A DNA stretch of 64,000 bases from positions 56,360-120,359 of the forward strand of contig JBGSRK010000009.1 in assembly GCA_041737595.1 (NCBI GenBank), written 5' to 3'. A program made the position numbers and the translations under genes. Position 1 is the stretch's first letter. Every line of letters begins with the position of its first letter. The notes below the pieces were generated by a model. That model had not been told where the DNA came from. It was given only the letters and a program-made list of their open reading frames with translations, and searched no databases. Source of the DNA: Patescibacteria group bacterium (GTDB lineage: Bacteria; Patescibacteriota; CPR2; UBA1875). Positions 1 through 64,000 of the stretch are shown one piece after another.

Positions 1-441
1 AGTACTCGTAAAATCAAATTTTGGGCGACTAGTTAAATCAAGAGATTTAATTTTATCAAGCTTATCCTGAGGGATTTGCTCCAACATTTTAGGAGGCATT
101 TTCTGGATTAAATCAGCTACAGTTGTTCCAGCGGGAAGTTTCGTCCCAGCTGGAATTTTTTCAATAACCTGATCATATGCTTTAATATTTATATAATCAT
201 CAACTATTTGGTTTGTGACATTCCCTAAAATCTTTGGGCTAACTATTGCAAATATTGTGCTCGCAATCGCAAAAATAAATACAAACATTATCTTAACCCA
301 GTAAGGCTTAAGATAAACTGCAAGGCTTTTTAGCGTACCCATAAAATCTTTTGCTTTTTCTTGTGCATTACCACCTAACATCGGAGGACCAAAATGTCTG
401 CCTGGACGCGCTTGTGAAGTAGTTATTTTTTTTTCTTCCAT
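1..441 (-). CDS. ABC transporter permease/ATP-binding subunit, N-terminal part (runs off the window)
   Basis: Manual translation from ATG at 441: MEEKKITTSQARPGRHFGPPMLGG...LKPYWVKIMFVFIFAIASTIFAIVSPKILG; coupled to the upstream ABC half-transporter. Confidence 0.85.
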   Translation of the reverse strand, partial: MEEKKITTSQARPGRHFGPPMLGGNAQEKAKDFMGTLKSLAVYLKPYWVKIMFVFIFAIASTIFAIVSPKILGNVTNQIVDDYINIKAYDQVIEKIPAGTKLPAGTTVADLIQKMPPKMLEQIPQDKLDKIKSLDLTSRPKFDFTST

Positions 442-2216
442 TATTTAACTCCCTCACTAATAACTTTAGTTGGATCTATTTCAATAGATTTCAATTCTTC
501 ATCAGAGAGTTGTGAATAAGCAATTTCTTTATAAACTTTATTATTTTTAAGAAGTTCTTTATGTTTACCTTGACCGACAATTTTACCTTCATCTAAAACA
601 ATTATTTTATCTGCATTTGAAATTGTACTAATTCTTTGGCCAACAATAAGAACCGTTTTATTTTTAATTTCCTCTGAAAGAGCTTCTCTTAGTAGGGAAT
701 CAGTTTTAAAATCAAGCGCTGAAAATGAATCATCAAATATATATATCTTTGGATCAACTGTAAGTGCTCTTGCAATTGATAACCTTTGCTTTTGTCCTCC
801 TGAAACATTTGAACCACCTTGTGAAATTTTATTATCGTATTTATTTCCTAAGTTATTCACAAAATCACTTGCTTGTGCAATTTCTACAGATTTTTCTATT
901 TTTGAATCTTTAGCATTTTTATTCCCATATTTAATATTACTTTTAATGGTTCCCGAAAAAAGTACACCCTTTTGTGGAACATAACCAATTTGTTTATATA
1001 AATCTTCTAGATTCATATCTCGAATATCCACACCATCAATTAATATCTGGCCAGATGAAACATCATAAAATCTTGGGATTAGATTTATAAGAGTTGATTT
1101 TCCGCTACCAGTACTACCTATAAATGCAGTTGTTTGGCCTATCTCAGCAGTAAAATTAATCCCCATAATAACTGGTAAATCCGCGCCAGGATAACTAAAT
1201 GTAACATCTTTAAATTCGATTCGTCCCTTACTTTTTTTATCTATCTTAATAGGTTTTTTAGGATTTTTTATTGTCGATTCTGTTTCAATTACTTCTGATA
1301 TTCTGTTTGCAGAAACTGAGGCACGTGGGATCATAATAAACACAATTGATATCATTAAAAATGACATAATCACTTGTATTGCATATTGCATGAAAGCAAG
1401 CATATTACCTATTTCTAAATTACCGGCATCAATTAAATGAGCTCCAAACCAAACAATAGCAACTATTGCAAGATTCATAATAAGCATCATGGCTGGCTGT
1501 AAAATAACCATTAATCTATTAACAAATAAATTTAAATTTGTTAGATCTACATTTGCTTTTTCAAATTTTTCTTCTTCTTTAGCTTCATTATTAAATGCAC
1601 GAACCACTCTTAGCCCAGTCAAATTTTCTCGAGTTACTAAGTTTAATCTATCAACCATTTTTTGAAGAAGCTTAAATTTAGGGATACCAATTGAAAAAAG
1701 AACAATAATCATTACCATTAATGATGTTGCGGCAACAGCAATAATCCAGCTCATTGATGGGGCCATATTAATAGCTTTTTGTAGTGCGCCTACAGCCATA
1801 AATGGTGCCATTAATACCATCCTAAATATCATGATCATAGCCATTTGAATCTGTTGAACATCATTTGTAGAGCGTGTTATTAAAGATGCAGTTGAAAATT
1901 TATTAAATTCATTTATAGAAAAACCCTCTACTTTTGTAAAAACCTTTTTTCTGATATCACGAGAAGCACCTGTTGCAATCTTTGAGGCAAGATAACCTAC
2001 AATGACAGCACAAATACCTCCACCTAAAGTCACAAGTAGCATTAACCCACCATTTTGATAAATTGCATTTATATCTTTTAAGAGGATGCCTTTATTAATA
2101 ATATTTGCGATATAGTCCGGAAGTTTAAGATTTGCCATTACTTGGAGGTAAGTAAAAAAAACTAAAACTACCATTAGCCATGTGTAGGGTTTAAAGAATT
2201 TTAGTAATTTTTTCAT
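441..2216 (-). CDS. ABC exporter half-transporter (TMD+NBD), heterodimeric multidrug type
   Basis: N-terminal TM domain, Walker A GSTGSGKS, signature VSGGQKQR, Walker B IYIFDD. Confidence 0.95.
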   Translation of the reverse strand: MKKLLKFFKPYTWLMVVLVFFTYLQVMANLKLPDYIANIINKGILLKDINAIYQNGGLMLLVTLGGGICAVIVGYLASKIATGASRDIRKKVFTKVEGFSINEFNKFSTASLITRSTNDVQQIQMAMIMIFRMVLMAPFMAVGALQKAINMAPSMSWIIAVAATSLMVMIIVLFSIGIPKFKLLQKMVDRLNLVTRENLTGLRVVRAFNNEAKEEEKFEKANVDLTNLNLFVNRLMVILQPAMMLIMNLAIVAIVWFGAHLIDAGNLEIGNMLAFMQYAIQVIMSFLMISIVFIMIPRASVSANRISEVIETESTIKNPKKPIKIDKKSKGRIEFKDVTFSYPGADLPVIMGINFTAEIGQTTAFIGSTGSGKSTLINLIPRFYDVSSGQILIDGVDIRDMNLEDLYKQIGYVPQKGVLFSGTIKSNIKYGNKNAKDSKIEKSVEIAQASDFVNNLGNKYDNKISQGGSNVSGGQKQRLSIARALTVDPKIYIFDDSFSALDFKTDSLLREALSEEIKNKTVLIVGQRISTISNADKIIVLDEGKIVGQGKHKELLKNNKVYKEIAYSQLSDEELKSIEIDPTKVISEGVK

Positions 2217-2656
2217 CTATTATTTTCTTTAATTTTCTTAAGTAGTTTTGTTGTAATAATATTAAGCTGTTTAATTTCAGTTTCCGATAAAATTTCAAAA
2301 AAAGTAAAAATTTTATCAAAAGCTTTTTTTCTCGTGTTTTCTAAATATTTAACACCTTTATTTGAAGGTTTTATTCTAAAAATCCTTCTGTCAATATCAT
2401 CAACTTCTCTTATAACAAACTTATTTTTGATTAAACCATCAATTAACTGTGTTGCGGCACTTTTTGTAACCCCAAGCATATTAGCAATTTCAGTAACATT
2501 CATTTCTTTTTTATTTTTCAGCATAAATAAAACCATTGCCTGAGTAACAGTCATGCCGAAATTATTATTCATACACTGTTTTTCAAAAGCAATCATTCTT
2601 TTTATAGCATGAAAGTTTTTAAATATTTTTTCGATTTGTATATTTCTTTTATTCAA
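2213..2656 (-). CDS. MarR family transcriptional regulator
   Basis: wHTH pattern EIANMLGVTKSAATQLIDGL...DDIDRR; first gene of the ABC operon. Confidence 0.9.
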   Translation of the reverse strand: MNKRNIQIEKIFKNFHAIKRMIAFEKQCMNNNFGMTVTQAMVLFMLKNKKEMNVTEIANMLGVTKSAATQLIDGLIKNKFVIREVDDIDRRIFRIKPSNKGVKYLENTRKKAFDKIFTFFEILSETEIKQLNIITTKLLKKIKENNR

Positions 2657-2667
2657 ATTCTACCTTA

Positions 2668-2711
2668 GTTAAGTACCTAAATAGTTTAGTATCTTAACCT
2701 TTATTTGTCAA
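2668..2711 (-). promoter_or_regulatory. sigma70 promoter with overlapping inverted repeat (probable MarR operator)
   Basis: Minus-strand TTGACA(2711-2706)-17 nt-TAAACT(2688-2683); imperfect palindrome GTTAAGTACCTAAATAGTTTAGTATCTTAAC at 2668-2698 covers the -10. Confidence 0.7.
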
Positions 2712-2748
2712 TAATAAATTTTAGGTTAGTTTTAACCTTTACCTAAAT

Positions 2749-3561
2749 TTATTTAGATAAAAGTGATTTCATCTGTTTTGCTATAAGATTTGTTGCAAAA
2801 ACAGGGTTCAGGCGATAAAGCATATTCATAAATTTCGAATCTTTACCGGTAAATATTTGAAATTTATTTTTTTCTATACCATCTAAAATTATTTTTGCTG
2901 CCTCACTGGCAGGGAGCATTGGAATATTTTGTTCTTTTGAATTTGTTTTTGGTGTTTCTGGCATTCCAACCCCTGAATTTTTTGAAATATTAGTTTCAGT
3001 TGCACCCGGGAAAACGACTGAAACTCGAACATTTGTATCTTTTAGCTCTGCATATAACCCTTCAGTCAAAAGTTTTACGGCAGCTTTTGATGCTCCATAG
3101 ACACTCTGCCCAGGAACTGGGAGGAAGCCACCCATACTAGAAATATTAACTATATGAGCCTCTGGTCTTTTTAATAGTTTTGGCAAAAATGCTTTTACCA
3201 TATATAGTGTGCCATAAAAATTAACATTCATTACTCTTTCAATCGCTTCAAAATCAAGATCGTTAACTTTTAAAAATGGCTGAATAATCCCTGCACAGTT
3301 AACTATTCCATCTATACTACCTTGTTTTTTTATAACATCTTCTGGTAAATCAAAAACGGCCTTTTTATCTGAAATGTTTATAACATGAATTGAAATATCT
3401 TTAGCCTTTTCGCCTGCTAATTTTTTTAATTCTATTAAAGATTCTTCTCGAAGATCAACCGCAGCTACTTTTGCTCCTTTTGATATCAAAGCTAATGTTA
3501 TCTCTCTTCCGATACCACTTCCAGCACCTGTTACAAGAATTGTTTTATTTTGTATATTCAT
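2749..3561 (-). CDS. short-chain dehydrogenase/reductase
   Basis: TGAGSGIG, NCAG, YGASK motifs. Confidence 0.92.
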   Translation of the reverse strand: MNIQNKTILVTGAGSGIGREITLALISKGAKVAAVDLREESLIELKKLAGEKAKDISIHVINISDKKAVFDLPEDVIKKQGSIDGIVNCAGIIQPFLKVNDLDFEAIERVMNVNFYGTLYMVKAFLPKLLKRPEAHIVNISSMGGFLPVPGQSVYGASKAAVKLLTEGLYAELKDTNVRVSVVFPGATETNISKNSGVGMPETPKTNSKEQNIPMLPASEAAKIILDGIEKNKFQIFTGKDSKFMNMLYRLNPVFATNLIAKQMKSLLSK

Positions 3562-3664
3562 AAGATTAGTTTATCATTTTACTCAATTAATATAAATAAG
3601 CTAAACATAGACAGTTAATTTATTATCCTCTATTTAAAAATAGTAATAAAATCACAAAATATAC

Positions 3665-4705
3665 TTAATATTCTAAATAAATCTTTTTTTGAGAAGTAAG
3701 AACGCGAGCTTTTTTACCAAGTGGGAGTGAAATTTGAGGGTCTGTGTGACCAAAATCAAGATTTTGAACAATCGGTATACTTTTATTATATTCTCTTACT
3801 ACTCTTATTATTGTTTCTCTTTGTTCTTTTCGATAATTAGCTTTTTCGACCGTGCTAAGTTTTTTCCCAAAATCCCACGCCTTAGGACGACCAATTAAAA
3901 TTGCCTTAAATTTTTCTAAAAATCCCCGTTCTCCAAAACCGGTAAGAAGATACTCTATAACCCAATGTTCTGGGATGTCTTCTGCAGTTTCAAGAACAAG
4001 AATAGTTCCATCTAAATCATTATCATTTGGTAAATATTTGTTTGTTGTAGTTTGGACAATAAGACTCTCGACACATCCGCCCCACAAAATACCTTCTGCG
4101 TTTAAGTTCCCGTCCCAATAAAGACCATCATTTTTTTCAATTTCCCTAGTCTTTAAAAGATTTCCCCTATCTGACCAGTCAAGCCCAATATCGTTATAAT
4201 TATCAGAAACCGTAAGCTCATATTCACCAACATCAAAAAGTGCATGCTTTAAGAAATTGATAGTTTCACGGTCCATTTCTCCTTGCATCGCGAACTGAGT
4301 CATAATTGCACCACCATAATAGGTAGGGATGCCAAGATTCCATAAATAATTATGAAGATGAGTGTTATCGCTAAAACCAAAAAATGGTTTTTTATTTGCT
4401 ATTAATATTTTTGGATCAAGATATTTTAATAATTTAATTTGGTCATTACCTCCAATTGATGTAAAAACTGCTTTATTATTTGGGTCAGAAAAAGCATCCA
4501 TAATATCACGCGCCCTATCTTTTAAAGAAGACCCCATTAATCTAGTGGTTGGATATTCTTTCGGCACAAGACCAAAAACATCTCTTAATCTTTCTAGCCC
4601 AAGGTCAAAAACCCATGGGAAAATTCCAGGTAGTCCAGCAGACGGAGATATAACAGCAACTTGGTCACCCTTTTTTAGTTTTGGTAATGTAATAAATCTT
4701 TTCAT
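3665..4705 (-). CDS. S66 peptidase (LD-carboxypeptidase/MccF family)
   Basis: LKKGDQVAVISPS, GFSD nucleophile motif, LETAE, DFGHTDP. Confidence 0.9.
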   Translation of the reverse strand: MKRFITLPKLKKGDQVAVISPSAGLPGIFPWVFDLGLERLRDVFGLVPKEYPTTRLMGSSLKDRARDIMDAFSDPNNKAVFTSIGGNDQIKLLKYLDPKILIANKKPFFGFSDNTHLHNYLWNLGIPTYYGGAIMTQFAMQGEMDRETINFLKHALFDVGEYELTVSDNYNDIGLDWSDRGNLLKTREIEKNDGLYWDGNLNAEGILWGGCVESLIVQTTTNKYLPNDNDLDGTILVLETAEDIPEHWVIEYLLTGFGERGFLEKFKAILIGRPKAWDFGKKLSTVEKANYRKEQRETIIRVVREYNKSIPIVQNLDFGHTDPQISLPLGKKARVLTSQKKIYLEY

Positions 4706-4730
4706 ATTAAAATTTTATCATAAAAGATAA

Positions 4731-4907
4731 TTAATCTTCATCTTCATTCTCAATATCTTCTTCAAAGTTATTTCCATCCTCTTCGGGCAAATAATCTGGA
4801 TCTAAACTTTTGTTTTTTTTAGAAATTTTTTCTGCTTCTTCTGCATCTTTTAGCCTGCTTCTAAATTCGCCATAACTATCAACCCCTGGTAAAAATTCCC
4901 GGCTCAT
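4731..4907 (-). CDS. small acidic hypothetical protein (58 aa)
   Basis: ATG at 4907 preceded by GGAGG; Asp/Glu-rich C-terminus. Confidence 0.55.
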   Translation of the reverse strand: MSREFLPGVDSYGEFRSRLKDAEEAEKISKKNKSLDPDYLPEEDGNNFEEDIENEDED

Positions 4908-4920
4908 AATAAATGCCTCC

Positions 4921-5658
4921 TTATTTAACTTTATGGTTTTTAGAATTATGTTGGTCAAGTTTTTCGTAGAGAGGAACAATCTTAAGTGCAAGAATAAACG
5001 CAAATATCAATGCAAACCCACACATAATTGATGCGACACCAATTCTTGAATTCACTATAAATAAATAAACAAGAGTTAAGGGAACGATAAATGAAAGATA
5101 TCCAACAATGAACCAAAATAGAATCTTTCTTAAAATTTTATTTGTACCATCTTCCTTTAAGCGTTGGAATGATTCCCACATTGCAAAAAGTAAAAATCCA
5201 AAATAATAAAAGCCGTAAAATTTAAATAAAGTTTCCGGTCCATTAAATATTACATAATTTCCTCCGCAAGCCGCACCATCAATTGCTTTTGGAACAAAAA
5301 TAAAATAAAGGCCAAATCCTATAGAAAGAATATACCCTAAATATAAAAGCCAGGTTTTTTTATTTATTAAAGAAATAAGATATAAACCTAATATTGGTAA
5401 TATAGTGATAGAAAAAAGGCCTACCTTTGACCATAAAAGAGGGTTAGAGCCCGAACAAATTTGAAATTCAGAAATTTGGAAAAAGGCTAAAAAAATTAAG
5501 GTATAAATCGCCCCACGGCCGAATTTAGTAGATCTGGCTTTTAAAAAAGTCCATGCTGCAAGAATTATTTCTGCCGAAAAAGTAAAAAACATTACTTCTG
5601 GGGTAAAACAATATAGTTTCAAATAATTATTTTTTTTGTTTTTAATATTTCTTAACAT
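4921..5658 (-). CDS. multi-pass (about 7 TM) membrane protein
   Basis: Repeated hydrophobic segments; start codon uncertain. Confidence 0.7.
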   Translation of the reverse strand: MLRNIKNKKNNYLKLYCFTPEVMFFTFSAEIILAAWTFLKARSTKFGRGAIYTLIFLAFFQISEFQICSGSNPLLWSKVGLFSITILPILGLYLISLINKKTWLLYLGYILSIGFGLYFIFVPKAIDGAACGGNYVIFNGPETLFKFYGFYYFGFLLFAMWESFQRLKEDGTNKILRKILFWFIVGYLSFIVPLTLVYLFIVNSRIGVASIMCGFALIFAFILALKIVPLYEKLDQHNSKNHKVK

Positions 5659-5664
5659 TTATAA

Positions 5665-7062
5665 TTATTTATTTTTGTCTTTTGTTAATTTCACACCAGC
5701 TTCCTTTAAAAGAACATCGGGTAGTGAGGTTGGTGCTCCCGTCATAGGGTCTTTAGCATCTCCTGTTTTAGGGAATGCAATTACTTCTCGTATATTTGGC
5801 TCTTCCAAAAGAATTGAAAGTATTCTATCAATACCTAGAGCGATCCCGCCATGTGGGGGTGGAGAAAATTTAAATGCTTTAAGCAAGTGCCCGAATCGTT
5901 CTGACATTTCATTTTTAGGGACTCCCAAAACTTCGAATATCTTTTTTTGTAATTCTTCCTCATGGATTCTAATGCTTCCGCCGCCAATTTCAAATCCGTT
6001 TAAAACAAGGTCATAAGCTGATGCCCTAACCTTAGCTGGTTCTTTTTCTAAAAGTTTCATATCACTATCTTTGGGTCTAGTAAATGGGTGATGAGATGAA
6101 GTTAAACCATTTGAATTTTCTGTTTTTTCGAAAAGTGGAAAATCGACGACCCATGCAAATGCTAGTTCATTTTGGTCCTTTTTGTTCTTTCTAAGATCGG
6201 GCTTATCAGTTTTGTATTTTTTTATCGATTCTGAATAGTCAATCCTTGGAAATGGTTTTCCCGTAATTTTCTTTTCAGGGAAAAGCTTTGTTACAAGTTC
6301 AATAATCATCTGCTCTGTTAAAGATAAAACATCTTCTTCTTCAACAAATGACATTTCAATATCAAGTTGTGTAAATTCAGGTTGACGGTCACCCCTTTGA
6401 TCTTCATCTCTAAAACAACGCGCTATCTGGAAATACTTTTCAAAACCAGCCACCATTAAAAGTTGTTTATATTGTTGAGGGGATTGGGGTAAAACAAAGA
6501 ATGAACCTTTACTTAAACGAGAAGGAACAATAAATTCTCTGGCCCCCTCCGGTGTCCCCTTGGTTAAAATAGGTGTCTCTATTTCTAAAAAAGATTTTTC
6601 AGAAAGATAATTTCTTAAAAAAAGATTAAATTCATGACGTGTCTTAATATTTCGAGCCATTCTAGGTGTTCTAAGATCTAAATAACGATATTTAAATCGA
6701 GTTTCTTCATTCACATTACTTGTTGATTTATTAATTTCAAAAGGCGGGACCTCACAACTAGAAACTAGAGAGATGGATTCTGAAGCTAATTCTAAGTTGC
6801 CATTTTTTAGTTCTGGATTCACAAGTTTATCTGGTCTTTTTTTAACTTTACCTGTAATTGAAACTAAAAATTCTTCTCTGAAACTTTTTACCTGCTCTAA
6901 AAGATCTTTATTAAAAATAACAACCTGCACTACCCCAGATGTGTCGCGAACATCCCAAAAAACAACTTTGCCGTGATCCCGAGAATTTTCAATCCATCCA
7001 GTGATAGTCACTTCTTGATCTATTTTATCTGAAATTTTTTCAATCATTTCTCTCTTAGCCAT
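5665..7062 (-). CDS. aspS: aspartate--tRNA ligase, short form lacking the GAD insertion
   Basis: OB fold RDHG, YRYLDLR, LPQSPQ, FRDED..RQPEFTQLD, GGGSIR, PPHGGIALGIDR. Confidence 0.96.
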   Translation of the reverse strand: MAKREMIEKISDKIDQEVTITGWIENSRDHGKVVFWDVRDTSGVVQVVIFNKDLLEQVKSFREEFLVSITGKVKKRPDKLVNPELKNGNLELASESISLVSSCEVPPFEINKSTSNVNEETRFKYRYLDLRTPRMARNIKTRHEFNLFLRNYLSEKSFLEIETPILTKGTPEGAREFIVPSRLSKGSFFVLPQSPQQYKQLLMVAGFEKYFQIARCFRDEDQRGDRQPEFTQLDIEMSFVEEEDVLSLTEQMIIELVTKLFPEKKITGKPFPRIDYSESIKKYKTDKPDLRKNKKDQNELAFAWVVDFPLFEKTENSNGLTSSHHPFTRPKDSDMKLLEKEPAKVRASAYDLVLNGFEIGGGSIRIHEEELQKKIFEVLGVPKNEMSERFGHLLKAFKFSPPPHGGIALGIDRILSILLEEPNIREVIAFPKTGDAKDPMTGAPTSLPDVLLKEAGVKLTKDKNK

Positions 7063-7166
7063 TTTTTACCTAACTTTTTTATTTATTATTAAAATAACGT
7101 AATTTAACCCTCATTATAATACTAAAAGCTTGGGCTTCCAAGTGTTACTAACTTTTTAAATAGATT

Positions 7167-8075
7167 TTATTTTAGGTTTTTTGGTTTTAAATTATAATCA
7201 TTACGAATGTCTCGTTGCTTACCATCTATCTCTACTGTTGCCATTACAGGATCTTCAATTCCAATAGCGTATGCGAGTTTAACGAGTACTTCTTGAGCTT
7301 TTTCTTTCTTAAGTATTTCAAGAGCTATTTCCCTAGCTTTTTTGGCACCTGATCTATCTACCTTTGTGTAATCTTTACCAGAAAAAGCGCCGCCGCCAAC
7401 AGGTATTTCTGGACCATAGGCGTCAACAACTATTTTTCTTCCCGTTAAACCTGTATCAGCTTCAAATCCACCAACCGTAAATTCACCAGTTGGGTTAATA
7501 AGAATGTTTTTTGGTTTATATCTTTTTGCTAAATCATATAAAGGGGTTAAATCTTGGCCTTTTTTATGTTGTGCTGAGATAACAATGGTTTCTACTTCAT
7601 TTTTTTTATTAATTGTAACTTGGCTCTTTGCGTCTGGACCGAAATTTTTAGGTAGTTCTTCTATAATTTTTTTAGCTAGATAATATTCTTGAGGTAAATA
7701 TTCTTCATTATCAGAACAAGCGTAACCAATCATGATACCTTGGTCACCAGCACCTCCAGAATCTACCCCTAGCGCGATATTTGGACTTTGTTTAACTATA
7801 TTTACTGTAATATCTAATTTATCTTTATATCCAATCGATTCATATTTATCTTGAGCTATTTTCTTTACATCTACATCATGTTTAGATGTTATCTCACCCA
7901 TAATATATAATTTGCCGTGTCCACCCATGCACTCTACAGCAACTCGGCTATCTTTGTCTTTTTCTAAATACGCGTCCAGAATTGCATCAGATATTGCATC
8001 ACACATTTTATCTGGATGCCCAGCTGAAACATATTCAGCAGTTCTAATCCCTTTAGTAGTTACAAAATTCTTCAT
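7167..8075 (-). CDS. metK: S-adenosylmethionine synthetase (short, 302 aa)
   Basis: GHPDKMCD, GAGDQG, GLTGRKI, GGGAFSGKD..KVDRSG; ATG at 8075 after AAAGGAG. Confidence 0.93.
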   Translation of the reverse strand: MKNFVTTKGIRTAEYVSAGHPDKMCDAISDAILDAYLEKDKDSRVAVECMGGHGKLYIMGEITSKHDVDVKKIAQDKYESIGYKDKLDITVNIVKQSPNIALGVDSGGAGDQGIMIGYACSDNEEYLPQEYYLAKKIIEELPKNFGPDAKSQVTINKKNEVETIVISAQHKKGQDLTPLYDLAKRYKPKNILINPTGEFTVGGFEADTGLTGRKIVVDAYGPEIPVGGGAFSGKDYTKVDRSGAKKAREIALEILKKEKAQEVLVKLAYAIGIEDPVMATVEIDGKQRDIRNDYNLKPKNLK

Positions 8076-8092
8076 TTTTTCTCCTTTTAAAC

Positions 8093-8233
8093 AAAAAAAT
8101 CTTTCCGTATGGAAAGACTTCTTAACTTTAGTTAATACTCGTATCTTCCCACTTTCGTGGCTGGATTTAGCACCGTTGTTATCCGGTTGTTGGTAGATCA
8201 CTGGGCCAGGTCCCTAACTACACTCTCAATATA
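8093..8233 (-). promoter_or_regulatory. SAM-I (S-box) riboswitch with intrinsic terminator
   Basis: Minus strand ATTGAGAG..GGGACCTGGCCCAGTGA..CAACC..GGTGCTAAATCC..GAAGAT matches SAM-I consensus blocks; followed by hairpin TCTTTCC-ATAC-GGAAAGA and a T run upstream of metK. Confidence 0.88.
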
Positions 8234-8282
8234 TTCCTTTGTATTAATATTATATCATATTAATTTTATAAACCCCCTATAA

Positions 8283-9053
8283 TTATTTCCTATTTGGCAA
8301 AGGAATAAGAGGGCTCGTTTTCTTCTTGTATTCTTGCCAATGTGGCTTATTTTCAAAATGTTTTTCGGTGAGTGGAATACCAGAAACAAAAATAATAAGA
8401 TAAGTGATAGTGATTGGGGTTATAATTGCCCAATAATTATTGGTGTTTAAAAAAACAAATATAAAAATACCCCACCACATCGTAACTTCACCAAAATAAT
8501 TTGGATGTCTAGAATATTTCCAAAGACCTCTGTCCATAATTTTGCCTTTATTATCAATCTCCGCAATAAAACCTTTTAACTGTGTATCGGCGATTGTTTC
8601 AAATATGAACCCAAATAGCCAAATAGCTACACCAATAAGAGAAAGTGAATTCCAGTTTTTATCACTTATAATTAAAAACATTGAGCTCATGCCCAATAAA
8701 TACATTAGGAACCCCTGAAGTAAAAATACATATATATATGCTTTTAATTTTGGAAATTTTTTCCAATTGGCACGCATTTCTAAATAACGGACATCTTCGG
8801 AAGAACTCTTGGCATGTCTCTTGTGAATATGATTAGACAGCCTATACCCCCAAATAAAAGTTAAGATCAATAAAATAATTGAGCCTAAAAAATAGTTTTT
8901 AGTTAAAAAAATAGCTGTTAGCACTATAAATGGTTGTGCCAACCCCCAAGCTTCATCGGCAACATCAAGACGCCCTATTTTTTGTCCATATATATACCAC
9001 AAACTAGTATATATCAGTACAGCGAATGCAATAATTATAAAATATGAAAACAT
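8283..9053 (-). CDS. DUF1295 / steroid 5-alpha-reductase-like membrane protein
   Basis: EDVRY, ETIADTQL, GLWKYSRHPNYFGE motifs. Confidence 0.88.
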   Translation of the reverse strand: MFSYFIIIAFAVLIYTSLWYIYGQKIGRLDVADEAWGLAQPFIVLTAIFLTKNYFLGSIILLILTFIWGYRLSNHIHKRHAKSSSEDVRYLEMRANWKKFPKLKAYIYVFLLQGFLMYLLGMSSMFLIISDKNWNSLSLIGVAIWLFGFIFETIADTQLKGFIAEIDNKGKIMDRGLWKYSRHPNYFGEVTMWWGIFIFVFLNTNNYWAIITPITITYLIIFVSGIPLTEKHFENKPHWQEYKKKTSPLIPLPNRK

Positions 9054-9057
9054 ATTA

Positions 9058-9459
9058 TTAGAATAACTTTTTACTAATAAAGTAAGAAATTGTTGCCACA
9101 ACCCCTGTAAGTACACTACCCCAAACCATATCAACAAGGGTAATTGAGAGTGGCCAATTTTTCATGACTGCATAGTTTGTCAGATCGTAGGTTGCATAAG
9201 CAAAAAAACCGAATAGCGCACCATAAAGAAGAACATGTTGCCAACCTTTATCTATGTTTGGTAAAACTGCAAATATTAAAATCCCAACTATATAAATAAG
9301 ATAAAAAATTATTGCAGCTAACCAGTTTGGTTGAGGGCTAAGACCTGGTATTGTTTTGAAATAGAAATCCTTTGCAATAACTCCTATCCAGAGCATGTCG
9401 ATAGCAAAAAATATTGGAACCGTAGCTATATATAGCATTACTTCTTTGATATTTACCAC
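9058..9459 (-). CDS. DUF2177 family membrane protein
   Basis: IDMLWIG, YATYDLTNYA..NWP...DMVWG. Confidence 0.85.
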   Translation of the reverse strand: MVNIKEVMLYIATVPIFFAIDMLWIGVIAKDFYFKTIPGLSPQPNWLAAIIFYLIYIVGILIFAVLPNIDKGWQHVLLYGALFGFFAYATYDLTNYAVMKNWPLSITLVDMVWGSVLTGVVATISYFISKKLF

Positions 9460-9510
9460 CTTTCTTTACTATATTTTAACATATTATATATATTAGATTG
9501 GAGAATTTGT

Positions 9511-9569
9511 GTCATTTATATAAATAGACCGATAAAATCGGCCTATTTCGTATGCGTTCCATTTGGCGA
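9511..9569 (-). repeat. tRNA-Asp trailer/terminator repeat, copy A (distal island boundary)
   Basis: GTCATT..hairpin..TATGCGTTCCATTTGGCGA; last 19 nt match 25292-25310 at 18/19. Confidence 0.8.
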
Positions 9570-9589
9570 AGCGAGTAACGAAGATAATA

Positions 9590-10606
9590 TTAAGAATAAT
9601 CCTTAATCAAAGATTTGATAATTTTAAATCTTTTTGTGTAATCTAGATAATATTGTTTGAGTTCTTTTGTGAGTTTACCATCTTTCTCATCATGATAAGC
9701 TTCAAAATATCTACCTTGATATCTTTTCTCAAGGGCATAATAAAACGACATTATTTTTTCTTCTTTATTAAGTTTTTTTATGGATTCATACCCATCAAAA
9801 AAAATTTCAATTTTTCTTTTACATGATTTTTTATTACCCCTTTTTAAGAGCACATGGAAAAACATCCCGATATCTTCTGAAACTACGCTATGTCTAGTAT
9901 CATCAAAATCAAAAATACCCGAAAGTTTATTGTGCAAAAATCTTAGATTCCCTTCATGCATATCAGAATGAATTTGAAGTGTTGGTAATTTCTTAATAAC
10001 TTTAGGATTAATAAATTTTTGGTAATAATTAATAATTGGTAGATATGAATGACTAATATCCTCATCTTTCACCTCTTGTTTTTTCCTCGCCGCATCAACC
10101 CACCAATTGTAATAGTTTAGGGCTCCATCTTTTTCTCGAATATATTTTGGTTTATAATTCAAGGTTAATTTATGAATTTTAGCCATCCATTTTGCTAAAT
10201 CTTTAATCTTTTCCTTATTAAACTTTTTGATTTTATCACCATATATATAATCAAAAAGGACAACAAAAAGATCATATTGACCCAATCTAATCTTAGTAAA
10301 TAACTTACCATTAGTAGTTTTATTAATATGAGCAACTAGTATTTTATGTTCAGACAAAAAGTTTAGAAAATTCAATTCATATAAAAGATGTTTTTTATCC
10401 CTAAAAACTCGACCATATTGTTTATCATTATAAATCCTAACTACATATTTCTTTTTGCTAATTTTAACTATTATATTAATATTTTCATAACCTTGTTCTA
10501 CTGGCGTAAAATTAAATTGAAAATCGCCAGAATAATAATTTTTTAAAATTTCATGTAATTTTTCTTTCGTTACTAAATGGCCGTATTTATCTTTGAATCT
10601 TTCCAT
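9590..10606 (-). CDS. APH/homoserine kinase type II-like phosphotransferase
   Basis: QGYEN, IHSDMHEGN, IFDFDD motifs. Confidence 0.85.
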   Translation of the reverse strand: MERFKDKYGHLVTKEKLHEILKNYYSGDFQFNFTPVEQGYENINIIVKISKKKYVVRIYNDKQYGRVFRDKKHLLYELNFLNFLSEHKILVAHINKTTNGKLFTKIRLGQYDLFVVLFDYIYGDKIKKFNKEKIKDLAKWMAKIHKLTLNYKPKYIREKDGALNYYNWWVDAARKKQEVKDEDISHSYLPIINYYQKFINPKVIKKLPTLQIHSDMHEGNLRFLHNKLSGIFDFDDTRHSVVSEDIGMFFHVLLKRGNKKSCKRKIEIFFDGYESIKKLNKEEKIMSFYYALEKRYQGRYFEAYHDEKDGKLTKELKQYYLDYTKRFKIIKSLIKDYS

Positions 10607-10708
10607 ATATAAATCTTATCACAAATAGAGCTTAGTAGATTAGCACTTCTGGTAATTAATATATATAGGTTGAAAATTATTGATTACCTTTAAAACATTT
10701 AATTTTGT

Positions 10709-11542
10709 ATGTATATTTTTTTTAGATTTTTCACTAGAGGTATGTCCCATTTCTTCGAATCTATAAAGCTTGCATTTTCTTGTAATAAGTCCTATAAACA
10801 GTCTATCAAACCATTAATCGAAAAAATTTATAACTGTATGTTTTTTAATCCAAAGAAGAAAAATGAATGGAAGTTTTGGGATTATAAAATGTCAAAAAAA
10901 GTTAGTGAAATTATTAAGGGAGGGGAATTTAAGGAAATAGAAGATCCGGTAGAAAAAAAGTTTTATTTTTGGTTATTAGAAGAATTGTCTAATGATATTA
11001 ACTTTAATAAATTAAACACCCTTGAGTTAGGTGCAGGTTCTGGAGCTTTTTCCTATTATTTACAGAAGCGCTTCAGATGCTCGGTTACACTTTTAGATAA
11101 TAGTAAAAATGCCATTAAATACGCAAAGTTACTAAACTATAGAGCAAAAATATTAGAAAAAGATGCTCGGCAGTCATTTGGTATCAGTAAATATAATTTT
11201 ATTCATACAACTGGGTTACTTGAACACCTTAATGACAAAGATATAAAACAAATAATCAAAAACATTAAGCGAGCCTTAAAACCTAATGGTATAGCCTTCT
11301 TAGCAGTCCCAAATTATTTTAGCCCAGCATTAATAACACTATGGAAAATTCACGGCAAGGGTTCAGAAAGGTATATAACAATAAGAGATCTTAAAAAATA
11401 TATAAAATCTTATGGATTTAACTTGATTGCAGCTCGTCATTCGTATTTTAGTTTTGAAAAGATAACAAGATATATCTGGTTGGAGAAAATAATAGGTAGA
11501 CTCGGTCTAGGCTTTTTAAATTATATTATTGTACAAAAATGA
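10709..11542 (+). CDS. class I SAM-dependent methyltransferase
   Basis: LELGAGSG, LLDNS, GLLEHL, LKPNG; start uncertain. Confidence 0.85.
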   Translation: MYIFFRFFTRGMSHFFESIKLAFSCNKSYKQSIKPLIEKIYNCMFFNPKKKNEWKFWDYKMSKKVSEIIKGGEFKEIEDPVEKKFYFWLLEELSNDINFNKLNTLELGAGSGAFSYYLQKRFRCSVTLLDNSKNAIKYAKLLNYRAKILEKDARQSFGISKYNFIHTTGLLEHLNDKDIKQIIKNIKRALKPNGIAFLAVPNYFSPALITLWKIHGKGSERYITIRDLKKYIKSYGFNLIAARHSYFSFEKITRYIWLEKIIGRLGLGFLNYIIVQK

Positions 11543-11819
11543 AAACCAATAACGAACATTCAAATTATTAAAAACTTATATCTTGGTTACCAATTTATAA
11601 TTTTTAAGGTTGAAAAATAATATAATGAGTTAGTTTATTTGTATTATTTGTAATTTTAGTTTAAAAGGAGAATTATTATATGACTAGATAAAAAATAATT
11701 TCTGAAATGTTTATTACTAACCAAAAGATTAAAATGGCTATTTAATATATTATAGATTCTTATTGAATTTATTACGATTATGGCTTATTATTAATGAAAT
11801 ATTAAAAAAAGGAAAAATC

Positions 11820-12836
11820 ATGTATATATATAATAAAAAATATTTCATTGTTACACTGGTTGTATTGGCTTTATTCCTAATTACATGTATCGTATTTAAT
11901 ATTTATATGCCAAAAAAACAGACATCTAAAACAAAAATTAGAATTGGTTGGCAAACTCCTTGGGCTATTCAAGGACAAATAGCTCAAAGTTTAAAAAATA
12001 CTGATTATTTATCAAAAAATAATCTAGAACCAGAGTTTACTGGTTTTGATTCTGGTGCTCCTCTTAATGAGGCTGCGTTAGCAGGTAAAGTAGATGTTAT
12101 ATTTACTGCGGATCAACCAGCCGCTACATTATTATCTAAAAGCAGTGACTGGGTAATTGTTTCGCGATTGATGTATAATAGGGTTTCTCTGTATGTACCA
12201 CCAAAATCAAGTATTTTAAGCATATCTGATTTAAAAGGGAAAACAGTTGGTATGCCATTTGGGGCAGCGGCACAGAGAATGGCTTATAAAGCAGAACAAG
12301 ATATGGGGCTAAAACCAGGCATAGATGTGAAAAATGTAAACCTGGGAATCTATGAACAAAGTGATTTGGTAAAAAATTCTGAAGCAACTAATTGGGGCAA
12401 CTTTGATGCCTTAGCAGGTTTTGATCCGACCCCAGCTGTATTTGAAGATAAGGGACTTATAAAGATGCTTAAAACCGATACTGTTATTTCACTAGTACTT
12501 GTAAACAAAAAATATATTTCTGAAAATACTGACTCAGTTCGTAGTTTTCTAAAATCACTTAAGTCTAGTTATCTATTTTATGCACAAAATCAGGAAAAAG
12601 CTAACAAATGGTTTAAGGATGCTTCTAGACTAAATATCTCGGATAATGCACTAAAAATTTCTGCCTCTGTTGAACCAAACTTAAAAGCAAAAAAAGAAAA
12701 AGATATAATACTTAATTTAAATGATAATGATTATAAAATAATGCAGGAAGCTGCAGACTTTTTATTCAATAATGGTTTAATAAAAACTAAGGTTGATATG
12801 CGAGCTAATGTGAATTTAGATTATCTTACAAAGTAA
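11820..12836 (+). CDS. ABC importer substrate-binding protein (SsuA/TauA/NMT1-like)
   Basis: N-terminal TM anchor, IRIGWQ, FDSGAPLNEA, DLKGKTVG. Confidence 0.85.
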   Translation: MYIYNKKYFIVTLVVLALFLITCIVFNIYMPKKQTSKTKIRIGWQTPWAIQGQIAQSLKNTDYLSKNNLEPEFTGFDSGAPLNEAALAGKVDVIFTADQPAATLLSKSSDWVIVSRLMYNRVSLYVPPKSSILSISDLKGKTVGMPFGAAAQRMAYKAEQDMGLKPGIDVKNVNLGIYEQSDLVKNSEATNWGNFDALAGFDPTPAVFEDKGLIKMLKTDTVISLVLVNKKYISENTDSVRSFLKSLKSSYLFYAQNQEKANKWFKDASRLNISDNALKISASVEPNLKAKKEKDIILNLNDNDYKIMQEAADFLFNNGLIKTKVDMRANVNLDYLTK

Positions 12837-13954
12837 TGAAAAATATCCTACTTATTTCTATTGATTCTGTAAGAGCAGATGTAGCATATAATAGCAATCT
12901 ACCTACATTAGATAATTTAGCAGCCGATGGTATAAAATACATTAATTGTATTTCCTCCTCTCCTCTTACCCCAGTTAGTCATGCGACTGTTTTGACTGGT
13001 TTACAACCATTTAACCACGGTGTCAGACATCTTTTTAAGGAAAAAATGAATGACAAAAGACCAACATTAGCAGAAATACTGAAATTAAATGGATATAAAA
13101 CAAGAGCCATTGTCTCTTGTCCAGGGATGAATAGTTGGTACGGATTTTCTCGTGGTTTTGATATATACGATGATGAAATCCCAAAATTAACAGACGGTTC
13201 TGATGCTCTACTTACTGTTGATGTTGAAAAAAGAGGGTTAGCAATGAAAAGAGCGAAAGACGTAGTTGATAGGGCTATTTCACATATAGATGAGTTAGAT
13301 AACAACTTCTTTCTTTTTGTTCACTTTTTCGATGCGCACTGGCCTTACAACCCTCCTAAAAAATATGGTGGAAAAAATAAATACGAAGAGGAAGTATTTT
13401 ATACTGATCATCATTTAGGTAGACTTATTAATCACCTTAAAGAGATTAATAAGTATAAAGATACTACTATTATATTATTCTCTGACCACGGGGAAGATCT
13501 TGGCGGATGGTATCCGAACGATAAAGCAGGAGATAAATATGGTAATCCAGACGAAAAAGGTCATGGTACACTACTATATGATCAGACCATAATGACTGTT
13601 CTTATTATAAAAGACTCACGAATTAAAAAAAATCAGACTGTAATAGACCAAGTCAGGCTTGTTGATATTATGCCAACAATCTTAGATTTACTAGATATAA
13701 AAACTGATAATCAGTTTGATGGATTTAACCTTTTAAAGACAACTGAAGAGGAGGGAAAACAGCTACTAGGCTATTCTGAGACTTTTTTCCCTGAAGAAAT
13801 CAAAAGTGGTATTAGTAGAAAAAAATCATTCCGTTTAAATAATACTTATAAAGTCATTATTGGGTTAGATAATGATGCAATTGAGTTTTATAACTTAATT
13901 GCTGACCCAAACGAGCAAAACAACATGTTTAAAACAATTGACAAAAATGCATAA
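12836..13954 (+). CDS. sulfatase-like hydrolase (alkaline phosphatase superfamily)
   Basis: NILLISIDSVRAD, PLTPVSHATVLTG, HFFDAHWPY, SDHGE, YNLIADPNEQNN. Confidence 0.88.
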   Translation: MKNILLISIDSVRADVAYNSNLPTLDNLAADGIKYINCISSSPLTPVSHATVLTGLQPFNHGVRHLFKEKMNDKRPTLAEILKLNGYKTRAIVSCPGMNSWYGFSRGFDIYDDEIPKLTDGSDALLTVDVEKRGLAMKRAKDVVDRAISHIDELDNNFFLFVHFFDAHWPYNPPKKYGGKNKYEEEVFYTDHHLGRLINHLKEINKYKDTTIILFSDHGEDLGGWYPNDKAGDKYGNPDEKGHGTLLYDQTIMTVLIIKDSRIKKNQTVIDQVRLVDIMPTILDLLDIKTDNQFDGFNLLKTTEEEGKQLLGYSETFFPEEIKSGISRKKSFRLNNTYKVIIGLDNDAIEFYNLIADPNEQNNMFKTIDKNA

Positions 13955-13966
13955 GTTTGGTAGAAT
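13938..13966 (+). promoter_or_regulatory. near-consensus sigma70 promoter for hisS
   Basis: TTGACA-17 nt-TAGAAT with extended TGn, overlapping the end of the sulfatase gene. Confidence 0.75.
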
Positions 13967-14021
13967 ATGCCCTACGAAGGCTCAGTGGGCTTTCGGGCCC
14001 CTTAAAAAGGAGAAGATTTAG

Positions 14022-15323
14022 ATGAATAAGAAAAGAGCAGGACTCCTTAGTGGGTTCTTGGATTTCCTTCCCGAGGTAGAGCTCATGAGAGAGGCCATGA
14101 TCGATAAGGTTACTGGCGTCTTCAAGCTCTATGGGTATGGTCCCCAAGATACTCCCTGTCTGGAGTACGCCGAGACCTTGTTAGACAAGTATGGTGAGAA
14201 CCAGAAGCTTGTCTACGAGTTCGAGGACAATGGTGGGCGAAAGGTTGCCCTGAGGTATGACCTGACCGTTCCGCTTTCACGTGTGGTGCCGTCCTATCCA
14301 AGTAAGATCAAGCTTCCATTCAAGCGCTACCAAGTAGGCAAGGTGTGGCGAGCAGATCGTCCTGGTAAAGGACGTTTTCGCGAATTCATACAAGTAGATG
14401 CTGACACAATCGGCACGTCCTCGCCGCAGCTCGATTCTGAGCTTGTCATGGTTACACTTGATGTCATCGCCGCACTGAAGCTCACAGCATATGTGAGGAT
14501 CAACGATAAACGGATCCTCGACGCTCTGAGCAAAACATGTGGTCTGACCGAAGAGCAGAAGATACTTGTACTGCGCTCAATTGACAAGCTGGATAAGATC
14601 GGTCAAGACGCTGTAGTTGTCGAGATTAGCAAGATTGGCCTCGATGCTGAGAAGCTAGATATCGTACAGCAGTATCTCGGCATCAACGGGATACCCCGTG
14701 AAGTCATCACCAGTCTTCGCGACTTGCTTCAGCCGTGTACTGAGCTTGACGAGGGATGCAAAGTTCTCGAGACAGTATTCGAAACCGTCTTTGCGCTTGG
14801 CTACGATGCCAAGTCTCTGCGTATCGATCCATGTATCGCCCGAGGCCTCGACTACTACACGGGAGTCATCTTCGAGACCATGCTGGTTGATAACCCAGAA
14901 TTCGGGAGTATCTGTTCCGGCGGACGTTACGACTCGATCGTCAAGGATGGCAATGGCAGAGTTTTGCCGGCGGCCGGTGTTTCAATCGGCCTAGATAGAC
15001 TCTTTGCGGCCATGCTTGATCGGGATCAGCTTCCCAATGCGGAAGCAGTTGCGAGAGTCCTCATTACAAACATGGGAGACTCTACTGCTCGGAAAGCAAC
15101 AGAGATCGCCTCGTCACTCAGACGCGCCGGTATCTCTGTGCTTTACTACCCAGAAAAGGCCAAGCTCGCAAAACAGCTTGGCTACGCATCCGACCTTAAG
15201 ATCCCTTGGGCCCTTATCGTAGGTCCCGAAGAGATCGAAGCCGGTATGTACACCATCCGTTCTATGGTAGACCGTCAGCAGACAACCGTACCCCAGGATC
15301 AAATCATCAAATCACTCCGCTAG
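14022..15323 (+). CDS. hisS: histidine--tRNA ligase (GC-rich gene)
   Basis: LRYDLTVP, motif 2 WRADRPGKGRFREFIQ, HisA RGLDYYTG, HisB GGRYD, motif 3 GVSIGLDRL, C-terminal anticodon-binding domain. Confidence 0.95.
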   Translation: MNKKRAGLLSGFLDFLPEVELMREAMIDKVTGVFKLYGYGPQDTPCLEYAETLLDKYGENQKLVYEFEDNGGRKVALRYDLTVPLSRVVPSYPSKIKLPFKRYQVGKVWRADRPGKGRFREFIQVDADTIGTSSPQLDSELVMVTLDVIAALKLTAYVRINDKRILDALSKTCGLTEEQKILVLRSIDKLDKIGQDAVVVEISKIGLDAEKLDIVQQYLGINGIPREVITSLRDLLQPCTELDEGCKVLETVFETVFALGYDAKSLRIDPCIARGLDYYTGVIFETMLVDNPEFGSICSGGRYDSIVKDGNGRVLPAAGVSIGLDRLFAAMLDRDQLPNAEAVARVLITNMGDSTARKATEIASSLRRAGISVLYYPEKAKLAKQLGYASDLKIPWALIVGPEEIEAGMYTIRSMVDRQQTTVPQDQIIKSLR

Positions 15324-15356
15324 ATCAGTGGGGCGGCTTCGCCGCCCCACTGATCT
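15322..15356 (+). terminator. perfect 16-bp GC-rich hairpin after hisS
   Basis: AGATCAGTGGGGCGGC-TTC-GCCGCCCCACTGATCT; weak U tract. Confidence 0.7.
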
Positions 15357-15373
15357 CAATCTTTTAAACGAAA

Positions 15374-16009
15374 ATGATTATTTTAAATAACATATTAACA
15401 TTATTTATTACAGATGGACTTGCCAGCCTTAGTCGGGTTTTTGTCGGTTTTTTTATTGCTATTATTCTAGGGGTAGGGCTAGGTACTATTACTTTTTATA
15501 TAAAAGGGTATAGAAATATACTAAAATTAATTGCAGAATTTCTTAAGTCAATTCCACCCATAGCATGGATTCCTATTACTATTATGTTTTTAGGGCTTGG
15601 TTCGCAATCTGCGATATTTATAGTCTTTTTAGGTGGTTTCTTCCCTATTTTTCTTAATACAGCTTACGGCGTAACTTCAATGCCAAAAAAATATACTGAA
15701 ATATCAAAAAATTTCGGAGTAAATGGAGTATATTTTTATCATAAAATTCTCTTAGGCTATCTCATGCCATATATATTAACAGGGCTAAAAATAGGGATAG
15801 GGATTGCCTGGACAAGTGTAATTGCCTCTGAAATGATAGGAGTTCAAAGTGGTCTTGGCTATTATATTCAGATAAACAGACTTTTACTTAATACCCAGGA
15901 GGTAGTTACTGGCATGGTAATGATAGGCGTAATTGGTTACGGAATGACAAAGTTTGTTGAGAAAATTGAGAAGAAGTACTTAGTTTGGCAAGAGGCAAAG
16001 AATGCTTAG
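15374..16009 (+). CDS. ABC importer permease (SsuC/TauC-like)
   Basis: SLSRVFVG, SIPPIAWIP, VIASEM, GLGY. Confidence 0.9.
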   Translation: MIILNNILTLFITDGLASLSRVFVGFFIAIILGVGLGTITFYIKGYRNILKLIAEFLKSIPPIAWIPITIMFLGLGSQSAIFIVFLGGFFPIFLNTAYGVTSMPKKYTEISKNFGVNGVYFYHKILLGYLMPYILTGLKIGIGIAWTSVIASEMIGVQSGLGYYIQINRLLLNTQEVVTGMVMIGVIGYGMTKFVEKIEKKYLVWQEAKNA

Positions 16010-16688
16010 ATTGGATAATGTTATTTTTAATAGAGGCGGCAAAAGAATACTTGAAAATATCAACATTCATATCAAAAAATCTGAAGTTGTGAGCATACTT
16101 GGACCATCGGGGATAGGGAAAACTACTCTTGCAAAGATTATGTCAGGTTTACTGAATCCTATTTCTGGTTCAGTATTTTTAGAGGGGAATATTCTGAAAA
16201 CCCCTGTACCAACACTAGTATTATCTCACCAAGAATCAGATTTGTTTGATTGGTTGACGGTTGAGGAAAATGTAGGGTTAGTAGGTGGCAAGAAAAACGC
16301 AGAAAAATGGCTTAATATATTTGGTCTGGTTGAATACCGTAATAACTATCCAAAAACCCTCTCAGGTGGTATGAAAAAAAAAGTTTCACTAGCTAGAGCC
16401 GCAAGTGTAAATCCTTCTGTAATAATTTTAGACGAGCCGTTCTCTTCACTGGATGAAAAACAAAAAATAAAGTATTATAAAGAATTTAAAAATTTAGCAA
16501 ATCAAGAAGGAGTTGCAATTATTGTTGTGACTCACGACATAAACGAAGCATATAATTTTTCAAACAGAATTATTTTTCTAGGTGGCAACCCTGCGACTAT
16601 AATAGATGAAAAAATTCCGACCGGGGAAGAAAGTTCAAGTGAAAAAAGAGATTTAGTACTAAAAAATCTTGAGTCGATAGGAAAATGA
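16002..16688 (+). CDS. ABC importer ATP-binding protein (SsuB/TauB-like)
   Basis: GPSGIGKT, LSGGMK, LDEPFSSLD, VTHD. Confidence 0.92.
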   Translation: MLRLDNVIFNRGGKRILENINIHIKKSEVVSILGPSGIGKTTLAKIMSGLLNPISGSVFLEGNILKTPVPTLVLSHQESDLFDWLTVEENVGLVGGKKNAEKWLNIFGLVEYRNNYPKTLSGGMKKKVSLARAASVNPSVIILDEPFSSLDEKQKIKYYKEFKNLANQEGVAIIVVTHDINEAYNFSNRIIFLGGNPATIIDEKIPTGEESSSEKRDLVLKNLESIGK

Positions 16689-16691
16689 AAG

Positions 16692-18032
16692 ATGAAATAT
16701 TTAAAAACCGTACTCCCGATGGAAATAAATGAAATCCCAAAGGCAGCTTCGCTTTTAATATCAAGAGCAAGAGATTTTGAAGTCTTACTATTTTCTGAGG
16801 CAGGGAGCTGGCCTATTAAATATATTTGGGAAAAGATGGCTGCAAAAGATAATAATTATAATAAAGTATTTTTTTCATCAAAAATTACTTCATTTTCAAA
16901 AAGTCCACTAGCTAATCAATTGTGTGGACTGCTAACAATTACTGAAAGAAAATCAAAGCTTTCTCAAAAGAAAAAAAATAAGATTGCTACACTTTTAAAT
17001 TCATTTAATGATGAATTTAAAGGTAAAATAACAAATCAGTTACTTAATCAAAATGTAGAAAAAATTATACATTATATTTCTTCAATGGGGCTTATAATCC
17101 CTAGTGAAGAAGGGTTGATAAAACAAAATAAATGTTTTGATAATAATATATCCACACTTAGTAAAAATTTTATTGATTTTAAAAAAAAATCAGTATCATA
17201 CATTCTTTCTGATCTCCCAAATATTAAACATGAAGTTAGGCCTATACTGCAGATAATTTTATCAGATACTAAATTTGGTAAAGCAATAAAGTCACGAAAA
17301 GTTTATGTATTTGATGAGATAATAAGTCGTGGGAGGACTATCAATTCTATAGAAGTGATTATAAATTCATTTTCATCCACAACGGATTGGGTTATGGGAG
17401 TTGTCTATTGCCCAAAGTTTTATGTTGGAAGTAAAATTGATTTTGTTTATAGCGATAAAAAGGCATTACCTACGTCAAATCGACCAGATATGATTGGAGA
17501 AGTGACTTATGAGACTGTATTTGCTTTTGAAACTAAATCACTTACGAATATTTTGCCTAATACAAGAGTAAAAAATGAAGACGATATAAGTATTTATAAC
17601 AGTGAAATTGCAAAGTTTAATAGTCGATATTTCCCAAAGCTTAAAATGTTAAATAAGACATCTTTTCGAGCTCTTTTAAACTTATACTTTATGGCTGACG
17701 ATAAGGATATATTTGAAAAGTGCCTTCATCTTAATTTAGTTGAATCAGTAAGCCTTTTAGAAGAAATCGCTTTTTATATAACAATGCCATTTCCACTTTC
17801 AGATATTATAAAACGAAATAAGTTTAAAAAAGAATCACGGCAAGTATTAAAAAAATTAGAATGCTCAATAACTAATTCTGATTTTTCTGATAACCTTAAC
17901 AAGCTAAAAATAAAGTACTATGCTATTAGAAGTATAATTATTAAGAGTGAAATAGCTTCCTGGATAAAAACAAATACTAAAGTAATAAGGGAGTTAGACT
18001 TAGTACTGGAGGAGGTTTTTAATGGAAAATAG
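16692..18032 (+). CDS. hypothetical protein with a type I phosphoribosyltransferase-like motif
   Basis: VYVFDEIISRGRTI resembles the PRPP-binding loop hhhhDDhhxxGxT. Confidence 0.5.
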   Translation: MKYLKTVLPMEINEIPKAASLLISRARDFEVLLFSEAGSWPIKYIWEKMAAKDNNYNKVFFSSKITSFSKSPLANQLCGLLTITERKSKLSQKKKNKIATLLNSFNDEFKGKITNQLLNQNVEKIIHYISSMGLIIPSEEGLIKQNKCFDNNISTLSKNFIDFKKKSVSYILSDLPNIKHEVRPILQIILSDTKFGKAIKSRKVYVFDEIISRGRTINSIEVIINSFSSTTDWVMGVVYCPKFYVGSKIDFVYSDKKALPTSNRPDMIGEVTYETVFAFETKSLTNILPNTRVKNEDDISIYNSEIAKFNSRYFPKLKMLNKTSFRALLNLYFMADDKDIFEKCLHLNLVESVSLLEEIAFYITMPFPLSDIIKRNKFKKESRQVLKKLECSITNSDFSDNLNKLKIKYYAIRSIIIKSEIASWIKTNTKVIRELDLVLEEVFNGK

Positions 18033-19419
18033 CTATAAACATATTATTCTTATTTCTATTGATACTTTACGAGCAGACTGTATTACTGCAGTCGAAACTA
18101 GTGATTTTATAAAAAAATATGGTCCAAAAAATTTTTCTACAAAATCACTAAATAATATTGTGAAAAAAGGTACTTTTTTCACAAACTGTATCTCGGCAGC
18201 ACCATATACAACAGCTTCACATGCAGCCTATTTTACTGGTTGTTGGCCTAAAAATAACGGAGTTTATGAATTCTTTAACCAAAAATTAAAGAAACCTACT
18301 ATATTTGAATTTGCAAAAAATAACCAATATAGAACTATATTTCAAACTGACTTTCCTATTATTCTAGGTGAAACACTTGGGTTTACTAAGGATGTTGATG
18401 ATTATTTTATTGAGGATGAAATATCAGCTTTTGACAAATTAAAAAATTCAACAAAAAAAACTGTTTCTTTTTTCCATTTTGGTGGTGTTCATTATCCATA
18501 TGGGTTTCATAAACTAAAGTTTGCTGGAAAGGATTATATCCATAAAGTTGAAAGTCTAGAAAAAGAATTATCCGTTAGTAGTAAAGACAAATTAGACGAT
18601 ATATTAGTAGAAAGCTATTATAATAACAAAGATAGAGAGCTACTTTCCAGATATAAAAGGATAGTCGACAAACTTTACAGAGAAAAAAAATATAATCGAC
18701 TGAAGAATCTATATATTGAGGGAATAGATTATTTTATGGAAAATCGGTTCAATAGCTTTATAAAAAAAATAGTTGATTTTACCGACAGCACTGGTAGTTT
18801 ACTAGTTATCTTTGCTGACCATGGGGAAGAATGGGATGATTTATCGCGCGGACATGCAAATTCCATCTCTGACACTGTTCTTCGAGTCCCTCTTATATTC
18901 TATGGGAAGGGTATCCCAAAAGGCGTAATAAATGATAGTTTAGTTAGAACAATCGATCTTCTCCCTACTATTTCGAATTTATTTAACATAGAAACCCCTC
19001 AATTAGATGGCGTAGCCATGAAATTTACAAAAGAAAAGAAAAATACAAACAATATGGCAATTTCTCAGGTTTGGAGATTAGGAGATAAGGATAAAATAGC
19101 AAAACACCAACAAATGATGATTAACAAAGAAAAGGTGGCGCCCCTACAGACTCTCTTAGAAAAAGAATCAATATATTTCAAAAATGTAGCATTTAAAAGA
19201 ATATACAACAAAGAAGGAACAACTATTTCTGAAAAAACATATTATAATAATGGAAAACAACTTATAAATTCAGTTGATACACAAAATGAAGAGTTAATAA
19301 TAATGAAAAATCTACTTGAGAAATATAATTCAAAAGGATTTCGAAAAGTTGAGGCGGCAATTAGTTTACCTAAAAGACTTATTAAAGAGCTTCGCATGCA
19401 GGGCTATAAAATAAAATAA
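18022..19419 (+). CDS. second sulfatase-like hydrolase
   Basis: HIILISIDTLRAD, PYTTASHAAYFTG, HYPY, ADHGEE, RVPLI, LVRTIDLLPT, C-terminal LRMQGY. Confidence 0.85.
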   Translation: MENSYKHIILISIDTLRADCITAVETSDFIKKYGPKNFSTKSLNNIVKKGTFFTNCISAAPYTTASHAAYFTGCWPKNNGVYEFFNQKLKKPTIFEFAKNNQYRTIFQTDFPIILGETLGFTKDVDDYFIEDEISAFDKLKNSTKKTVSFFHFGGVHYPYGFHKLKFAGKDYIHKVESLEKELSVSSKDKLDDILVESYYNNKDRELLSRYKRIVDKLYREKKYNRLKNLYIEGIDYFMENRFNSFIKKIVDFTDSTGSLLVIFADHGEEWDDLSRGHANSISDTVLRVPLIFYGKGIPKGVINDSLVRTIDLLPTISNLFNIETPQLDGVAMKFTKEKKNTNNMAISQVWRLGDKDKIAKHQQMMINKEKVAPLQTLLEKESIYFKNVAFKRIYNKEGTTISEKTYYNNGKQLINSVDTQNEELIIMKNLLEKYNSKGFRKVEAAISLPKRLIKELRMQGYKIK

Positions 19420-19430
19420 AGGAGAATATT

Positions 19431-20717
19431 TTGCCTAAATATAAAACAATTAAACCTCCCAGAGGAATGCATGATCAATTTGAAGAAGATTTATTAAAAA
19501 TTGAATCAGTTATTTCTATAGCATCTGAGATTGCTAGATCATACGGATTTAAAAGAATAGAAACCCCCACTATTGAGTCAATCGAAGTTTTCACAAATAC
19601 TGGAGATAAGACGATTGATAAATGTTTTACATTTATGGATAAATCAAACCGCGAGATGATATTGAGACCAGATATAAATGCTCCAATCAGCCGCGCTATA
19701 GTAAATCATAGCTCATCTCAACCACTACCTCAAAAAATATTTTTCCATGGCAGCGTTTTCAGATATAGAAAATCATACCGACGTGAGTTTATTATGTTTG
19801 GGGTAGAGACATATGGGATTGCTGAGCCTATTGCAGACGCCGAAATACTTCGAGTAGTGGTTGATTTGATTAAAAGACTGGGTTTTAAAAAATATACGAT
19901 TGAATATAGTAATCTTTCAATATTTAGTAGGTTGATTAAATTTTTATCAAAGACAGACAAAGTTAATGTTAATGTAGAAGAGCTAATATATAAGCTTAGA
20001 TTTCATAATAAAAAAGAGCAAAAAAGTATTTTAAATAAAATAGGTTTCCAAAAAAAATCAGAAGAGCTAATCATGGATTTTCTATCTTGCCCAGAGGTGA
20101 ATAAAAACAGCTTTAATTTACTTAAAAAGGTAGCGGCTATGGATAAGTCTATAGAAATTGAAGCTCTGTCTGTTCTGAATTTCCGAGATGAACTCTTAAA
20201 ACAACAGTTATCAAATTGTATTTTTAAAATTTCAAATCTACATGGTGAATCATTTTACTCTGGTCTTACATATCGTTTATATTTATCAACAGAAATGGGA
20301 GATGGGGGAAGATATGACAATTTTACTCTTTTACTAGGGGGTTTATATATTCCAGCTACTGGGTTAGGTTTTGGTATTAGTAGATTAATTAGACTAGCAG
20401 AAGCAGAAAGTATATTAATCCCAATAAAAACAAACATAAAATATTTAGTTCGAATAGTAAGAGGCTCTGAAGAAACTGTACGACCTTATCTGAGATTACT
20501 TAGGAAACAAAATATTATTGTCAACGAAATCCCTGAAGACTATAAAGATGATCGGTTGATGCCATTTGCAATCAAAGGTGGTTATCACCGTATCTTTGTT
20601 ATAAAAAGTTTTAACAAAATAAGTGGACTTTATGAAGTTTGGTCAATAAATATAGTTGATGGAACTAATAAAAAATTTTCTACATATGGTCTAAAAGATA
20701 TATTTAATTGCTCATAA
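19431..20717 (+). CDS. divergent HisRS/HisZ-like paralogue
   Basis: PPRGMHD, IETPTIE, LRPD, VFRY..REF, GGRYD, GLGFGISRL; HisA loop degenerate (HGESFYSG); TTG start after AAGGAG. Confidence 0.8.
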   Translation: MPKYKTIKPPRGMHDQFEEDLLKIESVISIASEIARSYGFKRIETPTIESIEVFTNTGDKTIDKCFTFMDKSNREMILRPDINAPISRAIVNHSSSQPLPQKIFFHGSVFRYRKSYRREFIMFGVETYGIAEPIADAEILRVVVDLIKRLGFKKYTIEYSNLSIFSRLIKFLSKTDKVNVNVEELIYKLRFHNKKEQKSILNKIGFQKKSEELIMDFLSCPEVNKNSFNLLKKVAAMDKSIEIEALSVLNFRDELLKQQLSNCIFKISNLHGESFYSGLTYRLYLSTEMGDGGRYDNFTLLLGGLYIPATGLGFGISRLIRLAEAESILIPIKTNIKYLVRIVRGSEETVRPYLRLLRKQNIIVNEIPEDYKDDRLMPFAIKGGYHRIFVIKSFNKISGLYEVWSINIVDGTNKKFSTYGLKDIFNCS

Positions 20718-20890
20718 TATTAAAATGTGAAGACAAACCAGGTAATATTATATTTAGATCTTTTCCCCAAATTACAAACTTAGGCGATGCGAGTAACGCA
20801 GTGACTATCCAGAAAGATATAGAAATGAGATAAATAAAACATTATAAAAAGGGATAGTCTTTATGTTTCTTATATTTTTTAAGTATTAAA

Positions 20891-20930
20891 GGAAAGAAGC
20901 CACACCCCGCTGGGGTATGGCTTCAATTCC
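20891..20930 (-). terminator. hairpin downstream of purB
   Basis: GAAGCCACACCCC-GCT-GGGGTATGGCTTC stem. Confidence 0.6.
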
Positions 20931-20947
20931 GTTGTGTCTTATTCGAT

Positions 20948-22390
20948 CTAGATGGTCAGTGAGCCAAGAATTTCGGTCCACTGGCCGACAATGCGCTCGG
21001 TCGACTCAATCGAGAGACCAATATAGTTATGCGCCGGATCCTTGATAGTCGCAAGTTCAGAAGCGTTGAAAGTGTTGATATAGGTACGAAGCTTCTGACT
21101 TTGAAGTGCGAGGTCCTGGACCGAGACCCCTGTCTCTTTCGACTCGAGAGTCAAAAGACGAACAGCTTCATGCGCATCCGGATGACCGTGTTTGGCCAAA
21201 AGAATGTAGAGCTGCTCACCACATGAACCCTTTCTCATCTCGAGGTTGCGTTCCATGTTGCCAGTGTGAACCTGAAGCTTCTTCATCGTTTTTGTGATTT
21301 TGGTCACGACGATGTAGAGATAGCCCAGAATCTCACCATAAGTACGGCCGGATGCTGAGTTAGTTAGGTCACGTTGGTGCTCACAGATCTGATCAAGCTG
21401 GACCGTAACCCAGCGACCAACCAGAACCTTGTAGAGTGACTCCGCGTTTTCGAAGTTGATCGGGTTCTGCTTGTCGGGCATCGTTGATGACCCGACCTGA
21501 CCAGCTTCGAAAAATTCACCGACTTCGGCAATTTCTGTACGCTGCAGGTTCCGCATATCGCGTGAGAGTCCGGCAAGGAGTCCGGCGGTCTGTACGACCT
21601 CAAACAGTAGGTACTGAAGCGGTTCAGGTGGTGCGATCTGAGTTGAGATCGGCGCCGGGTTGACACCAAGTCGGCCAAGCACAAGACGCTCGAACTCACG
21701 AGGATCATCCACTAGAAGCGAGCTGGCATTGTACGCTCCAACTGCTCCAGAGAACTTCCCAACCAGACCGTTTTTGGCCTGGCAGAGTTTAAGAATCTTC
21801 TGACCAAGGGCGTCGACGTACTTTGAGATGGCATTGCCAAAGGTGATCGGAACGGCGTGTTGGCCGTGGGTTCGACCTACCTGAAGCTGAGCCTTCTCCC
21901 GGAGAGCAAGATCGATTAGGACCTTCTCGAGCTCGATCAGAGCCGGAAGAAGGACCTGTTCAGTCACTGCCTTGTAGCGCGCCACGTTGGCAGTATCGAT
22001 AATGTCGTACGAAGTGGCAGCAAGGTGGACGAATGGACGGGCTTCTGGACTTACTCGAGCCTGAATGCAGTTGACGACCGCTCGGATGTCATGCCGTGTC
22101 AGATCTTCCTCCTTGTACACCTCATCGGTCGTGATCTGCTTGCAAGCCTCAGTGACCTCATCAAGGACATCAGACGAACAAAGGCCAAGCTCTGCAAGAG
22201 TGGCAACAAGCGCACACTCTGCCTCGAGCTTGTAATCCGTGAAAGCATTCTCGGACAGGAACGGTACGAGCGGAATCACATCCTTCGCGTAACGAGTATC
22301 GATAGGAGCAATCCCATCCCAACGGTCATAAGTGACTTTTTCAGTAGGCTCCATGGCGATTATCTTCTCCTTTTTCAAAGGGCTGGACAC
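20948..22390 (-). CDS. purB: adenylosuccinate lyase (GC-rich gene)
   Basis: TRHD, HLAATSYD, GRTHGQHA, GAVGAY, GSSTMPDKQNP. Confidence 0.93.
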   Translation of the reverse strand: MSSPLKKEKIIAMEPTEKVTYDRWDGIAPIDTRYAKDVIPLVPFLSENAFTDYKLEAECALVATLAELGLCSSDVLDEVTEACKQITTDEVYKEEDLTRHDIRAVVNCIQARVSPEARPFVHLAATSYDIIDTANVARYKAVTEQVLLPALIELEKVLIDLALREKAQLQVGRTHGQHAVPITFGNAISKYVDALGQKILKLCQAKNGLVGKFSGAVGAYNASSLLVDDPREFERLVLGRLGVNPAPISTQIAPPEPLQYLLFEVVQTAGLLAGLSRDMRNLQRTEIAEVGEFFEAGQVGSSTMPDKQNPINFENAESLYKVLVGRWVTVQLDQICEHQRDLTNSASGRTYGEILGYLYIVVTKITKTMKKLQVHTGNMERNLEMRKGSCGEQLYILLAKHGHPDAHEAVRLLTLESKETGVSVQDLALQSQKLRTYINTFNASELATIKDPAHNYIGLSIESTERIVGQWTEILGSLTI

Positions 22391-22625
22391 AACGAGAATG
22401 TCGCTATTTTACTACCAAATAAGGGAAAGGTAAACGTGCTTTATATCCTAAATGTTCAAAAAACTTTATTTTTTTAAATCGATTTTAGTAAAAATAAAAA
22501 AATAGATAAAAAACATGAATTATTTACAGTAAACGATTGTTATGTTAATATACCCGCACGTGTAAGAAAGACAAACGTCAAGATCTACAGTTTCCTTCAA
22601 TAGAGAGGTAAGGTGAAAAGGCTCT

Positions 22626-23174
22626 ATGGCTGCAAACGTACCGCTTCTTAGTACCAAATGGCCCAACAAAGAGGCATATGTCGCGATTGTGCTCGGTAGC
22701 AAGAATGATTACAGCAAGATCGAAAAGTTGATCGAGATGATGGAGAAGTTCTCTATCCCCTACGTCATCGTCGTCATCTCGGCACACCGCAACAAGCAAA
22801 AACTCGACGAGTTCATCCAAGGATTATCTGCCACAAACGTTCGCTTTGTCGTAGCTGTCGCCGGTATGGCAGCAGCACTAGGTGGCGCAATTGCCGCGGA
22901 GACCTGTCTTCCAGTATTTGGCATCCCACTACCATCACCGAATGACCCCGATGGTATTGGTGCCAAATTCGCAACCAATGAGTTGCCTCCAGGCATCGCA
23001 CAAGTAGCAGTTCTGGCGGACAATGTCTCAGACAACAGCACACGAATCGTGAACTTGATTGCTCGAACTCTTGCGATCCTTGACCCCAACTATAAGGGGT
23101 TGAAAGAGTTCATGGCAAGTGCATCCGTCGAGAAGCCACCAGTCATTCCGTATGTTCCAAAGGAGGCGAGCTAG
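22626..23174 (+). CDS. purE: AIR carboxylase/N5-CAIR mutase (GC-rich gene)
   Basis: VAIVLGS..D, SAHR, AGMAAALGG, LPVFGIP, LPPG. Confidence 0.88.
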   Translation: MAANVPLLSTKWPNKEAYVAIVLGSKNDYSKIEKLIEMMEKFSIPYVIVVISAHRNKQKLDEFIQGLSATNVRFVVAVAGMAAALGGAIAAETCLPVFGIPLPSPNDPDGIGAKFATNELPPGIAQVAVLADNVSDNSTRIVNLIARTLAILDPNYKGLKEFMASASVEKPPVIPYVPKEAS

Positions 23175-24029
23175 ATGGCTCACAGAAGAGAAATCAACCG
23201 TGGCAAGACTAAGACGATCTACGAAGGCACCAAACTCGGAACTGTCCACGTTGTCAGTCGTGACGACATAACCGCTGGCGATGGCCAGCGTAAAGATCTG
23301 ATCCCGGGCAAGGGCCATCTTTCGACCGTCACTACCGCGAACATGTTCATGCTTCTTGCCGCACACGGCATCCCTACCCACTTCATGAGCATGATCAATG
23401 GGAATACGTTCAAAGCGAAGCAAGTCGACATGATCCCGCTCGAATGTGTCGCTCGGAGACTCGCTGTCGGTTCGTTCCTTGATCGTCAGCCCTCGTTCAA
23501 ATCCGATCCTCCTCACCGCTTCGAGGCGATTGTTACCGAGCTCTTCTACAAGAGCGACGCAGACAACGACCCGATCGTCGTTCCTCAGAGCAACGGTGAG
23601 CTCTGGATTCACGATGCACACAAGCCGATTACAGACGCAACCCACAAGGGTATGCTTTCACCGGTGGCGTATCATGTCCCACCGGAGAGCTACAACGGCA
23701 CTCAACTCGAACTCATCGAACAACTGCTCAAGATCACCGAACGAGTCTTTGAGATCCTTGAGCAGGCCTGGCGACAAATGGCGAACGCTAATCTCGTTGA
23801 TCTCAAGATCGAATTTGGGGTGACGAGTGATGGCGAGCTCATAGTTGCCGACGTTATCGATGCAGATTCATGGCGTCTCTGGCCAGACGGCGACCCGAAC
23901 CAGGCATGGGACAAGGACTACTACCGTCAGCATGCCGATGCTTCTCGCATTGAAGCTACTCTTCACAAGTACAATGAAGTAGCCAAGGCGAGTAACGTTG
24001 TTGCCACTTACCGAGACATGACATCCTAA
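23175..24029 (+). CDS. purC: SAICAR synthetase (GC-rich gene)
   Basis: GKTKTIY, DDITAGDG, IPTHF, MIPLECVAR, DLKIEFG, ADVIDADSWRLW, DKD. Confidence 0.95.
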   Translation: MAHRREINRGKTKTIYEGTKLGTVHVVSRDDITAGDGQRKDLIPGKGHLSTVTTANMFMLLAAHGIPTHFMSMINGNTFKAKQVDMIPLECVARRLAVGSFLDRQPSFKSDPPHRFEAIVTELFYKSDADNDPIVVPQSNGELWIHDAHKPITDATHKGMLSPVAYHVPPESYNGTQLELIEQLLKITERVFEILEQAWRQMANANLVDLKIEFGVTSDGELIVADVIDADSWRLWPDGDPNQAWDKDYYRQHADASRIEATLHKYNEVAKASNVVATYRDMTS

Positions 24030-24121
24030 CCCCCTTAAGGGGAGAAAGAACCTGAAGGTTCCCTCTCTCTGAGAGGGGGCCTTTATTTACAAAAAAGTGC
24101 TAAGCATATTAGTTGATTTGA

Positions 24122-24180
24122 GTCATTAATAGAAATAAGCTACTTAAAGTAGCTTATTCAAGGTGTGTTATATTTAGCGA
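24122..24180 (-). repeat. tRNA-Asp trailer/terminator repeat, copy B
   Basis: GTCATTAAT..AATAAGCTACT-TAA-AGTAGCTTATT..GTTATATTTAGCGA, colinear with 25251-25310. Confidence 0.75.
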
Positions 24181-24214
24181 ATTGGGGGGCAAGAGCTACA
24201 ATCATAATCACTTA

Positions 24215-25192
24215 CTATTGATGTAATATTCCTTCGGCTTGATCATAACATCCAACAAAAAACTTTTCGTTTTCATCTAAGGTATTGGGGTCTTTAGTTT
24301 TTGCTAAAGCCGAAGCTTCTGCGAAAAATTCTGCATAATATTCAGAAAATTCATACATAAATTTGTCAGTTTTTACTGGGTCTTGAGTCTCTAAACATTC
24401 TGAATATAGACTTTGTAAAGCCTTAACTCTAACTTGTAAATAAGGAGTAAACGGACAATCCATAAATGTTTGTATAAAATCATAGTTATAACAAAGATTC
24501 TCTTGTTCTTTAACATATAATAAACTACCGAACTGAGTTCTTTCAGGTACATCATCTCTTACTGATAAATCGTCGTTCAAGAAGACTGAACTATAAACAA
24601 AATGACCTACTTCATGTCCTAAAAGATATAAAAGTAATGCCCTATCCTTATCAGGAGCTGACTCAACATAGTCAGGCAGTTCATAAGGGTAATCATAAAA
24701 ATCAAAGATTTCAATGGATCCATATTCAGTATCGCTTTTGCTCCAATGGGAAGCAGCTCTAACTCTTAACCACTCATTAGCAGCGGGCAAAGTTCCTCTA
24801 TCTTTTGCTCCATTATATTCTTTTCTAGTATAAATTTTTGGTTTAATCTTGTCCGTATCATTACCTGGTTCTTCGCTGCTTATTTTATAGAACCTAATTT
24901 CATCAACTAAATTAATTGATGTTAAACCTATTTTCTCAAGTTCAGAAACTCTATAGTTTCGAGCCAGAAATTCAATAATTGAACCAGTATATTCGGGATT
25001 TTCTTCCCCACCAATTATTTCAATATAACCACGCATTTCGTCTAGTCTTTCAGCACTTATCTGATCGTGAGCTTCCTGATAGTCACAAGCATCAATAGGT
25101 GCATCTGGAAAATTACAAAAAATTTTTGCACGTTCTTGGACTTCCATTCCCTCTTTTTCAGCTGTAGCTTTATTTAACGGTATATTTTCCAT
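24215..25192 (-). CDS. acidic hypothetical protein with zincin-like HExxH motif
   Basis: LLGHEVGHFV and downstream EFFAEA. Confidence 0.6.
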   Translation of the reverse strand: MENIPLNKATAEKEGMEVQERAKIFCNFPDAPIDACDYQEAHDQISAERLDEMRGYIEIIGGEENPEYTGSIIEFLARNYRVSELEKIGLTSINLVDEIRFYKISSEEPGNDTDKIKPKIYTRKEYNGAKDRGTLPAANEWLRVRAASHWSKSDTEYGSIEIFDFYDYPYELPDYVESAPDKDRALLLYLLGHEVGHFVYSSVFLNDDLSVRDDVPERTQFGSLLYVKEQENLCYNYDFIQTFMDCPFTPYLQVRVKALQSLYSECLETQDPVKTDKFMYEFSEYYAEFFAEASALAKTKDPNTLDENEKFFVGCYDQAEGILHQ

Positions 25193-25250
25193 ATTTGACC
25201 TTCTATCTACCTTTTATCGCATTATTAGATTAACAAATTAAGATTATTTT

Positions 25251-25310
25251 GTCATTAATTTAATAAGCTGACTTTATGTCAGCTTATTAAATATACGTTC
25301 CATTTGGCGA
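25251..25310 (-). repeat. tRNA-Asp trailer/terminator repeat, copy C (native position, overlaps tRNA 3' end)
   Basis: GTCATTAAT..TAATAAGCTGAC-TTTAT-GTCAGCTTATTA..TATACGTTCCATTTGGCGA. Confidence 0.8.
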
Positions 25311-25381
25311 TCCAGATGGGACTCGAACCCACGACCTCCGCCGTGACAGGGCGGCGCTCTAACCAGCTGAGCTACTGGACC
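25305..25381 (-). tRNA. tRNA-Asp(GTC)
   Basis: GGTCCAG..CCGCC-CTGTCAC-GGCGG..GTTCGAGTC..CTGGATCGCCA cloverleaf. Confidence 0.97.
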
Positions 25382-25469
25382 GTATAAAAAAAGTCACCTT
25401 TCGATGACATAAAATCGCTGTCACCGATTACGAATATTATAGCAAAAATAAAAGAAATATCAATAGTAA

Positions 25470-26456
25470 CTAGCTCTTCAGTAGATTAATGATTAGTTTA
25501 ATTAGAATATCTTTTTCTTTTGGGTCACTTGAGGCTGTAAGAATCGCGAGTGCAACAAGCGTATTATCATTTATTTTCCGCTCACCATCTTTGCGATACA
25601 AATATTTATTCTTTTCAAGAAAATAGACAAACAAAATTGATGCGATACGTTTATTACCATCGAAAAAAGCATGGTCTTTTGTGACTAAATAAAGCAGGTT
25701 GGCTGCCTTACTTTCTATAGAATTGTATAAATCGATTCCATCAAAGGTTTGATATATGCTCCCAATTACTGATTTAAATTTATGCTCAATTTCTGAACCA
25801 AAAAATGAACCAGCTTCATTTGTTGTAAGTAAATTTTGTTTTAAACTCCCGACAATATTAATAGCCGATTCATAGGTCAACTCAAACGACGGGATAATGC
25901 CTTTTGTCACTCTTAGTTTCTTTGAGTCATACCTGCCAAGAATTGAGATTGAGCTGGAATAATATTCCAAAACAGAAAAAAGTTCTTGTTCCTGACCTAA
26001 AAGATCTTCGGTTTTGGCACTTTTGCTCAGAAAATTTACAGTGTCCTTTAATTCTTGTAACTTATTTTGACTTTCTACAAGTAATTTTTGATTTACAACA
26101 TGCCCCTGAAGTAAATATTGTTTTAGCACATTGTTAGCCCAGATTCTAAATTGCGTTCCCTGAATTGAATTAACCCGATAACCTACAGAAATAGTGACGT
26201 CTAGGCTATAATAATCAACCTGATATACCTTACCATCAGCGGCAGTTGTTGCATATTTTGCAACAACTGATTTTCTTTCTAGTTCTTTTTCATTAAATAT
26301 ATTCTTTAGGTGACGTGAAATAACCGATTTATCGCGGTGAAAAAGTTCTGCTATTTGATCAAGTGAAAGCCACAGGGTTTCTTTTTCTAACTTAACCTCA
26401 AACTGAGTTTGGCCTGTTTTATCTTTATAAATAACTAACTTTTGTGTTTTTACCAT
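25470..26456 (-). CDS. RhuM-like N-terminal domain fused to Fic/Doc domain
   Basis: ETLWLSLDQIAELF, ISVGYRVNS..GTQFRIWA; HAFFDGNKRIA. Confidence 0.88.
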   Translation of the reverse strand: MVKTQKLVIYKDKTGQTQFEVKLEKETLWLSLDQIAELFHRDKSVISRHLKNIFNEKELERKSVVAKYATTAADGKVYQVDYYSLDVTISVGYRVNSIQGTQFRIWANNVLKQYLLQGHVVNQKLLVESQNKLQELKDTVNFLSKSAKTEDLLGQEQELFSVLEYYSSSISILGRYDSKKLRVTKGIIPSFELTYESAINIVGSLKQNLLTTNEAGSFFGSEIEHKFKSVIGSIYQTFDGIDLYNSIESKAANLLYLVTKDHAFFDGNKRIASILFVYFLEKNKYLYRKDGERKINDNTLVALAILTASSDPKEKDILIKLIINLLKS

Positions 26457-26530
26457 ACCTTAATCATAAGTATTATAAATATAAAAACAAGTATACAAAG
26501 CTTATGTTTTTTTATAGTATTAAAGTACTT

Positions 26531-27958
26531 ATGTTACACCCATCCCGAATTTTTGTTTTGTATCTTTCTCTGTTCTTGGTTTCTGTCTGTTATTTTATAT
26601 TCCATCCAATATTTATCGATAAGATATATTTAATTCCTATCTTAATAATACTTTTGGCGTTTTGGAGAATTAAATTTATTAGATACGTATATTTGTTATT
26701 ATTTGTTATTTTACTTGCCTGTATTCGAACTTTTCCTTATGCCCAATCTCCCGATCTAAATATTTACAAAGATAAATTAATTAGTGGATATATCTCATCT
26801 GAGCCATACATAGTAGATTCAAAACAAAAATTTACTCTTACTCTTACAGGGTCCCACCCTGTCAAACCTAAAATTGAAATCGCCACCAATCAATCTCCTA
26901 AATATAAATTTGGTGATGAAATTAAAATCGACGGTAAATTATCGAACGAGTATCTAAATTCATCCCACAAGTCCAAGAATATTTTTGCCAGAATGTCTTA
27001 CCCAGATATTAAAGTTACTGGGGAATCGAAACTTCTCTACATCGGAGTAGAGAAGTATCTGCTTAAAATAAAAAACTTTTTTAAAGACAGAATATCTATG
27101 ATTTTACCGGAACCACATTCCGGGCTCGTAAATGGCATACTTTTAGGTGAACGTTCAAATATTTCTGATAGTCTTAAAACTTCACTTTCAAGAACTGGGA
27201 CAACTCATATTATTGCTCTTTCAGGTTTTAATATTACAATTGTCGCTATTTTTTTAGGATTTTTAACCTCTGGTTTATCAAGAAAATCTTCGGTCATTAT
27301 AAGTATTATTGGGATATTTTGTTTTGTGTGTGCAACTGGATTTTCCTCTTCTGCAATCCGGGCCGGTATAATGGGAACATTACTTGTTCTTTCTAAAATT
27401 TTTGGTAGAAAATCTGATGGGATTATAGCAATTATTTTTGCATGCGTAGTAATGACTTTTTTAAATCCAATGATACTTTTATATGATATTGGGTTCCAAC
27501 TTTCATTTTCTGCTGCGTGTGGAATTATCTTTTTTTACCCTAAAATTGAACATTATTTTAATATTTTTGGAAAAACTATGTCCCAAAACATCGCAGCGAC
27601 TATATCGGCTATTTTATTTACCTGGCCAATAACTAGTTATTATTTTGAAGTATTTTCTTTGGTTGCACTTTTTACAAATATTTTAATACTTCCATTTATA
27701 GAATGGCTGATGTTTTTTGGATTTATATCAGTTTTTATTTCGTATATTTCTAAGGGATTAACGGATATTTTTATATATATTTGTTGGGGGATGTCTTCAT
27801 ATATATTTAAAGTAATTGAAACATTTTCAAAAATTAATTGGGCAGTTTTGGATTTAAAAATAAATTCATGGATATTTTTAATTGGGTACTTTTTAGTCGT
27901 ATTTGAAATAATATATATCTTGGGGAATATAAAATATGCAAAAACAAAAAATATTTGA
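26531..27958 (+). CDS. comEC: ComEC/Rec2 competence channel, membrane part
   Basis: GILLGE, GTTHIIALSGFNI, SAIRAGIM, DIGFQLSF; start moved to 26531 to avoid overlap. Confidence 0.9.
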   Translation: MLHPSRIFVLYLSLFLVSVCYFIFHPIFIDKIYLIPILIILLAFWRIKFIRYVYLLLFVILLACIRTFPYAQSPDLNIYKDKLISGYISSEPYIVDSKQKFTLTLTGSHPVKPKIEIATNQSPKYKFGDEIKIDGKLSNEYLNSSHKSKNIFARMSYPDIKVTGESKLLYIGVEKYLLKIKNFFKDRISMILPEPHSGLVNGILLGERSNISDSLKTSLSRTGTTHIIALSGFNITIVAIFLGFLTSGLSRKSSVIISIIGIFCFVCATGFSSSAIRAGIMGTLLVLSKIFGRKSDGIIAIIFACVVMTFLNPMILLYDIGFQLSFSAACGIIFFYPKIEHYFNIFGKTMSQNIAATISAILFTWPITSYYFEVFSLVALFTNILILPFIEWLMFFGFISVFISYISKGLTDIFIYICWGMSSYIFKVIETFSKINWAVLDLKINSWIFLIGYFLVVFEIIYILGNIKYAKTKNI

Positions 27959-28781
27959 AAAATTTATTGTAGCTATATTTATCGCAGGTCTGTTTTTTTT
28001 AGGTCTAGATATTTACAGCAAATCAGAGAGTGATATATACCCAGTTGAAGTAACGTTTTTTGATGTAGGGCAAGGGGATGCATCAATGATAAAGGTAGGG
28101 AAAGATAAAGAACTTTTAATAGATGCTGGGCCAAATAGAAAAATTAGTGAAGAATTAGGAAAATATTTAATACCAACTGATAATGAAATTGAGGCGGTGA
28201 TAATTTCACATATGCATGCTGATCATATTTCTGGTCTTAATTATCTTATTAAAGAAAGAAAAATAAATGAAATATTTATTTCGGATCCGGATTATTCTGC
28301 GCCTGATGCGGTTGAATTAATATCAAATATTAAGAAATTCAACATAAAAGTAACTAAAATAGAAAGAGGTACACATATAGATTTTTATGGTGTAAATATT
28401 AATACTTTGTGGCCGGAAAGTGGTTATCTAAGTAATGATCTAAATAATAATTCAGTAATATTTACTGCAAATTTTGGGGGATGTAACTACTTTTTCCCTG
28501 GAGATGCATCAGCGGAAATACAGGAAGGGGTAATTAATAATATAGAAAAAATTAATATTTTAAAAGTTTCACACCATGGTTCTAAAACTGGAACATCAGA
28601 AAATATTATTAAAAATTTAAATCCAGATTATATAATTATTTCCGTTGGGAAAAATAATCAATACCGCCACCCATCAAAATTTACTACTAATTTATTATTA
28701 CCTTACAAAACATTTAGAACAGATATAAATGGCACTATAAAATTTGGTTGTGATGGAAAAAACAATTTACTTATTCCATAA
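27936..28781 (+). CDS. ComEC-type metallo-beta-lactamase-fold protein (split from ComEC)
   Basis: FDVGQGD, SHMHADHISG, KVSHHGS, SVGKNNQYRHP, RTD. Confidence 0.9.
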   Translation: MQKQKIFEKFIVAIFIAGLFFLGLDIYSKSESDIYPVEVTFFDVGQGDASMIKVGKDKELLIDAGPNRKISEELGKYLIPTDNEIEAVIISHMHADHISGLNYLIKERKINEIFISDPDYSAPDAVELISNIKKFNIKVTKIERGTHIDFYGVNINTLWPESGYLSNDLNNNSVIFTANFGGCNYFFPGDASAEIQEGVINNIEKINILKVSHHGSKTGTSENIIKNLNPDYIIISVGKNNQYRHPSKFTTNLLLPYKTFRTDINGTIKFGCDGKNNLLIP

Positions 28782-28798
28782 TCTGCTATAATTAAAAT

Positions 28799-29152
28799 AT
28801 GCGAAGGGGGAATTCAGGGGTCAAATATTTTTGGCTCGCGGTAGTTCTATACATAATCTTCTCAGTCGGTCGTTTAGCGTATAAGAATTACCAACTTAAT
28901 CTAGAAGAGGCTAATCTTAAACAAGATGTAGCTCAACTTCAGGTTGAAATTCAACAATTGAAAAATCAGATAGTATATTTTCAGTCAGATTCATATAAAG
29001 ATAAGATGATTCGATCAAAACTAAATATGCAAAAAGAAGGTGAAAAAGTTGTTGTAATCCCAGAATCACCTAAAATAACTGAGGTATCAGATAAATCTAA
29101 AGAAAAATTAAATAATCCGCAAAGATGGATGAGATATTTTTTCGGAATCTAG
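28799..29152 (+). CDS. septum formation initiator (FtsB/DivIC family)
   Basis: One TM helix, coiled coil, RSKLNMQKEGE motif. Confidence 0.8.
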   Translation: MRRGNSGVKYFWLAVVLYIIFSVGRLAYKNYQLNLEEANLKQDVAQLQVEIQQLKNQIVYFQSDSYKDKMIRSKLNMQKEGEKVVVIPESPKITEVSDKSKEKLNNPQRWMRYFFGI

Positions 29153-29199
29153 CGTTGATTTAAAGTTAATAAAATGCTAAAATATCAAAGTTAAAACGA

Positions 29200-29274
29200 C
29201 GCGGGGTAGAGCAGTGGTAGCTCGTCGGGCTCATAACCCGGAAGTCGCAGGTTCGAATCCTGCCCCCGCTACCA
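29200..29274 (+). tRNA. initiator tRNA-fMet(CAT)
   Basis: CGCGGGG start with unpaired C1, three G-C pairs in the anticodon stem, loop CTCATAA. Confidence 0.95.
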
Positions 29275-29300
29275 AGTTTATATATTGACAAAGAATAGAA

Positions 29301-29393
29301 TCGACAAAATCTGTCGATTTTGTCGAAAAAGAAGGAATCGCAAAAGGATGAAGACGTTTAATAGCGTCTGAATTCAAAAGCAGATTCCGACGC
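29301..29393 (+). repeat. tRNA-abutting palindrome plus hairpin element (arm 1)
   Basis: TCGACAAAATC-TGTC-GATTTTGTCGA, then GGAATC...GATTCC-GACGC directly before tRNA-Met. Confidence 0.8.
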
Positions 29394-29470
29394 GGCAGGG
29401 TAGCTCAGCTGGTTAGAGCACAGGACTCATAAGCCTGAGGTCGTGGGTTCGAGTCCCACCCCTGCTACCA
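29394..29470 (+). tRNA. tRNA-Met(CAT), probably elongator (Ile2 not excluded)
   Basis: GGCAGGG/CCCTGCT acceptor stem, loop CTCATAA, encoded CCA. Confidence 0.88.
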
Positions 29471-29573
29471 ACGGACTCGAAGGGTGTGAGTAGGAAACGA
29501 ATGCATGGAGTTTTCTGTGTGTAGCACCCAGGCTCTTTAGTCGGAGCGAAGAGGAGTCCCACCCCTGCTACCA
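29451..29573 (+). repeat. 20-nt direct repeat of tRNA-Met 3' end enclosing an 83-nt structured insert
   Basis: GAGTCCCACCCCTGCTACCA at 29451-29470 and 29554-29573. Confidence 0.9.
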
Positions 29574-29636
29574 TAAAAATATCTACATTATTTACATATA
29601 GAACTATAATAAAGTAAGTTAACGTTTAGGACACCT

Positions 29637-30929
29637 ATGGGGAATAAACCTTTTTTAGATTTAAATAAAAATATTTTAGTAAAAAACGACAAATTAATTG
29701 TTGCTGTTTCTGGTGGCGTTGATTCTGTTGTACTTTTGGATTTAATTACAAAAAATACTAATTCTAAAAATATAATAATCGTGCATATTAATCATGGTTT
29801 AAGAAAAGAATCCCTTGATGAAGCTATTTTTGTTGAAAAGTTAGCAAAAAAATATGGCATACAATATGAAACATCTAAATTAAATTTAAAAAATCCGACA
29901 GAAGAAAATTTAAGAAATTCACGCTATAAGTTTTTAAGAAAAATTAAAGAAAAATATAATGCAAAATACGTCGTAACCGCTCATCATCTTAATGATCAGG
30001 CCGAAACAGTTCTTTTATATTTAACTCGTGGGACTGGACCAACACAAATCTGGGGCATGAAAGAAATTGAAAATGATATTTGGCGCCCATTACTCTCATT
30101 TTCTAAAAAAGAAATTATTGCTTATGCCAAAGATAATAAATTAAAACACATAACTGATAAATCAAATTTAGATTCTAAATATTCTAGAAATCGAATTCGT
30201 AACAAAATTATCCCCGAGATTAATAAAATAAATGAAAATTTTTTAACTACGATTCAAAAAGAAATTATACTTGGGCAAGAATTGGAATATTTTATTAAGG
30301 AAGAGACAAAAAAAGCATTAAAAAATATCGCTAGTGGCAATACAATAGACCTTAAAAAGTTTAAAAAACTTAATATTTTTATCAAAAAAAGCATTCTTTT
30401 TGAAATGTTAAAAACTCATACTCCAAAAAAAGAAGGTATTTATCAAAAAAACGTTAATGAAATATTAAAAATCGCCGATTCTTCCGGAAATAAAATGTCA
30501 AAAATTGGAGGATTTACGGTGAGCAAAAATTATGATAAAATCATCTTTGATTTCAAGAGAAAAAAGTCACAAAAAAAGACACATTTAGTTTTAGGAGGGA
30601 ATAACTACAATAATTGGTCACTTATTCTTAGTAAAGAGAAGAATAAAAAGCCCACAAAAAACAATGTTTTACTCCCAATAAAATACGAAAATGAGCTTTT
30701 TGTTAGAAGTTGGAAAACTGGTGACAAAATAAGTACAAATATTGGGACAAAAAAGATTCAAGATATTTTTACTGACGCAAAAATTGATACGGAAAGTAGA
30801 AAAAACTGGCCAATAATTGTTTTTAGAAATAAAATTATTTGGGTCCCGAAACTTCAGGCAAGCATTTATGCGTTAAAAAAATCAAATGATAATAATTTAA
30901 TAATTGAGGTGAAAAATGAAAAAAGATAG
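29637..30929 (+). CDS. tilS: tRNA(Ile)-lysidine synthetase
   Basis: AVSGGVDS, HINHGLR, TAHHLNDQAET, RNRIR; upstream of ftsH. Confidence 0.95.
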   Translation: MGNKPFLDLNKNILVKNDKLIVAVSGGVDSVVLLDLITKNTNSKNIIIVHINHGLRKESLDEAIFVEKLAKKYGIQYETSKLNLKNPTEENLRNSRYKFLRKIKEKYNAKYVVTAHHLNDQAETVLLYLTRGTGPTQIWGMKEIENDIWRPLLSFSKKEIIAYAKDNKLKHITDKSNLDSKYSRNRIRNKIIPEINKINENFLTTIQKEIILGQELEYFIKEETKKALKNIASGNTIDLKKFKKLNIFIKKSILFEMLKTHTPKKEGIYQKNVNEILKIADSSGNKMSKIGGFTVSKNYDKIIFDFKRKKSQKKTHLVLGGNNYNNWSLILSKEKNKKPTKNNVLLPIKYENELFVRSWKTGDKISTNIGTKKIQDIFTDAKIDTESRKNWPIIVFRNKIIWVPKLQASIYALKKSNDNNLIIEVKNEKR

Positions 30930-32736
30930 TAATAAAAATTGGATATATATAGTAGGGTTCATTTTTTTAATGATTTCTTTCTACTTTATACTTGGTGACC
31001 CACTAACTAAAAAAGAAACGGTTCCAATTTCTCAGGTAGCAGAAGAAATTAAAGCAGAAAAAGTAGAATCTATTTCTGTATCTGGGACTGAAGTCACTGT
31101 AAATTTAAAAGATAATTCAAAACAAACCTCTGAAATTGCTGCAGGACAACAAATTACTACTACATTAAAAGACCTTGGAGCAGACCCTTCAAAAGTAAGA
31201 CTTGAAATCAAGGAGGGCGGGGGGAATAGTATGTTTTGGGCAATATTTATAAGCTTTGCTCCTGTACTTTTAATTGTCGGGTTCTTTTGGTATATGATGA
31301 AACAGGCGCAGGGTTCAAACAATCAAGCAATGACTTTCGGAAAATCAAAAGCAAAACTTTTTGATCCAAATCGAGAAAAAGTAACCTTTAATGATGTCGC
31401 TGGAGCAGAAGAATCAAAACAAGAACTGTTAGAAATAGTAGAATTTTTGAAATATCCCAAAAAATTCACCGCTCTTGGAGCAAAAATTCCAAAAGGTGTT
31501 CTTCTTTTTGGGCCTCCAGGAACAGGAAAAACATTGATGGCCAGAGCAGTTGCAGGAGAAGCTGGAGTCCCGTTCTTTTCAATTTCTGGTTCTGAATTTG
31601 TTGAAATGTTTGTTGGGGTAGGGGCTTCTCGGGTACGAGATTTATTTTCTCGAGCAAAAAAGAATGCTCCTTGTATAATTTTTATTGATGAAATTGATGC
31701 AGTTGGAAGACAACGAGGATCTGGGCTTGGTGGCTCACATGATGAAAGAGAACAAACCTTAAATCAAATACTGACAGAAATGGATGGATTTGAACAAGGT
31801 GCAAATGTTATTGTTATGGCCGCTACAAATCGTCCTGATGTTTTAGACCCTGCTCTTCTTAGACCTGGACGGTTTGATCGTAGAGTAACGCTTGATCTTC
31901 CGGATATAAAAGATAGAGAAGCTATTCTTAAAGTACACTCAAAAAATAAACCACTCATAAAGGGCGTTGATCTTATGGTTGTTGCTAGAAAAACTCCAGG
32001 TTTTTCAGGTGCAGATCTATCAAACATGATGAATGAAGCTGCAATTTTCACTGCCAGAGCTAATCGTAAAGAAATTACTTTACCTGATCTTTTAGAAGCA
32101 TCTGAAAAAGTAATGCTTGGACCAGAAAGAAAAAGTATGGTTATTTCTACAAAAGAGAAAGAAATAACTGCTTATCATGAAGCGGGTCACGCCATTGTCG
32201 GTCATCTTTTAGTGCATACTGACCCTATCCATAAAATATCAATTATATCTCGAGGTATGGCTCTTGGACTTACTTGGAGCCTACCCGAAGAAGATAAAAG
32301 ATTAGTTTCCAAATCTGAAATGGAAGACAAAATTGCTATGGCTCTTGGAGGAAGAATAGCCGAAGAATTAATATTCAATGAGATAACAACTGGAGCTGGT
32401 TCTGATATGGAAGAGGCAACAAAAACAGCTCGAAATATGGTTACAAGATATGGGATGAGTAAAAACTTAGGGCCTCAAATATATGGGAAGAGAGATGAAT
32501 TAGTTTTTCTTGGTAGGGAACTTGCAGAACATGAAAAAAATTATTCTGAAGAAGTTGCAGCTAAAATAGATAAAGAAGTTTCTGATATTATTACTGAAGC
32601 TTATAAAAAAGCATCTTTAGTTATTTCAAAAAATAAGAATAAATTAAAAGAAATTGCGGAAAAACTTATCAAAAATGAAACAATAGAAGCTGAAGAATTT
32701 GAGAAAATAATGGGAGCTAGGCCTAAAAAGAAATAG
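30916..32736 (+). CDS. ftsH: ATP-dependent zinc metalloprotease FtsH
   Basis: Two TM helices, [26 protein letters not shown]. Confidence 0.98.
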
Positions 32737-34352
32737 TGAAAGAAAGAGCTAAAAAATTTTGGTATGAGATTTCTCAGAAAAAGCTGACAATACCATCGGC
32801 TGCTTTAATATTGGCAGTAACCGCAACTATCTCAAATCTTTTAGGTGTATACCGTGAAAGATTAATTGCAGGACAATTTGGAGCAACTCATTTAACTGAT
32901 ATTTTTTACGCCAGTTTCAAAATACCCGATCTTATATTTAATTTATTAGTACTTGGGGCTGTTTCATCTGCATTCATCCCAATTTTTGTTGATTCTTTAA
33001 AAAAAGACACTAAAGAAGAATCAAATTTAATCGCTTCAAACTTTATGAATTTTTTATCGATCGCGACTATCATATTTGGAGTTGTTATTTTTGTTCTTGC
33101 AAGAAAACTTGTACCATTTTTACTCCCAGGTTTTTTTGCTAACGGTGTTAATGCAGATTTTAACACTTTTGAGGTAGCCGTAAATGCGGTCAGGATAATG
33201 GTCCTTTCACCTGTTTTTTTCGCAATATCTTCAGTTTTTTCAGGTATATTAAACTCACACAAAAAATTTGTAGCCTATGCCATGGCGCCAATTGTTTATA
33301 ATATCTCAATTATTATTGGGATAATCTTCTTTACTAGTAAAACAGGTTCTCCAATTTATGGTCTTTTGTATGGAGTAATTCTTGGAGCAATTTTACATGC
33401 ATTAATTCAATTACCTTCTGCTTTTATAAATGGTTTTCGTTGGAAACCGGTCTTAAATTTAAGAAAATACGAATTACCTCAAATAATAAAACTAATGGTC
33501 CCTAGAACTATTTCTATAGGAGTTGGGCAAATAAATATCTTAGTTGATACAATTATTGCTTCATATTTTGTTGGCGGGATTACGGTACTTAATTTTGCTA
33601 ATAATATTCAAACTGTTCCAACAGTAATTTTTGGAATATCAATTGCAACTGCAGTATTCCCACTTTTGGCGGAAAAATCAGGTCCAGAAAGCAAAAAAGA
33701 ATTTCTTGCTACATTCTCTGAGTCAGCTCGGAAAATATTATATTTTATGATTCCTGCAGCTATTGGAGTAATTGTACTCCGGGCACAAATTGTAAGACTT
33801 TTATATGGAGTTGGTAATTTTAGTTGGGATAATACTTATTGGACTACAAAAGCACTTGGGTTTTTTGCAATTGGACTTATTGCACAAGGGTTAATCCCTT
33901 TACTTGTTAGAGCCTTTTATGCATTAAAAGATACAAAAACACCGTTGATAATTAGTCTTATTGTTATGGCAACAAATTTAATATTTTCTCTTTCTCTCCC
34001 ATTTATACCAAAACTTGGGCTTGGAATTGCAGGTGTAGCACTTGCCTTTTCTATTGCAGGGTTTGTAAATATTATCCTTTTATTCTGGTTTTTACATGGC
34101 AAAGTTGGTGCCCTTGATAAAGATAATAAAATTTTTGCATCTACTACAAGACTTTTGTTTTCTGCTACTATTATGGGTCTTGTAGCTCATTATTCACTTT
34201 ATCTATTTGATCCATTTTTGAATACTCACACTGTTATTGGCCTTCTCATACAAACAAGTGGAGCAATTACACTTGGAGCAATAACTTACTTTGGTCTTTC
34301 ACATTTTTTCAAATGTGACGAAGCTGGATATATTTTTAAAAAATCTATCTAA
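32736..34352 (+). CDS. murJ: lipid II flippase MurJ
   Basis: FKIPDLIFN, SAFIPIF, RAFYALKDTKTP. Confidence 0.93.
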   Translation: MKERAKKFWYEISQKKLTIPSAALILAVTATISNLLGVYRERLIAGQFGATHLTDIFYASFKIPDLIFNLLVLGAVSSAFIPIFVDSLKKDTKEESNLIASNFMNFLSIATIIFGVVIFVLARKLVPFLLPGFFANGVNADFNTFEVAVNAVRIMVLSPVFFAISSVFSGILNSHKKFVAYAMAPIVYNISIIIGIIFFTSKTGSPIYGLLYGVILGAILHALIQLPSAFINGFRWKPVLNLRKYELPQIIKLMVPRTISIGVGQINILVDTIIASYFVGGITVLNFANNIQTVPTVIFGISIATAVFPLLAEKSGPESKKEFLATFSESARKILYFMIPAAIGVIVLRAQIVRLLYGVGNFSWDNTYWTTKALGFFAIGLIAQGLIPLLVRAFYALKDTKTPLIISLIVMATNLIFSLSLPFIPKLGLGIAGVALAFSIAGFVNIILLFWFLHGKVGALDKDNKIFASTTRLLFSATIMGLVAHYSLYLFDPFLNTHTVIGLLIQTSGAITLGAITYFGLSHFFKCDEAGYIFKKSI

Positions 34353-35401
34353 AGTTTCAAATTTGGATCAGCAACAAAATTATTATTCCCTTTATCACCT
34401 TTTTTAATATGATAAAAAGCTGCAGCTCCCATCATCCCTGCATTATCTGTACAAAGATTGAACTCAGGGATAATAAATGTAGTTTTGCCTTTAAGTGCAA
34501 TCGTAAGAGATTCCCTTAATGATTTATTTGCAGCAACCCCACCTGAAAGTATAAATGTCTTTGGTTTATATTTTTCCACTGCACGAAGTGAATTTTGTAC
34601 TAATGTGTCTATTACCGCTTTTTGGAATGATGCAGCAATATCATTTTTATTTTTCTCGGTTAATTTATTTTCTCCGATTTTTTTTACTTGGTTTATTACA
34701 GCTGTTTTTAGCCCAGAGAATGAAAAATCCAAAGAAAGTTCCGGATATTTCAAAAACATATCTTCTCCTCTTTCAGGGCTTGGGGTTAAATCAATAACAG
34801 GAAATTTATAAGCATTTTCATCACCCTGTACTGCTGCGACTGAAATTGCTGGCCCTCCTGGATAACCAAGACCCAAAACTTTTGAAACTTTATCAAAAGC
34901 CTCTCCCGCTGCATCATCTTTTGTAGTTCCAATAATCTTATATTCTAAGTGGTCAGACATATAGATAAGCATTGAATGACCACCAGATACGAGTAAAGCG
35001 ACTATTGGGAATTTTGGCTTAACGTCAGATAAAAAGTTTGCATAAAAATGACCCTCTAGGTGATTTAGTGGGATTATAGGTTTATTATAAACTGCAGCAA
35101 TTGCCTTTGTTGTTTCGACTCCAACTACAAGAGAACCAATAAGACCAGGGCCTGAGGTAACTGAAAAATAATCTATATCGGCAATATTTACTTTTGCCTT
35201 CGTTAAACATTCTGAGATTACAGGGATAATATTTTCTATATGAGCTCTTGCTGCTACCTCAGGGACAACTCCACCAAATTCTTTATGAATATCAATCTGA
35301 GAAGAAACAATATTTGAAAGTAAAACAGGATTACCTGATTTTTCTGTTATAACGGCGGCCGATGTTTCATCGCAAGATGATTCAATTGCTAATATATTCA
35401 C
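34349..35401 (-). CDS. tsaD: tRNA N6-adenosine threonylcarbamoyltransferase
   Basis: IESSCDETS, GGVVPEVAARAH, HLEGH, DDAAGEAFDK, FSFSGLKT, CTDNA. Confidence 0.97.
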   Translation of the reverse strand: MNILAIESSCDETSAAVITEKSGNPVLLSNIVSSQIDIHKEFGGVVPEVAARAHIENIIPVISECLTKAKVNIADIDYFSVTSGPGLIGSLVVGVETTKAIAAVYNKPIIPLNHLEGHFYANFLSDVKPKFPIVALLVSGGHSMLIYMSDHLEYKIIGTTKDDAAGEAFDKVSKVLGLGYPGGPAISVAAVQGDENAYKFPVIDLTPSPERGEDMFLKYPELSLDFSFSGLKTAVINQVKKIGENKLTEKNKNDIAASFQKAVIDTLVQNSLRAVEKYKPKTFILSGGVAANKSLRESLTIALKGKTTFIIPEFNLCTDNAGMMGAAAFYHIKKGDKGNNNFVADPNLKL

Positions 35402-35438
35402 CCGTGTATTCTATCAGTTATGTTAAAATATTAGAAGT

Positions 35439-36350
35439 ATGCAAAAAGATTTATATAAAAAAAATAATAATATTTTCCAATCCAAGGATTGGCTGTCTTT
35501 TCAGAGTGATTTTGGGAGAGATATTATAACTAGCAAAAACTTATCTTTTATAAAAATTGATTTACCATTTAAAAAATTTGGACTTTTATCTCAAAAATCT
35601 CCAGAAAAATTTGACCTTAATGAGTTAAAAAAAATTGGAAAAGATAATAATGCGATATTTATAAGAGTTGAGCCAAAAGAAAATATAAATTTAAAAGAGT
35701 TAAAAAAAATAACTAAAAAATCACTGCTTTCCGGTCAAGCATCTCCTAAAGCGACACAAATTTTAGATATTTCAGGTTCAGAAGATGAAATTTTAAAAAA
35801 TATGAAACCTAAAACTAGATATAATATTCGTCTCGCTGAAAAAAAGGGCGTAAAAGTAAAGGTTTCAGATAACGTAGATGTTTTTTATGAACTACTAGAA
35901 AAAACTGCCAAAAGAGAAAAGGGTTATTCTCCACATATAAAAGATTATTATTTAAAAATGATAAAAAATCTAAAAGATAATAATTTCGCACATATATTTA
36001 TTGCAGAGCATGATGATGAACCGCTAGCGGGTATTTTAGTTTCCTTTTATGGTGATACTGCAATATATTTACATGGCGGGTTTAACGATTTAAAAAGAAA
36101 TTTTATGGCTCCATATTTATGCCAATGGGAAGCAATAAAATATGCCAAAAGCCAAGGGTGTAAATATTATGATTTTTGGGGAGTCGCAGAAAGTAATGAC
36201 CCGCTTGACCCTTGGGCCGGAATTACAAGATTTAAAGAGGGTTTCGGTGGGGAAAAGGTAATATTTACAGGAACTTATGATATTGTTATTAATAAATTCT
36301 GGTATAATATTTTAACCTTAGGGGCAAAAATTAAACATATGGTGAAATAA
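35439..36350 (+). CDS. FemABX-family peptidoglycan bridge peptidyltransferase
   Basis: KTRYNIRLAEKKGV, QWEAI, YDFWG, GITRFKEGFGG. Confidence 0.9.
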   Translation: MQKDLYKKNNNIFQSKDWLSFQSDFGRDIITSKNLSFIKIDLPFKKFGLLSQKSPEKFDLNELKKIGKDNNAIFIRVEPKENINLKELKKITKKSLLSGQASPKATQILDISGSEDEILKNMKPKTRYNIRLAEKKGVKVKVSDNVDVFYELLEKTAKREKGYSPHIKDYYLKMIKNLKDNNFAHIFIAEHDDEPLAGILVSFYGDTAIYLHGGFNDLKRNFMAPYLCQWEAIKYAKSQGCKYYDFWGVAESNDPLDPWAGITRFKEGFGGEKVIFTGTYDIVINKFWYNILTLGAKIKHMVK

Positions 36351-37651
36351 TGTTAGAAAAATTATTAAATTTTGGAAGAAAATTAATACCAAGAAAAATA
36401 TTTAGATTTTTCCAGCCAGCTTATCATTATTTACTTGCATTATCTGGTAATATTTTTTATAGATTCCCAGGTAAAAAAATGATTTGTATAGGCGTTACTG
36501 GGACAAATGGTAAATCAACAACAGTTGAACTGATAAACTCAATTTTAAAATCTGCAGGCTATAAAACTGGCATGATTTCAACTGTAGCCTTTGAAATTGC
36601 AGGCAAAAGAGAAGATAACAAGACATCAAGAACAACATTGGGACGTTGGCAGACTCCAAAAATGCTTCGGAAAATGGTAAAAGCTGGTTGTAAGTATGCT
36701 GTTGTTGAAGTTGCTTCTGAGGGAATATTACACTTTAGGACCTGGGGGATACCATTTGATGTTGCTGTTTTTACAAATTTATCACCCGAACATTTAAATA
36801 CCCACAAAACAATGGCTAATTATAGAAATACAAAGGGGAAATTATTTGCAAACCTTTCACTATCTAAAAAGAAAAAGGGTATATTAAAGATTAATATCTA
36901 TAACGCAGAGGATAAAGAAAGTAATTATTTTGGCTCTTTTCCTGCGGATAAACATATAAGTTACGGATTCAATAAAGGAAATGTTTTAATAAAAAATCTT
37001 AGTGAAACTCAAGGACTAATGTTTGATCTAAAATATCTAAATAAAAGTTACCCGATTAAATCTGATCTTACGGCGGCTTTTAATGCTCAAAATATTGCGG
37101 CTTCCTGGTGCGTTGGTCTTTCTCAAAATATAGATCCGAAAGATATAGCCAAAGGGATAAATAATTTACATTCAGTAAAAGGTAGAATGGAAAAGGTAAC
37201 TGAAAAAAACGGAGTAAAATATTTTATAGATTATGCGATGACTCCAGATTCATATGAGATGTTAATATCAGAGATGAAAAAAATAGCGAAAGGAAAAGTT
37301 ATTTTAGTTTTTGGAGCAGCAGGTGATCGTGATAAATTAAAGCGACCAAAAATAGGTGAGATTGCCGCGAAAAACGCTGATTTTTCTATACTTACAGATG
37401 ACGAATCATATTCGGAAGATACAAAAAAAATTATAGAAGAGATTGAGGTTGGTTTTAAAAAAGCGAAAAAAAATAACTATAAAGTAATTCTGGATAGAAA
37501 AAATGCTTTCCGTGAAGCGGTGAAAATAGCAAAAGATGGTGATGTTGTTGTAATCCCAGGAATAGGGCATGAATCTTTTAGAAATATTGGTGGAAACAAT
37601 AAAATACCTTGGAATGAGTCGGAAATTATTAGAAAAATTGTAAATAAATAA
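36350..37651 (+). CDS. murE: UDP-MurNAc-tripeptide ligase
   Basis: GVTGTNGKST, EVASEG, FTNLSPEHL, DYA, FGAAGDRD..KRP, GIGHE. Confidence 0.9.
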   Translation: MLEKLLNFGRKLIPRKIFRFFQPAYHYLLALSGNIFYRFPGKKMICIGVTGTNGKSTTVELINSILKSAGYKTGMISTVAFEIAGKREDNKTSRTTLGRWQTPKMLRKMVKAGCKYAVVEVASEGILHFRTWGIPFDVAVFTNLSPEHLNTHKTMANYRNTKGKLFANLSLSKKKKGILKINIYNAEDKESNYFGSFPADKHISYGFNKGNVLIKNLSETQGLMFDLKYLNKSYPIKSDLTAAFNAQNIAASWCVGLSQNIDPKDIAKGINNLHSVKGRMEKVTEKNGVKYFIDYAMTPDSYEMLISEMKKIAKGKVILVFGAAGDRDKLKRPKIGEIAAKNADFSILTDDESYSEDTKKIIEEIEVGFKKAKKNNYKVILDRKNAFREAVKIAKDGDVVVIPGIGHESFRNIGGNNKIPWNESEIIRKIVNK

Positions 37652-37665
37652 TTTAATTTGAGTTA

Positions 37666-37704
37666 CGGGCTCCGCTCACTAGAAAATCCTAGGAGCGGAG
37701 CCCG
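37666..37704. terminator. GC-rich hairpin between murE and the convergent small ORF
   Basis: CGGGCTCCGCTC...GAGCGGAGCCCG. Confidence 0.7.
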
Positions 37705-37799
37705 CAGTTGTTGGGCCATAATGAGCCCGTAGCAGTTTTTTTGGCGCCTCCCTTTTCGCTCGTTGGTTCCGGGCGTCACCCGGCCTTCTTAGACAAGGA

Positions 37800-37955
37800 T
37801 CACCTCCGCCGCCCAAAGGGTATAGAACGGACAGAAAGCCCATGATCACGACGATACTGCCTCATAAGAGATGCATTTCGTCTGCGTGGATGAACATTTA
37901 TCCGAGAACCGAGTGCAATAAGGAAGTACAGCACCAATATTAAGGTGCGTTTCAC
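37800..37955 (-). CDS. putative 51-aa small protein, hydrophobic N-terminus and Arg-rich tail
   Basis: Not in the ORF track; AAGGGGAG RBS, GTG start, MKRTLILVLYFLIALGSRINVHPRRRNASLMRQYRRDHGLSVRSIPFGRRR. Confidence 0.5.
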   Translation of the reverse strand: MKRTLILVLYFLIALGSRINVHPRRRNASLMRQYRRDHGLSVRSIPFGRRR

Positions 37956-38143
37956 GGTTCTCCCCTTCTTTTGACTAGATGATTTGCTTTTCTTCTCTCT
38001 TTGGAGCTAAAAACTATTACCTTCCGTGAGAAGTTATCCTCACAAATTGTAATGAGTTACTTCCCAATGTTTGTCCCATTGTTATTATAATTTTAGCATA
38101 ACTTTATTTTAAGAAAAGATACTTTTAGGGTACAATATATTTA

Positions 38144-39472
38144 ATGAATTTATCAGCTTTTAAAGCATATGATATCCGTGGACAATATCCAGAAGAAGTT
38201 AATGAGGATTTAGCTTATTCTGTTGGTAGAGCACTAGTTAGAAAGTTATCTGCTAAAACTATTGTTGTAGGGCGTGATATGAGACTATCTTCTCCTTCAC
38301 TTTCAGAAAAAATTATTGAAGGAGTAACCTGCGAGGGGGCTGATGTAATTAACATTGGAATGTGTACAACCCCAATGCTTAATTTTGCAGTCGCAAATTA
38401 CGGGTATGATGGTGGAATTATGATTACTGCATCTCATAACCCTGGCAAAGACAATGCTTTTAAAGTTATTGGGCCTGGTGCAATTCAATTAGATGAAGAT
38501 TACGGACTTTCTGATTTAAAAGAAATTGTAAAAAAAGGGTTTGGACAATGTGCAAGAAGTGGGGCTGTAACTGAAAAAGAAGTACTTTCAGATTATTTAT
38601 CTCATTTAATGTCACAAGCGACTAATATTAATCATATGAAAATTGCGGTAGATTATGGGAATGGTGTTGGAGCTATTTCTGCAAAACCTCTTTTTGCGAG
38701 ATTAGATGTGGAAACTATTGATATGTACGAAGAGCCTGATGGAAACTTCCCTAATCATCCTGCAAACCCTCATGATGAAATAAATTTTAATGATTTAAAA
38801 AAGAAAGTAATAGATGAAAATTGTGATCTTGGTATATTTTTTGATGGTGATGCCGACCGTGCAACTTTTGTAGATGAGAATGGCAGTATTATTCCTATTG
38901 ATCTTTTAGTTACACTTTTTGCCTTAGAAAAAATTAAGTTAGAAAAAAGTGGGAAAGTATATTATGATTTAAGATTTTCAAAATCTATTCCTGACCATAT
39001 AAAAAAGGCTGGCGGAGAGCCAATAATGATGAGAGTTGGGAATCCTTTCTATAAAAGAAGACTTACAAAAGAAGGAGGACTTTTAGGCGCCGAATTTTCT
39101 GGTCATATTATGTTTCCTGAAAATTTTAATATGGATGATGGTCTTTTTGCGGCAATAAAAACAATCAAATTAATTTCAGATTCAAATAAAAAGATCTCTG
39201 AACTAATTGAATCTGTTAGAGAATATTTTGCTTCACCTGAAGAATCATATGAAGCAAAAAACCCAGATACAGTTCAAGATAGATTAATAAATGCTTTTCC
39301 TGAAGCTTCGAAAATCGAACTAGATGGTACTTATCTTGATTTTATAGATGGCTTTATATCTGTTAGGCAATCAAAAAATGAGCCTCAGCTTTTTAGAATT
39401 AGGGTAGAAGCAAAAACGCCCGAAAAACTTTCCGCGCGTTTTAAAAAAGTAAAAGAAATTGTGCTATCTTAA
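38144..39472 (+). CDS. phosphomannomutase/phosphoglucomutase
   Basis: FKAYDIRG, TASHNP, FDGDADR, AEFSGH. Confidence 0.95.
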   Translation: MNLSAFKAYDIRGQYPEEVNEDLAYSVGRALVRKLSAKTIVVGRDMRLSSPSLSEKIIEGVTCEGADVINIGMCTTPMLNFAVANYGYDGGIMITASHNPGKDNAFKVIGPGAIQLDEDYGLSDLKEIVKKGFGQCARSGAVTEKEVLSDYLSHLMSQATNINHMKIAVDYGNGVGAISAKPLFARLDVETIDMYEEPDGNFPNHPANPHDEINFNDLKKKVIDENCDLGIFFDGDADRATFVDENGSIIPIDLLVTLFALEKIKLEKSGKVYYDLRFSKSIPDHIKKAGGEPIMMRVGNPFYKRRLTKEGGLLGAEFSGHIMFPENFNMDDGLFAAIKTIKLISDSNKKISELIESVREYFASPEESYEAKNPDTVQDRLINAFPEASKIELDGTYLDFIDGFISVRQSKNEPQLFRIRVEAKTPEKLSARFKKVKEIVLS

Positions 39473-40473
39473 TAATATTTATCAACCCCAATTGATTTTT
39501 TAACTCTTGCAACTACATCTTGGACTACTTTTCGGCCTTTTTCAGTCCCCTCTTTCATAACTTCTCGAACATATTTAGGATCGTTTTCAAATTTTTTTCT
39601 TTTTTCACGAATTGGAGCAATAAAATTTTCCATTGCAACAAAAAGTTTTTCTTTTACTTCAACATCGCCAACTGTCCCCTTTTTATATCGTTCTTTCAAA
39701 TCGTTTACTTCAGATTTATTCGGATTAAAGACATCATGATAAATAAATACTGGGTTACCTTCAACCTTACCTGGCATATCAGCTCTAACACGAGCAGGAT
39801 CAGTATACATACTCATAATTTTTTTCTTTAATGATTCTGTAGATTCACATAAGTAAATTGAATTTTCTAAACTTTTAGACATTTTTGATTTTCCATCAAG
39901 CCCTATTAATCTAGCTACATCACCAACCATTGCCTTACTTTCTTTAATTGTTTTCCCATAAAGTCGGTTAAATGTTCGAACAATTTCGTTTGTTTGCTCT
40001 ATCATAGGCAACTGATCTTCCCCTACTGGGACAAGATCTGCATCAAAACCAGTAATATCTGCAGCCTGAGAAACAGGATAAGTTAAAAATCCCATAGGAA
40101 TACTTTTTTCGAATCCCTTTTGATTCAACTCTTCCTTTACCGTTGGGTTTCTTTTTAGGCGTCCAAGGGTAACTAGATTCATATAAAAAAATGTAAGTTC
40201 TGCAAGTTCTGGCACCTGACTTTGTATTACAATTGTAGCTTTTTTAGGATCTATCCCTATAGATAAATAATCCATTACAAGTTCTCGAACGTTTTCTGAA
40301 ACTTTTTTAGGATCATCAAAATTATCGGTTAGTGCCTGAAGATCAGCTATAAGAATATACTCATCATATTCATCCTGAAGCTTCACTCTATTTGCAAGTG
40401 ATCCGATATAATGACCAACATGTAATTTCCCAGTTGGTCTGTCACCAGTTAAAATTCTCTTTTTCATAAACAT
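39469..40473 (-). CDS. trpS: tryptophan--tRNA ligase
   Basis: TGDRPTGKLHVGH, YPVSQAADI, VGEDQ, KMSKS. Confidence 0.97.
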   Translation of the reverse strand: MFMKKRILTGDRPTGKLHVGHYIGSLANRVKLQDEYDEYILIADLQALTDNFDDPKKVSENVRELVMDYLSIGIDPKKATIVIQSQVPELAELTFFYMNLVTLGRLKRNPTVKEELNQKGFEKSIPMGFLTYPVSQAADITGFDADLVPVGEDQLPMIEQTNEIVRTFNRLYGKTIKESKAMVGDVARLIGLDGKSKMSKSLENSIYLCESTESLKKKIMSMYTDPARVRADMPGKVEGNPVFIYHDVFNPNKSEVNDLKERYKKGTVGDVEVKEKLFVAMENFIAPIREKRKKFENDPKYVREVMKEGTEKGRKVVQDVVARVKKSIGVDKYY

Positions 40474-40487
40474 ATTTTATCTCCTTT

Positions 40488-41190
40488 TTACCTTTTAGTT
40501 AACTCTTTTAATGTTTCATCTATTAACGCTTTTGTGGAATCTATTATTGGAATTTCTGTATTTTCTTTATTAATTAATTGATAAAGATCAGAACAACCGA
40601 GTATTATTGCTTCTGCCCCGATTGATTGTAAGTTAATAATTATATTATTTAATTCGTTCAGATTTTTAATAACTCTTTGCTGTAAAAGATTATTAATAAT
40701 AATATTTATTATTTTTTGATCTTTTGCTTCGGGATATATTATATTTACGCCAAATTTTAAAGCTTTTTTTTGATATATTCTACTTTTAATTGTTTGCCCC
40801 GTCGCTATAAGAGCAACTTTTCTGAAACCTTTTATTTTTACTATATTTATAGTTGCGTCTATAATACTTAAAAATTTAGCTTTACTATATTTTTTTATTT
40901 CAAATTCAAATATATGAGCCGTGTTACATGGTAATATAATTAAATCTGCTCCTGCTTTTGTAAGCTTATCTACTGACGACAATAAATATTTTTTTAGTTT
41001 AATAATATTTTTGTTTTCAGTAATAATTTTTTCTTCAATAGAAAATTTCAAAGGGATACTGTTAATTAGAATGTCCGGATAATGATTTTGTTTATTTAAA
41101 TTAGATCTTTTTGTTAAGCCAAAGATAAACCTCGGCCGTTGTTACAGGGCCAAGGCCTCCAATAATTCCTATTGTTTTTAGCTTATTCAT
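40488..41190 (-). pseudogene. aspartate/glutamate racemase family, frameshifted
   Basis: N-terminus MNKLKTIGIIGGLGPVTTAE (ATG 41190) is out of frame with the body carrying PCNTAH and LGCSD; one extra base near 41130. Confidence 0.8.
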
Positions 41191-41282
41191 AAAAATATTA
41201 TAACACATAAATACTCTAAAATGAAGAAGGTCGACAGTTGCACCTTAAGTGCGAACTATCGACCCATTTATTACCGACATTT

Positions 41283-41642
41283 CTACTTAAGGGTTAAATC
41301 GTATGGGAAAAGGGCTTCATTCACAATCCTTACAGCCCAATCACCACCGTCGTTGACCCTATCCATACCATAGTAGAAACGACGAACCAGACGCTCTCCT
41401 CCTGAAACTAGATCACCAAGTGTCTTAATCCCCTGCTTTATAAGCCAGGAAATAAAAACATCTGGTAAAACCAGTTTCTCAACCGAAATTCGAGATGCAA
41501 TCAATTGATCTTTGAGGTATTCAATTGCCACCTCAACTGTGGTTATCCCCTCTTCGAGAAAATAGAGTGCGTCGTCAAGTTCCATTATGTCAGTGATTTG
41601 AATACCTTTTATGGTATTCAGATTCCTCTGCCGTGTATTCAT
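41283..41642 (-). CDS. small protein with an RNA polymerase alpha-CTD-like C-terminal half
   Basis: ISVEKLVLP...WLIKQGIKTLGDLV...LFPYDLTLK; AAGGAG RBS; own terminator at about 41228-41265. Confidence 0.55.
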   Translation of the reverse strand: MNTRQRNLNTIKGIQITDIMELDDALYFLEEGITTVEVAIEYLKDQLIASRISVEKLVLPDVFISWLIKQGIKTLGDLVSGGERLVRRFYYGMDRVNDGGDWAVRIVNEALFPYDLTLK

Positions 41643-41739
41643 TTGTCTGCTCCTTCTACGACTAAGCTACAACTGCAGAACGCCGCTATTCTAACATAAA
41701 ATATTAGTTTTTTCAATAAATTATGCTATAATTTGCATA

Positions 41740-41918
41740 TAAAAGCGTATAAGTCAGCTAGTCACTGATGAGCATTGGGAAGAAATCGAAAGAAAGTAGA
41801 CCCCAACGGGTAAGCCCGTAATAGCAGGAATGAAGAGCCCTCGCGCCTGCCTGTCGCAGACAGGGAATTGGGGTGGTACCTCCGCCGACAAGCGGACCCC
41901 AAGTGCAGGGATTTTTTT
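41740..41918 (+). promoter_or_regulatory. T-box leader of valS
   Basis: T-box AATTGGGGTGGTACCTCCG, candidate Val specifier GTA in GAAAGTAGA, T run before the AGGAG RBS. Confidence 0.8.
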
Positions 41919-41929
41919 ATAGGAGAAAA

Positions 41930-44095
41930 ATGAAAGAACTACCAAAACATTTTGATTTTTTAGATCAAACAAAAATATATAAACTATGGGAAGATGGGGG
42001 ATATTTTAAACCAGTAAAAAAAGCTGGCGTTAAGCCTTTTTCTATCATTATGCCGCCGCCAAATGCAAATGGTTTTCTGCATATTGGCCATGCTGTTTTT
42101 GTTACACTTGAAGATATAACTATTAGATATCACAGAATGAAAGGGGAACCAACTCTTTGGCTTCCGGGGGCAGATCATGCAGGGATTCAAACACAGGTTG
42201 TTTATGAAAAAGAGCTTTTAAAACAAGGTAAAACTCGCTTTGATTTAGGTAGAGACGAATTTTATAAACAAACATATGATTTCACAATGGGAAATAAGAA
42301 AATTATGGAAAACCAACTTCGAGAACTTGGAGCGAGTTGTGATTGGTCTCGAGAACACTTTACTTTAGAACCAGATATTTCAAAATCAGTTTATTATACT
42401 TTTAAAAAAATGTATGACGATGGCTTAATCTATCGAGGAGAAAGAATAATTAATTGGTGTCCAAGATGTGGGACAGCTTTATCTGATATTGAGGTTATAC
42501 ATAAAGAAAAAGAAGGGAAACTAACATATATAAAATATCCGATAGAGAATAGTAATGACTTTATAACTGTTGCAACAACAAGACCAGAAACAATGCTCGG
42601 AGACACCGCCGTTGCTGTAAACCCAGGTGATAAAAGATATAAAAAATATATTGGTCTTAATCTAATTTTGCCTTTATCAAGCCGTAAAATACCAATAATA
42701 TCTGATGAGGCAGTAGATATTACTTTTGGAACTGGAGCAGTTAAAATTACACCAGCGCACGACCCATTAGATTTTGAAATATCAGAAAGACATAATTTAG
42801 ATGTTATTGAAATTATTAGTAAAGATTTAAAAATGACAAAAGAAGCAGGTAGTAAATACAGTGGCCTAAAATATAATGTAGCCAGAGAAAAAGTTATTGA
42901 AAATCTTAAAAAATTAAATTTGGTTGAGAAACAAGATAACTTTATTCATTCAGTTGGAACGTGTGAAAGATGTAAATCAACTATTGAGCCATTAATATCA
43001 AAGCAATGGTTTGTAAAGATAAAACCTTTAGCTGAAAAAGCAATTAAGTCAGTAAAATCAGGTGAAATTAAATTTACTCCAAAAAGATATGAAAAAGTTT
43101 ATTTTAATTGGATGGAAAATATTCGTGATTGGTGTATTTCAAGACAAATATGGTGGGGGCATAGAATCCCGGTATATTATTGCCAAGACTGTGGCGAGAT
43201 TATAGTAGAGGTGGAGGCTCCGAATAAATGTAAATGTGGAAGCAAAAACATAATGCAAGATCCTGATACTCTTGATACTTGGTTTTCGTCAGGGCAGTGG
43301 CCTTTTAACACTTTAGGATGGGATAAGGAAGTATCAAAGGGCAAAAAATCAAAAAATGGTGATTTTGAATACTTTTATCCAACTTCAGTAATGGAAACTG
43401 GAATGGATATTTTATTTTTCTGGGTTGCAAGAATGATTATGCTTGGGATATATTGCACCGGTAAACCTCCGTTTACTGAGGTAGTTCTACACGGTCTTGT
43501 TAGAGATAATGATCGTCAAAAGATGTCAAAATCAAAGGGTAATTCGGTTGATCCCCTTGGAATTGTTGAAATATATGGGACAGATGCTATAAGAATGGCA
43601 CTTGTTTTTGGAACAGGTATTGGGAATGATATTGTTATTTCAGAGGATAAAATTAAAGGATTTCGTAATTTCAGTACAAAAATATGGAATGCTTCTAGAT
43701 ATATACTTATGAATTTAGATGGATATAAAAATGTTCCACGTGGAACATTAGAAAAGATGTTTACTAAAGAGGATCTGTGGATAATTAAAGAATTTGAAAA
43801 AACTACTGAAAAAATAACAAATTCACTTGAAAAACATAATTTTCATCATGCTGCCGAAGAAATATATGAATTTTTCTGGCATAAATTTTGTGACAAAACA
43901 ATTGAAGATACAAAAAAACGCATATATGAGGGTTCAGATAAGGAAAAAATGGTTGCAAAATGGGTATTATTTAATGTTTTATCTGGATCATTAAAGTTAT
44001 TACATCCATTTATGCCTTTTGTAACAGAAGCAATTTGGCAGAATCTAAATAATAAAACACCTTTAATTGTATCTGAATGGCCTAAAAAGCTATAA
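41930..44095 (+). CDS. valS: valine--tRNA ligase lacking the C-terminal coiled coil
   Basis: PPPNANG.LHIGH, DHAGI, ATTRPET, DWCISRQ, KMSKS; ends at SEWPKKL. Confidence 0.96.
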   Translation: MKELPKHFDFLDQTKIYKLWEDGGYFKPVKKAGVKPFSIIMPPPNANGFLHIGHAVFVTLEDITIRYHRMKGEPTLWLPGADHAGIQTQVVYEKELLKQGKTRFDLGRDEFYKQTYDFTMGNKKIMENQLRELGASCDWSREHFTLEPDISKSVYYTFKKMYDDGLIYRGERIINWCPRCGTALSDIEVIHKEKEGKLTYIKYPIENSNDFITVATTRPETMLGDTAVAVNPGDKRYKKYIGLNLILPLSSRKIPIISDEAVDITFGTGAVKITPAHDPLDFEISERHNLDVIEIISKDLKMTKEAGSKYSGLKYNVAREKVIENLKKLNLVEKQDNFIHSVGTCERCKSTIEPLISKQWFVKIKPLAEKAIKSVKSGEIKFTPKRYEKVYFNWMENIRDWCISRQIWWGHRIPVYYCQDCGEIIVEVEAPNKCKCGSKNIMQDPDTLDTWFSSGQWPFNTLGWDKEVSKGKKSKNGDFEYFYPTSVMETGMDILFFWVARMIMLGIYCTGKPPFTEVVLHGLVRDNDRQKMSKSKGNSVDPLGIVEIYGTDAIRMALVFGTGIGNDIVISEDKIKGFRNFSTKIWNASRYILMNLDGYKNVPRGTLEKMFTKEDLWIIKEFEKTTEKITNSLEKHNFHHAAEEIYEFFWHKFCDKTIEDTKKRIYEGSDKEKMVAKWVLFNVLSGSLKLLHPFMPFVTEAIWQNLNNKTPLIVSEWPKKL
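43732..43747. promoter_or_regulatory. parS site 1 (inside valS)
   Basis: TGTTCCACGTGGAACA, a perfect 16-bp ParB-type palindrome. Confidence 0.85.
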
Positions 44096-44112
44096 TTATA
44101 TATAGAAATAGA

Positions 44113-44128
44113 TGTTCCACGTGGAACA
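44113..44128. promoter_or_regulatory. parS site 2
   Basis: TGTTCCACGTGGAACA within a 36-bp palindrome at 44103-44138. Confidence 0.88.
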
Positions 44129-44162
44129 TCTATTTCTAATGCTTGAAACATTTATATGAATA

Positions 44163-45047
44163 ATGCAATATAGATATATGAGAAAAAATATATATATATA
44201 TTTTCTAATAGTATTTTTATTTATATTTAACGGTTATTCTATATATTTATCTACAAGATATTTAAATATAAAAAGAATTAATTATTCTAAAGAATTATTA
44301 ACCAAATCAGAAAAAAGTGATAATAAGCTCATATACTTAATTGAATCTGATATATTAACCCCAAAGGATGATAAAAAACTAGAAATAGCTAATATATATC
44401 TTAAATCTGGAGATTTTAGTCTTGCTAATATGTATTTAAAGCTAATAAAGGACCCTTCGGGTATAGTTAAATATGCTGAATCAGCTTTAGAGGAGGGTAA
44501 TTATACAGTTTTTAATAATTTATATCAAAAAATTAATAATGAAGCAGTGAAAAATGAATTAATTTTTTTTGAAAAATTTACTAAAGGAGAGTATGAAGTA
44601 ATAAATAGTATTAACGATGAACCTGTTACAGGTCTAGGTAAAGTATTATTAGCCATAAATAAAAGAGATTATTCAGAAATTGATGATAATGGGGCTATAG
44701 TCGAGATTATTAATAGTCAAATAAATGATAATATAATATTCACCGAGTTAAATATTTCAAAATCATTAATAGAAATGTCTCAAATAAATATCGCAAAATA
44801 TTTACTTAATAGAATCAATAGTGAAAGACCTGAAATATCGGTTACATATTTACTCCAATCTAAAATTTTTGAAAAAGAAAACAATTATAATAAAGCAATA
44901 GATTATATTAAAATCGCAATTTCAAAGGATCCATCTAATATTTCTTACTACGAAGAGGGGATTATACTTTCAGAAAAAACAAAAAACAATATAGATTTAA
45001 GTTTCTTTAAAAATCGTTTAGATAGTTTAAATTCTTCAATAAAATAA
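44163..45047 (+). CDS. membrane-anchored TPR-like protein
   Basis: N-terminal TM helix; TPR-like NYNKAIDYIKIAISKDPSN. Confidence 0.6.
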   Translation: MQYRYMRKNIYIYFLIVFLFIFNGYSIYLSTRYLNIKRINYSKELLTKSEKSDNKLIYLIESDILTPKDDKKLEIANIYLKSGDFSLANMYLKLIKDPSGIVKYAESALEEGNYTVFNNLYQKINNEAVKNELIFFEKFTKGEYEVINSINDEPVTGLGKVLLAINKRDYSEIDDNGAIVEIINSQINDNIIFTELNISKSLIEMSQINIAKYLLNRINSERPEISVTYLLQSKIFEKENNYNKAIDYIKIAISKDPSNISYYEEGIILSEKTKNNIDLSFFKNRLDSLNSSIK

Positions 45048-45049
45048 TA

Positions 45050-45065
45050 TGTTCCACGTGGAACA
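45050..45065. promoter_or_regulatory. parS site 3
   Basis: TGTTCCACGTGGAACA within palindrome 45045-45070. Confidence 0.88.
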
Positions 45066-45152
45066 TATTATAAAATGGCTTTATAAAGCCATTTTATAAT
45101 AAATTACTATTGTAAATAATATCAATTTATTATAATATAAGCAGGTTCTTAG

Positions 45153-45228
45153 GCGCCCGTAGCTCAGGGGATAGAGCGTATGGTTGCGGTCCATAAGGTC
45201 GCAGGTTCGATTCCTGCCGGGCGCACCA
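45153..45228 (+). tRNA. tRNA-Arg(GCG)
   Basis: GCGCCCG/CGGGCGC acceptor stem; TATGG-TTGCGGT-CCATA anticodon arm. Confidence 0.93.
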
Positions 45229-45418
45229 ACGTCAGAATAAACTGACAGCTTTCACAAATTAGCATTTGTTTCAATTTCTCGTTATTTTTCCTCAGCGATG
45301 AAAATCGACAAATTTTCATCGGTTCCAACCAAATCTGTCGATTTTGTCGGAAGAGGAGGAATTGCGATAGGATGAAGACGTGATAACCACGTCGGAATCC
45401 GTAAGCGAATTCTGACGT
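45229..45418. repeat. two tRNA-abutting elements back to back filling the Arg-Ser spacer (arm 5 inverted, arm 2 forward)
   Basis: Spacer begins ACGTCAGAAT and ends ATTCTGACGT; two AAATC-(GACA/TGTC)-RATTTT palindromes in the middle. Confidence 0.8.
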
Positions 45419-45510
45419 GGTGGGATGCCAGAGTCCGGTTGAATGGGCCGCACTCGAAATGCGGTATAGTCGCAAGATTATCGGGGGTTCGAATCCCTCT
45501 CCCACCGCCA
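45419..45510 (+). tRNA. tRNA-Ser(CGA)
   Basis: GGTGGGA/TCCCACC, CCGCA-CTCGAAA-TGCGG, long variable arm, G73. Confidence 0.96.
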
Positions 45511-45664
45511 TAATTAGACAATTTTGCCTTTAGGCGAAAGTGTCGAATTAATTACGAAGGAAATGGGATGAGAACGGGTTTGCCCCGACGGCAAACCCCG
45601 GCCCGAAGCCCAGCGACATTGGAGCTGGGTTGCAAAGCAAGGTCGAATCCCTCTCCCACCGCCA
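45489..45664 (+). repeat. 22-nt direct repeat of tRNA-Ser 3' end enclosing a 132-nt structured insert
   Basis: TCGAATCCCTCTCCCACCGCCA at 45489-45510 and 45643-45664. Confidence 0.9.
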
Positions 45665-45698
45665 GAGATAAGATTATAATTATTTTTATAAGGAAAAA

Positions 45699-46241
45699 AT
45701 GTCAGTAAAGATAACATATTTTGTACATGGCACCACAATTGATAATGAAAGCCATATATCCTCTGGTTGGAAAGATATTAATCTTTCTGAGCTCGGGGTT
45801 AACCAGTCAAAAGAACTTCCCTTTTTAAATACAGACCAGTTTGACGTTGTATTCTGTTCTGATCTAACTCGTGCAATTCACTCAGCAAAACTTTCATTTA
45901 AAAACAAGTTCCCAATAATTGTTGATAAGAGGCTACGTGAGTGTAATTATGGAGATTACGACGGAAAACCGTCAGAAATTGTAGAACCCTTGCAAGAAAA
46001 AATGGTACAAGAAAGATTTCCTAACGGTGAGTCTTATGAAGATGTTAAATTCAGGATAGAATCCTTTTTAAAAGATATTGAAAAAAATTATAATGGTAAA
46101 CAAATTGCAATTGTTGCTCATAAAGCTCCACAAATCGTTTTAGATGTTCTATTAAAAAATATGACTTGGGATGAGGCATTTGCCAATGATTGGCGTAAAG
46201 TCGGGAAGTGGCAACCAGGTTGGGAATATTTACTAAAATAG
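45699..46241 (+). CDS. histidine phosphatase family protein
   Basis: VHGTT (RHG variant), SDLTRA, LRECNYG, FPNGES, VAH. Confidence 0.88.
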   Translation: MSVKITYFVHGTTIDNESHISSGWKDINLSELGVNQSKELPFLNTDQFDVVFCSDLTRAIHSAKLSFKNKFPIIVDKRLRECNYGDYDGKPSEIVEPLQEKMVQERFPNGESYEDVKFRIESFLKDIEKNYNGKQIAIVAHKAPQIVLDVLLKNMTWDEAFANDWRKVGKWQPGWEYLLK

Positions 46242-46281
46242 AAGTATATACACGATAAAGGCAATTAAATTGATTTAAGCT

Positions 46282-46551
46282 ATGAATAATATTAAAATAC
46301 TAATGGAGGAGTATATTTTAAAAATAAAACCATATCTATGGGCAACACTTTGGTCACTATTAGTCTCTTTCCTTTTAGGGACTGGTTGGTATATTTTATT
46401 TACATATAGTTCAGATATAACAGTTTATAATTTGTTAATTGATATTTTTTCAGGATTAAATTTTTGGCTTAACGTCGGCATTTTTACTGTCTTATATTCG
46501 ATATTCATTACTTATCCAGTAGTATTTTTTAGAAAAAAGAAAGTAAATTAA
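46282..46551 (+). CDS. small 2-TM membrane protein
   Basis: Two hydrophobic segments and a basic tail. Confidence 0.6.
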   Translation: MNNIKILMEEYILKIKPYLWATLWSLLVSFLLGTGWYILFTYSSDITVYNLLIDIFSGLNFWLNVGIFTVLYSIFITYPVVFFRKKKVN

Positions 46552-47060
46552 TGGCAAAAATTTTAATAATTATACCTCATGATCGTTTTCGAGATGAAGA
46601 ACTTGATGCATTAATTAAAGAAATAGATTCTTCTGAACATACATACGAGATTGGTTCTTCTCACCATACAGAAGCTAAGGGTCAATATGGGATGATTATA
46701 AAACCAGACGTTGATATTAAATATGTTGAACCAAACGACTATGACTGTTTAGTTTTACTTGGAGGAGCTGGTACACAAGAGTTTATATTGGATTCATTAA
46801 TTACTAATTTGATTGCTAAATTTTATTATGATAGAAAAATAATTGCAGGAATTGGTATGGCAGTAGGTTTACTCGCCTATGCAGGCATACTTACTCAGAA
46901 AAGAGTAACCTGTGATCCTTTAACTTCTTCAAAAGTAACTGATGCCGGAGCTTTTTTTACTGGAGCGGGAACCGAATGGGATGGTGATATTTTAACTGGA
47001 AGCGGGTACAGAGCCTCAGAAGAATTTGCAAAAGAACTTATAAAAGGTTTAAAATCATAA
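46551..47060 (+). CDS. DJ-1/PfpI family protein
   Basis: FRDEE, YDCLVLLGGAG, DGDILTG; nucleophile elbow reads AGIG. Confidence 0.85.
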   Translation: MAKILIIIPHDRFRDEELDALIKEIDSSEHTYEIGSSHHTEAKGQYGMIIKPDVDIKYVEPNDYDCLVLLGGAGTQEFILDSLITNLIAKFYYDRKIIAGIGMAVGLLAYAGILTQKRVTCDPLTSSKVTDAGAFFTGAGTEWDGDILTGSGYRASEEFAKELIKGLKS

Positions 47061-47077
47061 AGCTAAGTTAGGATATT

Positions 47078-47974
47078 ATGCCGGAATTGCCTGAAGTAGA
47101 AACCATAAAGAGGGATCTAGAAGATGTTTTGATTAATAAAAAAATCAAAGACGTAGTTTTTATGTGGCCTGGAATTCTCAAAGGTGTTGAACCTGAAATA
47201 TTCTTAAAATATGTTAAAAATATAGAAATATTATCAGTTCAGAGAAGAGCAAAAAATATCAGTATTAAGCTTTCAAATGACTGGAACCTTCTTTTTCATA
47301 TGAAAATGACAGGACATTTAATTTATACTGATAAATCATGGAAAGTTGATAAAAATGGAAAATGGATAGCCCACAATAAAAAAAATAGCCCACTTTTTGA
47401 TCCACTGAATCAATTCATAAGAGTAATATTCTATTTATCTAATAATAAAATATTAGCTTTTTCAGATCTTCGTAAATTTGCATACGTAAAATTACTTAAT
47501 TCGGAAGAATTAACAGATGCTTTTAAAAATTACGGTCCAGAACCATTTTCAAATAGTTTTAATCTTGAATATTTAACTAAGTTATTTTCGAAAAAAAATG
47601 TTTCAATAAAAAAAGTTATTTTGGATCAAAAAAATATCGCAGGTATTGGTAATATTTATGCTGACGAAATATTGTGGGAATCTAAAATACATCCGCTAAG
47701 GGCAGCATCGAGTTTAACAAAGAATGAAATTAAATTATTTTATAAATCTACAAAAAGCATATTGACCAGAGCAATTGAAAAAAGAGGTACATCAACTTCT
47801 GATTTTAGAGATATATCTGGTAAAAAGGGCTCATTTAGTGAATCACTAAGGGTCTATCGACAAACAGATAAGCCCTGCGAAAGAGATGGTAATTTGATAC
47901 AAAGAATTTCAGTAGGTGGAAGGGGTACTCACTTTTGTTCAAAATGTCAGAAATTAGAGGCTATAAATGATTAA
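47078..47974 (+). CDS. mutM: formamidopyrimidine-DNA glycosylase
   Basis: MPELPEVE, HMKMTG, DLRKF, AGIGNIYADE, C-terminal zinc finger. Confidence 0.97.
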   Translation: MPELPEVETIKRDLEDVLINKKIKDVVFMWPGILKGVEPEIFLKYVKNIEILSVQRRAKNISIKLSNDWNLLFHMKMTGHLIYTDKSWKVDKNGKWIAHNKKNSPLFDPLNQFIRVIFYLSNNKILAFSDLRKFAYVKLLNSEELTDAFKNYGPEPFSNSFNLEYLTKLFSKKNVSIKKVILDQKNIAGIGNIYADEILWESKIHPLRAASSLTKNEIKLFYKSTKSILTRAIEKRGTSTSDFRDISGKKGSFSESLRVYRQTDKPCERDGNLIQRISVGGRGTHFCSKCQKLEAIND

Positions 47975-48884
47975 AATATTTTATGGTGATGATAGTTTTT
48001 CTATTTCAAAAGAGTTAGAAAGACTTTATCTCGCCAACCAAAAAGATAATGGTGAAATAATTAATATAGATAAAAGTATTGAGACAAGCATTTCATCTAT
48101 GATTCTTTCTGTCTCTTTTTTTAATAATAAAAGATTATTTATTATTAAGGATTATTTATATGAAATACCCGATAGTGATATTAAAAGTATTATTGATAAC
48201 TTTTCTGAAATATCAAATATAACAGATATAATTTTTATTGAAAAAACAATTTCAAAAAAATCTAAACTTATTGATTTTATAAAGAAAAACGGAGAGATTA
48301 AACCTTTTGAATTAAAAGGTTATTCAGATCCAAAAAGTTTTATTAAAAAAAGATTTCTAGACGAAGGGGTAGATATTGCTCCTCTCGCAGTGGAAAGATT
48401 AGCAAGTTTTGTGGGTAATGATTTTTGGCAACTTTCAGAAGAAATAAATAAATTAATCCTATATAAAAAAGGTGAAGAGATTGACCCTTGTATCGATAGT
48501 ACAGATGTAGATCTTTTAGTCAAATCTAATTTTGAAGCGAATATTTTTGAACTTTTGGATAATATTTCTGCTAAAAATATAAAAAAATCTACTGAGCTTA
48601 TAAATAGTTTTTTAGAATCTGGAGAAAATGCTATTTATATCCTAACCATGATAGAAAAACAATTCAGAAATATCGCTATGGCAAAATTTGAAAATGGGAT
48701 CAGTGATTTTAATCTTGCAAAAAAAGCAGGAATTCACCCCTATGTTGCTAAAAAATCAATATCACAAGCAAGATCATATTCAAAAGAGGATATATTAAAT
48801 ATTTATAAAAAATTAATTTGGGCTGATTTAAAACTAAAAAGTGGGTTTGAACCAAACCAAATTCTCTTAAGAATTATTAATTAA
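47967..48884 (+). CDS. holA: DNA polymerase III delta subunit
   Basis: FYGDD, EINKLILY, NIFEL, HPYV, DLKLKSG. Confidence 0.85.
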   Translation: MIKIFYGDDSFSISKELERLYLANQKDNGEIINIDKSIETSISSMILSVSFFNNKRLFIIKDYLYEIPDSDIKSIIDNFSEISNITDIIFIEKTISKKSKLIDFIKKNGEIKPFELKGYSDPKSFIKKRFLDEGVDIAPLAVERLASFVGNDFWQLSEEINKLILYKKGEEIDPCIDSTDVDLLVKSNFEANIFELLDNISAKNIKKSTELINSFLESGENAIYILTMIEKQFRNIAMAKFENGISDFNLAKKAGIHPYVAKKSISQARSYSKEDILNIYKKLIWADLKLKSGFEPNQILLRIIN

Positions 48885-48917
48885 TGATATCTCTATAGGT
48901 ATGTTAAAATATTTTAT

Positions 48918-50810
48918 ATGACAAAAATAATCGATTTTTTAGATAAAATAAAAAATAAAAAAAATTGGGTCCTTTTCATAAAAAGTAATTATCTGTATAT
49001 ATTTTTTGTTATTAGTTTCACTATAAAGCAAATATTTTTTACAAGAGAAATTAATGGATATTTTTTACCTTTTCCTGAAATATTATTAAATATATTATTT
49101 TATTTTGTTTTAGCAGCCTTACTTTTTATCCCGGTAATTTTTTCTAAACGCAAATTGATTGTTTCGATTATTTTAGCTATTTTGTTTACAACAATTATAA
49201 TTTTTGATTTAACATACTTTCATTTTTTTCATTCTTTACCTTCTGTAGCTATCTTTAGTTTAATCGGGAATGTTGATGATGTTGGGCCAGCTGTTATAAA
49301 TGTTTTTAACTTATACGATTTAATCTATCTAATAGATATATTTATCGCGATATTATTATTTAAAAAAATAAAAAGTGAATTTAAGGTCGAAAAAAGACAT
49401 CTTTTATATGGTTCTGTTTTTTTTATGTTTATAATACTTTCGAATATTTTATTTTTTGGGCTAGACCACGCTTTTGTAGAAAGAACTATTACAAGAATTT
49501 ATGATAATCGGCTAGTTGCAGAAAGATATGGGTTTTTTGGATCTCACATATTTGATATTTATCGTAATGTTTCACAATCATTAAAAAAAATCTCACCCGA
49601 AGAAAAAACAGATGTTTTAGAATGGATAAATAATAATAGAAAAACAGAAGAAATTAACGATTTCACAGGAATTGCAAAAGGTAAGAATGTTATAGTAATC
49701 CAAGTAGAATCTTTGCAAAATTTTGTTATTGGAGAAAAGGCAGATGGGCAAGAAATAACTCCAAGTCTTAATAAACTACTTAAAGATAGTTATTATTTTG
49801 AAAATTATTTTTTCCAAATGGGAGCTGGGCATACATCTGATGTAGATTTTACTATAAATACTTCATATTACCCCTTAAAAGAGGCTGCGGTAACAGTAAG
49901 TTATGGAAAAGATAATTTTTCAGCTCTTCCAAAAGATTTAAAAGAAAATAATTATTCATCATATGCCTATCATGGTTATAATCGTAATTTTTGGAACAGA
50001 GATACATTTTTCCGATCTATGGGCTATGATAAATATATTGCGCGTGAGGGCTATCCAGATGGACCAATAGTAAATATGGGCTTAAATGATGAAACCTTTC
50101 TAAGAAAAACTGCCGAATATATAAAAGAACAGCCAAAACCTTCATTCAGCTATGTTATTACTCTTTCAAATCATAATCCTTTCCACTTGGAAAATGTCGA
50201 AAAAAGTATAAATCTTGATTCTTCTAAATACCCAGAAATGGTATACGGTTATCTAGAAAATGTAAATTATTCAGATCGCACCCTTGGAATATTTTTTGAA
50301 CTTCTAAAAAAAGAGGGTCTTTATGACGATTCATTAATTGTGCTCTATGGTGATCATATGTCAAAAATTGAACCATTTGAAGTTGATAACTTAAAATATG
50401 ATAGAGATTCGGCCCCAAAATATAAAGGAGTTCCATTATTTATTAAATTACCTATGCAAAATGAAGGAAAGATTATTAAAAGTGTTTCAAGCCACATTGA
50501 TATAAAGCCCACAATATTGAATTTACTTGGGATTAAAACTAAAAGCTTTATGTTTGGTTCTGATTTATTCTCAAACGTTAAAAAATTCTTCGGTTCTGTT
50601 TCATACTATGACGATAAGACAATTGTTACAGATGATAAAATTTATAGATATACTAACCCAGATTTATTAATATGCAAAGAGTGGTCCAAAGGAGATATAT
50701 CTCAAAAAGATGAGGATTGCCAAGATATAATAGAAAGAGATAAAATAGAACAAGAAATTTCAGAAAAAATTATTAGATATAATCTTTTTGATGAGGTTAA
50801 CACTAAATAA
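48918..50810 (+). CDS. LTA synthase (LtaS) family protein
   Basis: Five TM helices, KGKNVIVIQVES, GHTSD, FWNR, TLSNHNPF, YGDH. Confidence 0.9.
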   Translation: MTKIIDFLDKIKNKKNWVLFIKSNYLYIFFVISFTIKQIFFTREINGYFLPFPEILLNILFYFVLAALLFIPVIFSKRKLIVSIILAILFTTIIIFDLTYFHFFHSLPSVAIFSLIGNVDDVGPAVINVFNLYDLIYLIDIFIAILLFKKIKSEFKVEKRHLLYGSVFFMFIILSNILFFGLDHAFVERTITRIYDNRLVAERYGFFGSHIFDIYRNVSQSLKKISPEEKTDVLEWINNNRKTEEINDFTGIAKGKNVIVIQVESLQNFVIGEKADGQEITPSLNKLLKDSYYFENYFFQMGAGHTSDVDFTINTSYYPLKEAAVTVSYGKDNFSALPKDLKENNYSSYAYHGYNRNFWNRDTFFRSMGYDKYIAREGYPDGPIVNMGLNDETFLRKTAEYIKEQPKPSFSYVITLSNHNPFHLENVEKSINLDSSKYPEMVYGYLENVNYSDRTLGIFFELLKKEGLYDDSLIVLYGDHMSKIEPFEVDNLKYDRDSAPKYKGVPLFIKLPMQNEGKIIKSVSSHIDIKPTILNLLGIKTKSFMFGSDLFSNVKKFFGSVSYYDDKTIVTDDKIYRYTNPDLLICKEWSKGDISQKDEDCQDIIERDKIEQEISEKIIRYNLFDEVNTK

Positions 50811-50880
50811 ACTATTTGCACAATAACTTAATTAACTTTATTATATATATAGAAACATAATTGGTTAGGAGGGATATTTA

Positions 50881-51909
50881 ATGGCCATAAAAGAAAAATC
50901 TGTTTTAGATGAAACAGATAAAGAAGAAGTAAAATCAGAAGATAAAAAAGAGTTAAAAACAAAAAAAGGAAAAAAGAAGTTTAAATTTACTCCGCTTACA
51001 TTAATTGTTATTGGGGTTTTAGTTTTAATAGGACTCGCAAACATCACTTATGGAGTAATGGTTTATAGTTATAATAACGAGAGTGCCATAATTAAAACCG
51101 CTTCAAGAGTCTTATTGTTCCCATCAGAAATTATTGAAGGTAAATATGTAACTGTGCATTCATATTTAAATCAGCTTGATATTCTAAAAAAATATTATGT
51201 TGAGTTTAAGAAAGTAGATTTTGCATCAGAAGATGGACAAAAAAAATTAGCAGAAATTAGAGTAGAGGTCCTTGATCGAATGGCAGAAGATGCAATTGTA
51301 GAAAAAGAAGCAGAAAGTCAACAGATTAAAATTGATTCAAACGATCTTAATGAAGAATATGACAAATTAATTGCCTCAAATGGAGGTCAGAAAAACTTTT
51401 CAGAAATACTAAAAAAATATTATGGTTTAACAATAGATGATTACAAAAAAGTATTTTTTGAACCAAAATTACTTCGTCAAAAATTAACTGATAAAATAAA
51501 TAGTGAAGAAGAAGAAACAGGAGTTGCAAAAAAGAAAGCTGAAGATCTTCTTACAAAAGCAAAAGCTGGTGAAGACTTCGCAAAACTAGCAACAGAATAT
51601 TCAGGTGACCCAGGTAGTGCAGCAAAAGGTGGTGATCTTGGTTATTTTGGAAAAGGTAAAATGGTACCTGAATTCGAAAAGGCTGCCTTTGATGCAAAAG
51701 TAGGAGATATCGTAGGCCCAGTAAAATCAGTTTATGGTTATCATATAATCAAAATTACTGACAAAAAAGGTGATGAAGTTAAAGCAAGCCATATTCTAAT
51801 TAAAACTCGTGATTTTAATGAATGGCTTTTAGAGAAAAAATCAGAAATTAAGCAAAAAAAATATCTTGGATTCTTCCCGGCCTACTGGATACTAATAAAA
51901 ACAGATTAA
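50881..51909 (+). CDS. PrsA/SurA-like parvulin peptidyl-prolyl isomerase
   Basis: DFAKLATEYSGDPGS..GGDLG, MVPEFEKAAF, YGYHII. Confidence 0.9.
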   Translation: MAIKEKSVLDETDKEEVKSEDKKELKTKKGKKKFKFTPLTLIVIGVLVLIGLANITYGVMVYSYNNESAIIKTASRVLLFPSEIIEGKYVTVHSYLNQLDILKKYYVEFKKVDFASEDGQKKLAEIRVEVLDRMAEDAIVEKEAESQQIKIDSNDLNEEYDKLIASNGGQKNFSEILKKYYGLTIDDYKKVFFEPKLLRQKLTDKINSEEEETGVAKKKAEDLLTKAKAGEDFAKLATEYSGDPGSAAKGGDLGYFGKGKMVPEFEKAAFDAKVGDIVGPVKSVYGYHIIKITDKKGDEVKASHILIKTRDFNEWLLEKKSEIKQKKYLGFFPAYWILIKTD

Positions 51910-51911
51910 CT

Positions 51912-51939
51912 AAAAAGCCCGCAAATAAGCGGGCTTTTT
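51912..51939. terminator. bidirectional intrinsic terminator
   Basis: AAAAGCCCGC-AAATAA-GCGGGCTTTTT. Confidence 0.75.
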
Positions 51940-51976
51940 CAAATTCGAATTATTTGTTAAAATAATCTCGTTATGC

Positions 51977-52050
51977 GCGGGTATAGTTTAGTGGTAAAAC
52001 GCGACCTTCCCAAGGTTGAGATACGGGTTCGATTCCCGTTACCCGCTCCA
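51977..52050 (+). tRNA. tRNA-Gly(CCC)
   Basis: GCGGGTA/TACCCGC, CGACC-TTCCCAA-GGTTG, TCCA end. Confidence 0.96.
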
Positions 52051-52222
52051 TCGTCCAAACAAACTATCACACTACGCAACTTAAAAAATTGGCTCCGCGT
52101 TTTCGTTGTTTCTCCTTGGCAAACAAAATCGACAGATTTTGTTTGGGATTAGAAGGAGGAATCGCGAAAAGATAAAGACGGCCTACATCGGCTCATCTAA
52201 ATCTAGAAACGAATTCCGTCGG
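52051..52222. repeat. two tRNA-abutting arms (arm 6 inverted, arm 3 forward) sharing one central palindrome
   Basis: CAAACAAAATC-GACA-GATTTTGTTTG at 52120-52145; spacer starts TCGTC and ends TTCC-GTCGG. Confidence 0.75.
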
Positions 52223-52388
52223 GCCGATGTAGCTCAGGGGCTCAATTGTTGCAGTCCCACACTTATGCCAGTGTAACTCAGTGGTAGAGTAACTCTTTCG
52301 TAAAGAGTAAGTCGTGGGTTCGATCCCCACCGCTGGCTCCAGATAAGTGTGGGATTGGTCGGTGGTTCGAATCCACCCATCGGCTCCA
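52223..52388 (+). ncRNA. tRNA-shaped shell with acceptor stem, T arm and CCA but no anticodon loop, enclosing tRNA-Thr
   Basis: GCCGATG-TAGCTCAG...GGTC-GGTGG-TTCGAAT-CCACC-CATCGGC-TCCA; 15-bp stem 52252-52266/52343-52357. Confidence 0.8.
52267..52341 (+). tRNA. tRNA-Thr(CGT), nested
   Basis: GCCAGTG/CGCTGGC, ACTC/GAGT D stem, ACTCT-TTCGTAA-AGAGT, GTGGG-TTCGATC-CCCAC, TCCA. Confidence 0.95.
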
Positions 52389-52459
52389 TATTTAGCAGAA
52401 TTCATAAATACAGTTGATATTTAGGCTCAAATCTGCTAAAATAGGCCCAGAGGTAATAA

Positions 52460-52729
52460 ATGGCATTAAAAAAAGAAGACAAAGAAAAAGTAATTAAAGA
52501 TTTAAAAACTGGGAAAAATGATACAGGTTCTCCAGAAGTTCAGGTTGGAATTTTTACGGAACAAATCAAAAAACTTACTGATCACCTTAAAGGTCATAAA
52601 AAAGACGAACATTCTCGTCGTGGTCTTCTTAAAATGGTTGGTAAAAGAAGAAGGCTCCTAGATTATTTACGCCATAAAGATGAAAATAGATATGACACTA
52701 TTATTAAAAAATTAGGTTTAAGAAAATAA
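52460..52729 (+). CDS. rpsO: 30S ribosomal protein S15
   Basis: [31 protein letters not shown]. Confidence 0.99.
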
Positions 52730-52757
52730 TGGGTCTTTAAAAAATAATTATTAAAAC

Positions 52758-52805
52758 TTGGGAGACAGAGCAGGAAGTGGTCAAACTTCTCACCCTGTCC
52801 CTCAA
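52758..52805 (+). promoter_or_regulatory. long stem-loop in the pnp leader (possible RNase III/autoregulation site)
   Basis: TTGGGAGACAG..GAAGT-GGTCAA-ACTTC..CTGTCCCTCAA; position matches known rpsO-pnp leader hairpins. Confidence 0.5.
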
Positions 52806-52837
52806 AGCGGGATATGACCTCTTTCGGAAAGGTATTT

Positions 52838-54931
52838 ATGAATACTAAATTAGGCGAATTATCTGTTTCTCAAGAGATAGATGGAAAGACTTTTTGTATA
52901 GAAACTGGAAAATTGGCTAAGAATGCCTCTGGTTCAGCTGTTATTACTCATGGCGAGACTATTGTCATGGCCAATGTTGTTGCATCAAGTAAACAAGATG
53001 AAACAAGAGATTATTTCCCACTCTCAGTAGATTTTGAAGATAAATGGTATGCCACAGGGAGATTATCTGGTTCACGTTTCATAAAAAGAGAAGGTAGACC
53101 TTCAGAACTTGCTGTATTACGTTCAAGAATGATTGATCGGCCGATAAGACCAATGTTCCCAAAAGGTTATATGAATGAACTACAAATAATCGTTTCACCT
53201 CTTTCACTCGATTTAGAAACTGACCCAGTTGTCATGGGAATTAATGCCGCATCTGCTGCACTTATGATGAGCGGAGCTCCATTTGAAGGGCCATTAGGAG
53301 CCGTGAGAATGATAAAAATTGATGGAAAAGTAAAATCAAACCCTACATACAAAGAAATGGAAGAAGCCGAAGCAGATCTTCTTATTGTTGGGACAAAAGA
53401 TGCCATTACAATGATTGAAACAGAAGCAAAAGAACTTCCAGAAGAAGAATTTGTTGCAATGTTAGATGAGGCACACAAGATAATTAAAGAAAATATTACT
53501 CTTCAGGAAAAATTACTCGAACAAGTTAAGGTTAAAAAAGTTGAATTCAAACTTTCAAAACCAGATGATGGAGCTTATGACGCTATCAAGTTATTTTTAA
53601 AGAGCAAATTAGGAGCCGCAATACGTCATGAAAGTAAAATGGCGCGTCAAGATCTTATTGCAACACTTGAGGATGAAGTAAGTGAAAAATTTGCTGAAGA
53701 ATTTGAAGCTAAAGATATACGAGAATCGTTTGATAAAGTAATTAAAGAAGACATCCGAAATTCTATCTTAGTAGAAGGCGTTAGACCAGATCATCGTAAA
53801 ATGGATGAAATTCGACCTTTATCAGCTGATGTCTCACTTCTTCCAAGAACACATGGTTCTGCCCTATTTAACAGAGGACTTACTCAAATATTATCCATAA
53901 CAACTCTAGCTTCACCTTCAAAGGCGCAATTAGTTGATTCAATGGATCAAGAATTTACAAAAACATTTATGCATCATTATAACGATTCCCCTTTCGCATA
54001 TGGCGAAGTTGGCCGTCTTGGGCCAGGGCGAAGAGCTATTGGTCATGGATTTTTAGCAGAAAAGGCAATCCTACCAGTTATGCCAAGCCATGATGATTTC
54101 CCATACACAATTCGTGTTGTTTCAGAAGCTCTCTCAGAAAATGGGTCTTCTTCAATGGGTTCAATCTGTGGAACATCGATGTCTTTAATGGATGCAGGTG
54201 TACCACTTAAAAAACATGTTGCTGGTATTGCTATGGGTGTAATAACTGAAGACGGGACTCTAAATAAAAAATATGAGATTCTAACTGATATTCAAGCAGC
54301 AGAAGATTTTGCTGGCGATATGGACTTTAAATGTGCAGGGACAGACCTTGGGATAACCGCTCTTCAATTAGATATGAAGATAAAGGGGATTACTCCGAAT
54401 TTCATCGGCGAAGTCTTAGAACGAGCAAAAAAAGCACGTTTAACTATTTTAGATCTAATGAATAAAACAATCTCAGAGCCTAACAAAGAGATGTCAAAAT
54501 ATGCTCCAAGACTAACAAGTATTAAAATTAATACTGAAAAAATTAGAACCGTTATTGGTAAAGGCGGAGAGATGATAAATAAAATTATCGCAGAAACTGG
54601 TGCAGAAATTGACATAGATGACGACGGAACTGTGGTTGTTGCTTCTGTCGATAGTGAAGGGGCTAAAAGAGCCATAGAATGGATTAAAGGGCTTACAGAT
54701 GACCCAGAAGTAGGTAGGGTTTATGACGGAAAAGTTGTGAAATTAATGGACTTTGGAGCGTTTGTTGAATTTATGCCAGGCCAAGAAGGTCTTGTTCATG
54801 TATCACAAATAGCCGACGAAAGAGTCGAAACGGTATCTGATTTTCTTAAAGAAGGACAGGAAGTAAAAGTAAAATTAATGGAAATAGATTCGCAGGGCAG
54901 AAAAAACCTTTCTATTAAAGCTGCAAAATAA
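52838..54931 (+). CDS. pnp: polyribonucleotide nucleotidyltransferase
   Basis: FIKREGRPS, RTHGSALF, NGSSSM, GDMDFK, KH and S1 domains; ATG 52838 after GAAAGGT. Confidence 0.98.
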   Translation: MNTKLGELSVSQEIDGKTFCIETGKLAKNASGSAVITHGETIVMANVVASSKQDETRDYFPLSVDFEDKWYATGRLSGSRFIKREGRPSELAVLRSRMIDRPIRPMFPKGYMNELQIIVSPLSLDLETDPVVMGINAASAALMMSGAPFEGPLGAVRMIKIDGKVKSNPTYKEMEEAEADLLIVGTKDAITMIETEAKELPEEEFVAMLDEAHKIIKENITLQEKLLEQVKVKKVEFKLSKPDDGAYDAIKLFLKSKLGAAIRHESKMARQDLIATLEDEVSEKFAEEFEAKDIRESFDKVIKEDIRNSILVEGVRPDHRKMDEIRPLSADVSLLPRTHGSALFNRGLTQILSITTLASPSKAQLVDSMDQEFTKTFMHHYNDSPFAYGEVGRLGPGRRAIGHGFLAEKAILPVMPSHDDFPYTIRVVSEALSENGSSSMGSICGTSMSLMDAGVPLKKHVAGIAMGVITEDGTLNKKYEILTDIQAAEDFAGDMDFKCAGTDLGITALQLDMKIKGITPNFIGEVLERAKKARLTILDLMNKTISEPNKEMSKYAPRLTSIKINTEKIRTVIGKGGEMINKIIAETGAEIDIDDDGTVVVASVDSEGAKRAIEWIKGLTDDPEVGRVYDGKVVKLMDFGAFVEFMPGQEGLVHVSQIADERVETVSDFLKEGQEVKVKLMEIDSQGRKNLSIKAAK

Positions 54932-54960
54932 TTACCAATATAATCGGAATAAAGTAATTT

Positions 54961-54992
54961 AAAAAAGAGACGTCCGCGGACGTCTCTTTTTT
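54961..54992. terminator. bidirectional intrinsic terminator after pnp
   Basis: AAAAAAGAGACGTC-CGCG-GACGTCTCTTTTTT. Confidence 0.85.
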
Positions 54993-55007
54993 TGCTATAC
55001 TATATAT

Positions 55008-55424
55008 ATGGATACAAAAGAAAACTCTTCAGAAATTGAAGGACCAACATTAGTTGAAAATATTGCTATTGGAATGATCAAGAATGGTCTTGATAGAGAT
55101 ACCATAAATACTGTCACGGTAGTTGTAAAAAGCGCCCTAAAAGAAACTGGAATTAATGGGCATGATTTTTATAAAAATTATCGTGCTGAAAAAATGAAAG
55201 ATTTGGAAAAACTTGGTCACATGGATATAACAAATTTAAATCAAGAAATTGTTAGTTCTCTTTTGAAAAAATACACTGATATAATTATTAATAAAATTAT
55301 GAGTAAACACCAAGATTTAAGTACAAATGAAGCTTTAAATTATTTTGGTCCGTTTATCCCTATTCTTGAAAATCACATATATAACATAATAGAAGCAGCC
55401 CAAAAAAAAGAATATAAAATTTAG
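55008..55424 (+). CDS. hypothetical protein
   Basis: 138-aa ORF with a leaderless-type promoter; no motif recognised. Confidence 0.6.
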   Translation: MDTKENSSEIEGPTLVENIAIGMIKNGLDRDTINTVTVVVKSALKETGINGHDFYKNYRAEKMKDLEKLGHMDITNLNQEIVSSLLKKYTDIIINKIMSKHQDLSTNEALNYFGPFIPILENHIYNIIEAAQKKEYKI

Positions 55425-55435
55425 TTAAGGACATT

Positions 55436-55831
55436 ATGAACGAAGGATTACACTATCAACCAACCCCTGAAAAAAAGAGAGTTGCACCCGTGCAGGGCGA
55501 GTTATTGAGGTTAGATGGCTCAAGACCATTTGAAATAACAAGAGAAACACTCGCGAAAGGGGGCGAAACTTTTTATTTAGGTAGCGAAGCAAGAATTACT
55601 ATCCAATATGATAAAAAAAGCCCGAGTGGTCTTACTATTTATAGCCCTTTTGCGAGCGAAAAATATACAGATATAAAGTCCGGCTTAAATTGGGTTGGTA
55701 AAAGCCAAAGTTGTGATGTAATAATTGATTCTGAAGAAGTATCTGATTTCCATTTATCAATTCGATTTGAGCCTGATGTAATTTATGTTGATGATAACGA
55801 ATCAGAACATGGAACTCGTGTTGAATTATGA
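55436..55831 (+). CDS. FHA-domain-like protein
   Basis: VGKSQSCDVII...VSDFHL...DNESEHGT resembles FHA GR..CD..VSRxH..SxNGT. Confidence 0.7.
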   Translation: MNEGLHYQPTPEKKRVAPVQGELLRLDGSRPFEITRETLAKGGETFYLGSEARITIQYDKKSPSGLTIYSPFASEKYTDIKSGLNWVGKSQSCDVIIDSEEVSDFHLSIRFEPDVIYVDDNESEHGTRVEL

Positions 55832-56313
55832 AGATAGCTATTATTTCAGACGTCCATGACAATATTGAAAGATTTTCAGAAATTGTTGAAACGGTAAAAA
55901 TTGAGAAAATATCTAATTGTATCTGTTGTGGAGACATAACTTCAATCAACACTTTAGATATTATTTCTAACACATTTAAAAAAATATTTTTAGCTTTTGG
56001 AAATGCAGATTATGATATTAAGATGAAAATTGAACTCATCCCAGAAAATATTAAATGGGACGAAAATTTATTAGAATTTGAAATTGATAAATTAAAATGT
56101 GCCACAATCCATAATACTTGGACAGCGAAAAAAATTGCTGAAAGTGAAAAATACGATTTCATATTTTCGGGTCATTCACATACTCCGTGGGCTGAAAAAA
56201 TTGGAAAAACTACTATTATTAACCCAGGTGAGGTATGTGGCCGGGAAGGCAAACCATCATTTGCGATATTTGATACTAAAACTAAAAAAGCAAAACTAAT
56301 ACTATTAAAATAA
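55828..56313 (+). CDS. YfcE-like metallophosphoesterase
   Basis: ISDVHDN, CGD, GNAD, GHSH, NPG. Confidence 0.9.
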   Translation: MKIAIISDVHDNIERFSEIVETVKIEKISNCICCGDITSINTLDIISNTFKKIFLAFGNADYDIKMKIELIPENIKWDENLLEFEIDKLKCATIHNTWTAKKIAESEKYDFIFSGHSHTPWAEKIGKTTIINPGEVCGREGKPSFAIFDTKTKKAKLILLK

Positions 56314-56780
56314 TGTTTAAAGAAATAGAAAGAAAATATTTAATTAAGAATATTCCGAAAGATTATAAAAACTTTCCTTCTGTTGAAATTGAACAGTACT
56401 ATCTTGCTCCTAAAAATATTACTCTAAGATTAAGAAAAATATCATCGGAAAAAGATAAATATTACCTTACATTTAAATATGGAAAAGGTATAGTCAGAAC
56501 AGAAATAGAACCACAAATATCTAAATATTTATATATATTTTTAGTAAAATATTTTGCTATTTCCGTAATTCGAAAGACCAGGTATATAATACCAATGAGT
56601 AACTACACAATTGAGCTAGATATATATAAAGGGAAGGTAAATAGGCTAATTACCGCTGAAGTAGAATTCAAAAGCCTAGAAAATTATGAAACATTTACAC
56701 CTCCAAAATGGTTTCGCAAAGATGTTTCATTAGATCCGAAATACAAAAACAAAATGCTAGCAGAAAAATTAAAAAAATAA
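56313..56780 (+). CDS. CYTH domain protein
   Basis: EIERKYL, RTEIE, KTRY, AEVEF. Confidence 0.9.
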   Translation: MFKEIERKYLIKNIPKDYKNFPSVEIEQYYLAPKNITLRLRKISSEKDKYYLTFKYGKGIVRTEIEPQISKYLYIFLVKYFAISVIRKTRYIIPMSNYTIELDIYKGKVNRLITAEVEFKSLENYETFTPPKWFRKDVSLDPKYKNKMLAEKLKK

Positions 56781-56829
56781 TTGACAACATTTGTTTAAGT
56801 CTGCTATTATGTGTCTAGGAGACGCAAAG
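56781..56829 (+). promoter_or_regulatory. sigma70 promoter plus NrtR-type operator
   Basis: TTGACA-18 nt-TATTAT; palindrome TGTGTCT-AGG-AGACGCA containing GT-N7-AC at 56813-56823. Confidence 0.7.
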
Positions 56830-56830
56830 T

Positions 56831-57508
56831 ATGAAACTAAATAATCCTAAATATAAAGATCAAGGAATACATGTTGATATTGTCGTCTTTACAGTGGATG
56901 AAGGAATAGTAAAAACTCTTCTCGTTAAAAGAGCAAAAAGTCAGTTTATTGGTGAATGGATTATCCCTGGAGGCGCAGTTTATAATAATGAATCACTTGA
57001 TGGGGCTGCAAAAAGAGAACTATTTGAAAAAACTGGTATTAAAGACATTTATCTTGAACAATATTATACTTTTGGGGACCCTAAAAGAGATCCAAGAAAA
57101 AGAATGGTTTCTGTTTCATATATCGCACTTTTAGATTCCAAAAAAATATCTGTTTTAACTAAAACTAAAAAAACAACTGATTCTGGTTGGTTTGATATAA
57201 CAAAAATTCCAAAGTTAGCCTTTGACCATAATCAAATATTAAAATTGGCTATAAAAAAATTAAAAAAACTCATAACCGATTCAAATATTGCTTATTCTTT
57301 GTTTCCTAATCAATTTACATTACCCGAACTTCAGTCAACGTATGAAATTATTCTTGGTAAAAAACTTGATCGAAGAAACTTTCGAAGAAAGTTTTTAACA
57401 CTCGGGATAATTGAACAAACAGGAAAGTACGAATCAGGAGAACCTAATAGACCTGCAAAATATTACCGATTTATTAACAAGAGATTTCAGGAGATTGATA
57501 TTTTTTAA
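56831..57508 (+). CDS. nrtR: NrtR-family Nudix transcriptional regulator
   Basis: Nudix IPGG...AAKRELFEKTG, RDPR, LAFDH, wHTH FTLPELQ..YE..LDRRNFRRK..RPA. Confidence 0.9.
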   Translation: MKLNNPKYKDQGIHVDIVVFTVDEGIVKTLLVKRAKSQFIGEWIIPGGAVYNNESLDGAAKRELFEKTGIKDIYLEQYYTFGDPKRDPRKRMVSVSYIALLDSKKISVLTKTKKTTDSGWFDITKIPKLAFDHNQILKLAIKKLKKLITDSNIAYSLFPNQFTLPELQSTYEIILGKKLDRRNFRRKFLTLGIIEQTGKYESGEPNRPAKYYRFINKRFQEIDIF

Positions 57509-57534
57509 TTTTTTTAAAAGGAGTTTGTGTCGAA

Positions 57535-58032
57535 ATGACAGCAAACAAAGTAAAGCGCATTATTGTGGAGGGGCCAGATTGCTCTGGAAAGAGCACCTTA
57601 GTTGAAAGATTAAAAAATGAATTACATTGGGACTCAAAATCACTGCACCATATTCCAGGAAATCAGTTTTCACGTTATCTTAAGGAGTATGCCAATCAAG
57701 AAAAAATTGTCTTTGATCGTTCTCACTTTTCTGAAAATGTTTATGCAAAAATGTGGCGAGGCGGGAGTCCATTTTCTTGCGAAGAAAAATTCTTACTAGA
57801 TAAAATTTCAAAACACGAAGCAATTATAATTTTTTCGATACCAAAAAAATCAACTTTAATAAAAAGATATATGGAAAGAAATTTTAAACAACAAATATCA
57901 CTTTCTGATCTTAAGCGTTCATACTTATATTTTTTGAGAGAAATTGGGGCTGCAGAAGCTATTACTTATAGATCAGAAAGCTATGAAGAACTGGATACAT
58001 TAATCAAAAAAATTAAAAGGGAGGTTAAATGA
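57535..58032 (+). CDS. P-loop nucleoside monophosphate kinase-like protein
   Basis: IIVEGPDCSGKST, VFDRSHFSE.VY (thymidylate kinase-like). Confidence 0.8.
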   Translation: MTANKVKRIIVEGPDCSGKSTLVERLKNELHWDSKSLHHIPGNQFSRYLKEYANQEKIVFDRSHFSENVYAKMWRGGSPFSCEEKFLLDKISKHEAIIIFSIPKKSTLIKRYMERNFKQQISLSDLKRSYLYFLREIGAAEAITYRSESYEELDTLIKKIKREVK

Positions 58033-58485
58033 AATTTTATCTTGCTGGCCCCGTAGGTTATGGTAACCCCGGGATCGAGTGGAAGCTAGAAATCAAAAAT
58101 TATTTAAGAAGAGCTGGCCATAATGTTTATGATCCAATTGAGAACGACTCAAATTATCCTAAAGTAACAAGATTAAATGAAATAAAAAAAATCTCCAAAA
58201 AAAAATTGGAGAGAAATAAAAAATATCATGCAAGGAATATTTAAAGATGATTGTAATTATATTCGAAACTGCGATTATGTTATTTGTTACTTTTCTGGGC
58301 GCTCACTTGGGACAGCGGCAGAACAAACTCTAGCTTATTTTTTGAATATTTATTCTAAAAAAAGAATTAAAACTATAACTATTTTCGACGAAAATTTTAA
58401 ACCGGATGAATGGACTATATATTGTTCAGATTATGTATTTTTTTCTATCAATGAGTGCTTAAAAAAATTAAAAAAGGAGTTTTAA
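58029..58485 (+). pseudogene. nucleoside 2-deoxyribosyltransferase-like protein split by a frameshift
   Basis: KFYLAGP..VYDP (58029-58244) and D..IRNCDYVI..SLGTAAE (58228-58485) join if one A is removed from the A runs at 58184-58205. Confidence 0.75.
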
Positions 58486-58486
58486 A

Positions 58487-59203
58487 ATGAAACTTTACGT
58501 AATACCGATTGGATGGGCATGCCAAGCTCACTGTAAATATTGCATAACCAAATATAGAAATACTAAAAATGACATCTTAGACTTAAAAACGCTAAAAAAA
58601 GTATTAGAAAAAAATAATTATGAAAAAATTGAAATAACTGGTGGCGGAGAACCAACATTGCATCCCAAAATAAATGAGATTATTAAAATTTGTGCGAATA
58701 ATGCTCCGACAATTATGTATACAAATGGTGTCATGAAGCCTAGCAAAAAATATATGCTACTAAAACAATTATGTATTTCGAGGGCTCATTATAATAACAA
58801 AAAAAATAAAGAGATTATGAAAGTTAAATACAATATTAATGATTTTTATGAATTTGGAATACCAATAAAATTATCACTTATGATTCATAAATCTGGCATT
58901 CATACTTCTTGTGAACTTAGAAAATATCTTGAATGGGCAAATAATTATGCCAAAAAAGTTGTTATAAGACAATTATTTGAATATGACGATGATAATTACA
59001 AAGATTTTTACAATAAAGAGTTTATGAGCAGTGAAGACTTGGCTTATAAATTATTTCCAGATACTAAAAATAATAATAAAGAAGAAAACATTTTTTGTAA
59101 GTATAAGAATCTAGAAATAGAATTTGAACGCAGAACTTGTGCCTGCGAAAACAATAATCCTGTTTTATATGCTGATGGGGTTTTAAGAAATGGATGGATA
59201 TGA
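58487..59203 (+). CDS. radical SAM protein
   Basis: CQAHCKYC, ITGGGEPTL, YTNG. Confidence 0.9.
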   Translation: MKLYVIPIGWACQAHCKYCITKYRNTKNDILDLKTLKKVLEKNNYEKIEITGGGEPTLHPKINEIIKICANNAPTIMYTNGVMKPSKKYMLLKQLCISRAHYNNKKNKEIMKVKYNINDFYEFGIPIKLSLMIHKSGIHTSCELRKYLEWANNYAKKVVIRQLFEYDDDNYKDFYNKEFMSSEDLAYKLFPDTKNNNKEENIFCKYKNLEIEFERRTCACENNNPVLYADGVLRNGWI

Positions 59204-59718
59204 TATTAACTGGAAAAGAAATAATAAAAGAGGTTATAAATGGCAAAATACATATTAAGCCATTTGCGCTTAATAATATAAATCCAAATAGTTATAATTT
59301 TAGTTTAGGGAATAAGTTAAAAATATATAAAAAAAAGATACTCGATCCTAAAGTTGAAAATGAGTTTATAGAAATTGTAATTCCGAAAGAAGGGTACGTA
59401 TTAAAACCTAATCAATTATATTTAGGTCATACTATAGAAGAAATGGGTTCTGATTATTATGCCCCAACTATGCAAGCGAGAAGTTCGATTGGAAGGTTGG
59501 GTTTATATATTTATCTTAATTCTGGTTTAGGTGACATTGGCTTCAAAAAACAATGGACGCTTGAGCTTCATGCGATTCATCATCTTCGGGTTTATCCAGG
59601 AATGAAAGTTGGGCAGATGCTTTTTTGGAAACCTCAAGGTGAGATATTTTTATATGATGGTAAATATAAGAACTCTATTGGACCCGAAACAAGTCAGATT
59701 TGGAAAGATTTTAGTTAA
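59194..59718 (+). CDS. dcd: dCTP deaminase (trimeric dUTPase fold)
   Basis: INPNSY, ARSSIGRLG, GDIGF..WTLE, YDGKY. Confidence 0.9.
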   Translation: MDMILTGKEIIKEVINGKIHIKPFALNNINPNSYNFSLGNKLKIYKKKILDPKVENEFIEIVIPKEGYVLKPNQLYLGHTIEEMGSDYYAPTMQARSSIGRLGLYIYLNSGLGDIGFKKQWTLELHAIHHLRVYPGMKVGQMLFWKPQGEIFLYDGKYKNSIGPETSQIWKDFS

Positions 59719-59795
59719 ATAGTGGCCTGTGTTACAATATTTTTACCAGAGTTCTAGTATATTAAATCCCCTCCCCTTAATTTGGAGTTTATAAA

Positions 59796-60575
59796 ATGAA
59801 AGATTATAAAGACATATCAGGACTAGATATTAAACTTGAAGACATCGGGCTAACCTATGATCAAGCTGTTTTTGGTGTTGAACCAAAAACAAGAAATTAT
59901 GAGGAAGCAAAAGATGTATATTTAGAAAAGGGAGCCGAAGAGCAAGAACTTTACTGGATGTACAGATATATGGAAAAGTCCGTGGATACTGATGTTTTTG
60001 AACTAAATAAAGCCGAATATGATATTACGGTAATTAAGCCAGGTAAAATAGGGCCTGAATTTATAAAAACATCTGGGCATTATCACGGCTATGTTCCAAA
60101 TACTGAAATGACTTATCCAGAGGTTTATGAAGTAATTGATGGGAATATTAACTATCTTTTGCAAACAAAGCCAGATATGGAAGGAAATGTTGATGTAGTT
60201 ATCGTAGAAGCAAGTATTGGAGATAAAATTATTGTTCCTCCGAATTATGGTCATGTTTCAATAAATATAGGTGAAAATTATGCAGTATCTTCAAATCTTC
60301 AGTTTCGCGATCTTCCAGCCACTGCAGACTATGAATCATTTAAAGTGAATAATGGGGCTGCTCTTTATCGAACAGATAATGGTTGGGATAATAATTTAAA
60401 TTATAAAATCAGATCTTTAAAAAAAGTCACTCCAAAAGAAAAACCTGAGTGGGGACTTACAAAATTAAAACCATTATATAGTTCCTTTATTGAAAGTCCG
60501 GAAAAATTTAAATTTATTATAGAACCACAAAACTTTAATTTTTCAGATATTTGGGAAGAAAAAAAGGATTTTTAA
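59796..60575 (+). CDS. cupin-type glucose-6-phosphate isomerase
   Basis: YDITVI.PG, KTSGHYH, YPEVYEV, VPPNYGHVSIN. Confidence 0.88.
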   Translation: MKDYKDISGLDIKLEDIGLTYDQAVFGVEPKTRNYEEAKDVYLEKGAEEQELYWMYRYMEKSVDTDVFELNKAEYDITVIKPGKIGPEFIKTSGHYHGYVPNTEMTYPEVYEVIDGNINYLLQTKPDMEGNVDVVIVEASIGDKIIVPPNYGHVSINIGENYAVSSNLQFRDLPATADYESFKVNNGAALYRTDNGWDNNLNYKIRSLKKVTPKEKPEWGLTKLKPLYSSFIESPEKFKFIIEPQNFNFSDIWEEKKDF

Positions 60576-60620
60576 CCTTCGCAAAGCCAAGAATAGATAG
60601 TATAATGTTTTAGCACTTAA

Positions 60621-60716
60621 TAATCGAAATCTATAGATTTCGATTAAGAGGAAGCGTAGCGAAAGAGCATAGAAATTTTTAAAAAGATTTTGAAGCTCGT
60701 CAGCTTACGCTGACGA
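60621..60716 (+). repeat. divergent tRNA-abutting element (arm 4)
   Basis: TAATCGAAATC-TATA-GATTTCGATTA, AGAGGA, AGCGTA...TACGCT-GACGA directly before tRNA-Ser. Confidence 0.65.
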
Positions 60717-60808
60717 GGTGAGGTCGCATAGTCCGGTCTAGTGCGCCGCCTTGGAAAGGCGGTATATCCGCAAGGGTATCCAGGGTTCGAATCCCTGCCT
60801 CACCGCCA
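60717..60808 (+). tRNA. tRNA-Ser(GGA)
   Basis: GGTGAGG/CCTCACC, CCGCC-TTGGAAA-GGCGG, long variable arm. Confidence 0.96.
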
Positions 60809-60904
60809 TGTTTTCTTTACTTTAATATAAAGCTAAAAGAAGTTATAATTGCTTTAGAAATATATTAAAATTACTAATTTGTATCAAAGAAAGGGAATTT
60901 TTAA

Positions 60905-61516
60905 ATGAAAAATAGTATTAAATTAGCATTAAATCAGTTTTTACCTGCAGCAGTAGTTATTACGCTTCTAAGTGGATTTTTTTTCTTGGGTCTTAATCAG
61001 AATTATCGATCAAGCGCTAATGATCCACAAATACAATATATTCAAGGGATTGTTGATTATCTTACGGGTGCAGAAGCAAAACCTGAAGATGTGACAGGAA
61101 CTCAAAAAATTAGTGTAGAAAATTCACTCGATCCATTTATTATAATTTTTGATACTGAAAGAAAATCAGTAGCCGCAAATGCTCAGCTAAAAGATGGTAC
61201 TCCAATCCCACCTGAAAAAAGATTTGAAATTAAAAAAGACCAGAATAAATTTTTTTCATATTTCAGTAATAATGGCCAAAAAAGATTTACCTGGGTACCC
61301 CAAAAAGGTGTAAAAATTGCAGCTGTACTAGATTCATATGAAAAAGATGGTAAATTAGCCGGATATGTTCTTGTTGGAAGAAATCTTAAAGAAATAGAAA
61401 AACGTACGGTAAACCTTGGATTATTAGTTACTTTCGGATGGCTTATTACTATGGTTTCTACATTTACAACAATATTAATGGTCAATTTACGGGGGAGCAA
61501 GAAGACCGAAAAATAG
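60905..61516 (+). CDS. 2-TM membrane protein with an extracytoplasmic sensor-like domain
   Basis: TM helices at both ends; no catalytic motif recognised. Confidence 0.65.
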   Translation: MKNSIKLALNQFLPAAVVITLLSGFFFLGLNQNYRSSANDPQIQYIQGIVDYLTGAEAKPEDVTGTQKISVENSLDPFIIIFDTERKSVAANAQLKDGTPIPPEKRFEIKKDQNKFFSYFSNNGQKRFTWVPQKGVKIAAVLDSYEKDGKLAGYVLVGRNLKEIEKRTVNLGLLVTFGWLITMVSTFTTILMVNLRGSKKTEK

Positions 61517-63277
61517 ATGAATGAACTTGAGGAGATAAAAGCAAAAATTGATATTGTTGAGCTTATAAATGGATATGCTCAACTAAAACAAACAGGTAAA
61601 AATTTCAAGGCCTGCTGTCCTTTTCATTCAGAAAAAACCCCATCATTTATTGTTTCACCAGAAAGACAGATGTGGCATTGTTTTGGTAGTTGTAATGAAG
61701 GTGGTGATGTATTTAGCTTTATTATGAAGGCAGATGGACTGACATTCCCTGAAGCAGTAGAAACCCTTGCTCAAAAAGCTGGAGTAAAAATTGAAAGAAA
61801 AAGATTTGAAAAAAATGAAGAGAAATCTAAATATTATAACGCAAACGATCTTGCCGCAGATTTTTATAACGAATTGCTCAAAAAGGAAGTAGGCACGAAC
61901 GCACTAAATTATCTTAAAAAACAAAGAGGGTTAACCGAAAGTACAATAAAATCATTTAATCTTGGGTTTTCATCATCAGGAAAAAATGATTTAGAGAACG
62001 AACTGAGTCGTCACAAAATTACCAGAAGTGAACTTACTTCCTCTGGCCTTGTAGTTCAAAAATCTGGAGAGTGGCGTGATTTATTTTGGAATCGTTTAAT
62101 GTTCCCTATCCGTGATATTTCTGGGAAAACAATTGGTTTTTCTGCAAGAACCCTAGAAAAAGATGGTGTCCCAAAATATATAAATACACCCGAAACAGAG
62201 ATATATCATAAATCAAATATTTTATATGGGATTGATGTCGCTAAAGAAACAATAAGAAAAGCAGATAATGCAATTATAGTTGAGGGTAATATGGATGTCA
62301 TTGCATCATATCAAGCAGGAGTAAAAAATATAGTAGCTTCTTCTGGAACGGCTCTAACAGAAAATCAACTCCGACTAATATTAAGATTAACAAAAAATTT
62401 AAAACTTGCTTTTGATGTTGATTTTGCGGGATCACAAGCCACAAGAAGGGCAATAGAGCTAGCCTGGGAACTTGGATTTAATATAAAAGTAATAACTATC
62501 CCTGAAGGTAAAGATCCGGCTGATGCATGTCAAAAAGATCCAAAAATTTGGAAAGAAGCAGTTAAAAATGCTGAATATGTTGTAGATTTCTTATTTAACT
62601 CAGCAATAAAAAAATTTGATAAAAAAGATTCAATGGGGAAAAAATATATTGCCCGTGAACTTTTGCCCGTTATAAAAAGAATTCCTGATGATATTGAGAA
62701 AAATACATATATAAAGAGACTTGCTCAGGAACTTGGAGTTGCTGAGGCAAGCATTTCAGAAGCACTTAAGAAAATGGAGATCAAAAAAACCAATACAACT
62801 TATATAAAAAGAGAAGAACCAAAAATACTAAATAAAAATATAGAACTTGAAAGAAATATAATTGGGCTACTCTTAACACTGCCTCATTATCTTGATTTTG
62901 CCATAGCTACAATTACCCCAGAAGATTTTACAGATAAAAGTGTGGGACAATCTTTCGAAAAAATGTTAAAATACTACAACAAAAAGGGTACGATTTCAGA
63001 AAGCCAATTTTTAACGTCTTTAGTTAAAGACGAAAAAGAGCAATTTAATTTTTACTTACTCTCAGTTGAGGCAAATTTTTCAGACCTCGATGATGAGAAA
63101 AAAGCTGAAGAAATATATTTCGGCATTAAACGTTTAAAAAAGAATTCGCTCGAACAAAAAAAGAAAGAGCTTTCCTCTGAAATTATACAATCAGAAAAAG
63201 AGGGTAATAAAAAAGTTACCCATGAAATGCTCGAGAAAATGCAACTTTTACTCGAGGAAGAAAGAAATTTAAACTAA
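61517..63277 (+). CDS. dnaG: DNA primase
   Basis: [11 protein letters not shown] zinc finger, [33 protein letters not shown]. Confidence 0.98.
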
Positions 63278-63300
63278 CATTATTTGTTAGAAAGGTTTTT

Positions 63301-64000
63301 ATGGCCGAAAATTACGAAAAAGAAATCGCGGGGCTTGTAAAAAAAGGAAAAGAACAGGGATTTGTTTCACAAGAAGAAATTCTTGCAGCTGTACCAGCGA
63401 TTGAAGAAAACATTGAAAAACTCGATGAGCTTTATGCTGTTTTATTGGAAGCAGGTATAGAGGTTACAGAAAATCGAAAAGAAATGATTTGGGGGAATGA
63501 TAGTGAAGAAGATGATGAACCAGTAAAACCTGCAGCTGAACTTTCTGATCTTGCCGATGATTCAGTTCGTATGTATCTTCGTGAGATTGGTAAAATCCCG
63601 CTCATAAATCATGAAATGGAAATTGAACTTGCCAAAAAAATCCTCCGTGGCGACAAAAAAGCCAAAAAAGATCTTGCAGAAGCTAATCTTCGATTAGTTG
63701 TTTCTATTGCAAAAAGATATATCGGCCGAGGGCTTGATCTTCTAGATCTTATTGAAGAGGGTAACACTGGTCTTCTTCGTGCAGTAGAAAAGTTCGATCA
63801 TGCCAGAGGTTATAAATTCTCAACTTATGCAACCTGGTGGATTAGACAAGCAATCACACGTTCCATTGCTGACCAAGCACGTACCATCCGTATTCCGGTA
63901 CACATGATTGAAACCATCAATAAACTAAACCGCATCTCACGCCAGATTTTGCAAGAAACCGGCCGAGAAGCAACCCCGGAAGAGTTAGCAGAAAAAATGG
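63301..64000 (+). CDS. rpoD: primary sigma factor (partial, runs off the window)
   Basis: Manual translation: [59 protein letters not shown]. Confidence 0.97.

Follow-up and report, generated by a model that had tools for sequence, protein, structure and literature searches.

What would a bacterium gain from encoding two histidyl-tRNA synthetase (HisRS) homologues in a single gene run, together with an ABC importer, a phosphoribosyltransferase (PRT)-like protein and two enzymes of the alkaline phosphatase (AP) superfamily? This is the question raised by the 64,000-nucleotide stretch of Patescibacteria DNA analysed here (hereafter, the window). An open reading frame and profile scan of the window located all ten genes of the run where an earlier note, made from the letters alone, had placed them, and the gene run is real and non-random. 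The putative operon lies on the plus strand in the order substrate-binding protein, AP-A, HisRS-A, permease, ATPase, PRT-like protein, AP-B and HisRS-B. It is preceded by a class I SAM-dependent methyltransferase gene (10709-11542, plus strand) and by an APH-family kinase gene (9590-10606, minus strand; PF01636, E 7e-15), whose product is nearest to type II homoserine kinase at a score far under the cut-off (NF003558, 88 bits versus 271). Assembly chimera is ruled out: a second, independently built contig of 14,580 nt (its run may be the source sample) spans 9893-24472 with 0 differences and even depth, and no alternative joints are reported for it over that interval.

We first consider the two HisRS homologues. 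HisRS-A (14022-15323, plus strand) is a complete synthetase, scoring 360.5 bits on TIGR00442 (cut-off 286.75) and matching PF13393 (E 1.5e-41) and PF03129 (E 1.6e-14). The earlier note had proposed that hisS copies be counted across the genome and had allowed that HisRS-A might be the only housekeeping enzyme, inserted by chance. The count gave three PF13393 genes, and a separate housekeeping hisS sits on another contig. Its product is 70-73% identical to its orthologues in four same-family relatives and has a full-length orthologue in 29 of 30 relatives (51-73% identity; the one exception is a genome that is 64% complete). A search of the same 30 relatives for HisRS-A gave nothing above 33% identity. 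HisRS-A is an extra copy, distinct from the housekeeping enzyme of the lineage, and neither HisRS of the cluster is that enzyme. The hisS-A gene also stands out in composition, with a GC content of 0.515 and a GC3 of 0.57 next to neighbours at 0.20-0.26; HisRS-A genes of two other lineages are likewise GC-rich (GC3 0.56 and 0.52). Both its promoter-like site and its terminator-like site are the best in this region. The former, found by pattern match, is a near-consensus sigma-70-type promoter (13938-13966, plus strand; TTGACA-17-TG-TAGAAT, 11/12 match) and ranks first among 59 promoter-like sites in 9400-21000, while the latter, a strong hairpin of 16 pairs, 11 of them G-C (15322-15356, plus strand), closes the hisS-A unit.

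HisRS-B (19431-20717, plus strand) appears to be a re-tooled paralogue. It scores 189.7 bits on TIGR00442, under the cut-off of 286.75, and has no match to PF03129 (HGTP_anticodon), nor do its 24 closest family members; its C-terminal domain is retained but unrecognised by Pfam. Compared with PDB 1wu7, the motif-2 loop is three residues shorter and LHG stands in place of RGL, a motif whose Arg has a catalytic role in canonical HisRS. The GGRYD motif, the motif-2 and motif-3 Arg and most pocket residues are kept, so that the protein may still adenylate, or may merely bind histidine as a sensor. In a 25-row family alignment the altered motifs are invariant or nearly so. HisRS-B is a member of a conserved, undescribed CPR family and not a decaying gene, and the label "degenerate" given to it earlier should be abandoned. 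One member of this family bears the NCBI label "ATP phosphoribosyltransferase regulatory subunit". The HisRS-B profile gave 188 bits against 1wu7, a genuine HisRS, in an alignment that reaches residue 407 of the 434 in the chain, versus 148, 87, 67 and 57 bits against HisZ chains, which places the family nearer to genuine HisRS than to HisZ. A direct assignment as HisZ was rejected (161.7 bits on TIGR00443, cut-off 271.65). No hisG (PF01634) was matched in the window genome (96.9% complete) or in the Buchananbacteria genome discussed below, the control being matched in 14 of 14 genomes.

We then asked whether this gene set holds together elsewhere, a gene-neighbourhood check for which the earlier note had called, naming the lack of conserved synteny as the outcome that would count against it. 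A Buchananbacteria lineage carries this set as well. Loci L004/L008 and L006 read AP-A, NIF3, PRT-like, AP-B, and loci L007 and L005, which are cut short, show part of this order; of these other loci, only L004/L008 show the binding-protein gene. Identities to the window proteins reach 57% for the binding protein, 57-60% for AP-A (L004 and L006) and 49-51% for AP-B (L004, L006 and L007). Beyond its module genes, L007 runs through an insertion sequence (IS) into a HisRS 52% identical to HisRS-A. On a further Buchananbacteria contig, the only two PF13393 genes are adjacent, in the order HisRS-A (45% identical), HisRS-B (35%), permease (51%), TauE and ATPase (40%). The final 83 nt of L008 match an end of this contig exactly, and the module is therefore joined to the HisRS pair across one IS. 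Six further HisRS-A/HisRS-B pairs were assigned to common contigs by equal contig size (10795, 12414, 14386, 4787, 55145 and 9906). Over the eight pairs, the identity matrices of HisRS-A and HisRS-B are correlated (Mantel r 0.755, p 0.0002), which shows co-inheritance and not interaction, because kin share history. In a quick tree, all eight linked A genes belong to a single clade of 31 rows (SH-aLRT 96) and the 25 HisRS-B rows form one group (support 100). The window HisRS-A and HisRS-B are each the most divergent in their respective sets, a pattern that joint inheritance would produce. The parts of the operon co-occur in a conserved manner and have co-evolved.

The PRT-like protein (16692-18032, plus strand) matches no family of Pfam (E up to 0.01) or of NCBIfam (E up to 0.001). 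A PRPP-binding motif consists of a hydrophobic run, two acidic residues and S/T-G-x-T, and the protein carries V-Y-V-F-D-E-I-I-S-R-G-R-T, in which D208, S212, R213 and R215 are invariant in 16 sequences. The structure prediction suggested by the earlier note yielded an AF2 model (pLDDT 89.6) with a type I PRT core that is split by helical bundles, more bundles lying behind it. The ten best of 48,161 chains compared with the model are PRT-fold proteins, mostly purine PRTs (Z 9.7-10.9, rmsd 3.3-4.4, 130-162 aligned residues), and the model thus predicts a type I PRT fold. The longest structural alignments are with the PRPP-dependent ribofuranosyltransferases 8a0c (model residues 11-446 against residues 650-925; Z 9.3, rmsd 4.7, 197 aligned) and 7shg (Z 8.0, rmsd 4.5, 204 aligned), neither Z being above those of the compact PRTs; Foldseek also aligned the model with 8a0m (E 3.9e-3, probability 0.99). 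With 17 matches including the query among 1.84 billion representatives, the family is rare and undescribed. It is much rarer than the HisRS-B family, for which a different, word-indexed search gave 24 close members, and we therefore regard the PRT-like protein as an add-on and not as part of the core.

AP-A (12836-13954, plus strand) and AP-B (18022-19419, plus strand), the latter with a helical insert of about 60 residues, are PF00884 proteins that had been called sulfatase-like. The Thr nucleophile of both enzymes shows this label to be wrong. Their T-P-V-S-H (AP-A) and T-T-A-S-H (AP-B) segments align to the sulfatase C/S-x-P/A-x-R motif with Thr at the formylglycine position and His at that of the Arg in 6/6 aligned sequences, in which Asp10, Thr45, Asp217-His218 and the H..H.PY block are also invariant. 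They share with the formylglycine sulfatases, such as arylsulfatase and choline sulfatase, the PF00884 fold, the metal ligands and the H..H.PY block, but differ from them by Thr for Cys/Ser and His for Arg. Thr-nucleophile enzymes of the AP superfamily, which include NPP, the phosphoethanolamine transferases and LtaS, are typically phosphoryl-transfer enzymes. Unlike the membrane-bound transferases among them, AP-A and AP-B are predicted to be soluble and cytoplasmic, a crude hydropathy scan having found no membrane segments in either.

The importer comprises a binding protein of the NMT1/SsuA (NitT/TauT) type (11820-12836, plus strand), a NitT/TauT-type permease (15374-16009, plus strand) and an ATPase (16002-16688, plus strand). 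The reading frame of the binding protein is open from TTG 11763, but the likely start is ATG 11820, behind which an N-terminal membrane anchor follows. The best matches of all three parts are the sulfonate, taurine, nitrate and aminoethylphosphonate importer families (SsuABC, TauABC, NrtABC, SaoABP), with scores far under the equivalog cut-offs. The permease, 211 residues long, is shortened exactly behind hisS-A and lacks the first helix, of about 40 residues, of its Buchananbacteria homologue. Because of this missing helix and of the terminator that follows hisS-A inside the operon, part of the window copy may be impaired.

The operon lies in a variable segment beside a tRNA-Asp gene (25305-25381), which with its 3' flank forms the right-hand repeat copy (25210-25381, minus strand). 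A Fic/Doc gene followed by tRNA-Asp is kept in 4/4 same-family genomes, and synteny with the window stops at the tRNA: the DNA downstream of it in these four genomes (1.8 to 8.3 kb seen) has no ORF in common with the window at E 1e-10. The DNA had been described as repeat-bounded. Support for this is weak: a 15-nt exact core is present only twice in the 1.09-Mb bin, at 9555 (9555-9569) and at 25296, where it abuts the tRNA-Asp 3' end; over about 90 nt the likeness is diverged and statistically marginal (BLAST E about 0.09). The putative left boundary is a diverged copy of the tRNA-trailing sequence (9480-9569), its core being followed by a hairpin and an AATGAC...AATCTAATA tail. No integrase family was matched by the scanned ORFs of at least 120 aa in 9590-25192, and orf325 (24215-25192, minus strand; 325 aa), which adjoins tRNA-Asp, has no match in Pfam, NCBIfam, PADLOC or PHROGs and no integrase signature. 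PADLOC gave generic methyltransferase and ABC-ATPase matches without any specific core component, and 0 families for the kinase, the binding protein, AP-A, HisRS-A, the permease, the PRT-like protein, AP-B, HisRS-B and orf325. The same segment holds the methyltransferase and kinase genes and a GC-rich block of purB (minus strand), purE and purC (plus strand) at 20948-24029 (GC3 0.56-0.61). The purBEC block was not found beside the module in other loci. The methyltransferase and the kinase have no homologue in the other module loci either, and these two genes, counted earlier as cluster members, fall outside the conserved set.

What, then, might the operon do? We tentatively put first, while giving it somewhat less than an even chance, a reading in which HisRS-A charges tRNA-His and HisRS-B passes the histidine to an imported or phosphoribosylated acceptor, in the manner of AcmD and AcmF of ascamycin biosynthesis; we infer every catalytic step, substrate and product of this scheme. 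The operon would be a rare, accessory and horizontally moving one of CPR/Patescibacteria, with HisRS-A, HisRS-B and the binding-protein-dependent NitT/TauT-type importer as its core. Here and in the Buchananbacteria lineage, the core would be joined by a PRPP-dependent transferase and by two phosphoesterases of the AP superfamily with a Thr nucleophile. His-tRNA(His) would be made by HisRS-A. HisRS-B, with its histidine pocket and a C-terminus the size of a tRNA domain kept and canonical activation residues lost, would then move the histidyl group to a non-tRNA acceptor. This acceptor could be the imported compound itself, or a derivative phosphoribosylated from PRPP by the PRT-like enzyme and trimmed by AP-A and AP-B through phosphate removal or transfer. 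If so, the operon would attach histidine to a small molecule rather than serve translation. The earlier proposal of an undescribed pathway with hisS as a supply or resistance gene remains viable, given the conserved synteny and the AcmD/AcmF precedent (PMC12945691), but its specific product, a histidyl or nucleotide-like ester, finds no support. Against the histidyl-transfer reading stand the motifs that HisRS-B keeps, the possible impairment of the window copy, the rarity of the PRT-like family and two further points. A binding-protein-dependent ABC system imports, whereas a cell that makes a compound for secretion should carry an exporter, and none is encoded in the window's operon. Moreover, HisRS-A is the only canonical HisRS found in the Buchananbacteria genome, and its adjacency to the transporter could reflect co-regulation of hisS with histidine uptake.

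This last point leads to a histidine-supply operon with a sensor, which we consider rather unlikely. The importer would bring in histidine or a precursor, HisRS-A would charge tRNA, and HisRS-B would be a non-catalytic histidine or tRNA sensor, comparable to HisZ or to the domain of Gcn2 that resembles HisRS, tuning the transporter, HisRS-A or the PRT-like enzyme, while a ribosylated or phosphorylated precursor would be converted by the PRT and AP enzymes. Histidine synthesis is lacking in CPR bacteria of this kind, and the window genome, devoid of hisG, gave only a 24.8-bit His_biosynth match; the retained GGRYD and pocket residues of HisRS-B and the single canonical HisRS of Buchananbacteria fit as well. 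Against this, no T-box, His leader or riboswitch was detected in 9400-25500 at E up to 1, and no operator-like motif was found in common with the promoters that precede the two YerC/TrpR-like genes of the genome. With a housekeeping HisRS present in the genome, supply does not require another; HisRS-B scores closer to true synthetases than to HisZ; and NitT/TauT-type binding proteins are not known to bind histidine.

We judge it improbable that the system simply scavenges an ester (organophosphate, phosphonate or sulfonate) unrelated to histidine, which would enter through the importer and be hydrolysed by the phosphoesterases, with the PRT-like protein salvaging a released base and the HisRS pair only travelling along. 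The transporter affinities, the TauE/SafE anion permease amid the Buchananbacteria ABC genes and the phosphoryl transfer typical of Thr-nucleophile enzymes agree with such scavenging, which nevertheless leaves unexplained the linkage and co-evolution of the eight HisRS pairs with the importer and the retention of an extra HisRS-A under its own strong predicted promoter; over its full length, the predicted PRT-like fold is also closer to ribofuranosyltransferases that act on hydroxyls than to the compact PRTs of base salvage. Finally, a chance mosaic, in which hisS-A is an unrelated foreign single-gene cassette dropped into the operon with no functional tie to it, would account for its GC3 (0.57 versus 0.20-0.26), its flanking promoter-like and terminator-like sites, the permease shortened behind it, the similar composition of purBEC and the location at a tRNA-Asp site where 4/4 relatives differ, but is very improbable and largely refuted by the conserved linkage (contig-size pairings and 83-nt overlap) of same-clade HisRS to the module or HisRS-B in Buchananbacteria, L007 and six further contigs, by the shared divergence of both window HisRS and by the GC-rich HisRS-A of two other lineages.

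How does the histidyl-transfer reading compare with known systems? HisZ (TIGR00443; PDB 3od1, 1z7m, 5m8h), the regulatory subunit of short-form HisG, resembles HisRS-B in being a paralogue of HisRS that has no anticodon-binding domain recognised by Pfam and is encoded near a phosphoribosyltransferase. The differences are that HisRS-B falls under the TIGR00443 cut-off, that neither the window genome nor the Buchananbacteria genome has hisG, and that the PRT beside HisRS-B has a predicted type I fold, not that of HisG. The second comparison is with residues 650-925 of 8a0c, which are CriT. CriT transfers ribofuranose-5-phosphate from PRPP onto a hydroxyl, and a separate phosphatase then strips the phosphate (PMC10299916). 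CriT of Haemophilus influenzae Bcs3 (PDB 8a0c/8a0m; same source) and the Thermobacillus composti enzyme (7shg) share with the predicted structure of our protein a PRT-type core with helical bundles, and a separate, here putative, phosphate-removing enzyme is encoded alongside. In contrast, the window protein stands alone (446 aa) with no glycan-synthesis genes nearby, its accompanying phosphoesterases belong to the AP superfamily and not to HAD, the sequence identity is 7-9%, and compact purine PRTs are slightly higher in Z.

The closest parallel is the ascamycin pair of Streptomyces sp. 80H647 (PMC12945691). AcmD, an additional but genuine AlaRS, charges tRNA and has greater resistance to the product, and AcmF is an AlaRS-like protein that does not adenylate and aminoacylates a nucleoside with Ala-tRNA as the donor. 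The amino acid there is alanine and not histidine; AcmF is shortened and most of its ATP-binding residues are missing, whereas HisRS-B is full length with the motif-2 and motif-3 Arg and GGRYD kept; and the window system belongs to a CPR host and has an importer in its operon. The gene content of such a pair, an extra aminoacyl-tRNA synthetase, a diverged paralogue and a separate housekeeping enzyme, is nevertheless found here. As in ascamycin, the complete synthetase and the paralogue with altered activation residues share one cluster, the housekeeping enzyme is encoded elsewhere in the genome, and nucleoside-type chemistry is encoded next door, in our case by a predicted PRPP-type transferase.

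Three genes with a PF13393 domain were counted across the bin (GCA_041737595.1), and the HisRS of the cluster (HisRS-A, 14022-15323) is not, as had been allowed for, its sole housekeeping enzyme, since the housekeeping copy lies on contig C137. The latter has native GC (GC3 0.20), orthologs of 70-73% identity in four same-family genomes, and a full-length ortholog in 29 of 30 relatives, the thirtieth genome being 64% complete. A contig end (C99:4243-4431) duplicates its residues 1-63 with 98% identity. When the same 30 relatives were queried with HisRS-A, nothing above 33% identity was obtained and the matches fell on their housekeeping genes. The closest homologs, from a set of 5.8 billion clustered proteins, share only 43-47% identity with it, and those with names include the HisRS of Nealsonbacteria, Paceibacterota and Saccharimonadales. 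The poor match in relatives, together with best homologs of CPR type, shows HisRS-A to be a genuine, CPR-typical synthetase that is supernumerary and foreign in this lineage. The best promoter-like site of the 11.6 kb scanned (TTGACA-17-TG-TAGAAT, a pattern match only) precedes its gene, hisS-A, to which the best terminator-like hairpin of the same 11.6 kb also belongs. Relative to its homolog, the permease located downstream (15374-16009) is missing ~40 residues at the N-terminus.

The second HisRS-like protein (HisRS-B, 19431-20717) had been described as degenerate. The family alignment reveals a conserved family instead, and the hypothesis of a decaying pseudogene was dropped on that ground. 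As a query, HisRS-B retrieved 50 proteins (E no higher than 0.001); a PF03129 match was found in none of the 24 closest (165-342 bits), and canonical HisRS come below the family, at 104 bits or less. The family profile scored best on a genuine HisRS, 1wu7 (188 bits, the alignment extending to residue 407 of the 434 in the chain), and reached 148, 87, 67 and 57 bits on the HisZ chains. Compared with 1wu7, the motif-2 loop of HisRS-B is three residues shorter and has lost its Glu, and LHG-FY stands in place of RGL-YY; the motif-3 Arg and GGRYD are retained. The protein falls under both curated cut-offs (hisS, 189.7 of 286.75; hisZ, 161.7 of 271.65). No hisG was found in the bin or in G408, a Buchananbacteria genome that also carries the pair, and nothing convincing for hisA/F in the bin. 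Its sole PF00977 (His_biosynth) match is weak (24.8 bits, G000:C120:12954-13208) and sits in a 321-aa frame within another high-GC patch. A canonical HisZ identity was rejected given the absence of hisG from both genomes, and the failed cut-offs together with this absence indicate that HisRS-B is neither a normal synthetase nor HisZ. In the ESM Atlas it matched generic HisRS/HisZ clusters only (score 0.95). The table of a 2022 review has HisZ as the sole HisRS-like protein and no functional HisRS duplicate (PMC9437257), and no account of the HisRS-B family was found in titles and abstract openings of the literature on HisRS paralogues, subscription journals and supplements excluded.

Six putative A/B pairs were obtained by matching HisRS-B family members to the top HisRS-A homologs by the size of their longest contig, the DNA itself being unseen (equal sizes of 10795, 12414, 14386, 4787, 55145 and 9906). 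The pairing is borne out at the sequence level: the identity matrix of A correlates with that of B over eight pairs, these six plus the window and G408 (Mantel r 0.755, p 0.0002, 5000 permutations), with agreement of nearest neighbours. In a quick maximum-likelihood tree of 85 rows, all 25 HisRS-B rows form a single group (SH-aLRT 100), the eight linked A rows all fall inside one 31-row clade (support 96) in which the window copy branches first, and the housekeeping HisRS has a clade of its own. The family is rare. The HisRS-B query matched 2 of 401 genomes of the phylum at E 1e-30, of which only the bin under study is at family level, the other match being 27% identical. At E 1e-40 it matched 30 of 401 genomes of the class of G408; only G408 is at family level (553 bits), and the other 29 matches (139-170 bits) are presumably ordinary HisRS. 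Altogether, the Mantel, tree and rarity figures show co-inheritance, not interaction, of A and B.

Conserved synteny was found elsewhere by gene-neighbourhood search: the module made of the binding protein (11820-12836), the two PF00884 enzymes AP-A (12836-13954) and AP-B (18022-19419) and the PRT-like protein (16692-18032) recurs, in whole or in part, at one locus in a genome (L004) and at four in metagenomes. These five loci represent three lineages, L004/L008 (Buchananbacteria), L006/L007 and L005, as L004 and L008 are identical over 12,883 nt and L006 and L007 are 99.86% identical over 4,216 nt. The order in L004/L008 is binding protein (57% identity), AP-A (57%), NIF3, PRT-like (31%) and AP-B (49%); that in L006, which ends before the binding protein, is AP-A (60%), NIF3, PRT-like (32%) and AP-B (51%). 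L007 and L005 are truncated and cover only part of the module order. In L007, AP-B is followed by an IS (DDE_3) and then by a HisRS 52% identical to HisRS-A and 25% to HisRS-B. In G408 the only two PF13393 genes lie side by side on a 12,365-nt contig, in the order HisRS-A (45% identity), HisRS-B (35%), permease (51%), TauE/SafE and ATPase (40%). The final 83 nt of L008, past the rve integrase gene, match the end of this contig exactly, and hence the whole set forms, in this lineage, a single co-oriented cluster into which one IS is inserted. Two different IS occupy the gap between AP-B and HisRS-A in two related lineages, DDE_3 with HTH (L007 4113-5179) and the rve integrase (L008 12868-13731). 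On the G408 contig (L020 3948-8718), TauE/SafE lies between the ABC permease and ATPase genes, which are followed by GNAT, HIT, peptidase S51, peptidase S66 and NUDIX genes. The methyltransferase (10709-11542) and kinase (9590-10606, minus strand), which the earlier note had counted in the cluster, find no counterpart in the other loci, and neither do purB, purE and purC (20948-24029).

All ORFs of the earlier note were recovered, with families backed by Pfam and NCBIfam; the nearest syntenic record to the window is a Candidatus Buchananbacteria MAG. The bin comprises 143 contigs and 1.09 Mb (completeness 96.9%, contamination 3.5%), with 32-37% GC in its large contigs. Dozens of small contigs (C3-C143, 1-6 kb) have 50-70% GC, suggesting bin contamination. 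The gene content, with MurJ, FemAB, a Mur ligase, ComEC and many aminoacyl-tRNA synthetases, fits a small bacterium with peptidoglycan. GC3 reaches 0.57 in hisS-A and 0.56-0.61 in the three pur genes, against 0.19-0.29 in all remaining genes from 5.6 to 26.5 kb. This GC mosaic is real DNA. An assembly chimera was ruled out by a separately assembled contig of a public run (14,580 nt, depth 9.8), which matches 9893-24472 with 0 differences and 0 gaps; it confirms the assembly, not an independent occurrence, because that run may be the source sample of the window. Identical fragments also occur in a second sample from that study. No alternative joint was reported, the runs are labelled as hot-spring and biofilm metagenomes, and no RNA run was listed as containing the stretch. 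Summed contig depth at 9101-9701 and 12106-12706 is ~6-10 times that of the neighbouring intervals in both DNA runs (~60 versus 10 in X1, ~40-46 versus 3-8 in X2), and loose ends occur at 9313 and 12686; short stretches here seem common to the window and to more abundant organisms of the community. HisRS-A has a GC3 of 0.52-0.57 in all three lineages compared, the present one and two others, where the module genes are AT-rich (0.20-0.36), and a single recent donor cannot explain this since the protein divergence (~45-52%) is too deep. purL and purM (G000:C67:46182-49713, ~7-10 kb upstream of the window) lie outside the flagged high-GC patches, and no purH (PF01808) was found in the bin, whose purine pathway is a compositional mosaic and possibly incomplete. 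The DUF2177, DUF1295 and SDR genes (8283-9459, 2749-3561) are 84%, 66% and 72% identical to those of a genome from another family, whose housekeeping HisRS is only 55% identical; these figures suggest that they too were recently exchanged.

The segment 9570-25304 is flanked by two putative, diverged copies of a sequence whose shared 15-nt core is unique to these two sites within the bin, and one copy abuts tRNA-Asp (25305-25381). A DUF1295-anchored empty-site comparison met synteny too poor for use, and the tRNA-Asp anchor was used instead: Fic/Doc followed by tRNA-Asp is kept in four of four same-family genomes, and the DNA past the tRNA differs and, over the 1.8 to 8.3 kb covered, has no ORF in common with the window at E 1e-10. 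Directly upstream of tRNA-Asp, the window has a RhuM plus Fic/Doc-domain gene (25470-26456), whose homolog is full length in one of the four genomes and a 139-aa Doc-only protein in three. No integrase was found among the scanned ORFs of the segment. PADLOC and PHROGs gave no specific match for the core parts or for orf325 (24215-25192, minus strand), and the sole Rfam matches (E up to 1, 9400-25500) are tRNA-Asp and a tmRNA fragment of 12.7 bits. No operator was found to be shared by the operon with the promoter of the housekeeping hisS or with those of the two YerC/TrpR-like genes, and none of 63 pattern matches in viral contigs was confirmed.

The label of sulfatase did not hold for AP-A and AP-B, which align Thr at the formylglycine Cys/Ser and His at the motif Arg of solved sulfatases. 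Their nucleophile motifs are T-P-V-S-H and T-T-A-S-H, respectively, and the Thr, Asp10, Asp217-His218 and an H..H.PY block do not vary among the six aligned sequences of AP-A and AP-B. Thr nucleophiles in this superfamily typically accompany phosphoryl transfer. No membrane segment was found in either protein by a crude hydropathy scan. The binding protein is genuinely extracytoplasmic, with its probable start at the ATG at 11820 and an N-terminal anchor (end ...LITC). Structure prediction of the PRT-like protein was unusable with 3 sequences (pLDDT 41); the final model, built from 16, reached pLDDT 89.6 and pTM 0.89 and has the PRT fold. PRPP motif residues are invariant across the family. 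In a search independent of Foldseek, the ten best structural matches are PRT-fold proteins, mostly purine PRTs (Z 9.7-10.9), and the longest alignments are to the PRPP-dependent ribofuranosyltransferases 8a0c (residues 650-925) and 7shg; the Foldseek top match is the same capsule enzyme as 8a0c. The matched region is described as CriT, a PRTase-like core with helical bundles, which transfers ribofuranose-5-phosphate from PRPP to a hydroxyl before a phosphatase takes off the 5-phosphate (PMC10299916). The homologs of the PRT-like protein are few: 2 in a word-indexed search, 17 matches including the query among 1.84 billion representatives, 1 of 401 phylum genomes (the bin itself), and unnamed clusters in the ESM Atlas (best score 0.88).

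The best analogue of the HisRS-A/HisRS-B pair is AcmD/AcmF of the ascamycin cluster: AcmD is a genuine extra AlaRS that charges tRNA and is more resistant to the product, and AcmF is an AlaRS-like protein without adenylation that uses Ala-tRNA to form the aminoacylated nucleoside sulfamate (PMC12945691). We tentatively favour, by analogy, a scheme in which HisRS-A would supply His-tRNA and HisRS-B would move the histidine onto an acceptor; this may be an imported compound, a product of phosphoribosylation by the PRT-like enzyme and trimming by AP-A and AP-B, or both. This biosynthetic reading is weakened by the importer in the operon (with its ATPase at 16002-16688), by the ATP-site residues that HisRS-B retains, and by HisRS-A being the only HisRS found in G408. 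A less probable explanation is that HisRS-B acts as a HisZ- or Gcn2-like sensor in a histidine-supply operon. Nutrient scavenging, in which the HisRS pair only hitch-hikes, is unlikely. A chance mosaic, despite the GC pattern, is very improbable given the conserved linkage.

The most ambitious version of histidine transfer, also improbable, is that an ultra-small CPR episymbiont produces a conjugate of the histidyl-(ribo)nucleoside type, which would mimic an aminoacyl-adenylate and be directed against HisRS in other cells. The scaffold would be assembled by the PRT-like enzyme with the two phosphoesterases, starting from PRPP and a precursor that is imported; HisRS-B would attach histidine taken from His-tRNA, and HisRS-A, self-promoted and compositionally distinct, would both supply His-tRNA and serve as a resistant target copy. 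Aminoacyl-nucleotide antibiotics are detoxified by relatives of GNAT (MccE), S66 (MccF) and HIT (HinT) proteins, and the GNAT/HIT/S66 neighbours in G408 are a lead that may connect the operon with such compounds. If true, a biosynthetic HisRS/HisRS-like pair would be described for the first time, together with a natural-product pathway from a phylum in which, to our knowledge, such pathways are almost absent. More generally, a genuine and a re-tooled HisRS that co-evolve, linked with an importer and, in this operon, also with a new PRPP-type transferase, point to a chemistry of activated histidine outside translation, in bacteria with ~1-Mb genomes where each retained gene is informative. Two newly defined protein families, now amenable to biochemistry, lack a curated model, the PRT-like protein and the soluble Thr-nucleophile branch of PF00884 enzymes, and the automatic labels 'sulfatase', 'HisZ' and 'hisS' are misleading for these genes.

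Follow-up and report, generated by a model that had tools for sequence, protein, structure and literature searches.

In a group of bacteria with tiny genomes, labelled Saccharibacteria, the ends of tRNA and tmRNA genes are occupied by a folded element of approximately 95 nt, referred to here as the arm, which is docked to them exactly and mostly stands in front of the tRNA as its putative whole leader. The arm is previously undescribed and is read as a new lineage-specific RNA of pre-tRNA flanks. With a probability of roughly 0.55, arms constitute a lineage-specific family of structured RNA modules flanking RNase P substrates, and not the ends of a transposon. Six arms lie in the 64-kb window (the whole stretch of DNA that was analyzed), where tRNAs were located by ARAGORN and Rfam and arms were scored with a covariance model (CM). 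All six had been noted in a preliminary description of this DNA, and each was recovered at most 1 nt from the position given there:

29281..29286, + strand: putative -10 box TATATT, 14 nt 5' of the hairpin of the tRNA-Met leader; an inferred promoter, by consensus only
29301..29393, + strand: forward arm, putative complete leader of tRNA-Met(CAT); CM 90.1 bits; single-sequence fold gives the layout, z -7.07
29394-29470: tRNA-Met(CAT)
45153-45228: tRNA-Arg(GCG)
45229..45321, - strand: inverted arm, tail touching the CCA end of tRNA-Arg(GCG), gap 0; CM 81.8 bits, minus strand only; z -1.93, weak
45325..45418, + strand: forward arm reaching the 5' base of tRNA-Ser(CGA); CM 87.9 bits; z -3.05
45419-45510: tRNA-Ser(CGA)
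51977-52050: tRNA-Gly(CCC)
52051..52145, - strand: inverted arm, tail touching the CCA end of tRNA-Gly(CCC), gap 0; CM 82.4 bits
52120..52222, + strand: forward arm (rod and tail) reaching the 5' fragment of the disrupted tRNA around tRNA-Thr(CGT); CM 44.9 bits; z -3.94
52267-52341: tRNA-Thr(CGT), enclosed by the disrupted tRNA (shell)
60601..60606, + strand: putative -10 box TATAAT, 14 nt 5' of the arm hairpin, by consensus only
60621..60716, + strand: forward arm, putative complete leader of tRNA-Ser(GGA); CM 93.9 bits; z -6.33
60717-60808: tRNA-Ser(GGA)

The arms at 45229..45321 and 45325..45418 stand head-to-head with a gap of 3 nt. The arm at 52120..52222, which was left out of the CM training set, is without a hairpin of its own and uses that of the inverted arm at 52051..52145.

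Every item of the common layout that had been proposed was seen. First comes an 11-bp hairpin that is topped by AAAUC/GAUUU and has a loop of the UGUC type (the palindrome core); it is followed by an AGGA linker, stem P1, a 2-bp step with a single bulged base, a 4x4 loop (GAAA/GNCA), P2, a 3x3 loop (GNA/GNA), P3, and the GACGN tail; the loops are G/A-flanked, and linker and tail close the rod with G.A, A.G and G-C pairs that extend to position -2. The earlier statement that stem sequences differ while pairing is kept was strongly upheld: in a MAFFT alignment of 18 arms from G000, the 1.09-Mb genome that contains the window, 95.0% of paired cells were complementary, as opposed to 70.4% in shuffles, with none of 500 shuffles as high, and shifting the partners by one to three columns left just 32-49% paired. 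Compensatory changes were found in 23 of the 28 base pairs. The stems vary in sequence, and conservation is 90-100% at the unpaired purines in the linker, at the top of the hairpin and in all three loops; the stability of single-sequence folds reached z values as low as -7.

A CM scan of G000 returned 19 copies at E <= 1.4e-5, all of them at the ends of tRNAs, tmRNA or disrupted tRNAs. Copies were detected by CM search in 17 of the 32 genomes of the class, and the association with tRNA ends extends to these relatives: 72 of 81 copies, none of which had been used in training the CM, are between -1 and +5 nt from the end of a tRNA or tmRNA (39 forward, 33 inverted, with nine placed otherwise). 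Gaps between forward arms and the tRNA or tmRNA (n=52) were 0 in 46 cases, +1 in three, +3 in two and -1 in one; those between inverted arms and the CCA end (n=39) were -1 in 26, 0 in 12 and +5 in one. The tmRNA carries a forward arm in both G000 and G006, and G006 has the array Val-I-Phe-I-Gly-I-Cys-I-Leu. One arm, L167, sits before a membrane-protein ORF and not a tRNA. Among contigs obtained from a pattern scan of a genome collection, in which pattern matches were mostly chance, those validated by the CM were labelled Saccharibacteria or Patescibacteria.

The number of arms per genome ranges from 0 to 26 among relatives, with 4-26 in each of eight arm-bearing genomes (G002, G006, G010, G016, G018, G020, G022 and G024). 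Two arm-free genomes, G001 and G004, in which tRNAs are spaced 5-16 nt apart, belong to the same family, and arms are therefore dispensable. Arms occupy orthologous sites across genera; the order of Phe and Val genes varies between genomes, and the nearest relative of an arm is found at the same tRNA in just three of 101 cases. This last observation points to turnover or gene conversion, and is also compatible with a selfish element.

With all 52 forward arms, the end of the arm falls within -1 to +3 nt of tRNA position +1. A match to the -10 consensus of at least five of six positions occurs within 45 nt upstream of 27 of 36 single forward arms, compared to five of 23 single inverted arms. 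Being usually preceded by such a TATAAT-like box, forward arms appear to make up all of the 5' leader as far as the RNase P site. Their stems favor G-U over A-C (46:22, p = 0.005), and RNase P RNA is encoded in G000, where RF00010 matched at 219.7 bits and, in a possibly foreign copy from a 2-kb contig, at 261 bits. The suggestion that arms are an unrecognized tRNA-processing or leader signal fits the forward arms, given their -10 boxes and their termination where RNase P would cut the tRNA or tmRNA precursor, but not the inverted arms, which do not stand on the tRNA strand between a transcription start and tRNA position +1.

On the opposite strand, inverted arms retain both the fold and the conserved purines of forward arms, and they start at the CCA end; in either orientation, the rod adjoins the tRNA and the hairpin is distal. 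When aligned separately, they folded identically, and compensatory changes were present in 25 of 27 pairs; the claim that strand-specific loops are retained in them was correct, conservation of the unpaired purines being equal to that of forward arms (A65, 100% in both; A177, 97% vs 100%). Folded by themselves, the two inverted arms of the window are weak (z -1.9 and -1.1), and their assigned fold was derived by comparing them with 33 inverted arms of other genomes. The stems of inverted arms gave a G-U:A-C ratio of 26:18 (p = 0.29), with no clear strand bias. A co-directional tRNA lies 17-351 nt downstream of 34 of the 39, and in G000 an inverted arm is present at five of 16 operon-internal tRNAs vs one of 28 others. 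All ORFs of at least 80 aa around the inverted arms of the window (those without a larger overlapping ORF) are on the + strand, which leaves no convergent gene to transcribe their motif strand. The nearest neighbor of an inverted arm is itself inverted in 31 of 39 cases, and inverted arms form subtypes of their own that are common to several genera. In 11 of 16 head-to-head pairs, the gap is 2-5 nt.

Given this organization, a forward arm is proposed to serve as the entire 5' leader of a tRNA or tmRNA precursor. As judged by the -10 boxes, transcription would start a few nucleotides 5' of the 11-bp hairpin, the leader would fold into hairpin and rod, and RNase P, considering the position of the tail and the presence of its RNA, would cut after GACGN to release the tRNA. 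The self-contained fold may insulate the tRNA from its flanks and shield the new 5' end and, as a stable structure beside the point of cleavage, it would govern how fast and in what order RNase P acts. An inverted arm would represent the same module on the other strand at the CCA end, under equal constraints, nearly always in a spacer through which transcription probably continues to a tRNA or gene downstream; its active form may be RNA, either the complement contained in the operon transcript or a rare antisense species, or else folded DNA. This insulating and rate-setting role does not explain the conserved motif-strand purines of inverted arms.

The preliminary description had favored a single-stranded DNA hairpin that a HUH/RAYT transposase or a recombinase aimed at tRNA boundaries would mobilize, by the logic of REP/BIME or attC. 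The closely spaced head-to-head pairs do look like BIMEs, and the variation from 0 to 26 arms among relatives, the affinity of arms to those at other tRNAs, the unlike Phe/Val orders and two Y1_Tnp-like ORFs in G000 would all be compatible with mobility. However, Y1_Tnp had no match in any of the eight arm-bearing genomes listed above and matched in many arm-free relatives, up to eight times. The generic tyrosine-recombinase model PF00589, which is not IntI-specific, gave one match per genome in all the arm-rich genomes and in almost all relatives without arms; RVT_1 had no match in seven of the eight (G002, G006, G010, G016, G018, G020 and G022), and neither RVT_1 nor small GIY-YIG genes follow arm presence. 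Coupled with the orthologous sites across genera and the lack of any copy in G000 away from tRNA-type ends, these data speak against the proposal, which is now regarded as very improbable indeed. In two DNA runs, which yielded metagenome contigs only, no empty arm site was seen, a result without bearing on the absence of such sites. GIY-YIG homing genes were rejected as mobilizers, G020 with its 13 arms (12 under a stricter filter) having a single match in a 494-aa frame and the arm-free G007 having 13. A further notion is that inverted arms arose by RNA-templated copying: synthesis primed by the 3' end of a mature tRNA would use a leader freed by RNase P as its template, the resulting chimera of tRNA and cDNA would recombine into the gene, and the copies would persist in slow decay or after co-option. 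The junction would join two ends defined by RNA processing, the CCA-3' of the tRNA and the GACGN-3' of the leader, and it has an overlap of 0 nt in 12 of 39 and of 1 nt in 26 of 39 cases, with the terminal A facing a U that is position -1 of the leader. Such copying is very unlikely nevertheless: the seven arm-rich genomes named have no reverse transcriptase, inverted arms are conserved like forward ones, with their cross-genus subtypes and mostly inverted neighbors, and a second, unexplained crossover would be needed.

The conservation of purines in loops, linker and hairpin top exceeds the needs of a passive spacer, and together with variable stems that lack complementarity to the cognate tRNA and the stable fold, it lends something to the view that the released leader is itself the functional product, a stable RNA of ~95 nt (5' hairpin and G/A-loop rod) from a family of small RNAs that bind protein and work in trans, with tRNA genes providing no more than strong promoters and a sharply defined 3' end. 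This is considered unlikely, since no partner protein is apparent, L7Ae, Nop and Ro60/TROVE being absent from G000, and promoters are mostly missing at inverted arms. It is distinctly unlikely that the arm acts as folded DNA, a cruciform or hairpin at both ends of the tRNA gene that would provide a topological buffer or a structure-specific protein site, in which case it would not matter which strand holds the purine loops, but only that the rod faces the tRNA. The constant placement of the rod, the lack of promoters at most inverted arms, and inverted stems that are almost purely Watson-Crick without strand bias would be expected of it, but forward stems favor G-U, forward arms lie inside transcripts as judged by their -10 boxes, and there is neither precedent nor a candidate protein; furthermore, extrusion is poor for imperfect rods interrupted by 3x3 and 4x4 loops. 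Equally speculative, and quite improbable, is that an unknown factor reads the module on whichever strand carries it, marking both mature tRNA-gene ends at nucleotide precision, with the 3'-OH of mature tRNAs serving, now or in the past, to start the copying of RNase P-released leaders into inverted arms. If true, structured RNA would be written back into a bacterial genome beside tRNA genes by an RNA-end-defined route whose enzyme is unknown.

A number of narrower roles were tried and rejected. Reciprocal promoters formed by head-to-head hairpins (loop TCGACA as -35, nAAAAT of the partner stem as -10) fit the pair in the window, but only six of 32 directions in 16 pairs pass. Best same-genome identity averages only 0.61-0.75 for forward leaders as antisense to the transcript of an inverted arm, and the duplex energy of an arm with its own tRNA, as would be relevant to a guide, equals that with non-cognate tRNAs (p = 0.3-0.9). 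A closing tail-to-tail helix between leader and trailer is predicted in just six of 16 paired spacers and is not general, and AUG, as for a leader peptide, is by eye confined to one arm subtype.

Bacterial pre-tRNA leaders are held to be short and unconserved. With the arm, approximately 2 kb of a 1-Mb genome would be given to a conserved two-domain leader of tRNAs and tmRNA in ultra-small bacteria, with mirror copies at tRNA 3' ends. It offers a well-supported new RNA family for a phylum with almost no RNA biology, as well as a natural system for the control of RNase P by flanking structure, and the inverted copies raise the question of what reads an RNA-like fold on an untranscribed strand.

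The comparison with databases that had been called for gave no already described family. At the gathering score, Rfam 15 matched only tRNA in the window and in nine arm-bearing loci, and with the arms themselves nothing meaningful was found at E <= 10 (45000-45600) or E <= 1 (29380-29640). Full-text literature searches, and term look-ups in the main texts of PMC11109978 and a 2026 bioRxiv preprint, turned up no account of the element. Retron-type repeats differ in that seven arm-bearing genomes are without RVT_1, and Y RNAs in that G000 has no Ro60 (TROVE) protein; the sole YrlA match (29380-29640) was sub-threshold and over the tRNA itself. CPR bacteria possess Nop-domain systems with stem-loop arrays (TIGR; PMC12045711), and arms share with kink-turns, box C/D RNAs and TIGR guide RNAs, as described there, tandem G.A pairs beside helices. 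Unlike these, arms are without a 3-nt bulge, their loops are symmetric (3x3 and 4x4) and too small for spacers, and they form no tandem arrays; PF01248 (L7Ae) and PF01798 (Nop) are, moreover, absent from G000.

As in attC sites, structure is better conserved than sequence in arms, folding depends on the strand, some internal bases are unpaired, and the terminal loop varies; the array of G006 is also reminiscent of gene-plus-site arrays. However, the GTTRRRY core is not visible in the arm consensus, forward arms are probably transcribed leaders according to their -10 boxes, and a search with the generic model PF00589 gave no sign of an integron-type integrase, each of these genomes having one tyrosine recombinase. 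REPs are ~35 nt long, scattered after many genes, and accompanied by a RAYT gene. Like REPs and BIMEs, arms recur as imperfect palindromes whose stems have changed in a compensatory manner; both orientations occur, and within operons two copies frequently stand head-to-head. However, arms are ~95 nt long and in G000 occur only at tRNA-type ends, and arm-rich genomes are without Y1_Tnp. As with rRNA leader-trailer helices and boxB/boxA leaders, they are conserved structured flanks of stable-RNA precursors that would be removed at maturation, whereas arms fold on themselves, and a tail-to-tail helix was predicted in only the minority of paired spacers given above. A parallel is known in the structured flanks of bacterial pre-tRNAs, where stable stem-loops beside the tRNA slow bacterial RNase P ~10-fold and enforce the order of processing; in E. 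coli, simple stem-loops flanking the tRNAs of polycistronic precursors, with leaders of 2-52 nt, modulate RNase P (PMC10731613). Like these flanks, arms would be cis RNA structures by the RNase P site, in first-gene leaders and inter-tRNA spacers. The E. coli flanks described in that source are idiosyncratic short hairpins, whereas arms are conserved two-domain modules of ~95 nt with invariant purines, present in 4-26 copies per genome, that would fill the whole leader and also stand inverted at the CCA end.

Six arms occupy the window at the places given in the preliminary description, docked at the ends of tRNA genes; both ARAGORN and Rfam place eight tRNAs in this stretch, contig C67 of the source genome (G000).

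Arms in the window
29301-29393, + strand, forward arm ending at the first base of tRNA-Met
45325-45418, + strand, forward arm ending at the first base of tRNA-Ser(CGA)
52120-52222, + strand, forward arm ending at the first base of a disrupted tRNA (the shell)
60621-60716, + strand, forward arm ending at the first base of tRNA-Ser(GGA)
45229-45321, - strand, inverted arm starting directly past the CCA of tRNA-Arg
52051-52145, - strand, inverted arm starting directly past the CCA of tRNA-Gly

The arms are copies of an RNA module that is real, specific to its lineage and strongly covarying. The G000 assembly comprises 1.09 Mb (38.5% G+C, 97% complete, 44 tRNAs and a tmRNA), and a survey of the flanks of every tRNA (130 nt upstream, 110 nt downstream) located the arm layout before 15 tRNA-type genes, tmRNA among them, and its inverted form after 5 to 7 tRNAs. 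With 18 G000 arms aligned by MAFFT, RNAalifold recovered the architecture proposed earlier, 23 of the 28 pairs being compensated. In that structure 95.0% of cells were paired, against 70.4% upon shuffling (0 of 500 shuffles reached the observed value), and sliding the partners by 1-3 columns left 32-49% paired. A covariance model (R1) returned 19 matches from G000 at E <= 1.4e-5, all 19 at the ends of tRNAs, tmRNA or the shell; weaker matches likewise adjoined tRNA ends, namely downstream of tRNA-Phe, upstream of tRNA-Ile and at tRNA-Trp. RNase P RNA was matched twice in G000 (C90:1248-1648 and C36:5609-6028; 261 and 219.7 bits); the better of these resides on a 2-kb contig and C30 bears a high-G+C tRNA-Sec, which suggests that some contigs of the bin (stated contamination, 3.5%) are foreign.

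Matches to R1 occur in 18 of 61 relatives, G000 included, and in 17 of the 32 genomes of the class, with 1 to 26 copies per arm-bearing genome; public contigs passing the model are labelled Candidatus Saccharibacteria, Saccharimonadales or Patescibacteria. The same search found no arms in the same-family genomes G001, G003 and G004, and tRNA spacing in arm-free G001 and G004 is 5-16 nt. Regions with matches were searched anew, yielding 101 arms whose positions were scored against ARAGORN genes.

Gap between arms and the tRNA or tmRNA end
Forward arms, 52 (13 in G000, 39 in relatives): 46 at 0, 3 at +1, 2 at +3, 1 at -1
Inverted arms, 39 (6 in G000, 33 in relatives): 26 at -1, 12 at 0, 1 at +5
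Other arms, 10 (1 in G000, 9 in relatives): away from any intact gene end

Some of the ten others precede a 5' tRNA fragment of 12-21 nt, which leads into an insert (a small GIY-YIG ORF in two cases) and then an intact tRNA; the remaining kinds are tandem arms, one partial match, the window's shell and one arm before a membrane-protein ORF. This last (G020:C2:79510-79601) has a -10-like box upstream and the ORF approximately 40 nt downstream, with no detectable tRNA.

The consensus drawn from the 101 copies begins with an 11-bp hairpin (six covarying pairs, then AAAUY/RAUUU, with a UGUN-type loop), joined by the linker AARAGGA to a rod in which a 6-bp P1 is followed by one bulged base, a G-C/C-G step, a 4x4 loop (GAAA/GNCA), a 4-bp P2, a 3x3 loop (GNA/GNA) and a P3 ending in a variable tip; the arm tail is GACGN. 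Judging from the conserved columns, the rod could be closed by G.A, A.G and G-C pairs between GGA of the linker and GAC of the tail; of these, RNAalifold proposes the single G-C pair only. Such closure would extend the structure to tRNA position -2.

The forward arms most plausibly constitute the whole, structured leader of tRNA and tmRNA precursors, up to the RNase P site. Boxes matching the -10 hexamer were tallied by hand within 45 nt upstream of each arm (at least 5/6 matches, A2 and T6 required), and 27 of 36 single forward arms possessed one (11 exact TATAAT), as did 5 of 23 single inverted arms (one exact), 2 of 16 paired forward arms and 1 of 16 paired inverted arms. Single forward arms have 10-36 nt between the end of the box and the hairpin, which would put the hairpin at the primary transcript's 5' terminus. 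Stems of forward arms favour G-U over A-C (46:22, p = 0.005), RNase P RNA was found in G000, and the gene classes served by arms are RNase P substrates only. The position and fold of forward arms are directly observed; transcription would begin just ahead of the arm and RNase P would cleave at its end, where the arm may play a kinetic role.

The inverted arms are true members of the family, as their scores, fold, conserved purines, motif-strand folding and stem divergence attest. R1 detects them on the non-tRNA strand and scores them comparably to forward arms; a separate alignment of 38 inverted sequences (A3) reproduces the fold, 25 of its 27 pairs being compensated. Conservation of their unpaired purines equals that in forward arms, folding favours the motif strand over its complement for 36 of 39 copies (49 of 52 among forward arms), and stems differ at orthologous sites of different genera. 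A simple RNA reading of these copies fits poorly with the general lack of -10 boxes before them, with stems that show no strand bias (26 G-U vs 18 A-C) and with window 41873-54931, where all ORFs of at least 80 aa without a larger overlapping ORF lie on the + strand; of the minus-strand ORFs listed there, all four are short and overlap either a tRNA or a longer ORF of the + strand. The inverted copies are as constrained as the forward ones, and their position is constrained too: they dock at the CCA and lie within operons. A co-directional tRNA follows 17-351 nt downstream in 34 of 39; of the other five, two precede clear co-directional ORFs, one a forward arm and tRNA-Trp farther on, and two were unresolved. 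In G000, inverted arms follow 5 of 16 operon-internal tRNAs vs 1 of 28 others (Fisher p = 0.018), and the sole exception has its next tRNA 345 nt downstream. On the - strand at window 45312-45341, a promoter-like TCGACA, complementary to the loop of the forward hairpin, stands 18 nt from GAAAAT (the inverted hairpin's 5' stem); as a general feature of head-to-head arms this was rejected, being present in 6 of 32 directions among 16 pairs.

Other repeats and insertions also occur at tRNA genes. A second repeat of approximately 80-100 nt lies directly past the CCA of several tRNAs (window 29471-29575; elsewhere in G000 after tRNA-Tyr, Gln(TTG), Gln(CTG), Leu(CAA), Ser(TGA) and, on C19, Thr(CGT)) and closes with a second copy of that tRNA's final ~20 nt, from mid T-loop to CCA; it had no Rfam match at E <= 1, and its single fold did not outperform shuffled sequences (z -0.27). 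Between tRNA-Leu(GAG) and tRNA-Phe, a 72-nt spacer (G000 C120:11630-11701) starts TCTTCAGG and finishes CCTGACAT, and looks like a minimal remnant retaining only both arm tails. In the nested tRNA (window 52223-52407), two tRNA fragments, one 5' and one 3' (the latter with variable loop, T arm, acceptor and CCA), surround intact tRNA-Thr(CGT) at 52267-52341, itself flanked by an 11-bp inverted repeat; in a contig of DNA run X2, 52240 is connected to 52355 through 23 letters of other sequence, which reads as the uninterrupted tRNA in a related population. At L148 (G006:C2:1-1400), L152 (G006:C6:9500-11100), L175 (G022:C11) and L024 (G024:C8), the arm precedes a truncated tRNA (the initial 12-21 nt, as far as the D arm), after which come an insert (a small GIY-YIG ORF in L148 and L152) and an intact copy of the same tRNA; tRNA genes look like targets of GIY-YIG-linked insertions delivering a replacement tRNA. 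Small GIY-YIG ORFs also end directly upstream of arm-less tRNA-Gln(CTG) and tRNA-Glu(TTC) (G000 C21 ~9337-9580 and C108 ~55999-56241).

The earlier suggestion that a transposase or recombinase recognizes the arms themselves was not supported. Y1_Tnp had no match in eight arm-bearing genomes (G002, G006, G010, G016, G018, G020, G022 and G024) and is present in many arm-free kin; RVT_1 had none in seven of these eight; PF00589 gave one match in every arm-rich genome and in nearly all arm-free relatives; and small GIY-YIG genes did not track arm presence across genomes. Pointing the other way, just 3 of 101 arms have their nearest relative at the same tRNA; that relative shares the arm's orientation for 46 of 52 forward and 31 of 39 inverted arms, and two G000 arms are 98% identical. 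Arm copies therefore turn over or become homogenized, and the orientations are partly separate subtypes.

No Rfam family matches the arms, and no description of the element was found in the full texts searched. Membership in the REP/RAYT, attC, retroelement, kink-turn/box C/D, TIGR and Y-RNA classes was rejected, a defining feature of each having failed. According to a review of bacterial RNase P (PMC10731613), E. coli pre-tRNA leaders span 2-52 nt, a stable stem-loop near the bacterial RNase P site cuts the rate approximately 10-fold, and tRNA-flanking stem-loops impose a 3'-to-5' order of processing. The RNase P-modulating stem-loops at bacterial tRNAs described there represent the closest known behaviour to that of the arms.

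Follow-up and report, generated by a model that had tools for sequence, protein, structure and literature searches.

What is a complete tRNA gene doing between the two ends of another? In the window, the 64,000-nt stretch of DNA analysed here, positions 52223–52388 have three layers: an intact tRNA-Thr(CGT), a 15-bp helix round it, and the two ends of a second tRNA of Thr type. The first-pass annotation had read the intact outer stems and the helix as signs of selection on the outer shell. We favor a different reading, to which we give a probability of roughly 70%: a small, inverted-repeat-bounded tRNA cassette replaced a resident gene of matching anticodon and left the shell as a scar, not as a selected tRNA mimic, and the helix is part of the cassette.

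Architecture and assembly of the locus

The inner tRNA-Thr(cgt) was called by ARAGORN at 52267–52341 on the forward strand and scored 67.5 bits against the Rfam tRNA family (RF00005, gathering score 29), which places it in that family. It is intact, is annotated as the working gene and, like the tRNA-Gly of the same window, has an encoded CCA. The outer acceptor strands (52223–52229 and 52378–52384) form 7/7 Watson-Crick pairs, with TAGCTCAG directly after the 5' strand; T73 and an encoded CCA come after the outer T arm (GGTGG/TTCGAAT/CCACC, 5/5 pairs). The shell thus matches a tRNA in acceptor stem, T arm, discriminator base and CCA; it has no complementary strand for the D stem and no anticodon arm or loop. 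The clamp helix (52252–52266 with 52343–52357) has 15 pairs, one of them G-U. All of these elements, from the 7/7 acceptor to the TCCA and the intact inner tRNA, had been reported by the first-pass annotation and were recovered in place, and the aberrant outer D arm that it described is seen in both sequence and fold. The minimum free energy fold of the 166 nt is the exact nest (-70 kcal/mol, z = -5.56), and 0/200 shuffles folded as well; together with recurrence in 19 other genomes, this bears out that the architecture is real and non-random. With neither a D stem nor an anticodon arm, the shell of the window cannot decode. With the inner tRNA removed, ARAGORN forced the shell into a "Cys" fold with 2/4 D-stem pairs and an invented intron, and Rfam gave no second tRNA match at the nest (E up to 10). 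There was no tmRNA-family match on the nest either, where position 3-70 is C-G and not G3-U70; a standard tmRNA lies on another contig.

On the forward strand, the 5' remnant of the putatively displaced resident tRNA-Thr(CGT) (52223–52240; acceptor 5' strand, nt 8-9, D-stem 5' strand and start of the D loop) is followed by 14 nt (52241–52254) that are absent from the intact allele described below and whose last 3 nt lengthen the clamp. These 14 nt resemble a degenerate D-loop/D-stem piece, and similar sequence lies left of the repeat in loci L046 and L047 (by eye only). Then come the 12-nt 5' terminal inverted repeat of the cassette, TCCCACACTTAT, which is the 5' arm of the clamp (52255–52266), the inner tRNA, and a one-base spacer (G) with the 3' terminal inverted repeat, ATAAGTGTGGGA, the 3' arm of the clamp (52342–52354). 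The 3' remnant of the resident gene (variable loop, T arm, acceptor 3' strand, T73 and CCA) fills 52355–52388. As in a MITE, the terminal inverted repeat is perfect over its 12 bp (52255–52266 / 52343–52354), and related ends occur in other nests; only 39 nt of the insert are not tRNA.

Upstream lies tRNA-Gly(CCC) (51977–52050, forward strand; ARAGORN and Rfam), whose position upstream of tRNA-Thr(CGT) is conserved among relatives, the two genes being paired in L002, L003, L004, L006, L008, L019, L022 and L024. A promoter-like site precedes it (51936–51963, forward strand; 9/12 hexamer matches, a consensus match only), and none was found between 52051 and 52222. As this is the sole promoter-like site upstream of the nest, it is likely, judging from sequence, to be the source of a Gly-spacer-nest precursor transcript. 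Six RNA runs contain only 0.04 of the sampled words.

Since the source bin (G000) is a metagenome bin of 143 contigs (96.9% complete, 3.5% contamination), and since tRNA genes are conserved repeats and both tRNA types occur in related samples, an assembly chimera of two strains' tRNA-Thr genes had to be weighed. The first-pass annotation had itself named an assembly artefact as a possibility. When the probable source run was assembled a second time, a 5232-nt Logan contig spanned 52000–52500 with 0 differences; as it was built from the same reads, this excludes an assembler-specific artefact only. Neither of the two tRNAs accounts for the clamp arms or the 14-nt piece. Independent support comes from recurrence: the architecture is repeated in 19 further genomes of the phylum sample, each assembled independently, and also in named public records. 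A chimera is therefore hardly credible.

Alleles with and without the insert

A 13362-nt contig from a related sample (run X4) matches 52213–52240 and then goes on as an uninterrupted tRNA-Thr(CGT). In place of window positions 52241–52354 it has 23 letters, which give the D-stem strand and a CGT anticodon arm, and the match resumes at 52355, which puts the right edge of the foreign block exactly after 52354. The shell parts 52223–52240 and 52355–52388 are therefore components of an ordinary tRNA-Thr(CGT) in this allele, and the intactness of the shell is explained by recency. The argument that intact outer stems imply selection on the shell is not supported, on this ground and also because shells in other nests are variably decayed. 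By eye, the 3' shell sequence type is that of the plain tRNA-Thr(CGT) of L019, L022 and L024.

The inner type also occurs by itself. A contig from run X2 has the tRNA-Gly (0 differences), 41 other letters and then the inner type (2 differences) without a shell, and the inner type is solitary in run X3 (1 difference) and in L003. Among 10 tRNA-Thr(CGT) loci in relatives, 2 are nests (L004, L007), 7 hold a plain gene and the remaining one, L002, has a decayed shell. The shell of L007 equals the plain gene that its congeners L006 and L008 carry, so that alleles with and without the insert exist among close relatives, as expected of homing-type elements, both here and in the pairing of the window with X4. 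L007 carries three inserts, all in loops, and keeps all four outer stems, with a broken T loop; this placement hints at structure-aware insertion or at selection.

Under the replacement reading, the resident tRNA-Thr(CGT) would have lost its entire anticodon arm and the 3' strand of its D stem, and the cassette would stand in their place. The cassette would consist of an intact tRNA-Thr(CGT) within a 12-bp GC-rich terminal inverted repeat and, with 14 nt of what is probably older shell debris on its left, would form a 114-nt block (52241–52354). The inner tRNA would be the gene now in use, and the outer one the leftover of the displaced gene, with 18 nt on the 5' side and 34 nt on the 3' side. 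We infer a mobile, promoter-less unit that would be transcribed from the resident promoter upstream of tRNA-Gly, its tRNA being freed by RNase P and 3' processing. The inverted repeat may act as an RNA clamp that separates the inner fold from the shell, or as a stem for RNase III (which is present in the genome), and/or as the ends for DNA insertion. A same-anticodon rule would follow if the disruption of an essential tRNA gene could be survived only where the incoming DNA supplied a replacement.

Inner genes and shells have decayed to different degrees. Across 21 nests, the acceptor of the inner gene is 7/7 in 21/21, its T stem is 5/5 in 20/21 and both are perfect in 20/21, whereas the shells have a perfect acceptor in 14/21, a perfect T stem in 14/21 and both in 10/21 (the chance rate of a 7/7 acceptor match being 12%). 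Shells range from perfect to half-deleted or mosaic, and the parts retained vary by nest: the anticodon loop is kept in L046 and L047 and absent in the window, and in L007 the T loop is broken. Genome G216 is nested twice, with a middle shell that is without its 5' half; the 3' half of this shell resembles, by eye, the working inner gene of its congener G231. Perfect outer exons are found in nests of distant families, namely for Val (L045, L051), Thr (L108) and Cys (L106), in which removal of the insert gives a flawless tRNA. These could reflect long-term maintenance of the shell and not recent insertion.

Recurrence across the phylum and conservation of the ends

The first-pass annotation had proposed looking for bracketed tRNAs in related genomes, and same-anticodon nests do recur across the phylum. 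A strict pattern (a tRNA 3' end closely followed by a second one) matched 25 places in 20/401 genomes of the phylum, from 17 families, against 1 match for the reversed pattern used as control; the counted genomes are related to one another, so these statistics overstate independence. Nearly all of the matches are a complete tRNA in a shell of the same isoacceptor. At the level of the order, nests were found in 3/28 genomes; they are sporadic within families, and the other 4 genomes of the window's family have none by the strict pattern. The outer anticodon loop is legible in 10/33 bacterial nests and is the same 7-mer as the inner loop in 10/10 (L049 by eye). With the inner tRNA cut out, ARAGORN calls the same anticodon for the outer gene in L045, L051, L106 and L108, the four clean nests for which alone such calls are reliable; with the inner tRNA left in and introns allowed, the outer genes are not reported. 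In other phyla, the pattern mostly caught a tRNA with a copy of its own 3' end (29/127 matches). A metagenome scan with a Thr-specific 3'-junction pattern, which was too loose, gave at least 119 stretches, none of them beside a tRNA among the matches listed, and all are chance matches.

The clamp is a recurrent feature. The flank-to-flank duplex has a median energy of -21.9 kcal/mol for 21 nested tRNAs against -10.4 kcal/mol for 15 other tRNAs of the same loci, so the clamps are significantly stronger, and a motif class, (T/C)CCC(G/A)CAC, is common to the helix ends of Thr, Ala, Arg and Leu nests. The claim of a dedicated clamp helix is thereby upheld. Three families share an invariant 17-mer as the right end despite different cargo tRNAs and 3' shell types, and cassette ends are better conserved than cargo. 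Conserved ends and a perfect-helix clamp together imply that something in the flanks is selected, whether in DNA or in RNA. A search of the 401 genomes for the 17-mer with 1 mismatch hit 7 genomes; the only 2 exact matches are nests, and none of the five one-mismatch matches is at a tRNA. The stem motif CCCGCAC...GTGCGGG is not specific to nests, because it occurs without a tRNA inside in 75/401 genomes (about 24 for the reversed control), some of these copies being terminator-like. The GC-rich hairpin inserts may resemble type I-E CRISPR repeats; neither Cas1 nor Cas6e was found in G000, and Rfam showed no CRISPR-DR family in five loci (E up to 5).

Strong clamps and conserved ends are also what can be said for the first-pass proposal that the shell is a functional RNA, either a clamp-held, two-piece, anticodon-less tRNA mimic (a decoy, aminoacyl carrier or processing scaffold) or a control on maturation of the inner tRNA. 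To these may be added the perfect acceptor stem, T arm, T73 and CCA, the 15 pairs of the clamp, and the fold of the shell by itself, which is acceptor, T arm and clamp hairpin (-42.5 kcal/mol). However, a related population has a functional allele with which the intact parts agree, and selection is not needed to explain them; shells lose the stems that inner genes keep, some being half-deleted or mosaic; the parts kept differ between nests; and nests are sporadic in families, that of the window included. We consider a functional shell unlikely.

It is similarly improbable that the nest was a one-off accident, in which a horizontally acquired tRNA-Thr(CGT) landed by illegitimate recombination or repair and the inverted repeat arose as a by-product, for example from a residual anticodon stem extended by chance. 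The clamp portion CACTT / AAGTG does match the anticodon stem of the intact allele. The cassette is single-copy, a 166-nt query against G000 giving a full match at this locus only; the junctions show no target-site duplication, whether in the window or in the clean nests, and no mobilising enzyme was identified for the cassette. Yet the architecture recurs in 20 genomes with strict isoacceptor matching, end-motif classes shared by Thr, Ala, Arg and Leu nests cannot all come from anticodon stems, a double nest exists, and an identical 17-mer end is found in three families. The single copy, the lack of a duplication or an enzyme and the flawless acceptor and T arm of the window were also counted against the replacement reading, as were the conserved cassette ends, the perfect outer exons of the clean nests, the placement of the inserts in L007 and the rarity of GIY-YIG genes beside nests. 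If a cassette did replace the resident gene, the window nest would exemplify a form of tRNA-gene takeover that recurs in ultra-small bacteria and has apparently not been described.

Known systems and possible routes of spread

A true intron would require that the inner tRNA be excised by RNase P and 3' processing and that the outer halves be ligated, making both tRNAs functional. The four clean nests, in which removal of the insert restores a perfect tRNA, speak for this, as do two viral contigs (L366, L397) in which a whole tRNA of other identity lies, without a clamp helix, exactly inside otherwise perfect outer exons; such "introns" have also been reported for Lak megaphages (PMC6784885, excerpted text). 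In the window, however, the shell has neither an anticodon nor a D stem that splicing could restore, and the sequence already refutes the reading there. The helix is continuous from the junction without 3-nt bulges, so that there is no bulge-helix-bulge (likewise, by inspection, in clean nests L108 and L045), and the splicing endonuclease (PF01974) and RtcB (PF01139) had 0 matches each in G000, a 96.9% complete bin in which absence is not proof. No group I core (RF00028) was matched in 51900–52500 at E up to 10, although the same genome's tRNA-Asn(GTT) carries a real group I intron (94.8 bits, with an HNH-like reading frame), which served as positive control. An intron reading also gives no reason for the insert to share the anticodon of its host gene or for shells to decay while inner genes do not. 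We regard it as very improbable.

Archaeal tRNA introns, mobile introns and split tRNAs resemble the nest in having inserts in anticodon or other loops, in behaving as transposable units and in holding halves together by complementary flanks (Fujishima et al. 2010 and the tri-split tRNA, as summarised in the excerpted text of PMC10714607). They differ in that the nest has no bulge-helix-bulge, neither the splicing endonuclease nor RtcB was found in the genome, the insert carries a full tRNA of the same anticodon, and the outer gene of the window nest cannot be restored. Bacterial group I tRNA introns, such as that in tRNA-Asn(GTT) of G000, use the same insertion region, but the nest is without a ribozyme core. 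Integrative elements that target tRNA genes leave partial tRNA duplications, the att sites. From general knowledge, these are like the nest in placing tRNA fragments beside an intact tRNA; unlike it, they have no upstream 5' half and their fragment is the tRNA's own end, whereas the nest has both halves of a different Thr gene within 166 nt and no integrase.

That the architecture had not been described, as the first-pass annotation supposed, is close to correct: our literature search found no description of nested tRNAs in bacteria, and the sole earlier mention was the tRNA-bearing "intron" of Lak megaphages (PMC6784885, excerpted text). Lak tRNA "introns" may themselves encode a tRNA, and are called enigmatic, with no mechanism offered in the excerpted text (Devoto et al. 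2019, PMC6784885). The likeness lies in a complete tRNA within the anticodon region of another and in the coexistence of insert-bearing and insert-free alleles (PMC6784885, same excerpt). Of the two Lak-type features, a whole inner tRNA is present in the nests; the outer tRNA is not intact in the window, and is intact in L045, L051, L106 and L108. As far as the excerpted account goes, Lak inserts also differ in lying in phage genomes, whereas the nest of the window lies on a bacterial chromosome and has the same anticodon, an inverted-repeat clamp and a broken outer gene.

No genes are regarded as more static than those for tRNAs. If replacement by a cassette is the right reading, essential tRNA genes of streamlined genomes seem to have been overwritten one time after another by same-anticodon copies, with layered scars as the result. 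This would explain oddly spaced or "missing" tRNAs in CPR bins as seen by tRNA finders. It would also suggest, in testable form, where the unexplained introns of huge phages that carry tRNAs come from, and would allow the action of RNase P and RNase III on a tRNA clamped within another fold to be studied in a natural substrate. More tentatively, at somewhat less than even odds, same-anticodon nests may be an unrecognised minimal selfish element of CPR/Patescibacteria: a promoter-less "cuckoo" cassette with a tRNA as its sole cargo and conserved GC-rich inverted repeats, which would enter loops of a same-anticodon resident gene, seize its promoter and essential role, and so could not be lost, while remaining open to re-invasion (double nests). 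The same system would take in related hairpin-only inserts as well as the small GIY-YIG genes of tRNA loci, and the tRNA-in-tRNA "introns" of phages would count among its relatives. A discrete mobile element of this kind would be among the smallest known, persisting by "addiction" alone, in that an essential gene is destroyed and a substitute supplied.

Spread may have used the conserved shell halves as homology arms, possibly aided by small GIY-YIG nucleases near tRNA genes. A parallel is SegB of phage T4, a free-standing GIY-YIG homing endonuclease, which is like the proposed system in its selfish spread at tRNA loci, by way of breaks made in the naive allele, in flank co-conversion and in presence/absence polymorphism between close relatives (PMC2330249, excerpted text). 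GIY-YIG genes likewise lie upstream of tRNA genes in G000 and of some Thr nests. The window nest differs in having no endonuclease gene in or beside it, its cargo being only a tRNA and inverted repeats. None of the 8 GIY-YIG matches in G000 is in the window near 52 kb; small GIY-YIG genes lie directly upstream of other tRNA genes in this genome, and among 44 loci scanned such genes adjoin the nests of only 4 genomes. The other recurrent neighbors of nests are ordinary syntenic genes, which, from sequence alone, we take to be signal peptidase I and ParB.

Structure of the window nest and its allelic sources

The first-pass annotation had described a complete tRNA nested in the anticodon arm of a second tRNA-shaped RNA at 52223-52388, and every element of this architecture was present. 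ARAGORN called the inner tRNA-Thr(cgt) at 52267-52341 (67.5 bits with the Rfam tRNA model), which is surrounded by a clamp helix of 15 pairs, one of them G-U (52252-52266 / 52343-52357). Outside the clamp, the outer shell contributes an acceptor stem of 7 bp, a T arm of canonical form, T73 and CCA. Folding 52223-52388 by free energy yields exactly the nest (-70 kcal/mol, z = -5.56, equaled by 0/200 shuffles), and searches with Rfam at E up to 10 returned no family besides tRNA at the locus. The outer RNA of the window nest lacks both a D stem and an anticodon arm, and from the shell minus the inner tRNA ARAGORN forces only a “tRNA-Cys” with 2/4 D-stem pairs and an invented intron; this shell remnant is incapable of decoding. 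The stretch is complete in one sequencing run only, probably the source, whose 5232-nt contig in Logan (public contig assemblies) covers 52000-52500 with 0 differences.

Relatives conserve a gene pair in which tRNA-Thr(CGT) comes after tRNA-Gly(CCC). The ten tRNA-Thr(CGT) loci of relatives comprise seven plain genes, one with decayed shell fragments (L002) and two nests with both shell halves (L004 and L007). The L007 shell pieces spell the plain tRNA of its two congeners (L006, L008), with breaks in the D loop, in the anticodon loop (the site of the inner tRNA) and in the T loop. By eye, the window’s outer halves are of the type that is the sole gene of L019, L022 and L024, and its inner tRNA is of the type found in L002 and L003. 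A 13362-nt contig from run X4 (another sample of the same study) matches tRNA-Gly and 52213-52240, has 23 other letters in place of 52241-52354 and resumes its match at 52355; the 23 letters make up for the absent D-stem strand and provide the CGT anticodon arm in full. A contig from run X2 (another study) carries the same tRNA-Gly (0 differences), 41 other letters and 52266-52345 (2 differences), and is then unlike the window. The X4 contig holds the outer gene, intact and un-nested, and the X2 contig the inner type alone. Run X3 contains the inner tRNA with 1 difference in unrelated flanks. As the outer gene is whole in X4 and the inner type stands alone in X2 and X3, the nest joins tRNA-Thr(CGT) genes of two separate lineages. 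Foreign sequence occupies 52241-52354, a block that on the right stops exactly where the inverted repeat ends.

The only promoter-like site upstream of the nest lies before tRNA-Gly, which fits a promoter-less cassette (the inner tRNA with its inverted repeats) dependent on the resident transcription unit. Between tRNA-Gly and the nest, the spacer contains a long hairpin (52105-52165) that has similar counterparts in the corresponding position of L022 and L024, with two-sided changes at 3/25 predicted pairs (3 sequences only); 52056-52212 is skipped in the X4 relative. The shell’s 5' end is preceded, at a distance of about 30 nt, by 52186-52194, a 9-base exact copy of the outer gene’s 3' end (acceptor strand and the next two bases), which may be debris of an even older Thr gene. 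By eye, L006 (genome G021) and L007 (G019) also have extra tRNA-Gly 3' fragments just after the intact tRNA-Gly(CCC), the L007 fragment with a short TCCC...GGGA hairpin in place of its T loop.

Census and common features of nests

The nest architecture is real, recurrent and barely described. For a census, we used the pattern of a T arm, acceptor strand and CCA with a second such 3' end 5-35 nt later, a spacing too short for an independent tRNA. The pattern occurred in 3/28 genomes of the order and, in the phylum sample, at 25 places in 20/401 genomes from 17 families (reversed pattern: 1 place). Of the 25 places, L043 is without a tRNA, L048 falls at the edge of a contig and another two represent the second layer of a double nest, leaving 21 distinct complete inner tRNAs. 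A scan of all prokaryotes, with one genome per species, gave at least 119 stretches. Among the 127 matches listed, 53 have no tRNA, 29 are a tRNA plus a copy of its own 3' end, 36 are a tRNA plus a different 3' fragment but lack a strict 5' half (decayed nests in several cases) and 9 are strict nests; among the titles listed for strict nests, a list that ends before L155 and L172, 6 are CPR-type and L128 and L137 are labeled otherwise. Public records with the architecture include Berkelbacteria, Woykebacteria, Kerfeldbacteria, Wolfebacteria and “Patescibacteria group”. In other phyla (L061, L078, L087, L104, L132 and others), what the pattern mostly picks up is a tRNA whose last 24 or more bases are directly duplicated behind it, in some cases more than once; these look like attachment-site remnants rather than nests.

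Inner and outer genes share their anticodon wherever both can be read: the outer anticodon loop is legible in 10/33 bacterial nests and identical to the inner 7-mer in all 10 (L049 by eye), the same test leaving it illegible in the remaining 23. In L033, L037, L045, L049, L051, L106, L108 and L112 the insert divides the loop, which a 4-5-bp stem closes; in L046 and L047 the loop is whole on the 3' side. Insert positions in the anticodon loop vary (34/35, 35/36, 37/38), with some other inserts placed in the D region, and no target-site duplication was found at nests.

The first-pass annotation had also regarded the clamp as a dedicated feature, and this held. When the 30 nt preceding the inner tRNA were paired with the 30 nt following it, the median duplex energy was -21.9 kcal/mol for 21 nests vs -10.4 for 15 other tRNAs at the same loci (Mann-Whitney p = 4e-5, which overstates independence as the genomes are related). 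Insert ends recur across isoacceptors in three classes: (T/C)CCC(G/A)CAC ... GTG(C/T)GGG(G/A), in Thr, Ala, Arg and Leu nests and the window; CCTGCCCGCC ... GGCAGGCGGG or a permuted form, in Val, Cys, Thr and Trp nests; and a class whose right end is an invariant 17-mer. G007, G019 and G137, from three families, have the 17-mer and the left junction in common, whereas the inner tRNA of G137 is clearly different from those of G007 and G019 and its 3' shell is of another acceptor type, unpaired with its own 5' shell. The conserved ends are part of the insert. In two genomes with double nests, one inner tRNA is followed by a 3' shell and then a second, and a separate repeat arm stands before each shell: G216 (L046/L054), whose middle shell has lost its 5' half and by eye resembles the working inner gene of congener G231, and G326 (L055/L057, Val).

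Probable gene replacement and its alternatives

We consider the nest family best explained by gene replacement via a small inverted-repeat-bounded cassette, with the window an aged example of this same-anticodon family. On this reading, to which we give a probability of roughly 0.7, selection keeps the inner tRNA gene, and the shells are what remains of resident genes after their displacement. The intact outer stems had been taken as a sign of selection on the shell, a view we do not retain: they belong to a gene still whole in the neighboring X4 population, so recency suffices for their intactness. Inner acceptor stems are 7/7 in 21/21 nests and T stems 5/5 in 20/21, while among shells the best acceptor match is 7/7 in 14/21 (chance rate 12%), the T stem 5/5 in 14/21 and both are perfect in only 10/21. 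An insertion breaking an essential tRNA gene would be tolerated only when a replacement comes along, and the same-anticodon rule most simply reflects survival of insertions that supply one. Against replacement, the shells of L045, L051, L106 and L108, from distant families, are flawless after removal of the insert, all L007 inserts are in loops, and no mobilizing enzyme, target duplication or second cassette copy was found in G000, the window’s own genome bin. More tentatively, we propose that this cassette is a new and discrete mobile element.

True splicing of the insert is unlikely in G000: RtcB and splicing endonuclease were not found in this 96.9% complete bin, and the window nest has no bulge-helix-bulge motif and, in Rfam at E up to 10, no ribozyme match. 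For the window nest, splicing is excluded by the sequence itself.

Under replacement, the clamp is a property of the inserted unit, and the conservation of its ends across isoacceptors and families indicates some constraint. This could act on DNA, if the ends are used in insertion or form a palindrome recognized by a nuclease, or equally on RNA, as an insulating stem or an RNase III stem; RNase III is encoded in G000.

The first-pass annotation did not recognize the architecture from described systems. For bacteria this stands, as full-text literature searches found no account of nested tRNA genes; for phages it needs qualifying, since a report on Lak megaphages describes tRNA introns in these phages, one of which “itself may encode a tRNA”, and leaves them unexplained (PMC6784885). 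The available part of a meeting report summarizes mobile archaeal tRNA introns and CPR rRNA introns, with CPR tRNAs unmentioned there (PMC10714607). In viral contigs, 78/127 matches contain an inner tRNA and 3 look nested. Two of the viral loci, L366 and L397, have a whole tRNA exactly inside the anticodon loop of an otherwise perfect tRNA (Gly inside Asn; Asn inside a Lys-type tRNA), and ARAGORN accepts the 76-nt tRNA left without the insert. Unlike the bacterial nests, their inner identity differs from the outer and the clamp is absent.

GIY-YIG genes and the host genome

The tRNA loci of these genomes are a playground of selfish DNA. G000 has 8 GIY-YIG matches, seven in small reading frames and one in a 481-residue frame. 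Three small frames, outside the window, lie directly upstream of and on the same strand as tRNA-Glu (C108:55924-56320, L178), tRNA-Gln (C21:9262-9640, L179) and tRNA-Asn (C108:113430-113700, L177), each preceded by a degenerate 5'-part copy of the same tRNA with a GC-rich hairpin of the nest-clamp motif classes. The Thr(CGT) nests of G007, G216 and G231 likewise have GIY-YIG genes upstream, and the Cys nest L083 has GIY-YIG nearby (5 frames in 4 genomes, 44 loci scanned). These genes and hairpins make homing-type spread of nests plausible; T4 SegB is the known case in which inheritance of a tRNA gene region is driven by a GIY-YIG nuclease (PMC2330249).

The G000 bin (1.09 Mb, 143 contigs, 3.5% contamination; relatives 0.4-2.1 Mb) has the usual tRNA set. 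Its seemingly missing tRNA-Asn(GTT), not called by ARAGORN, is present outside the window at C108:112849-113424 on the minus strand (L177), where a group I intron of ~500 nt (RF00028, 94.8 bits) splits its anticodon loop and contains a reading frame, taken to be HNH-like from Cys/His motifs by eye. A second tRNA-Thr(CGT), at C19:1102-1175 on a 2.5-kb contig, has no encoded CCA, unlike the window tRNAs, and its contig may be contamination; 83/143 contigs (206 kb in total) have a G+C of 46% or more. Elsewhere in G000, a dispersed family of near-identical 26-30-nt GC-rich palindromes occurs at C56:430, C71:2103, C71:18246, C71:50191, C80:5565 and other sites. Stand-alone hairpins with the stem motif of class-A clamps are at C36:77896-77923, C120:8959-8983 and C21:21537-21582, at least one followed by a terminator-like T run, and the bare class-A stem motif is present in 75/401 phylum genomes vs about 24 for the reversed control.
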